In this document: positions 1-25,499 of the stretch, in pieces
How positions within the stretch are numbered: position 1 is the first letter of the stretch
How the letters are laid out: every line of letters starts with the position of its first letter
NCBI RefSeq assembly: GCF_004010195.1
Contig: NC_057717.1
Span: 105,719,927 to 105,745,425 of the forward strand
Reading direction: 5' to 3'
Origin: Chiloscyllium plagiosum
Taxonomy: Eukaryota
Length of the DNA stretch: 25,499 nt
Made by a program: the position numbers and the translations under genes
Notes under the pieces: model-generated
Seen by the model: only the letters and a program-made list of their open reading frames with translations
Database searches by the model: none
What the model was told of the DNA's origin: nothing

Positions 1-99
1 TGCTGGCACCATAATGAACAGCTCCACCTCCATATTCAGTGCTTTCTCGAAATGATTTCCTGAAGGCATCAGCTCAAAGACAATGGGTACTCTCAATTA

Positions 100-370
100 C
101 CACACACCAGGTTATAGTCCAACAGGTTTAATTGATGTGCTTCCAATTAAACCTATTGGGCTATAACTTGGTGTTGTGAGATTTTTAACCCAGTCCATCT
201 CCAAATCATGACTACTATCCACGCCAAGATAAGCACTCCACAACCACCTGATGACGGAGCAGCGCTCCAAAAGCCAGTGCTTCCAAATAAACCTGTTGGA
301 CTATAACCTGGTGTTGCGACATTTTTAACTTTGTATACCCCAGGCTAATACCACCACCTCCAAAATCATC
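100..370. mobile_element. Penelope-like element (PLE)-derived terminal repeat, family C: an inverted copy plus a tandem direct copy
   Basis: 104-134 and 144-174 are inverted repeats (28/31). 137-189 is directly repeated at 277-329. A hammerhead-like core lies at 248-279. Inverted plus partial-tandem termini are typical of PLE insertions. Confidence 0.7.
245..279 (+). ncRNA. Degenerate minimal hammerhead ribozyme motif (family C)
   Basis: CAC-CUGAUGA-C-GGAGC(AGC)GCUCC-AAAA-GCC-A-GUG. Stem II is a perfect 5 bp and stem I is CAC/GUG. G12>A and U16.1>C relative to the hammerhead consensus, so it is probably inactive. Confidence 0.65.
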
Positions 371-1104
371 ACACCAAGATAGTAAGTGACTGTTGGCTAT
401 TGGTTCAAAGTTAAGCACCAGCACCAAATTCCTCCACTGCACAGACACTTTGCTGTGAAAAATCACTGTGAAAAAGACTACTGTCACAAAGAGACACCAT
501 CACCGATTCCACTTCTCCTCCTATTTAATTGCAATGTCCCAGTAGAGTTCAGCTCATCCCCAGACAGACAGTTCAGGAGCTGGAGGACCGTCTTGATTCT
601 GTGACTGTGGCTTTGCAGCTGTCTCTCTCAATGATCCCATGCAGTCTTGGATTTAAATTGGTTCCCTGTCTGATCAGAGTCACAGCACCTCTAGCCATGT
701 GTAATTCTGCGAAAACTCCAGCTTTCACACATACTTCACTGACAGCTCAACCTCCCCACCACCTATCTTCATCTCACAACTTCTTGTGTGCTGTCTTGAA
801 TAATTCTGAAACTTGCTCCAACTAAACACTGGGAGAAACATCACAATTGTCTTCAGGTGCCAGTCATGTCATTCCCATGCCCAGGCAAGACTTCCAGCTC
901 TGCTGAGACTGTTCATCCCCATTCAATCACCTTGAGCAACCTCAGCCATATTTCTTGCCAAAGGCTCAATTCTTCTGATGCTGGTGCTGACAACCTTGCG
1001 ATTGTCTATTCACCATCATCTCCAGCTTGGCCCAGACTGCAGGTTATAGGCAGCACAAAGTTCAGCTTCCTCTTTACACTCATCCTTTTGGGCCCGACAA
1101 GCTC

Positions 1105-1402
1105 CTGATCTCCTGATTCCCCATTCCTCAACTTTACAATTCCATCCTCAACTTAAACATTCCTAAGTCACTTCACCATTTCATTTTTGCAACTTCTGGA
1201 AGCCCTACAGACTTCCTTCAAATGCTTCCTTCCTCTATCTCTGGCCACTAATAAATCTTCCTCACGTGGTTTCAGTCACTTTGACCCCAATCTCGAAAAT
1301 GGCTCCTCTAAACCCATTAACAACCATTTTTGGTAAATACGTTCAGCTCAGTTGGAGTATTGAGGAACATTTTGCTACATTAGCTATGCTCCATTAAATT
1401 GC
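1105..1402 (+). mobile_element. Highly decayed L2-like LINE 3' end
   Basis: Pyrimidine-rich tract ending in gaggaacattttgctacattagctatgctccattaaattg, resembling the L2/DeuSINE-type tail (gggacgttttactacgttaaaggcgctatataaatg, from memory). Confidence 0.35.
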
Positions 1403-2851
1403 TGTAACCCAGTTACAGAACAGGTGTACTTGCGATGGTCTGATCGAACCCTCATGACTACATTCTGGCCCTTAAAAGATGAAAAATCAACATTACCTGG
1501 AGAACCTTCCAGAGGAGCCCTTCACTGTACAAGGTTACAGCAGTTATGTGGATTAAAACTGTCAAATGAGCCTTCAACACTGGCCACTCAACGTCCTACT
1601 TCCCTTCCAGCCATTATCTCTCAGCACCAGGCCCTGAAATGTGCACACTGGCTTGAGCACCACATAACCCACCAGTTTTACTGCTCACAGGTTTTTGTTT
1701 ATTGTGAAAACATTAAAGCCAGAAGTCAAAATAGAGAAGTTGTGGGGAAACACACAGCACCACTGAGATGGAAAGATCAGCAGCGTCATCAGGGTGTGCA
1801 GAGCAGTCAGCAAAGGGTAAGGCAGTCCAGAGGCAATCTCTGTGGGTGAGCAATGAAATGTGACTAACATAGCCTTTTTTGGTTCTGGTCTCCAAAGTCT
1901 AGTGCACTAATCTAACTTCTGAACAAACCACAGAGCGTGCAAATCTGTTTAACACTATAAATGCCAATGAGGTGGCCTGTTATCTTGTTTGAGAAAATTT
2001 ACGGTGAGGTAATGTTAATACGTCCTCATCAAGATTTTGCTGGTTTTGAAAACGTAAAAATCATACTGAATGAATCATGAAGCAGTATCATGGTTTACAT
2101 TTTGCGAAGTGATGGTGGAGGAGTGGGAATTGCCAGGGGTCCCCCAGTGATTCACTGGACACAAAGCTCTCTTATCTTTCAAGGTCCCCAACACATCGTT
2201 ACATGCACAGTTCCCAACAGATCACCATCAGGTTTGATTTTATTCCCCCAACTGCAGGGATGCTGATGGCAATCACAGAAATCCTCTCAAGACCAAAGCA
2301 GACCATAAGACACATGAGCAGAATTAGGCCATTCAGTCCATCTAGTCTGCTCCCCATTTGATCATAGTATGTTTCTCAACCCCAGACTCCAGCCTTCTCC
2401 CTTAACCTCTGACCCCCTTTCTAATCAAGAACCTCTCTCGGTCTTAAATCCACTCAATCACCTGGCCTTCACACATTTAAGTGGCAGAGTTCCACAGATT
2501 CACCATCCTCTGGCTCAAGAAATCCCTCTTTATCTCAGTTCTAAAAGACCACCTCTTCACTCTGAGGCTGTGACCCCAGGTTCTAGATTCTCCTACTGGT
2601 GGAAACATCTTCCCCATGTCCACTCTGTCCAGGTCTCTCAGTATTCTCAGAGTTTCCATAAGATCCACCCCCCCCCCCCATCCATCTTCCTCAACTGTCA
2701 AGTGCAAACCCAGAGACCTCAACTGCTCCTCAAACCCTTCATTCCTGGGATCATACCCGCTGTGGACCCTCCAAAGCCAGCACATCCATCCTTAGATACG
2801 AGGCCCAAAATGTTTCACAATATTCCAAATACCATCTGACGAGGGCCATAT

Positions 2852-3040
2852 GTAATTGAAGTGTGGTGCTAGAAAAGCAGAGCCGGTCAGGCAACATCCG
2901 AGGAGCAGGAGAGTTTACACTTCAAGCATGACCTCTTCATCTCAACACATCAATTCTGCTGCTCCTCAGATGCTGCCTGACCGGCTGAGTTTTTCCAGTA
3001 CCACACTTCCGACTCTGATCTCCAGCCCTCACTTTTTCCC
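2852..3040. mobile_element. Palindromic PLE-derived miniature element (family A)
   Basis: Inverted arms at ~2859-2916 and ~2952-3008 (aagtgtggtgc...ggtcaggca / tgcctgacc...ccacactt). Flanked by a 9/10 direct repeat, agggccatat (2842-2851) and agggccctat (3041-3050), a candidate TSD. Confidence 0.8.
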
Positions 3041-3063
3041 AGGGCCCTATACAGCCTCAGGAG

Positions 3064-3506
3064 TAGAACATAGAACAATACAGGCCCTTCAGCCCTCCAT
3101 ATTGCACCAACCTGTGAAACCAAACTAAAGTCACTCTAATCTACATTATTCTATTATCATCCATATGTTCATCCAATGGCCACCGGGGAGGGCTCAGTGG
3201 TTAGCACTGCTGTCTCTCAGCACCAGGGACCCCGGGTGACTGTCTGTGTGCAGTTTGCACATTCTGAGTCTGCGTGGGTTTCCTCTGGGTGCTCCGGTTT
3301 CCTCCGACAATCCAAAGATGTGCTTGCCAGGTGAATTGGCCTTGCTAAGTTGCCCACAGTTTTCGGTGCGTTAATAAGGGGTAAATATAAGATACGGGAA
3401 TGGGTGGGTTACTCTTTGGACAGTCGGTGTGGACTTGTTGGGCCGAAGGGCCCGTTTCCACGCTGTAGGGAATCTAAATCAAATTTAAATGCCCTTAAAG
3501 ATGGGC
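3064..3506 (-). mobile_element. Short CR1 3'-end fragment interrupted by a SINE
   Basis: Begins with a tagaacatagaaca-type terminal microsatellite and ggcccttcagccc. The sequence atccaatggcca|tttaaatgcccttaaag is split by the SINE. Confidence 0.65.
3183..3483 (+). mobile_element. HE1-like tRNA-derived V-SINE (elasmobranch)
   Basis: A-box-like ggctcagtggttagc (3191-3205), V-domain-like core (tctgcgtgggtttcctctgggtgctccggtttcctcc), and a 3' tail gggccgaagggcccgtttccacgctgta matching CR1 3' ends in this window. Confidence 0.88.
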
Positions 3507-3875
3507 AATGTTAGCATTCACGAGAATGCTACTGTTGTATTCTTGCTCTCGTGAATGCTAACATTACATTTAGAGTCATGGAATCAGAGTCAAATAGCAC
3601 AGAATCAGATCTTTTGGTCCTACCACACCACACAAACCATAATTCCAAACAAAAGTAATCCCACATGCCTGCATTTGACCCAAATCCCTCCAAACATTTC
3701 TTATTCTTGTACTTATCCAAATGTCTTTTACAAGTTGTAACTGTACCTGCACCCACCACTTCCTCTGGAAGTGCATTCCACACATGGACCACACGCCATG
3801 TAAAAACATTACCCCATGTCCTTACTACACATTTCTCCTCTCACCTTAAAAATATGCCTAGTTTGGAAATCCCCT

Positions 3876-4422
3876 ACACTGTACAGGGCATTGGTGAGGC
3901 CTCTCTGGAATACCATGCCCAGTTCTAGGAAGGATATTATCAAGTTGGAAAGGGTTTATAAGAGATTTACCAGATGTTACTGGGTATGGAAGCTCTGAAT
4001 TATAAAGGAAGGTTGGATAAGCTGGGAACTTTTTCCATTGGAGCGGAGGAGGTTGAGGAATGACCTGATACAAGTTTATAAGATAATGAGAGGTATAGTT
4101 AAGATGAATGGCAGGTGTCTTTTCCCTAAGGTGGGGGATTTCAAGACTGGGGGCACATTAAGGTAGGATGAGAGGAGAAAGATTTAAAAAGACGCAACAG
4201 GCAAATTGTTTACACAGAGGGTGGTTCATGTGTGGATTGAACTTCCTGAGGAAGTGGTTGATGTGGGTACAATTACAATGTTTAAAAGACATTTAGTTAA
4301 GTACATGAATAGAAAAGTTTGGAGGGATATGGGCCAGCAGCAGGCAGGTGGGACTAGTTTAGTTTAGGAACATGGTCAGCATGGACTGGGTTGACTGTTT
4401 CTGTGCTGTATAACTATGACTC
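3876..4422 (+). mobile_element. 5'-truncated CR1 LINE inserted in the opposite orientation
   Basis: LYRALVRPL...RKDIIKLERVYKRFTR, followed by a CR1 3' UTR ending ctgtgctgtataactatgactc. Confidence 0.85.
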
Positions 4423-4894
4423 AAGAGACAACATCTGCCATTCACCTTACCACGATTTTATAAACCTCTAAGATCACCCTTCAATGTCCTACACTCAAAT
4501 GAAAGTAGTCCTACCAGTCCAGCCTCTCCTCATAACCCAAACTCTCCATTCTGAAACCCTCCCCAGTTTAATATCATTCTGATAATAGGGTGACCAGAAC
4601 TAAATACAGTACTCCAAAAGAGGCCTCACCAACATCCTGTACAACGTCAACATGACGTCCCAACTCCTATACTCAAAGGTCTGAGCAATGAAGGCAAGAG
4701 TGGTAAATGCCTTCTCAACCACCCTGTCTATATGTGACACAGATGTCAAAAAATGTCAAAGTACATGACCCAAAGCTCTACTTTTAAGTGGATAAGTCCT
4801 GCCCTGGTTTGTTTTACCAAAACGCGATGCCTTGCATTTAACCAAATTAAACTCCACCTGCCACTCTTCAGCCCATTGAACCAACTGATCAAGA

Positions 4895-6715
4895 TAGAGT
4901 CTAGAGATGTACAGCATGAAAACAGACCCTTCGGTCCAACCCGTCCTTGCCGACCAGACATCCCAACCCAATCTCGTCCCACCTGCCAGCATCCAGCCCA
5001 TATCCCTCCAAACCCTTCCTACTCATATACCCATCCAAATGCCTCTTAAATGTTGCAATTGTACCAACCTCCACCACATCCTCTGGCAGCTCATTCCATA
5101 CACGTACCACCCTCTGCGTGAAAACGTTGCCCCTTCGGTCTCTTTTATATCTTTCCCCTCTCACCCTAAACCTATGCTCTCTAGTTCTGGATTCCCCAAC
5201 CCCAGGGAAAAGACTTTGCCTGTTTATTGTATCCATGCTCCTCATAATTTTGTAAACCTCGATAAGGTCACCCCTCAGTCTCCGACGCTCCAGGGAAAAC
5301 AGCCCCAGCCTGTTCAGCCTCTCCCTGTAGCTCAAACTCTCCAACCCTGGCAACATCCTTGTAAATCATTTCTGAACCCTTCTGTAGGAGACCAGAATTG
5401 CATGCAATATTCCAACAGTGGACTAACCAATGTCCTGTACAGCCGCAACATGACCTCCCAACTCCTGTACTCAATACTCTTACCAATAAAGGAAAGCATA
5501 ACAAATGCCATCTTCACTATCCTATCTACCTGTGACTCCTATTTCAAGGAGCTATGAACCTGCACTCCAAGGTCTCTGTTCAGCAACACTCCCTAGGACC
5601 TTACCATTAAGTGTATAAGTCCTGCTAAGATTTGCTTTCCCAAAATGCAGCACCTCGCATTTATCTGAATTAAACTCCATCTGCCACTTNNNNNNNNNNN
5701 NNNNNNNNNNNNNNNNNNNNNNNNNNNNNNNNNNNNNNNNNNNNNNNNNNNNNNNNNNNNNNNNNNNNNNNNNNNNNNNNNNNNNNNNNNNNNNNNNNNN
5801 NNNNNNNNNNNNNNNNNNNNNNNNNNNNNNNNNNNNNNNNNNNNNNNNNNNNNNNNNNNNNNNNNNNNNNNNNNNNNNNNNNNNNNNNNNNNNNNNNNNN
5901 NNNNNNNNNNNNNNNNNNNNNNNNNNNNNNNNNNNNNNNNNNNNNNNNNNNNNNNNNNNNNNNNNNNNNNNNNNNNNNNNNNNNNNNNNNNNNNNNNNNN
6001 NNNNNNNNNNNNNNNNNNNNNNNNNNNNNNNNNNNNNNNNNNNNNNNNNNNNNNNNNNNNNNNNNNNNNNNNNNNNNNNNNNGATTTATCCACCTTTAAC
6101 TGTTTCAAGGCATCCAGCACTTCCTCCTCTGTAATCTGGACATTTTGCAAGATGTCACCATCTATTTCCCTACAGTCTATATCTTCCATATCCTTTTTCA
6201 CAGTAAATATTGATGCAAAATATTCATTTTGTATCTCCCCCATTTTCTGTGCCTCCACACAAAGGCCGCCTTGCTGATCTTTCAGGGGTCCTATTCTCTC
6301 CTTAGTTACCCTTTTGTCCTTAATATATTTGTAAAACCTCTTTGGATTCTCCTTAATTCTACTTGCCAAAGCTATGTCCCTGTTTTGCCCTCCTAATTTC
6401 CCTCTTAAGTATACTCCTACTTTCTTTATACTCTAAGGATTCACTCGATCTCTCCTGTCTGTACCGGACATATGCTTCCTTCTTTTTCTTAACCAAACGC
6501 TCAATTTCTTTAGTCATCCAGCATTCCCTATACCTACCAGCCTTCCCTTTCATCCTGACAGGAGCATACTTTCTTTGGATTCTTGTTATCTCATTTCTGA
6601 AGGCTTCCCATTTTCCAACCTGCAAACATCTGCCTTCAATCAGCTTTTGAAAGTTCTTGTCTAATACCGTCAAAATTTCTCCAATTTAGTACTTCAACGT
6701 TTCGATCTGGTCTAT
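4895..6715 (-). mobile_element. Young CR1/HER1-type LINE, 5'-truncated ORF2, spanning the assembly gap
   Basis: Long, little-decayed ORF pieces: LPGLESLSYRERLNRLGLFSLERRRLRGDLIEVYKIMR...VRVWNELP, and ASRIKENPKRFYKYIKDKRVTKERIGPLKD. Highly similar to 16103-16803 on the opposite strand. Confidence 0.92.
5690..6082. other. Assembly gap (393 N)
   Basis: Run of n characters. Confidence 1.
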
Positions 6716-7451
6716 CCTGTTTGTATTCTTAAATAACTTTCTCCACAGTCCACTATACCACCAATTTTGGTGTCATCCACAAACTACATACTACTCATCT
6801 AAATCATTTATATCAATGACAAACCAAAGTAGATCCAGCACTGAACCCTGTGGAACAACATTCCAGCTGCAAACAAACTATGTTAATGACAGGAGTTCTA
6901 GTACGGGATTCTTGAGTCCCTTTGTGCTTCCGACTTCTGAAGCCTTCCCCCATCGAGAAAATAGTCCATGCTCCTTTCTTCCAATCACAGTGCATCCCCT
7001 CACACTACTCCACATTGTTTTCCATCTGCCACTGTGCCCATTCTCCTAGCCTGTCCAAGTTCTTCTACAGCCTCCAAACCTTCTCAACACTACCTGCCCC
7101 TCCACTTTGACTCATGTGTGAAATTAGCAACAACGCCCTCATCCTTTGGCTGGATTGTTCATGTATAATGAAAATAGTTGTGATCCCAACACTGAACCTT
7201 GCAGAACTCCACAAGCCACTGGCTGCCATGCTGATAAAGACCCCTTTATCCCTGCTCTCTGCCAGTCAGCCAATTCTCTATCCATGCCAATACCTTGCCC
7301 AAAACTATGGGCTCTTATTGAGTGGCACACATCAGAATATATCATGCTCACTGATTCTCTTTTGCCTAATTTGGTCATTATCTCTGCAAAGAATTGTAAT
7401 AGATTTGTTAGGCATAACCTCGCCTTGATCAATGAGCCCTATTTTCCCATG

Positions 7452-7675
7452 TGAAATAACTCCACACAGGCCAGTGGCCCGTCAACAAATCACCCCTGGT
7501 TTACACACGAACAGTCCTTGACTTTCATACTGCCTCTTCAGAGCCAGCTACTGGAGTGGCAGAATCTGACGCTCCCTTTTTATCTGTCAGCCAGGACTCC
7601 CCGATTGGGACTGTTAACCTAGTCAAAAACTCATTCTGTAAGATCCACCTGGCTGATCCTGTTACAACCACAACA
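7452..7675 (-). mobile_element. Solo LTR (probably Gypsy-type)
   Basis: A 224-bp insert with TG...CA ends (tgaaataac...cacaaca) that interrupts colinear CR1 sequence (gccctattttcccatg | cacttccaag). Decayed 5-bp TSD ccatg/caata. Resembles a shark LTR as I recall it. Confidence 0.7.
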
Positions 7676-9093
7676 CAATACACTTCCAAGTATTCCACAG
7701 TTTCACCTTTAATAATCCTCACCAGCAATCAAGGTCAGGCTAACCACCTTCTGCCCCCTTCCCTTATTAAACAGGGGTGTTACGTTAATCATTTTCCAGT
7801 CCTCTAGAATCCTCCCTGACTCCAACAATTCCTGAAAAATCACCAGTGCCTTTGTGATCTCAACTATCTCCTTCAGAACTCTAGCCTCTCCCTTATCTCT
7901 TTTCTATCTTCAAAACCAAACTCTTCTAATCTTCCTTCATAAAACAGCTTGCTGTCATATTTCATCTTGCCCATTAGTGATTTTGTAGTTATCCGCTGTT
8001 GGTTTTTAAAGGTTTCCCAAACCCATTGATCTTCACACATCATACACTTTTTCCTTGTCCCTGGCTTCCTTTGTCAGCTATGGTTGCCTCATCCTCCCCC
8101 TTTGCATGTTTCTTCTTCCTTGGGATGGATTTCTGCTCTGCCACCCGAATTACCCCCAGAAACCCCTGCTATTGCTGCTCCACCATCTTGCCTATTAAGC
8201 AATTCTGGCCAGCTCCTCGCTCATGTCTTTGTAGTTACCTTTCCTCAATTGTAAAACTGTTACATCTGATTCCAGTTTTCTCCCTCAAACTACAGGGTGA
8301 ACTCTATCATATCATGGCCTTCTTTCACCTTACACTCCCTGACCAAGTCTGCCTCATTACAATCACCAAATCGAGAATTCCTGTTCTTTCGTGGACTATA
8401 CTATAAGTAGCTCTTAAAAAAAAAGAAACATCTTGTAGACATCCCATGAATTCTTTTTCTTAGGATCTGCTTATCAACTTGATTTTCCCAGTTCACCCGC
8501 ATATTGAGGCCCCCATAATTATTCTTGTGTTGCCTTTGATACATGCCTTTTTTTACGTATTTCCTTTCCCACAGCCTGAGGCCCGTCCATAATCTCATCA
8601 TGCCTTTTTCCCTTTGTGTTCCTCAACTCCACCCACATCGATTCTAAGCCTCCTGACCTTATATTAATTATTATTGATTCCATTTCATTTCTTACAACAA
8701 CCCAACTCCTCTGCCGGTCCGCCGTCCTTTTGATAGGATGCTTACCTTTGGATAATTTACTTGACAGTCCTGATCCCCTGACAGCCACAACATCGCAATG
8801 GCCAATTTCAACTGACCTACAAGCTCATTAAACTTGTTTTATATACTGTGCATATTTAAATACAACACTCTGGGGCCTGTGTTGAGCAATCCCCTTCTCA
8901 GCTGTCCCCATATCTGTTGTTTCTGAAGGGAGATTCCCGATTCTCTCCATACTTCACCCTGTAATGTGTTCTGGAAAGCTCTCTCTCCTGAGCTCTTTTC
9001 TATAATATTCTAGGAAATTGAACCTGCCACTCCCACACCTACTTAGTTTAAACCTTGATTTACTGCTGTAGTTAAGCAATTTGCCAGGACTGT

Positions 9094-9170
9094 GCTCAGC
9101 AAGTCTGACAACGTCTGGGAAGAGAAATCAAAGTTCATGTTTCAGGTTGAGTGACCCTTCTTCAGAACTA
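9094..9170 (-). mobile_element. PLE terminal fragment (family B) with a hammerhead motif
   Basis: Minus strand reads AGUU-CUGAAGA-A-GGGUC(ACUC)AACCU-GAAAC-AUG-AACU. Stem I is AGUU/AACU, but the cleavage triplet is mutated to AUG. Homologous to 10467-10560. Confidence 0.75.
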
Positions 9171-10144
9171 GTTTATATTTGAGAGGATCAAGGATCATCC
9201 TGTTGCTTGCCTTCCACCTCAGACTTTCTGCTAAGATAGTGTTCTTCAGCTCCAACCAGTGCAGACTTGATCCTGTTCCATTCCATATAACTGATGCTCA
9301 TTCCTGGAGAATGGCAAAGATGGCAGCACTTCTTCAAAACAATACCTAAAGATGTATTTAGTTAAGAGTACTCACCTCAACATCAGAGAAAAGGAAGGAC
9401 AAATCAAGTCTAGCATGGTGGATGTTCTAACCTGGAGCTGAAATCGTCTGAGCAACTGCCAAATTGTACAACAGGTCTCAACATCAGCAAAACTGACACT
9501 GTATTGACCTATGATTTGTAACATATGATGATTTTTAAAGGGACAAGCCGCAATTCAGCTCTGCTTCATTTCAAGTTTATCCTTCGAGGCGAAAATGACT
9601 ATGTTAATCACCTGGAGTGTTCTGTGGGGTTTTCATGGATGCATGATGTGGACCCAGGTCGTTCAGCTGTAAACAGGGTAAGATACCCAAGATGATAAAG
9701 TTTTCAATCAGTTGCCAGTTCAGGATTTCCTCTCTGTGCTTTTCCATTTCGATATAAGCTTGCTTTCAAAGAAGGCCACATCATTCTTGACTTCGTTCCA
9801 CTCAGTGCTGCAAGTCTGGGTGCATTTCCTTTCGCTGTCATAATTGTGGAAAAAAAGGTGAAGAGGAACAAAAAGGAGCAAGTCTGCCAAACCAGCTGAA
9901 GTTGATGGAGCAATAGCCTGCCCATTCTGTTCTACACATGCAAGACTTGGACTGTGTGGCAGTCATAACATGAAACAAAGCTGAGATCATATTGTAGCAC
10001 AAAATGTCAGACTGTGAGCTCCACATTTGATCTGACACAAATAGACACACCCAGACTGAACTGGTCACAAATGGATTGAATTGGTCCTCTTGCCGGAATG
10101 CCTGACATGCATTTACCAAGTAAATCATGGCCTGGTGAGTTCGA

Positions 10145-10592
10145 TCATTTCAGGGTCTGAACTTTGCCCATGTCCCAGCCCCCTACCCCACACACCAGGC
10201 CTTCTTATCACAGTCTGCCACTACATACTACCTATTGTTAGCCACTGAAGTCTCCATTAACAACTATTCACCTGAAGCAGACAAGCAGGAGGCTGGAACA
10301 GCAGCAAGCCAGGCAGCATCAGGTGGTGGTGAAGTCACCACCACTCCTGTGCCTCCAACTATTCTTTTTTCTCTCTCTCTCTCTGGGTTCTATCCCCAGC
10401 AACATTTAGCCCTTCCTGCTGCCCCCCCCATCTTCTGCATATAAACTAACATTTTCCTGGCAAATTATCAGATCTGAGGAAGGGTCACCGGTCCCGAAAC
10501 GTTTACTCTGATTGTTCTTTACAGATGCAGCCAGACCTGCTGAGCTTTCCCAGCAACTTCTGTTTCTGATTTACAGCATCTACAGTTCTTAC
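10145..10592 (+). mobile_element. PLE 3' terminal region (family B), including a small inverted family-A-like fragment at ~10272-10337
   Basis: C/T-rich tract, then the hammerhead core, then the tail acagatgcagccagacctgctgagctttcccagca...cagcatctacagttctt. Confidence 0.72.
10467..10512 (+). ncRNA. Minimal type-I hammerhead ribozyme motif (family B) with an intact catalytic core
   Basis: AUCAGAU-CUGAGGA(10474-10480)-A-GGGUC(ACCG)GUCCC-GAAAC-GUU-UACUCUGAU. Stem III is the palindrome ACGU, the triplet is GUU, and distal stem I is AUCAG/CUGAU. The two proximal stem I pairs are mismatched. Confidence 0.75.
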
Positions 10593-11579
10593 ATTGGACT
10601 GTCTGTCCACTTCACTGAGCTAACTTCATTTATCGGACCTATGAAGTCCACTTGGGTATCTTTTAAAAATACTTAATCCCTCAAGTTCTCATACTCAAAG
10701 ATTTGTTCCAATGAAACTGGCTATTCTGGTTAAAAGCAGCAATGTTTTCAAGTGACACTCCCTGCACGCTCTCAGATTTGAAACTTGATGGCGCTTATTC
10801 ATTTGATGAGCTTGCGAATCAAGTTGCTCAAGGCAGTGTCTGTCTCAAACATTCCTGACAGTTTTACCTCACAGTCGAACGTCCCTTATATTCCTTTCCA
10901 CTTTTTGCTATCCAACTTTCAACTTGCTGCTGAAAAGAACAGGAATTTAGTTAGCCCATTTCTCAAGCTGAGCAGGCCTTGAAGTGCTCAACAGCCAATT
11001 CAGAGGTAGTCTATGAAACAACCAAGACAATGTGACAAGAGTACATAGACATCAAACTACTTTCAATACTTTTCTGTGGAAATGACAAAGTGCAGTCACT
11101 GTTCTTTTACAGACCAAAGCAGGAGCCAAGTTACAGATGGCAATAAGCTCCAGAACCAATTCATCTGTTTTGTTGACGGTTGCACAGGAAATAATTGTTA
11201 GCCAAGCTATCAAAGAAGATTTCTTGTTTAATTCCAACAGGGCCCTGGACCAGACTGCTGTTGAGCATTGAGTTCAATGGGCAGGGAAACCAGAGAAGGT
11301 ATTGTCCATGCTCCCACTTCTCACGTAGCATTTTTGATCTTGAATTTTGGTAAAATTATCAACAATGTAGTACAGCCCAATCCCCAAATCCACCCAAGAT
11401 CCATGCATGTATTTTCCACTTTGATAATGCTCATCAGGAGGAATCTTGGCCAATTGCCTCTTGAAATCTGGCACCCAAAGCAACAGTTGTGCCACAGCTG
11501 GGATCTGAAAAACAAGTTGAAATTTGGGAGTTTTTGGTCTGTAGGGCTCAATTGTTAACATTCATGTTCAAGTAAGGTG

Positions 11580-11940
11580 CTCATGAGTCCAAAGGTCTGG
11601 ATCGAAGCTCCACTGCAGCAGGACGTGTGTGCTGGGGAGGGGTTGTCATTCAAGTGAGGTGTGAAGATGATAGTATCTACCCTCACGTGAACAAGGATTT
11701 CATGGCACCATTTTGAAAAGTAGCTGAGTGCTCCATGGCATCCTTGTAATACACATTCCTCAACCAATATCACAAAAGTAATTCATTTCATCATAATAAG
11801 ATTGCTGTTTGTGAGATCTAGTGCACATTAGTTGGCTACACCTTTTTTATGGAACAGAGCAACATTCCAAGTCATAGTCTGTGATGCTCTTTCATACATA
11901 CCCAAGCTATGAAAGGCACAATGGAAATTCAAGTTGCCCT
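11580..11940 (+). mobile_element. DeuSINE (SacSINE1/AmnSINE1-related) ancient SINE
   Basis: Deu-domain-like segments catggcaccattttgaaaag, cctcaaccaatatcacaaaa and attgctgtttgtgagatct...ttggct, plus the tail tgaaaggcacaatggaaattcaagt (recognised from memory of the consensus). Confidence 0.72.
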
Positions 11941-12081
11941 TTTGTACTGGTTCATGAAAGGAAAATAAAGCCCACTAGAAATAGCCTGCATTTTCCAGCA
12001 CCAAAATGAGAGGTGAAGTGAAACATTTGACTCATTACCACACAGTCCACAAGCCACAGCCAAGTCCATGTTCAATAAGCA

Positions 12082-12558
12082 CCCCTATCTGAGGAAGGGT
12101 GTTCTGGCTATGGAGACATTTGCCAAACTGATGCCTGGGATAGCAGGACTGACCTGTGAAGAGACTGGATTGGTTAGGTCTCTATTCAATGGAGTGAAGA
12201 AGAAAGAGGCATCTCAAACCTATCAAACTTTAGCAGAACTAGACAGACTAAATACAGGAACAATGATCCTAATGGCCAGGGAGTCCAGAACCATGGGTCA
12301 CAGTTTAGCAATATAGGGTAGCCCAGTTAGGACTGAGATGAGGAAAAAATGCCTTCACCCAGAGAGTGGTGAGCTTGTGGGATCCTCTGCTACAGAAAGT
12401 GGTTGACACCAAAACAAAGAAGGTTTTCAAATCAATTGGATATCATTCTCAGAGACAAAAGGACCAAAGTAAGGAGCAGGGTTTTTGAGATTAATGGTCA
12501 GCTATCATATTGAATAGCAGAGTAGGCTTTAAGGGCTGAATGGACTTCCCTCTCCTCT
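12082..12558 (+). mobile_element. CR1 LINE 3' fragment
   Basis: PYLRKGVLAME...LMPGIAGLTCEE...LDRLNTG...ESRTMGHSL, with a 3' UTR ending aagggctgaatggacttcc. Confidence 0.82.
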
Positions 12559-13257
12559 CAGGGGGAGAAAGACACTTATGTGACACTGGGGAGTGTAGAG
12601 ATATGAAATAATACCTTCAGACTATATTGGAATGTCAAGATACAACTTTTCAAACAGAGGGATACAATCCACAAGACACAACAAAGCAAAAGAATCTCAA
12701 CCCACCAAGGGCAGGCTAGCCAAGTGATCAAAACACAAACCACTCATGTCAGATCCTTGGCATTCCAGCCCCTCACAAAAACAAAGGGAAAACATTCACT
12801 CTACAAACAGAAACAGAAGAGTAAACCAACGACCTTTATTTCGGGCTTTTGAGAAATATTTAATGAACTTGTGAGGAAACTGAAAGGTATACATTGGCTT
12901 TCGGTAGGCTGCAGATTCCTCCCCCACCTCTGAACTCTTCAAATGCTGAAACCACAACTTCCTCAAGACTTTACATGGCTGCTCCTAGTGACACTGCAAA
13001 CCACAGATAACGTGACACCTATCACTGGAGTGTGGGGTAAAATTAAATCCTTTCAAGCTGATTCAGGTTAGGTTTCACATGGCAAATCAAGAATTAATCC
13101 CCTTTCACTTTATCCTATCAATTTCCAAGCCACAACATCATGGACTGATTGAGGATGGTCTCATTCCCCACAATCACTATGCTTTGATTTCACTGATATT
13201 GGAGAAGTTTGACACTTAGTACCTGCGCCCACTCAGAACTCAACTGTCACTGGGACT

Positions 13258-13955
13258 GTTTGACCACAACGTGAACAATTTTGGTTGCCTTAGCAAGGGA
13301 AAGATACAGTGGCATAGAGAGTAATCGAGACAAGGTTCACCTAGTTGATCCTACGTATGCAAGCATTTCCTTAAGAGTAAAGGTCAAAACAGGTTGGTTT
13401 GGTATTATTGGTGGAGTTTAGATTGACAGGGTTGATGCAGAGATGCACTTCCCAATGTGGAAGATTCTCTGATCAGAAGGCATAGTCTCACAGTAAGGGG
13501 TCACTTGTTTAAGACAAAAGAGGTCAAATTTCTTGTCTCAGACAAGATAATTTCTTTATCACAGAGCAGTCAAAGCTGAGACAATCAAAGTATTCAAGGC
13601 TCAGAAACAGCAATTTTTAAACATCCAGTGAATCCAGGGATATCAAGTAAATTGAGCGATGAGCAGATTGTTACTATTACCTCCTACCTTTGCCCACCTC
13701 TCACCATCCCATCTACCTTTCCCCTAGCCCCCCACAGCTGTCTTTATTTTTCAGCCCCCTCCTGCTCTCCAATCCTGATGGAGGGTTATGCCCGAAACAT
13801 CAACTCTCTTGCTCCTCAGATGCTGCCTGACCTACTGTGCCTTTCCACTGCCACACGGATTATCAGATTAGCCATGATCTTACGGAATGGTGGAACAAGC
13901 CATGATCTTACGGAATGGGATGACTGGCCTACTTCTGTTCATGGTTGTTAAATGA
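13258..13955 (+). mobile_element. Decayed CR1 3' fragment interrupted by a PLE terminus
   Basis: aaggttcacctagttgatcc, gacagggttgatgcagag and ggcatagtctcacagtaagggg. The 3' UTR resumes at ~13858 (tcagattagccatgatct...tggcctacttctgttc). Confidence 0.7.
13665..13857 (+). mobile_element. PLE 3' terminus (family A) with a degenerate hammerhead at 13771-13806
   Basis: AAUC-CUGAUGG-A-GGG(UUAUG)CCC-GAAAC-AUC, followed by the family A tail gctcctcagatgctgcctgacct...ccacac. Confidence 0.78.
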
Positions 13956-15691
13956 GGTTCCTGTGTTTTATGGTTTATGGTCTGATGGAACATCTTCAAA
14001 CAAATAGCAGAAAGTCTTCCATCCCATCATTTTGTTCTGCATTAGAAATAAGTGGCCCAGACATAAAACATCACAGTCCAGTCCATTAAATATCAACTTT
14101 GTCATTTTCCTTCATCTAATAGTTTGCCCACTGCCAGGATTGTTCTGGCAGTGAACTGATTGGACTGATCATGTTCAGATTGTTCATAACCAGCTTTCCC
14201 TCATTTTCTTCACAATTCCTAAATGCTGCATGAAAATCACTACTGCAATTGGAAATGTGTCAAGAGGAGAGCAGAAATCCCTTGGCAACACAAGCATGCT
14301 AACGTACAGTTCGGTAGCATGACACACAAACTGGTTAAACATACTGCAATTACATATTAGGAATAAGCACTTAAAAATGTTATTATGCTTCTTTGCTTCT
14401 TCATTTTGCATTGTTGCAGCTTGATCCAAGCTTTGCAAACCATGGTAAAGTAATCAGCAAATGCCTTGCCAACAAAATGACAACAAATGTCTCAGAACAA
14501 CTTGATTCGATCAAAGGTTCCGTGTCACTGTTTCAGCTTACGAGCCATTCCTCAAGTGGCCTCTGTTGCCAGACCCCGACACTTAAACACTTTAGTATCA
14601 CTTCCATGGCCAGAACACGAAGGGGACCATTTCCAGTTTGATTACAACTGTTCCAACAGCTTTCCAAGTTTGTTTCTTTCCGATAAAATCAAGAAATGAT
14701 AAAAACGTGACTTGTCATTTTCCAATCAATTTAACTGTCCTGACCATCAACAGGTTATTAAGGCAAATTAACTATTATTTAACTTCATTTAACAACCATG
14801 AACATAACTTTAATCTGGATAAAACATGCCCCAGAGTCAGAAGTTGTTTTTCACACTCAGCCCATATCAATGTCAATTATGTCATGACCACACACATGAC
14901 CAGTTCGATCCATATCAATGCAGTGTCATGATGTAATACAAATTGGGATTGCAAAACTTGCAAAGCAGTTTTTTTCTTGCCCATGTGATACTCAGTCTAT
15001 ATAAACCAGAACAATCTCAGGCTCCAAATTACCGTCTGTTTGAGGACACTGTCTCTCTGCAATGCACAAGAGAATTAAGAAAAGGGAGAGACTGAGAAAA
15101 AAAGGAAATCAACCAAGACTCCTATTCCCTTCTGAAGGGATCAAATGGAAAGTCAATCGTCTATTTCAGCAAACAGAGCAATCCTGCGGTATGCAGAGGG
15201 AGGGCAAGGGATATTCCTCATGCAAAACTACAGGAGAAAGGTCAATGAGAACTATCCAATCTCTCAATGCAGAGCTTCACCACCTTTCAAAACAATTGTG
15301 TTTGCCTTTCCATTTTTTTTGTCCATCAATTGTTCATTTGCTCTGCACACCCTCTATGGGGCTGAATCCGAGCTTGGGATCCTTGACCTCATTTCAAACA
15401 TCACTCATTGCCTCTTTGTGTTTTCCTCATGTAGCTGACAATGTTACAACATGACTCAACTATGAAGTACTGATCCAATCTGCTCCCCAACAATACAAAG
15501 GACCGTATTCCCCATTACAATGCCACCTAGGCCCTCTCACCAATTTAAATTGCTTCTGAAAAAAATCACTAAGTACTGATGTTTGCCTCAAAACATTTGG
15601 AAACAGGGAAAAAAAGTCAAGAGATCAGGTAGTACCTGTAGTATAACCTCAATACCTTAAATCTCACTGCTACACAAACTTACAATACTAA

Positions 15692-16804
15692 ACTCTGTTT
15701 AAGAAGGGTGGTATGGAAAAGGCAGTGAACTATAGACCAGTGAGCCTGACGTCAGTGGTGGGCATGTTTTGGAGGGAATCCTGAGGGACAGGATATACAT
15801 GTATTTGGAAAGACAAGGACTGATTCGGGATAGTTAACATGGCTTTGTGCGTGGGAAATCATGTCTCTCAAACTTGATTGAGTTTTTTGAAGAAGTAACA
15901 AAGATGATTGATGAGGGCAGAGCAGTAGATGTGATCTATATGGACTTCAGTAAGGTGTTCGACAAGGTTCCCCATGGGAGACTGATTAGCAAGGTTAGAT
16001 CTCATGGAATACAGGGAGAACTAGCCATTTGGATACAGAACTGGCTCAAAGGTAGAAGACAGAGGATGGTGGTGGAGGGATGTTTTTCAGACTGGAGGCC
16101 TGACTTAATGGTAAGGTCCTAGGGAGTGTTGCTGAACAAAGGGACCTTGGAGTGCAGGTTCATAGGTCCTTGAAAGTGGAGTCGCAGGTAGACAGGATAG
16201 TGAAGGTGGCATTTGGTATGCTTTCCTTTATTGGTCAGAGTATTGAGTACAGGACGTTGGTTAGGCCACTGTTGGAATATTGCGTGCAATTCTGGTCTCC
16301 TTCCTATTGGAATGATGTTGTGAAACTTGAAAGGGTTCAGAAAAGATTTACAAGGATGTTTGAGCTATAGGGAGAGGCTGAACAGGCTGGGGCTGTTTTC
16401 CCTGGAGCATCAGAGGCTGAGGGTGACCTTGTAGAGGTTTACAAAATTATGAGAGGCATGGATAGGGTAAATAGGCAAAGTCTCTTCCCTGAGGTGGGGG
16501 AGTCCAGAACTAGAGGGCATAGGTTTAGGGTGTGAGGGGAAAGATATAAAAGGGACCTAAGGGGAAACATTTTCACACAGAGGGTGGAAGTGTATGAAAT
16601 GAGCTGCCAGAGGAAGTGGAGGCGGCTGGTACAATTGCAACATTTAAAAAGTCGTCTGGATGGGCATACGAAAAGGAAGAGTTAGGAGGGATATGGGCCG
16701 GGTGCTGGCAGGTGGGAACTAGATTGGGTTGGGATATCTGGTCGGCATGGTCGGGTTGGACCGAAGGGTCTGTTTCCATGCTGTACATCTCTACGACTCT
16801 ATGA
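15692..16804 (+). mobile_element. Young CR1/HER1-type LINE, RT region to 3' end, with internal deletions
   Basis: LFKKG...NYRPVSLTS; GKSCLSNLIEFFEEVTK...VDVIYMDFSKVFDKVPHGRL; LVRPLLEYCVQFWSP; terminal ctctacgactctatga. The QGS/ADD catalytic segment is missing at ~16102. Confidence 0.93.
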
Positions 16805-17029
16805 GCTGACAAGTTCCATGCTGGTGGCATCAAAACAATATCAACATGTCAATAAATATCTGAGGATTCCGAATGAACTTACAACCCCAACTCCAAAGGA
16901 GCAAACATCCATTGTGACCAACCAAAGATGTTACTGTTGGATTAAAAGAAGTTGTCTATAATTTCACCGACACAGCATCAAGTCAAACTTTTGGAGAATT
17001 TTAGATAATGATGACCAAGGAACTGATAA

Positions 17030-17400
17030 GCATAAGGTGATACAATAAGTGTAAACTAACCCAAAATATAAGAATTATAATGAAAACTGAGGAGATTTAA
17101 CTGATATAATTGAGATAAGGAAATAGTTGACATTAAACAGAAATGTTATAACCATCTTCAGAGCACAAGATAAAGAAACATGAGAAATAGCAGGGAATAA
17201 ACATGGTGAGTGTGAGGAACTTAATGGAAAAGTATTGAACAAGAATGCTGTTGAAATCTCCTGAACCAGGTAGACTCTATTCTCAAGTTCTGAAAAGGCT
17301 GGCTGCAGAGTTTATGTCTGCGATCTTCCAAAGTTTCCTTCAGCGTGGAACAGTCACACTGGATTCAGAAAAAAATCACCCCACTTTTCAAGAAAGAAGT
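17030..17400 (+). mobile_element. Old CR1 ORF2 fragment (pre-RT region)
   Basis: KSPEPGRLYSQVLKRLAAE..IFQS resembles the CR1 motif KSPGPDGxHPRVLKELAxE..IFQxS, followed by caccccacttttcaagaaag (TPLFKK). Confidence 0.7.
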
Positions 17401-17929
17401 AGTTTCCTTAATTCTGGTGTTTCAGGTCAATTCAGAGATCATCCATTGTCACTCAGGTATCTCACTGTTGTCCAACTATTCACACACAAGTAATTCTGCA
17501 GTAAGCCTGACACTTTGACCAACTGCTCCATGCCCAGCAGCATCACCACAACATGAAGTCACAACAGCTCTGGAAATAACCAGCAAAACTCTCCCTCTCA
17601 CATCCACCAAGCTCTTTAAAAAACAATTCCTCGAGAAAATGTCAAACCAACATATTCTTGCAGTACAGTTTTCACTTCTTGCTATACACAAATCGACAGT
17701 CTAAAACATAAGCAGCTCAGGCTCTAGCATCATTCACACCTCTCAGGCCACTGCCTACCACAGTTTAGGCTAAAGCAGTGCTATCCCCAAACACTACCAC
17801 CATTACCCAGAGAAACGTTTCCATTTCTCAACGTCACTAGGCTACATCCTTGGGATTCCCACAATGGAAACTATGAACCCAGGAGGAGTTCAGCAGATTA
17901 TAAAGGGCCATCACTCTTGGATAAAAGCA

Positions 17930-18005
17930 CATAGGATCATCAACCTGCAACATTAACTTGGTTTCTCTGCCTGACCTGCTCAACATTGCCTGCATTTTTT
18001 GTTCT
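17930..18005 (+). mobile_element. Very decayed PLE family B terminal fragment
   Basis: acctgcaacattaacttggtttctctgcctgacctgctcaacattgcctgcatttttt resembles 10493-10560. Confidence 0.5.
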
Positions 18006-19334
18006 AATCCCATCTCGGCAGTGCTGGGGTTGGGTAATTAATACAACATTGCTGTGTTGCAACCAAAAAAAGCTGCAGAGAATGGGTTTTAGCAAACGAA
18101 GTCCAGCTAAATTCCCCTCTGGGCATGATACAGCAGCTCAAACAGCCCCCCAGTCAATTAACTCCACCTCTTAGCCCCCGCTCCATTTACTCAAAGCAAA
18201 ACAATCTTTACCTGCTCTGCCTCAATCGAGACACCAGTGCTTCGGGTAGCCAAAGCTGTCACAAATGTATACAGCTCCCTTTGTTATCAACAATCCTCCC
18301 ATCCTGGGTGAGGAGTTTCAAAAATATGACATCATCTTGCAGAATCTTCGATCAAATCAAACTAATCGTTTCTCAAATCCTTTAGCAATGAAAGGCAGTG
18401 AGTCAGAGTCTCTCCCACACTGAAACAAGACTCCCCCTCTGCCTCCTCAGTCACTGCTGCATCGACAAATATCTGAATCCAACACAGTCCAGGCAGCTGA
18501 CAGACGTGAACCAACCAGTTCAGCAAGATTCAGGGAGAATTGAAATTCACTTTCACTGAATTTACACAAACAAAACCTTGCACAGAATTCATTGCAACTG
18601 CCAGCAATCCTTGTTACTCCCAAATTGGAATTTAATAAAACAGATGGAATTCTGGAATTTAAAAAATGCAAGAATGTACAGAAAATTCCTCACCCCGTAA
18701 TACATTTCCAAGAATCATTTATCTCAATTCCCAGATTCAGGCTGAAGCCTTATCCAACTTTCCTTTTTAAAACCTCGCTGCTAAGATTTCTTCTCTCTCT
18801 CTCTCCTTACACAGAGGATACTTTGCGTGGAGATACACAGAATATTTGCAAGTCAAAACTTCAACGTGTGGCGGGTACAAAAGTGTAAACATATTCTGTT
18901 CATAATCTCACTCCAGGGTTTAAGGCTGATGTCTGTCAACAAGGCATACTCAGTAACAATGTACAAACCAAATGTCAACTAACCGCCAACTCAGACTCGT
19001 CTTCTCCACTCAAAAGAATTCAAACAAACTGAACCAATCTGAGCACAATGACCCTTTTGGTTCAATCCTATTAGGAGTCTGATGAAATGCTCTTGGAGCA
19101 CCACTGCTGCAGAGTACTGGGGTATTCCATACCCTCAAGGACTGCTGCTGATTTTAAGTGCATCTTCCGTGGCCTTACAATTGAACAAACATTAAAGAAG
19201 CAGTCGTTTAGCTTCCAGAGTGATAGGTTTGTAAAACTTAGCAGAGAAATCTGCCAAACATCAATATTCCCTCAACAATTATTGTTTAAAACTGCCGACA
19301 ATGTAAGATGTTTATAGAGGAGTCACATGACTAG

Positions 19335-19525
19335 CAACTGGAAGATACAAAATATTTGGTACAAATCAAGTCAGAGGTGATAGAAGGAGAACTTATTCCT
19401 GAGTGAGGCTCTGGGATGTGTTTTGTTAAGGAGCAGTGGCAGCAGATTCAGGACTAAGTTTCAAGTGTCATCAAATGCATAATAAAGGAAATATTTTCAA
19501 GACAATTTGGAAAGAGCAGCTGTCA
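19335..19525 (+). mobile_element. Very old CR1 3' remnant
   Basis: Weak resemblance to CR1 ORF2 end and 3' UTR (agaaggagaacttattcctgagtgagg...gcagtggcagcagattca...ggaaagagcag). Confidence 0.35.
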
Positions 19526-20214
19526 GTGATTCTCAAGTCTGACACTGCACAGCCACAGCCAACATTCTGTGCTGCTAAATTCTATCAGGGCCAACAAGAT
19601 GGCCAAAAGGATCAGGAAATCCCACATTTGTATCAACTCAGTACATTGCCATGGAGTCGATGTTTTGTTCCAGACAGGAGAGTTTTCAGAAACCAACACC
19701 ACAATCAGCCAATGGTCAGAGCCTCCCACCACACTGCCACAACTAGTGTGAACAAAACTGGAATAACAAAAACAGAATTATTGTGACAAAGGAAGATTGG
19801 TTTGTGGACAGGAAGTGCACATCCTGTGCAAGACTTTAAATATATTGGTCAAACAGATTGCTCACAATGCATGATATAAAAACACTTACCAGAAATTAAG
19901 ACTCTTTAGTATGGCAAGGTGCCTATGCAATCATTTTAACTCATACATGAGAAAACATTAATGAATAACACAATAGCATCATCCCAGCGCCAAATTCTCA
20001 AAGGAATCAATCGAAAATTGAACTCTCTGGATTAAGTTCTCTGTTCAAAGTGAGAAACCCACATCCAAGGAAGCAGCATGAAGCTAACCTCTGCATGTTT
20101 CTCACAAATCCCAGACTTGCTGATATGCTCAAAATACTAAACTGGAACTAGGTCGACCAGAATGGGTTGGTAGGGAGGGAGAGAGAAAGAAAACTGTGAT
20201 GGGCCTTTCTTCAG

Positions 20215-21265
20215 AGAGGTCAGGCAGCATCAGAGGATCATAAGAGGTAATGTTTCAGACATAAGGAAGGCTTTCATCAGGAAATCAGCAGACCGGGGTT
20301 GTGGGGGGGGGGCACGGTTTGGCACACCAACCTTGACATCGCTAAGGCCCTGCCAACTCTCAAATATTCTACTCCTGAAAAGGATCCACACACAAACACT
20401 TGTTCTCCAGCTTATCAGACATCAAGGAACATAAGTACATCAAACTGTCACTTACTTAGCTCCAAACCCAGGATTCTCCAACCAATCCAGACACTTCCCC
20501 CCGGGAATATATATCGGGTATGAGCAGGTAGGGAAAGAGTTGACAATGCCCCAGCCTCCACAAAACCGCTACAGCCACCACTATGACCCTCACCACTAAA
20601 CTGACCGAGACCACCATTGACCATACTGCCTCCTCAGTCACCATGAGTCCTGCTGCCGAAACCTCGACGAGCACAGCCCGTTACATCACTTTCACCCCGT
20701 GATTGCTGCCCCGACACCACTTCCAACCCCACTGATGTCACTCTCAGAATACCACCATGCCACTTCCAGATGTGGCCCAATGTGCCACTTCCAGATGTGA
20801 CGTGTCGCGACATCAAACTTTCCTTCCACTGCCTCTGCCCCCATGCTTGCTTTTTCAACGTGACTCCCACCTACCTTCTGTGGACCACCTCTCCTGCCTC
20901 TAACATACACCATTCTCTTGGATGCTCTGTCCTGGGCTCTTACCCGTCCTTAACCTCTTCATCTCCAACTGCTGCTGTGGCATTGACTGCCTCAACCTGT
21001 CCACCCCTCACCCACTCCAACCTATCACCCTCGAAAAGTGCAGCCCTCCAGTCCCTCCGCTCCAACCCAACCTCACCATTACATCAGCGGACAAGGGGAG
21101 AGCACATGGTAGTTTGGCACATTGACCTCTACATCGCTGCAGCCACACATTCCTGATTAAGGACTTATGCCCAAAATGTTGACCCTCCTGCCTGACCTGC
21201 AGTACTTTTCCAGTGCCACACTTTTCAACTCTGACTCTCCAGCATCTGCAGTCCTCACTTTCTCT
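20215..21265 (+). mobile_element. Internally deleted Penelope-like element with inverted hammerhead-bearing termini
   Basis: Frameshifted PLE pre-RT coding remnant (GLLPVLNLFISNC / THSNLSPSKSAALQSLRSNP / NLTITSADKG / VVWHIDLYIA, ~20930-21145) fused directly to a family A terminus (21151-21265). An inverted family A terminus lies at 20215-20281, followed by a second KSAD...VWHTNLDIAKA remnant. Confidence 0.78.
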
Positions 21266-21399
21266 CATTTCTCCAGACAGCAAGACAAAGAATAATCAAC
21301 TCAATCCAAAGCAACTTGGTGAACCACAAAGATATTGTTCAAGACCTTGAACTCAGCTACTGTCCCACTGTTCCAGTTCAAGCAGATGTAAGGTTGAAA

Positions 21400-21595
21400 G
21401 TAGGATCCCAAGAAAGGGAAGACCATTCAACCCCTCAAGCTTGTCCCAGCCTCAACTCACGTCTGCCAGACTCTAACGCTCTTGCTTATCAATCTTTCTT
21501 CATCGGACAATCCTTCATCCCAGTAATCAACTCACTGAATCTTCTGACTGCTGCCAAAGCATAACCTGCTTAAGGAAGGACACCAAAACTGTATA
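21400..21595 (-). mobile_element. Heavily deleted CR1 3' remnant
   Basis: gaccattcaacccctcaagcttgtcc and cttcatcccagtaatcaactcactgaatctt...caccaaaactgta match the minus-strand CR1 3' pattern seen at 2330 and 23220. Confidence 0.5.
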
Positions 21596-23204
21596 ATAAA
21601 AGTAATTGCACACAGAAAAGGGTAGATATCTACAATCCACACAAAGAACAGTGACTAGGTGCAATAATTTTTTTTTTAAGGAAGTAATAAGGTTGGGCTG
21701 TGGTGTTGGGTAAACGAGAAAATGAATGCAGGATCTGCTGCAAAGGATTGAATTCTGACTGTCAATGGGCAGACTCAGTTTAAACAATTTTTACAGCTAC
21801 TCAGTCTTCTTCATGGAGCATGTCACAGGATAAAAGGAACTCTCAGTGCCTCACTCACACAAATGCTAACTTTATGAACATACTGTGGCAGATCTCAGCC
21901 TTGCTATGACCTTGAAGTACACTCAGTAGTCACAACCAGCCGTGGGCTCACCTCCTGAACCTAAGGTTACTCAGGTCAATGGCAGCATTTCAACTCCTCT
22001 CAGCATTCTGAGACAATGAAACAAAGGGGTTTCCTTTCGAGTCCGACTGCTTTATTTGTACATCAACTTTTGCCATCGAAGAAATCTTGTCTTTGTTTCG
22101 GAGACAAAGGCCCACTGTTCCTATCGGCTACCTATTTCTCACTCAAAAACGCTCTGTGCATGAACGTCATCACATCTGTGGTGCGCTGAGCTCATTCATG
22201 GTTTCTGATTTTACCACAAATGCACATTTTGCGCTGGGCGAAAAACACAGTACAACTTGAAACATGGCTTTAAGGATCTCATCGACCTATCGGATAATAT
22301 TTTTGTAAAGAATTAGGGCAGTGTCCTCAGCACTTGGCATCAACCTCCTCAGAATGACCCATTTGATAGTCTTTGTACCAATAAAACGGGCCCACAAAGA
22401 AATCTGCTTCCTCTCTACCTATTCAAGGCTTGAAACTCAAGACCTCCAAAACCTCAAACCAAACCTCCAAATCATCCTTTAATTTTCCAGTCATCGGTAT
22501 TTCTTGATTGTCCTCATCAGTACCAAGGTTGAAAAGAGAAGGAATATCAACATTTTCCTCAGCTTCTCAACTGATGGTATGCCCAGGTAATAATGATGGA
22601 AGACTTTTCCATTGTCCACCTCAAGTGATAATATTTCACCACTTTTCCTTCCAAGTTGCAGTCAGCTGCAAGGCAATTCAATAAAACAAGGAACCAGTGT
22701 TCAAATATTTCTGTTACAATAACCAAAAACTCACCCAGTGTCTAATAACCGATTCCCAAAAATACAGGTACTGGAACCTCTTTGAAGAACTATTTCATCC
22801 AGTTTTTCTTCTCAGCTGGTGTGCCTCTGCTTGAAGGTTGGTGTTTGATTCACAGCAGTCTTTCTATACCTTCCAATCGCATGCCATCCTTTCCATTTAC
22901 CAAGAACATCCTTCAATTTCTAAGCCATCAAGCATGGATACTCTCTTCCTTACTCTGATTCTTTGAAATCTCCCCACCATGACGTCTTTTACACGTCTAG
23001 TTCATCTTAAAAATGCCCTACCAAGACCCTCTGCATTTTTATGACTAGGCCAACAGGTTTTTGTTTATTCTTTCTCTACGACACTATTACTTTCTCTGTG
23101 CTGATTGATTCCAATCTCCTCCAAACCCACATTTCGAAACTAGCCTGATCACAAAATTACAGAGAATTTGTCCCCTCTAACTTCAGATTCTTGGAGTAAC
23201 CTGA

Positions 23205-23772
23205 GAGACAGAGGCAGAAGGCAGCCATTCAGCCCATCAAGTCTGGTTCACCATGCATTAAGACTAAGGCTGCTGTCTCAGTCCTCAACTCAACTTTTTG
23301 CCTTTTCCCCTTAATCCTTGATTCCCTTACTGATGACAAATCTGTCTTGTCTCAGTCTTGACTATAGTAAATGACTCAGCCTCAACAGCCCTTTGTGCTA
23401 AAGAATTCTACAGATTCACTACCCGAGAAGAAATTCCTCCTCATCTCTCTTAAAATGGACAATCCCTTACTGAGATTATGCCCAGTGATCCAAGACTCTC
23501 CCACAAGGGAGAAACAACCTCTGTATCTGCCTTGTCAAGCCACAAAGATCTCTCTTTTATTAAGGTCTCCTCTCAATTTTCTGAACCCCATTAAGCACAA
23601 GCCCAATTTACTCAACCTCAAAAAACAAAACGTTCCATACCTGGAGATAAAACCAAAGAACATTCTTCAGCCTGCTTCAAACGCCAGTATATTTGTTCTC
23701 AGTTAAGGGAACTACAACTGCTCACACAGTATTCCAGCTGTGCACTGACCAGTGTTTATCCAGTTTCAACAA
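23205..23772 (-). mobile_element. CR1 LINE 3' fragment
   Basis: gccattcagcccatcaagtctg...aagaattctacagattcactacc...gaagaaattcctcctcatctc...caactgctcacacagtattccag, homologous to 2320-2840. Confidence 0.82.
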
Positions 23773-23782
23773 GACAGTGCAG

Positions 23783-23804
23783 GAGAGAGAGAGAGAGAGA
23801 GAGA
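23783..23804 (+). repeat. (GA)11 microsatellite
   Basis: Directly visible; lies at the start of the putative 5' UTR of the downstream CR1. Confidence 0.95.
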
Positions 23805-24147
23805 ACCTGCACAGTTATTGCCTTTGCTGTTTGAATTTGTGTATCACTGGACATCAGAGTGCATCCGGGAAAATTAACAAACACTGAAATTCACAACTAA
23901 TCTTGGAGGAACTGTTGGGCGAAGTTCACAGCACAGAATCAGATAAGTTAATTGTTGTTTTAAGTGTGTCCAAGAGAAAGGCTGCAGTAGTGAGTACAGT
24001 GGATTTGTTCTTGATTATATGTTTTTGGAGATAAGTCTTTTGATTAAACTTAAAATGTAAGTCATAGCTATTAATTTAACCTGGGACAGTGTTTGTCGAG
24101 GAATAAGAAAGTTATTTTCTGGGTCTGTAGATTGTGAAGGAGCAAAA

Positions 24148-25070
24148 ATGGCCTTTGCAGTGATATGTACTTCTTGTCAGATGTGGGAGTTTAAAAAGAG
24201 TTTAAGGGTTACTGTGGATTATATCTACCATCTTATCAGATCGAGTGGATTAGTTGAAGAGACAGATAGAAGCGATGAGAAAGTAGGGGGTGATGGATTC
24301 TCAGGGGAACGTAGCACGAACAGCTAAGTTTCTGGTATTGAGATTGGTTCTAATGCAACAAGGGGTACGTCAGCTTCTAAGAGATCAATTGTGTTAGGGG
24401 ATTCTGTAGTCAGAGGTACAGACGGACATTTCTGTGGCCAGCAGAGAAAAAGCAGACTGGTGTGTTCTCTGCCTGGTGCTAGGAGAAAGTGAGGACTGCA
24501 GATGCTGGAGATCAGAGCTGAAAATGTGTTGCTGGAAAAGCGCAGGTCAGGCAGCATCCAAGGAGCAGGAGAATCCACGTTTCGGGCATAAGCCCTTCTT
24601 CAGGCTCATGCCCAAAATGTCGATTCTCCTGCTCCTTGGATGCTGCCTGACCTGCTGCCTGACCTGATGTCTCAGAGAGGGTGCTGAATATTCTGACGGG
24701 GGAGAGGGGCCAGCAGGAGGTCATTGTCCACATTGGAACCAACGACACTGAAAGGGAAAAGATTGAGATTTTGAAGGGAGATTACAGAGAGTTCGGCAGA
24801 AATTTAAAAAGGAAGTCCTCAAGGGTAGTAATATCTGGATTACTCCCAGTGATACAAGCTCGTGAGGGCAGGAATAGGAGGATAGAGCAGATGAATGCAT
24901 GGCTGAGGAGCTGGTGTATGGGAGAAGGATTCACATTTTTGGATCATTGGAATCTCTTTTGGGGTAGAAGTGACCTGTACAAGAAGGACGGATTGCACCC
25001 AAATTGGAAGGGGACTAATATACTGGCAGGGAAATTTGCTAGAACTGCTTGGGAGGATTTAAACTGGTAA
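24148..25070 (+). pseudogene. CR1 ORF1 remnant (N-terminal CxxC plus SGNH/GDSL esterase domain), disrupted
   Basis: ATG at 24148 gives MAFAVICTSCQMWE. Block I IVLGDS (GDS at 24397-24405) and LPGAR precede the insertion; VIVHIGTND (block III) and DGLHPN (block V) follow it. Stop at 25068-25070. Confidence 0.88.
24482..24666. mobile_element. Palindromic PLE-derived miniature element (family A) inserted into CR1 ORF1
   Basis: Arms 24543-24594 and 24603-24654 (48/52 complementary, 8-nt loop). Minus-strand hammerhead CUGAAGA-A-GGGC(UUAU)GCCC-GAAAC-GUG at ~24603-24575. Tandem 12-mer ctgcctgacctg at the right end. Confidence 0.85.
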
Positions 25071-25187
25071 GATGGGGAGAATGGGACCCAGGGACATAGC
25101 GAGGAAAGAGATCGATCTGAGACTGGTACAGTTGAGAGCAGAAGTGAGTCAAACAGTCAGGGCAGGCAGGGACAAGGTAGGACTAAT

Positions 25188-25364
25188 AAATTAAACTGCA
25201 TTTATTTCAATGCAAGGGGCCTAACAGGGAAGGCAGATGAATTCAGGGCATGGTTAGGAACATGGGACTGGGATATCATAGCAATTACAGAAACATGACT
25301 CAGGGATGGGCAGGACTGGCAGCTTAATGTTCCAGGATACAAATGCTACAGGAAGGATAGAAAG
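25188..25364 (+). pseudogene. CR1 ORF2 N-terminus (APE-type endonuclease start) with a premature stop
   Basis: KLNCIYFNARGLTGKADEFRAWLGTWDWDIIAITET*LRDGQDWQLNVPGYKCYRKDRK; TGA at 25296-25298 replaces the usual ETW tryptophan. Confidence 0.88.
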
Positions 25365-25427
25365 ATGGATGTACACAGGATGTACACAGATCTTTGAAAG
25401 TTGCCACCCAGGTAAATAGTGCGGTGA

Positions 25428-25499
25428 GGAGAAAGTGAGGTCTGCAGATGCTGGAGATCAAAGTTGAAACTTTATTGCTGGAACAGCACAGCAGGTCAG
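25428..25499 (-). mobile_element. Start of another family A PLE-derived element, running off the window
   Basis: ggagaaagtgaggtctgcagatgctggagatca...gctggaacagcacagcaggtcag is closely similar to 24482-24550. Confidence 0.85.

Follow-up and report, generated by a model that had tools for sequence, protein, structure and literature searches.

Minimal hammerhead motifs at one end of two short, abundant repeats of Chiloscyllium plagiosum, probably retroelements with a Penelope-type hammerhead

The closest described relatives of the motif treated here are the minimal type-I hammerheads of Penelope-like retroelements (PLEs). As presented by Cervera & de la Pena (2014; PMC4209133), these are mostly solo motifs, scattered through the genome in sequence families and expected to act as dimers; they sit in the pLTR of the PLEs, and the metazoan minimal hammerheads cut poorly in vitro. 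The maxima given in that paper are about 4,000 in the coelacanth and about 9,000 in Xenopus, and its alignment is without cartilaginous fish. The non-LTR retrozymes of animals (Cervera & de la Pena, 2020; PMC7229834) are a second related system: they are non-autonomous, carry a type-I hammerhead, are thought to depend on PLEs, and are described as tandem arrays of 150-450 bp units that give circular RNAs, with dispersed monomer derivatives. A preprint of Li, Clavereau and Pollet (2026; 10.64898/2026.07.22.740005) reports retrozymes in one sampled Chondrichthyes species, with a mean unit of 363 bp. Apart from this preprint on tandem retrozymes of a single species, our search found no literature that ties hammerheads to cartilaginous fish, which agrees with the remark in a first-pass annotation of the present DNA that the family-C variant and the motif density may be poorly described in sharks. 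The third system is PAc, a Poseidon PLE of Anolis and the best studied of the PLEs (Mob DNA 2024; PMC11167929). In that account, reverse transcription begins 111-118 nt into an ORF that starts at stem II, cleavage by the hammerhead requires protein, insertion in vitro proceeds without the motif, and its cut site coincides with no read ends.

The window analysed here is a stretch of 25,499 nucleotides of the C. plagiosum genome. It holds hammerhead-like motifs at seven loci (248+, 9165-, 10474+, 13775+, 20280-, 21153+ and 24603-), all of them where the first-pass annotation had placed them. That annotation had read CUGAnGA, one extra nucleotide, a hairpin, GAAA and a 4-nt self-complementary stem III at each; the whole pattern is present at 10474+ and 24603- and incomplete at the other five. 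The extra nucleotide is the part that holds throughout, with one unpaired nucleotide between A9 and 10.1 at all seven loci (A in six, C at 248). The catalytic core, C3 U4 G5 A6 N7 G8 A9 ... G12 A13 A14, is complete at 9165, 10474, 20280 and 24603; the closing pair G10.1-C11.1 is G-C at five of the seven, being G.U after a CpG change at 9165 and degraded at 20280; the ACGU palindrome is found at two loci and ACAU at three; and position 17 is H at five, with G at 9165 and 24603. A descriptor for core plus stem II matched four window loci, three of the above and 11437-, the last of which looks like a chance match. Two hits remained once the palindrome was required, one once H17 was required too (10474+, the sole locus with core, palindrome and H17), and none when helix I also had to have 2 bp or more. 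By the descriptor, therefore, 0/7 loci are complete hammerheads, a result that counts against a ribozyme-bearing retroelement. Judged by their sequence, the window copies are relics, mostly dead.

The three co-varying families of the earlier reading become two elements, since family C is indeed a different element and families A and B are subfamilies of one repeat of ~124 nt. Six of the seven loci are copies of this A/B repeat, and the seventh, 248+, belongs to the second element. The A/B repeat extends from 1 nt upstream of CUGA to 95 nt past the predicted cut, and the sequence further upstream of the motif is not conserved. The two elements have no sequence relation, yet the motif stands at the same end of both. 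Covariation between the families proved thin. The 5-bp stem II ascribed to B is perfect in neither of the two listed B loci, its AGUU/AACU helix I pairs fully (4 bp) at 9165- only, and the GAAA and AGCU of family C had been inferred and are not read in the sequence. Helix I of family A, UC/GA, has 2 contiguous bp, and would reach 4 of 5 only if the element includes the 5' GAUU that is seen in a few tandem joints; that of family C, CAC/GUG, has 3 bp.

The full-length family-A element (24481..24604, minus strand) is delimited by self-sequence and by the edges of the contig pile-up described below. Its motif (24604-24576) reads C, CUGAAGA, an unpaired A, GGGC-UUAU-GCCC, GAAA, CGU and G17, with the predicted cut between 24576 and 24575 and the element end 95 nt on. 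An inverted partial copy of element positions about 12-62 (24606..24657, plus strand; E=8e-14, this and the following E-values being from nhmmer within the window) adjoins its 5' (hammerhead) end, and the pair folds into a hairpin (self-match 24542-24655, 86% identity); a mir-680-like Rfam match to this arm is spurious. A second family-A copy (21152..21264, plus strand; E=1e-26) has a dead core at 21153-21180 (CUGAUUA .. AAAA UGU U), with G8 and G12 missing, and the 3' part of another (25427..25499, minus strand; E=8e-19) is cut by the window end. Two A-like copies are older: that at 13774..13880 (plus strand; E=2e-24) has CUGAUGG, hence no A9, a 3-bp stem II and ACAU then C (motif 13775-13801), and that at 20159..20281 (minus strand; E=6e-14) has an intact core, a degraded stem II and ACAU (motif 20280-20249). 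In family B, the copy at 10474..10595 (plus strand; E=3e-30) keeps the core, ACGU and U17 (motif 10474-10503), with a U.U mismatch inside stem II and helix I unpaired, two of its four AGUU/AACU positions matching. The copy at 9064..9165 (minus strand; E=7e-13; motif 9165-9136) keeps core and stem II, the latter of 4 bp including a G.U pair, and flanks able to pair, with ACAU as helix III and G17. A weak, much decayed B-like copy at 17929..18025 (plus strand; E=4.5e-4) is without a recognisable core. Two further copies form the hairpin 2836-3039: the left arm (2836..2946, minus strand; E=2e-23) is an inverted copy with a decayed hammerhead end, and the right arm (2935..3039, plus strand; E=1e-25) is without the first ~12-20 nt and has a normal 3' end. 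An Rfam match of the left arm to MIR533 (E=4e-4) is spurious.

The family-C element was delimited by self-alignment. Unit 2 (248..381, plus strand) begins with the motif at 248-276 (CUGAUGA, unpaired C, GGAGC-AGC-GCUCC, AAAA, GCC, A17), where AAAA and AGCC stand in place of the presumed GAAA and AGCU, and G12 and U16.1 are missing; helix I pairs CAC (245-247) with GUG (277-279), and the predicted cut lies between 276 and 277. Unit 1 (137..247, plus strand) is a partial tandem, with 137-231 aligned to 277-381. In other words, its first base is the first base past the predicted cut of unit 2, and the two bases upstream are mismatched; this is a single instance of a start at the cut site. An inverted 34-nt arm at 101..134 (minus strand; self-comparison) copies unit positions about 8-38, and its 9-nt loop (135-143) contains the first 7 nt of the unit. 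A mir-2005-like Rfam match to this arm is spurious. TRF found no hammerhead tandem arrays in the window; the A/B copies are dispersed and family C has 1.x units only.

For the family as a whole, contigs of two related organisms and of one probable RNA run were aligned on the 24481-24604 copy at a likeness of at least 80%. The two organisms gave 124,142 and 98,017 aligned pieces, which makes family A extremely abundant, in line with the very high copy number that had been proposed for the hammerheads of this genome, and the probable RNA run gave 9,647. Sharp repeat edges appear at 24480-24482 and at 24604, each marked by some 1,000 or more contigs with loose ends. The majority letters are CUGA[A/U]GA, one unpaired A, GGGC/GCCC, GAAA, ACGU and then C17 or U17, and all 11 core positions have the window letter in at least 90% of the aligned depth. 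The positions that vary by at least 10% are N7 (A/U), C11.1>U (9-13% of the family-A depth) and G16.2>A, both at CpG sites, and position 17. Across the three runs the last has C at 78-89% of the depth and U at 11-21%, and is therefore H, as the hammerhead rule demands; the G of the 24603- copy is the exception. ACGU is the family-A majority, but the palindrome is not strictly kept, because ACAU makes up 18-24% of the aligned depth and is found at three of the seven window loci. The core is more conserved than the flanking repeat in the old copies: when the seven other window copies were aligned to the 24481-24604 copy, 62/66 core cells matched it, compared with 449/593 elsewhere (Fisher p=2e-4; 428/559, p=3e-4, without the CpG sites elsewhere). 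The pile-up, by comparison, does not show lower variability within the hammerhead than outside it (4/29 vs 6/95 positions varying by at least 10%). Tandem joints are rare, at 44+36 = 80 contigs among the 124,142 pieces of run X1 and 26+17 in run X9. A raw RNA run, X22, gave 0 aligned reads, which carries no weight for or against circular RNA.

The architecture agrees, as the first-pass annotation had recognised, with that of the PLE minimal type-I hammerheads: an unpaired nucleotide after A9, G10.1-C11.1, a palindromic ACGU without loop 3, and H17. Cervera & de la Pena (2014; PMC4209133) list four features that their search did not impose, namely the nucleotide between 9 and 10.1, G10.1-C11.1, the palindromic 15.2-16.2 and families with compensatory changes, and all four are found here; the motif is also compatible with their consensus line, NNN CUGANGAH G..C GAAAN Palind NU H NNN. 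CUGANGA, GAAA, the U and H and the solo, dispersed occurrence in families are likewise shared. The motif is thus of a type already known from PLEs, to which these elements are an extremely abundant addition. Differences from the same paper are also seen. Stem II has 4-5 bp here and mostly 5-8 bp in its alignment; the 2 contiguous bp of the family-A helix I are as in the fly and mosquito rows, whereas the vertebrate rows have 3-6 bp; the motif occupies the extreme 5' border of a non-coding unit of ~124 nt; the PLE traits seen around it are confined to insertion signatures, whereas the published motifs reside in a pLTR; and the abundance is apparently 1-2 orders above the published maxima. Unlike retrozymes, which share the non-autonomous nature, the type-I hammerhead and the supposed PLE dependence, the A/B copies are dispersed monomers. 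No Rfam hammerhead match was found in the window even at E<=10; the Rfam models do not cover this class, because all 20 control loci with the same motif type from other animals were missed too. In metagenome sequence, the same motif pattern matched 101 times, at 98 loci of DNA from other animals, and helix I had at least 4 bp in 60/101 of the matches, compared with about 4% by chance.

Inverted partial copies adjoin the hammerhead end at three loci (99-174, 2836-3039 and 24481-24657), and inverted partial copies and partial tandems are hallmarks of PLEs (Craig et al.). The layout also resembles that of PAc (PMC11167929), in which the hammerhead is followed by the insertion 3' end at a fixed distance, 111-118 nt there and 115 nt past the start of stem II in the A/B element. 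This likeness is drawn from layout and not from sequence; here there is no ORF and no evident AC-rich stem-loop at the 3' end, and what is described for PAc does not account for so sharp a 5' edge immediately before CUGA. No PLE ORF was found among the 45 ORFs of the window, whose Pfam matches are only LINE-type RVT_1 and GDSL esterase, and the fold of one copy is not unusually stable (z=+0.54), which counts against our main explanation. So do the short helix I of family A, the share of ACAU, the variability of the hammerhead in the pile-up, the lack of Rfam matches (with the reservation on the controls), the dispensable hammerhead of PAc, and the cut-site start being a single case. On balance, we consider that the loci probably represent two short non-coding retroelements of very high abundance, A/B of ~124-128 nt and C with a ~140-nt tandem unit, whose RNA-sense strand starts with a PLE-type minimal type-I hammerhead, most of the copies being dead. 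Source copies would be transcribed, at least sometimes as multimers, so that helix III could form between two motifs by pairing of their palindromes, ACGU in A and B and AGCU in C, with cleavage following C17/U17 in A and A17 in C. A PLE protein would probably assist cleavage, as in the Anolis element, and a PLE reverse transcriptase acting in trans would start the cDNA internally, at a fixed point ~95-105 nt past the cut, a point that would set the element 3' end. Fold-back at the RNA 5' end would give the short inverted arms.

There are other ways to read these repeats. A PLE-derived hammerhead may no longer cleave; it may have been retained as a structural element or a site that the reverse transcriptase binds, or may just hitch-hike. 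The very short helix I and the abundant ACAU variant agree with this, as do the dispensability and protein dependence of the PAc hammerhead (PMC11167929) and the poor in vitro cutting reported in PMC4209133; moreover, PLE clades without hammerheads proliferate well, and the motifs may merely parasitise PLEs (Craig et al.). We nevertheless regard it as rather unlikely, given that the positions needed for catalysis only (C3, G5, A6, G8, G12, A13 and A14, together with an H17 that is never G) are conserved in 90% or more of the family depth and in the great majority of cells of the old copies counted above, and that one family-C copy starts at the cut site. Somewhat less probable still is an ordinary LINE-dependent SINE on the opposite strand, whose hairpin would be the 3' stem-loop for a CR1/L2-type reverse transcriptase and whose hammerhead likeness would be fortuitous. 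Such SINEs are likewise short and non-coding, occur in very many copies and have a conserved hairpin near one fixed end; the eel UnaL2/UnaSINE1 pair is reportedly of this type. Shark genomes are dominated by CR1 LINEs, CR1-like pieces do occur in the window (RVT_1 15838-16119; esterase ORF 24663-25067), and a hairpin by itself cannot discriminate the strands. Here, however, the opposite strand reads the hairpin as part of a complete hammerhead core, and 11 fixed core letters, H17, the bulge and the palindrome would have to arise by chance in two unrelated elements. No microsatellite-like or A-rich tail follows the supposed 3' end in 6/6 copies, self-comparison gave no similarity between the elements and the window LINE pieces, and the hammerhead end as the RNA 5' end suits both the inverted arms and the point at which the family-C copy starts. 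A tRNA-like head is also absent, ARAGORN finding 0 tRNA-like genes in the window, which is weak evidence because a decayed SINE head would be missed.

Could so short and degenerate a pattern have been matched by chance alone? Chance would account for 11437- and for six more CUGANGA..GAAA strings, spread over five loci, as they are within the shuffle range (mean 3.5, maximum 8), and the seven loci are not independent because six are copies of one repeat. The motif is, however, commoner in the window than chance allows: CUGANGA..GAAA has 11 matches, compared with 3.52 +/- 1.86 in shuffled sequence and reached by 0/100 shuffles, and the descriptor for core plus stem II has 4 hits, where 300 simulated windows gave 0.34 on average and 2 at most. 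Since the motif also lies within a repeat of about 1e5 contig pieces whose majority letters obey every core rule, we give this explanation hardly any weight, and for families A and B the descriptor enrichment and the pile-up effectively refute it.

If the repeats are indeed retroelements with a PLE-type hammerhead, their number deserves comment. The 25-kb window holds ~11 element pieces, and about 1e5 distinct contig pieces were aligned per run; the window density extrapolates, as an unverified figure, to about 1e6 copies, which would make up a few percent of the genome. We would tentatively entertain, as a possibility that is doubtful at present, that the A/B element, with little beyond a hammerhead and a stretch for the PLE reverse transcriptase, is among the commonest repeats of this genome. 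Both edges of its unit are sharp and lie at the presumed start site of reverse transcription, not at the cut site, which on this reading would suggest RNA templates of unit length, formed either by processing at that site or by circularisation. If the reading is true, the main "SINE" of the lineage would be a parasite of PLEs and the densest reservoir of ribozyme motifs known in a vertebrate.

Six of the seven loci at which the first-pass annotation placed hammerhead motifs are copies of one repeat, as found by BLAST, alignment and profile search, and the same methods yielded further pieces of it at 2836-2946 (-), 2935-3039 (+), 24606-24657 (+) and 25427-25499 (-), with a weak one at 17929-18025 (+). 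In hammerhead orientation, the homologous stretch begins 1 nt 5' of CUGA in five of the six non-arm copies (positions 1-2 of our reference copy, 24481-24604 on the minus strand), extends over about 124 nt and ends 95 nt past the predicted cut. Because the downstream part is common to both, A and B, which had been taken for separate families, are better described as subfamilies of one element. Family C is indeed distinct, as locus 248 belongs to another element than A/B. An apparent 3' truncation of old copies in the profile search was gone when a wider alignment was used. Immediately beyond the conserved central part of the 20280 copy, at 20217-20200 (-), there is a second CUGAAGA-A start with no GAAA downstream, probably by chance.

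Inspection of all seven sequences showed that a CUGA-type string begins at each annotated position (248+, 9165-, 10474+, 13775+, 20280-, 21153+ and 24603-), but of these only 10474+ and 24603- show the full hammerhead pattern that had been claimed. The copy at 9165- retains the core and a 4-bp stem II, with ACAU and a G at position 17; 13775+ has CUGAUGG instead of CUGAnGA; 21153+ has CUGAUUA and AAAA in place of CUGAnGA and GAAA; stem II has decayed at 20280-; and 248+ has AAAA and AGCC in place of the GAAA and AGCU presumed for family C. Our own descriptor for core and stem II matched four loci in the window, three of them among these seven; the fourth, 11437-, looks like a chance match. The count fell from four to two when the palindrome was added, to one with H17 (a non-G at position 17) and to zero when helix I had to span 2 bp or more; in other words, no window copy is an intact ribozyme by the complete descriptor. 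Simulated windows (n = 300) gave a mean of 0.34 descriptor matches and a maximum of 2, against 4 in the window, and the window contains 11 CUGANGA..GAAA strings, where shuffles give 3.52 +/- 1.86. The signal is therefore real, although no window copy is intact.

The RNA fold of one copy was unremarkable in stability. In the predicted fold of 24481-24604 (-), two 8-nt stretches, at about element positions 47-54 and 100-107, pair in both the MFE and centroid structures, and seven of the eight complementary letters are retained in copy 10474; this pairing is a possible recognition structure.

To view the family as a whole, public contigs from two related organisms and one probable RNA run were aligned to 24350-24800 at a likeness of at least 80%, giving 124,142, 98,017 and 9,647 aligned pieces. 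Summed depth, which is not copy number, was 4-12 million within 24481-24604 versus 0.02-0.4 million in most flanking bins. Both edges of the element are sharp, since about 1,000 or more contigs pass into unrelated AT-rich sequence at each of them (24480-24482 and 24604). The flanks 24350-24480 and 24660-24800 are lower-abundance repeats in both organisms, mostly with a summed depth of 1e5-8e5 per bin. A 5' truncation could not be read from the depth profile, because the inverted arm lets 25,916 pieces fit two places and depth is not copy number. In the probable RNA run, whose RNA nature is a guess, the repeat lies within longer contigs on both strands and is uninformative on cleavage; zero reads of a raw single-cell RNA run aligned, which carries no weight either way.

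The majority letters of family A in the pile-up are C-CUGA[A/U]GA-A-GGGC-UUAU-GCCC-GAAA-CGU-C. Within the hammerhead, only N7 (A/U), C11.1>U, G16.2>A and position 17 vary in at least 10% of the depth, and both C11.1>U and G16.2>A are CpG sites. Position 17 is C in 78-89% and U in 11-21% of the depth, so that the G seen in the window copy is the exception; the non-palindromic ACAU variant is common. Tandem joints are few (44+36 and 26+17 contigs in the runs of the two organisms), some with four extra letters that would lengthen helix I to 4/5 pairs. Among seven other window copies, 62 of 66 core cells agree with the reference copy versus 449 of 593 elsewhere (p=2e-4), consistent with a constrained core in the source lineages. 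In the pile-up the hammerhead part is no less variable than the rest (4/29 versus 6/95 positions), which speaks against the hammerhead reading.

Minimal hammerheads of Penelope-like elements (PLEs) are known from many animals. The same motif pattern gave 101 matches in 98 metagenome loci, which represent host DNA from other animals; in 60 of the 101, helix I spans 4 bp or more, versus about 4% expected. Cervera and de la Pena defined the PLE type (PMC4209133) and describe features that their search did not impose: an extra nucleotide separating 9 from 10.1, conservation of the G10.1-C11.1 pair, a palindromic 15.2-16.2 and families rich in compensatory changes. Family A shares the first three, together with H17, and so has the PLE-type architecture proposed for it; its helix I is weak, at the short end of the published range. 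Rfam reported no hammerhead in the window, either at the gathering threshold or at E<=10. This silence carries no weight, because Rfam also detected a hammerhead in none of 20 metagenome loci with the same motif type. Pattern scans for families A and C in genome-contig and viral-contig collections gave zero matches. Three of the 98 metagenome loci (L008, L057 and L094) each contain a pair of minimal hammerheads, one per strand, that face head to head at a distance of 140-165 nt. Nine aligned sequences of the L008-type family share, upstream of the motif, a conserved stretch of about 85 nt that forms a long inverted repeat, and their homology stops about 75 nt after the cut.

The insertions themselves also resemble those of PLEs. 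At three loci the hammerhead end is abutted by inverted partial copies, and family C occurs as an incomplete tandem repeat; Craig et al. count both arrangements, the inverted copy lying next to the 5' end, among the hallmarks of PLEs. The inverted arms are short and none extends to the element 3' end, which suits cDNA fold-back more than a pair of opposing insertions. Unit 1 of family C (137-247) starts at the exact base after the predicted cut in unit 2 (276|277), a single instance that chance would produce with a probability of about a few percent, and its hairpin loop contains the first 7 nt of the unit. The 3' end of the 124-nt element lies 115 nt past the first base of stem II. The Anolis PLE (PMC11167929) has an ORF beginning at stem II, and reverse transcription (RT) is initiated 111-118 nt into it. 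Homology in a termite-associated family among the metagenome loci also stops a set distance past the cut, at about 75 nt. Against the reading, the hammerhead of the Anolis PLE, the best-studied one, is dispensable in vitro. We infer that the transposed strand is the hammerhead strand. Cleavage does not account for the sharp 5' edge just upstream of CUGA, because the hammerhead cuts 3' of the core; we can only suggest as its source circles, or templates of unit length that are produced at the RT start site.

The main rival to dependence on a PLE is that the repeat is a SINE dependent on a LINE and read from the opposite strand. A Pfam scan of ORFs found no PLE ORF in the window, and no tRNA-like head was found there. 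The A/B-like piece at 17929-18025 could have been a LINE tail, but it lies about 1 kb beyond the end of the LINE ORF, and we therefore judge it to be another decayed copy. CR1/L2-like LINE fragments occur at 15838-16900 (+), where translation shows the long conserved C-terminal region of ORF2 and RVT_1 matches 15838-16119 below the Pfam cut-off (E=5e-6), with related pieces on both strands at 3500-5690; the rearranged copies at 3596-5688 (67-81% identity) adjoin an N gap at 5690-6082. An open frame at 24663-25067 (+) with a GDSL/SGNH esterase domain (Lipase_GDSL_2, E=2e-12), whose nearest Atlas clusters are chordate "hypothetical proteins", begins directly where the family-A inverted arm has its outer end. 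ORF1 of CR1-like LINEs can carry an esterase domain. At the same outer end, a 12-nt unit from the element interior is repeated 2.2 times (24641-24666; TRF score 52).

An element copy and its inverted arm form a hairpin that scores in Rfam as a spurious microRNA precursor: MIR533 at 2864-3003 (E=4e-4), mir-680 at 24548-24648 (E=0.31) and mir-2005 at 99-177 (E=0.65). Loci of this sort could be mistaken for miRNA genes in annotation.

This kind of element is already known; novelty may lie in its occurrence and very high abundance in this lineage, as well as in the very small size of its unit. The data are consistent with a chordate origin of the DNA. The literature searched holds no description of PLE minimal hammerheads in cartilaginous fish, or at such abundance, and three window strings gave unrelated primer matches only. 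The chordate alignment of PMC4209133 includes no cartilaginous fish. The only link found between hammerheads and this group was a 2026 preprint (10.64898/2026.07.22.740005), which samples a single Chondrichthyes species for tandem retrozymes. In the literature consulted, the highest published minimal-motif count was about 9,000, in Xenopus (PMC4209133), and the far larger axolotl genome has 126,247 canonical hammerhead motifs. If the dependence on a PLE is true, part of the "unclassified" or "SINE" fraction in such genomes would be PLE-driven, the element would be a PLE template naturally pared to about 124 nt and useful for studying the choice of RT start site, and its copies would form a very large natural mutant library for testing the role of the hammerhead.

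Follow-up and report, generated by a model that had tools for sequence, protein, structure and literature searches.

Minimal hammerhead motifs in a shark-like genome as probable relics of Penelope-like element 3' ends

Introduction

The closest described relatives of the motifs studied here are the minimal hammerhead ribozymes (min-HHRs) of Penelope-like elements (PLEs). In the definition that Cervera and de la Pena gave in 2014 (PMC4209133), these lack helix III and have a nucleotide between A9 and 10.1, a G10.1-C11.1 pair and a palindromic 15.2-16.2 segment; the same paper already documented this class throughout the genomes of fishes, coelacanth and amphibians and gave a low activity in vitro. 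The present motifs share with them the type-I layout without helix III, the bulge after A9, G10.1-C11.1, the palindromic 15.2-16.2 and a short stem I, as well as the occurrence of many families per genome with compensatory changes and a PLE-terminal location in mostly dispersed single copies. The kind of motif is already known, being the PLE min-HHR of that 2014 work. The host differs, being here a shark-like genome, and a limited literature search on sharks, Penelope and hammerhead ribozymes found no such description. Metazoan PLE min-HHRs are reportedly also covered by Lunse, Weinberg and Breaker in 2017, and non-LTR retrozymes of animals are said to have been treated by Cervera and de la Pena in 2020.

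Another relative is PAc, the Poseidon PLE of Anolis carolinensis (Frangieh et al. 2024, PMC11167929): its reverse transcription starts internally, a short way 3' of the hammerhead, and the use of two start sites gives an optional 30-40-bp tail, as is the case here. The cutting and extension of both DNA strands by PAc fits the inverted partner copies in this genome, and its main template, an unprocessed RNA, is a further likeness. Copies here also have the PLE hallmarks given by Craig et al. (2021, PMC8557442), including strong 5' truncation, an abutting inverted 5'-truncated copy, a 30-40-bp tail and a hammerhead within the pLTR; they differ from that account in that certain inverted arrangements are fixed as units of ~210 bp, which have been copied hundreds to thousands of times with an identical junction. 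Non-LTR retrozymes (Li, Clavereau and Pollet, 2026 preprint) are similarly non-autonomous, with type-I hammerheads and kinship to PLE pLTRs, but they form tandem arrays giving circular RNAs, whereas the copies in the window (the whole 25,499-nucleotide stretch analysed) are dispersed single insertions. The loci described below are very probably neutral, decaying insertions of a PLE 3'-terminal module and of short derivatives of that module.

Results

Hammerhead relics in the window

The hammerhead loci and related copies of the window are as follows.

100..209, positions 100-134 on the minus and 137-209 on the plus strand: two head-to-head family C fragments (nhmmer; sequence)
236..367, plus strand: family C unit (nhmmer hC positions 2-132, E 2.7e-43; sequence; family alignment)
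248-276, plus strand: family C hammerhead relic (CTGATGA, C, GGAGC-AGC-GCTCC, AAA, AGCC, A)
2858..3039, both strands: older diverged A-like foldback (nhmmer hA, E 2.8e-34 and 1e-32; sequence)
9093..9169, minus strand: family B relic, hammerhead 9165-9136 (nhmmer hB positions 39-115, E 1.8e-19; sequence)
10431..10595, plus strand: family B copy, hammerhead 10474-10503 (nhmmer hB positions 1-170, E 9.2e-51; core-only pattern match)
13770..13868, plus strand: A-type copy with right arm only, hammerhead relic 13775-13801 (nhmmer hA positions 83-174; sequence)
17933..18005, plus strand: B-like fragment (nhmmer hB positions 50-135, E 8.2e-5; sequence)
20217..20281, minus strand: old A-like relic, hammerhead 20280-20249 (nhmmer hA positions 83-143; sequence)
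21152..21264, plus strand: A-like relic with tail, hammerhead 21153-21180 (nhmmer hA positions 83-207, E 8.5e-21; sequence)
24481..24659, minus strand: young family A foldback unit, hammerhead 24603-24576 at the hairpin apex (nhmmer hA positions 28-209, E 2.9e-68)
25427..25499, minus strand: A-type 3' part with tail (nhmmer hA positions 137-209; sequence)

A sequence-only reading of the window had listed seven hammerhead loci, and the coordinates of all seven are correct. It had ascribed a CTGANGA box to each, which is present at 248(+), 9165(-), 10474(+), 20280(-) and 24603(-) but not at 13775(+) (CTGATGG) or 21153(+) (CTGATTA), each one base away. The full layout that it described (box, extra nucleotide, hairpin, GAAA, 4-nt palindrome and H) is found at 10474 alone, with between one and three core lesions in each of the other six copies, as called from the window sequence against family alignments of genomic copies. 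The bulged nucleotide after A9 is present in all seven, and many of the lesions fall on the core CpGs (C11.1-G12 and C15.2-G16.2). A strict minimal-hammerhead descriptor found no intact motif in the window.

The core at 10474(+) is complete (CTGAGGA, A, GGGTC-ACCG-GTCCC, GAA, ACGT, T); its stem II contains a single U.U mismatch, and its stem I is weakened. The relic at 248(+) has G12>A and U16.1>C with stem I (CAC/GTG) and stem II intact, while that at 9165(-) has G16.2>A and U17>G, is changed at two places on the 3' side of stem II, and lacks a tail at its end. Among the A-type copies, 13775(+) has A9>G, G16.2>A, a G>A change at 1.1 and the loss of one stem II base, and is without a tail because the copy stops at the arm/tail boundary; 20280(-) retains an intact box with a decayed stem II and G16.2>A; 21153(+) has G8>T, G12>A and C15.2>T; and 24603(-) has C17>G, with a foldback arm replacing the 5' strand of stem I. 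All the window copies are defunct remnants rather than functional ribozymes.

Two related copies were missing from the sequence-only reading. The foldback at 2858..3039 has its core box reduced to a remnant near the centre, and the fragment at 17933..18005 retains only the decayed 3' half of a hammerhead. The copy at 25427..25499 runs past the window end, so that its hammerhead region lies outside. Neither family C fragment at 100..209 has a hammerhead core; the right arm of this pair starts ~2 nt or less from the predicted cleavage position.

Motif layout and covariation among families

Intact genomic copies have CUGANGA, one bulged nucleotide, stem II, GAA, a palindromic ACGU or AGCU and then H. 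The three families proposed earlier were recovered on 30 genomic copies per family, and a fourth, D, was found beyond them. Stem II is GGGC/GCCC in family A, GGGUC/GACCC in B and GGAGC/GCUCC in C, and stem I is AGUU/AACU in B and CAC/GUG in C, all as proposed; stem II is 4-7 bp long in this genome. The split of stem III into ACGU and AGCU was also confirmed, and the AGCU that had been guessed for family C from a copy reading AGCC proved correct, with GCT in 19 of 30 copies and GCC in 11 of 30. This AGCU variant, which the sequence-only reading had thought might be poorly described in sharks, is not new, as it is covered by the published definition, in which a palindromic 15.2-16.2 is all that is required. 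The CUGANGA and GAAA boxes with a predicted U16.1-H17 cleavage site are present in genomic copies of all four families. These copies have neither helix III nor loop 3, and the palindromic 15.2-16.2 would allow two copies to pair. An unpaired nucleotide between A9 and 10.1 was found in 11 of 11 hits outside the seed copies, in a scan that also accepted none.

The proposal that stems I and II covary between families was borne out by re-dealing of their 3' strands among 29 distinct sequences, drawn from 45 sites that had been found without any stem requirement. Standard pairs occupy 106 of 116 stem II cells (mean 87.2 and maximum 97 in 500 re-dealt trials) and 67 of 87 stem I cells (mean 46.2 and maximum 58 in 500 trials). 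At 10.3-11.3, the pair is G-C in 14 of the sequences but A-U in 9 others. As the members of a family share ancestry, the covariation amounts to only about four independent lineages.

Abundance in the genome

Core-only patterns matched 130,955 sites of the ACGU type and 31,339 of the AGCU type in the 3.56-Gb genome, against 61 and 11, respectively, for reversed-pattern controls, and 45 hits were obtained in 283,487 bases of loci, against none in each of 20 dinucleotide shuffles. These controls refute the reading that a short degenerate pattern is being matched by chance where DNA is rich in repeats. In its favour are the absence of any match to a curated Rfam model and the frequency of CTGANGA alone, which is not enriched in the window (30 occurrences against 20.8 +/- 5.2 expected, with 6 of 100 shuffles reaching 30), but the genome-wide excess and the empty shuffles leave it practically no credence. 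The lack of matches to the Rfam hammerhead models, in the window and six intact-copy loci at gathering score or E <= 10, is expected because the motifs have no helix III.

In 250,088 bases not chosen as seeds, 59 hammerhead-bearing insertions were counted, or ~1 per 4.2 kb, and the density of one per 3-4 kb noted in the window is thus the genome average. The claim of a very high-copy, multi-family repertoire also holds, given these core sites and four families. Extrapolation from the 59 relics in 250 kb gives ~8 x 10^5 relics genome-wide. The ~162,000 intact-core sites here far exceed the ~4,000 given for coelacanth and the ~9,000 for Xenopus in PMC4209133, for which different descriptors were used. 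At ~1.6 x 10^5 intact cores, the hammerhead repertoire of this genome may be larger than any counted so far.

Link to Penelope-like elements

Family B is the 3' end of a PLE, with a degenerate RT/GIY-YIG frame ~265 nt upstream. Across 30 loci its 3' end is fixed, and its 5' ends vary from -41 to beyond -1,558. The sequence upstream can be aligned to P0014 (893 aa), in which RVT_1 spans 382-570 and GIY-YIG spans 801-884; the pieces match residues 358-422 (58%, E 5e-20), 488-643 (42%, E 4e-37) and 801-891 (36%, E 5e-15), and lie as read-through fragments in the same order as in P0014, with the genomic frames broken. An RT with a GIY-YIG endonuclease at the C-terminus of the same frame is the arrangement of endonuclease-bearing PLEs. 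No Pfam match was obtained in these degenerate frames, and a GIY-YIG profile search of the genome gave a single weak hit. The hammerhead of PAc overlaps the start of the reading frame (PMC11167929), whereas that of family B lies past the end of the GIY-YIG region by the ~265 nt given above, and no start codon was seen at stem II of family B, unlike PAc.

The direct link is to family B, and families A, C and D are tied to PLEs by common 3' sequence or PLE-type insertion features. Genomic copies show 5' truncation and inverted 5' partner copies, and families A, B and C have two 3' termini 30-35 nt apart, consistent with an optional tail. Among 30 family A copies examined, 18 have placeable ends, and 14 of these are flanked by exact target-site duplications of 4-14 bp; a clear AT-rich target was not seen in the 14 duplications, in contrast to PAc. 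These results support the earlier assignment to PLE-type minimal type-I hammerheads with a palindromic stem III and a bulge after A9.

The insertion features also bear on whether the loci could be non-LTR retrozymes, in which tandem hammerhead repeats yield small circular RNAs. PLE pLTR-related retrozymes were found in the one chondrichthyan sampled in the 2026 preprint (Li, Clavereau and Pollet), and one same-strand pair of identical AGCU-type motifs 206 nt apart occurs elsewhere in this genome. The window copies, however, are single and dispersed on both strands, with the nearest neighbours (9165-/10474+ and 20280-/21153+) oppositely oriented; the tandem repeats of the window are only two small arrays of ~2 copies, neither of hammerhead units; and target-site duplications with variable 5' truncation also argue against this reading, which is improbable.

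Foldback derivatives

The 24603 copy belongs to a foldback derivative with a 210-bp consensus and a near-perfect 85-bp hairpin. The unit at 24481..24659 has copies 94-96% identical elsewhere in the genome, and tandem repeat finder detected a 12-nt tandem duplication in its left arm. The minimum free energy of the foldback is -185.3 kcal/mol, against -156.4 kcal/mol with stem II formed and the core single-stranded; by this folding model, the hairpin excludes the ribozyme fold. Two foldback junction types were found at 480 and 2,052 sites genome-wide, with none in the controls. The subfamily of 24603 appears to have spread as a unit despite a hairpin predicted to exclude the ribozyme fold.

The near-perfect hairpin and sub-threshold matches to Rfam miRNA-precursor models could suggest that the foldbacks at 24481-24659 and 2858-3039 are MITE DNA transposons or small-RNA precursor genes whose likeness to hammerheads is incidental. 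Nonetheless, their right arm, hammerhead and 34-nt non-palindromic tail have homologous counterparts in A-type and B copies that are not foldbacks, the target-site duplications range from 4 to 14 bp with no fixed length, PLEs are known to have inverted 5' partner copies (Craig et al. 2021, PMC8557442), and every Rfam miRNA match is far under the gathering score. Such an origin is very improbable. The miRNA-hairpin match at 2858..3039 is sub-threshold and spurious.

Folding and cleavage

For one natural B copy, the homodimer of lowest predicted energy takes a double-hammerhead topology, with stem II in cis and stems I and III in trans, at -20.7 against 2 x -8.1 kcal/mol; the predicted dimers of five other natural copies take other folds. 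In one poly(A) single-cell RNA run, a library type poorly suited to such ends, no read-end pile-up was seen on a family A copy, where 97% of 1,740 reads continue into unlike flanks. Of 263 family matches, only two have their start no more than 3 nt from where cleavage is predicted (0 of 144, 0 of 64 and 2 of 55).

Such scarcity raises the possibility, which we regard as rather unlikely, that PLE source genes retain the hammerhead-shaped module chiefly for some function other than catalysis, with self-cleavage of little or no use for the template; the fold could be recognised by the RT/EN protein or could position the start of reverse transcription. Besides the 2/263 matches and the multiplication of foldbacks at 480 and 2,052 sites, this is supported by the anole PLE, in which catalytic hammerhead mutants left insertion in vitro unaffected and the cut site was free of RNA-seq read ends (PMC11167929). 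Against it, the anole hammerhead cleaves once protein is added (PMC11167929), and C3, G5, A6, G8, A9, G12, A13, A14, U16.1 and H17 are all kept across four lineages with differing stems, which is hard to explain without selection for catalysis. Catalytic and non-catalytic roles are mutually compatible.

Discussion

Insertion of a decaying PLE 3' module would account for the loci as follows. The module would consist of a minimal type-I hammerhead without a stem III of its own, then ~100-150 nt, and end at either of two termini separated by 30-35 nt, the latter stretch corresponding to the PLE 'tail'. Judging from published PLE work, target-primed reverse transcription would give rise to the copies, the PLE RT beginning within the RNA, immediately 3' of the hammerhead. 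Pairing of two hammerheads of the source transcripts via the palindrome may form a double hammerhead, which could cleave 3' of H17, probably aided by the PLE protein. The window copies themselves would have no activity.

On a more tentative reading, which is rather unlikely, the hammerhead, the RT start site and the tail might together form a SINE-like PLE parasite. Source copies in four or more lineages would have preserved the ribozyme fold without using it for the template 5' end, which would imply a conserved role other than self-processing. The few copies beginning at the cut site (2/263) and the multiplication of foldbacks predicted to be unable to fold the ribozyme are in line with this proposal. 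If it is true, the hammerhead could serve in protein-assisted recognition or in a late-cycle step, and the 85-bp foldbacks would be a possible source of small RNAs.

Degenerate hammerheads in the window and intact cores across the genome

All hammerhead copies in the window carry lesions relative to their own family, and only the copy at 10474 retains a complete core. Seven loci had been read from the sequence as bearing a CTGANGA box, which is present at 248 (+), 9165 (-), 10474 (+), 20280 (-) and 24603 (-) but reads CTGATGG at 13775 (+) and CTGATTA at 21153 (+). Several of the core lesions lie within the core's two CpG dinucleotides, where dead, methylated copies are expected to mutate. On its own, the heptamer shows no enrichment in the window (30 found vs 20.8 ± 5.2 expected), and a strict descriptor requiring the box, 0-1 bulged nucleotide, a 4-8 bp stem II, GAA, a palindromic A..U tetramer and H17 has zero matches there.

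Three window copies were then used as queries against the 3.56 Gb genome (101,977 contigs), and 30 loci were taken per family. The strict descriptor found 45 motifs in the 283,487 bases of these loci, of which 34 coincide with seed copies and 11 lie in flanking sequence, and none in each of 20 dinucleotide shuffles of the same bases. Genome-wide, the pattern CTGANGANGN{10,22}CGAAACGTH matched 65,378 + 65,577 sites (reversed-pattern control, 30 + 31), and the AGCT version of the core matched 15,763 + 15,576 (control, 8 + 3), giving together about 162,000 intact cores, or one per 22 kb. In 250,088 bases that exclude the seed copies, family profiles made with hmmbuild identified 72 insertions of families A, B and C. 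The hammerhead segment is covered by 59 of them, with the core intact in 10, so that about one in six hammerhead-bearing copies is still intact. The density of one motif per 3-4 kb noticed in the window is therefore the genome average. In the AGCU-type site list, contig C1 carries two identical motifs on the same strand, 206 nt apart (2619545-2619779), a possible retrozyme-like tandem, and four minus/plus pairs lie head to head only 9-20 nt apart.

The genome-wide motif was recovered by our own descriptor and core patterns and not by Rfam, whose scans at the gathering score and at E ≤ 10 gave no hammerhead in the window or in six loci with intact copies. The only Rfam matches were sub-threshold miRNA hairpins, due to foldbacks. 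These motifs are not captured by the curated Rfam models and fall outside the Rfam families as modelled.

Regarding other content, the window has no tRNA genes, and 15 of its 16 long open frames lack a Pfam family. Within its 25,499 bases, positions 5690-6082 form the one run of N (393 in all), which is an assembly gap or else withheld sequence, and several long stop-free frames spanning it are artefacts of that run. A 135-aa open frame at 24663-25070 (+), directly adjoining the family A foldback, is GDSL/SGNH lipase-like (Lipase_GDSL_2, E 2.3e-12). Because GDSL/SGNH-like esterase domains are known in ORF1 of some CR1/L2-type LINEs, this frame may be a LINE fragment. In the family A copy, the left arm contains a 12-nt unit (TGCTGCCTGACC) repeated 2.2 times at 24641-24666, a small duplication private to this copy. 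In addition, a head-to-head pair of family C fragments without the ribozyme core occupies 100-209. Its right arm starts at most about 2 nt from the predicted hammerhead cut site, which may be chance since that start is seen in only 2 of 55 family C matches.

Hammerhead families and stem covariation

The copies fall into the three co-varying families named in the sequence-only reading, to which a fourth (D), found in the flanks of the loci, is added here.

Hammerhead families and representative copies
Family A, 24603 (window copy 24481-24659, minus strand): young unit of about 210 bp, its best matches 94-96% identical to the window copy; near-perfect foldback, each of its two arms about 83 nt long, with a non-palindromic tail of 34 nt; apical loop containing most of the CUGAAGA box
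Older A-type, 13775 (+), 20280 (-) and 21153 (+): right arm only
Family B, 10474 (+) and 9165 (-): not a foldback; AGUU, CUGAGGA, A, GGGUC-ACCG-GACCC, GAA, ACGU, U, AACU
Family C, 248 (+): CAC, CUGAUGA, A, GGAGC-AGC-GCUCC, GAA, AGCU, A, GUG
Family D, genomic loci L037:1310-1361 (+) and L057:3077-3128 (-): 7-bp stem II (GUUACCU/AGGUAAU), stem I CCA/UGG; AC-rich region directly 3'

In family C, G12 lies within a CpG and is G in 11 of 30 copies and A in 19, and position 16.1 is T in 19 and C in 11. The AC-rich region of family D resembles the AC-rich stem-loop of the anole PLE (Penelope-like element), where reverse transcription starts (Frangieh et al. 2024, PMC11167929).

Stem pairing was examined in 45 sites drawn with a core-only pattern that imposed no stem requirement, representing 29 distinct sequences; pairs were counted by a script anchored on the core boxes, in place of a covariance model. 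A MAFFT alignment of 30 intact motifs had been dropped because families differ in stem II length and their 3' halves came out of register. The first four pairs of stem II are standard in 106 of 116 cells, compared with 87.2 on average and at most 97 when the 3' strands were re-dealt (500 trials), and with 59/116, 70/116 and 54/87 when the register was slid. Likewise, the first three pairs of stem I are standard in 67 of 87 cells (mean 46.2, maximum 58), and at pair 10.3-11.3 the combination is G-C for 14 sequences and A-U for 9. Pairing thus exceeds that of re-dealt strands, suggesting covariation between families, although this support is qualitative rather than of R-scape grade because there are only about four independent lineages.

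Link to Penelope-like elements

Family B copies have a common 3' end and 5' ends ranging from -41 to beyond -1,558, which is the pattern of 5' truncation. Upstream of them, protein search and pairwise alignments placed translated pieces of a broken frame in order along P0014, an 893-aa protein, at residues 358-422 (58% identity, E 5e-20), 488-643 (42%, E 4e-37) and 801-891 (36%, E 5e-15). P0014 carries RVT_1 at 382-570 and GIY-YIG at 801-884, the domain order of endonuclease-bearing PLEs. The hammerhead lies about 265 nt 3' of the end of the GIY-YIG match, and the element ends 135-150 nt further 3'. The best named homologue in the protein search is an uncharacterised horn shark protein, consistent with the sequence-only reading, which had a shark in mind. 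Pfam searches of eight degenerate reading-frame pieces returned nothing, and the Pfam GIY-YIG profile gave one weak match in the genome and was of no use for locating PLEs.

The insertions also bear PLE hallmarks described by Craig et al. 2021 (PMC8557442) and accounted for mechanistically by Frangieh et al. 2024 (PMC11167929). Inverted 5' partner copies adjoin the unit, and two alternative 3' termini, 30-35 nt apart, occur in families A, B and C. In profile positions these are 140-149 vs 165-180 in B, 95-104 vs 130-136 in C, and 170-184 vs 205-210 in A, although left arms matched on the opposite strand partly confound the family A values. Ends could be placed in 18 of 30 family A copies, and 14 of these have exact target-site duplications of 4-14 bp. 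As the literature suggests, the PLE reverse transcriptase would prime on nicked DNA, start at an internal RNA position immediately 3' of the hammerhead and often stop short of the RNA 5' end; inverted pairs would arise because both DNA strands can prime.

Evidence on ribozyme activity

The anatomy, numbers, PLE context and insertion signatures of these families are direct observations; the evidence on ribozyme activity is weak or negative. Following the published model, two hammerheads in source transcripts would form a double hammerhead by pairing at ACGU or AGCU. One natural family B copy is predicted to adopt this topology as a homodimer (-20.7 vs 2 x -8.1 kcal/mol), and for five other natural copies other dimers are predicted to be preferred. 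In the poly(A) single-cell RNA run X19, 1,740 reads fell on a family A copy with no pile of ends, and 97% of them run on into unrelated flanks, i.e. the element lies within heterogeneous transcripts; RNA run X20 gave zero reads on this copy. Of 263 family matches, only 2 have their start 3 nt or less from the cut site. Both the reads and these starts agree with the anole PLE, in which the main template is unprocessed RNA (Frangieh et al. 2024, PMC11167929). Copy 5' ends also seem to cluster just 5' of stem I; this signal was set aside, since homology between subfamilies starts there too and the positions may not be true ends.

Foldback derivatives of family A

In the family A foldback, an arm replaces the 5' strand of stem I. 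The full RNA is predicted to form an 85-bp hairpin of -185.3 kcal/mol; imposing stem II and an unpaired core would cost 29 kcal/mol and leave the cleavage site base-paired. The foldback junction occurs, with at most one mismatch, at 480 sites (control 0), and a second, symmetric junction with the full core in both arms occurs at 2,052 (control 0). Foldbacks might instead be made anew at each insertion. Against this possibility, variants common to several copies are confined to one arm, such as a 3-nt deletion in the right arm of four copies that is absent from the left, although two template RNAs could serve the arms. The identical junctions at 480 and 2,052 sites are the stronger argument for spread as a unit, and the foldbacks apparently proliferated as whole units that lack a foldable hammerhead.

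Foldback units at L050:2062-2142, L004:1548-1657 and L076:2473-2593 have many sub-threshold Rfam miRNA-precursor matches (e.g., mir-3158, 54.7 bits vs a gathering score of 97), and such units are likely to prompt false miRNA calls in similar genomes. For one family A copy (L004:1460-1720), at least half of the sampled words were found in sequencing runs under five coded organism labels (A-E), and copies at 92-99% likeness occur in X1 (label A), X2 (label B) and X19 (label D). Family A may thus be common to related species, the labels being coded.

Comparison with published minimal hammerheads and significance

Cervera and de la Pena 2014 (PMC4209133) defined PLE minimal hammerheads by four features. 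According to that paper, a genome contains many consensus families that co-vary, motifs number about 4,000 in coelacanth and 9,000 in Xenopus, and activity in vitro is low and confined to dimers. The motifs in this genome share every sequence feature tested with that class, so the ribozyme class called from raw sequence is real, catalysis being putative. The AGCU variant, which the sequence-only reading suggested may be poorly described in sharks, lies inside the published definition. The class, the dimer model, the PLE location and the massive spread in lower vertebrates are already in print. Literature searched for Penelope, shark and hammerhead yielded no shark description of these motifs, though the supplements of the 2014 paper and of a 2026 preprint (Li, Clavereau and Pollet), outside this search, may list chondrichthyan ones. 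That preprint reports retrozymes in its one sampled chondrichthyan and a largest count of 14,255, in axolotl. In this genome the count stands out as unusually high, and natural variants have a bearing on the ribozyme's purpose.

In summary, a cartilaginous-fish genome is added to those with PLE minimal hammerheads, here at a density of about one per 4 kb. For annotation, these families account for a considerable part of the unclassified short repeats and of the spurious miRNA-like hairpins. Natural foldback variants are predicted to exclude the ribozyme fold, yet they spread. Together with the intact cores, they form a large natural data set on what the hammerhead does in the Penelope life cycle, given that insertion in vitro does not need it.
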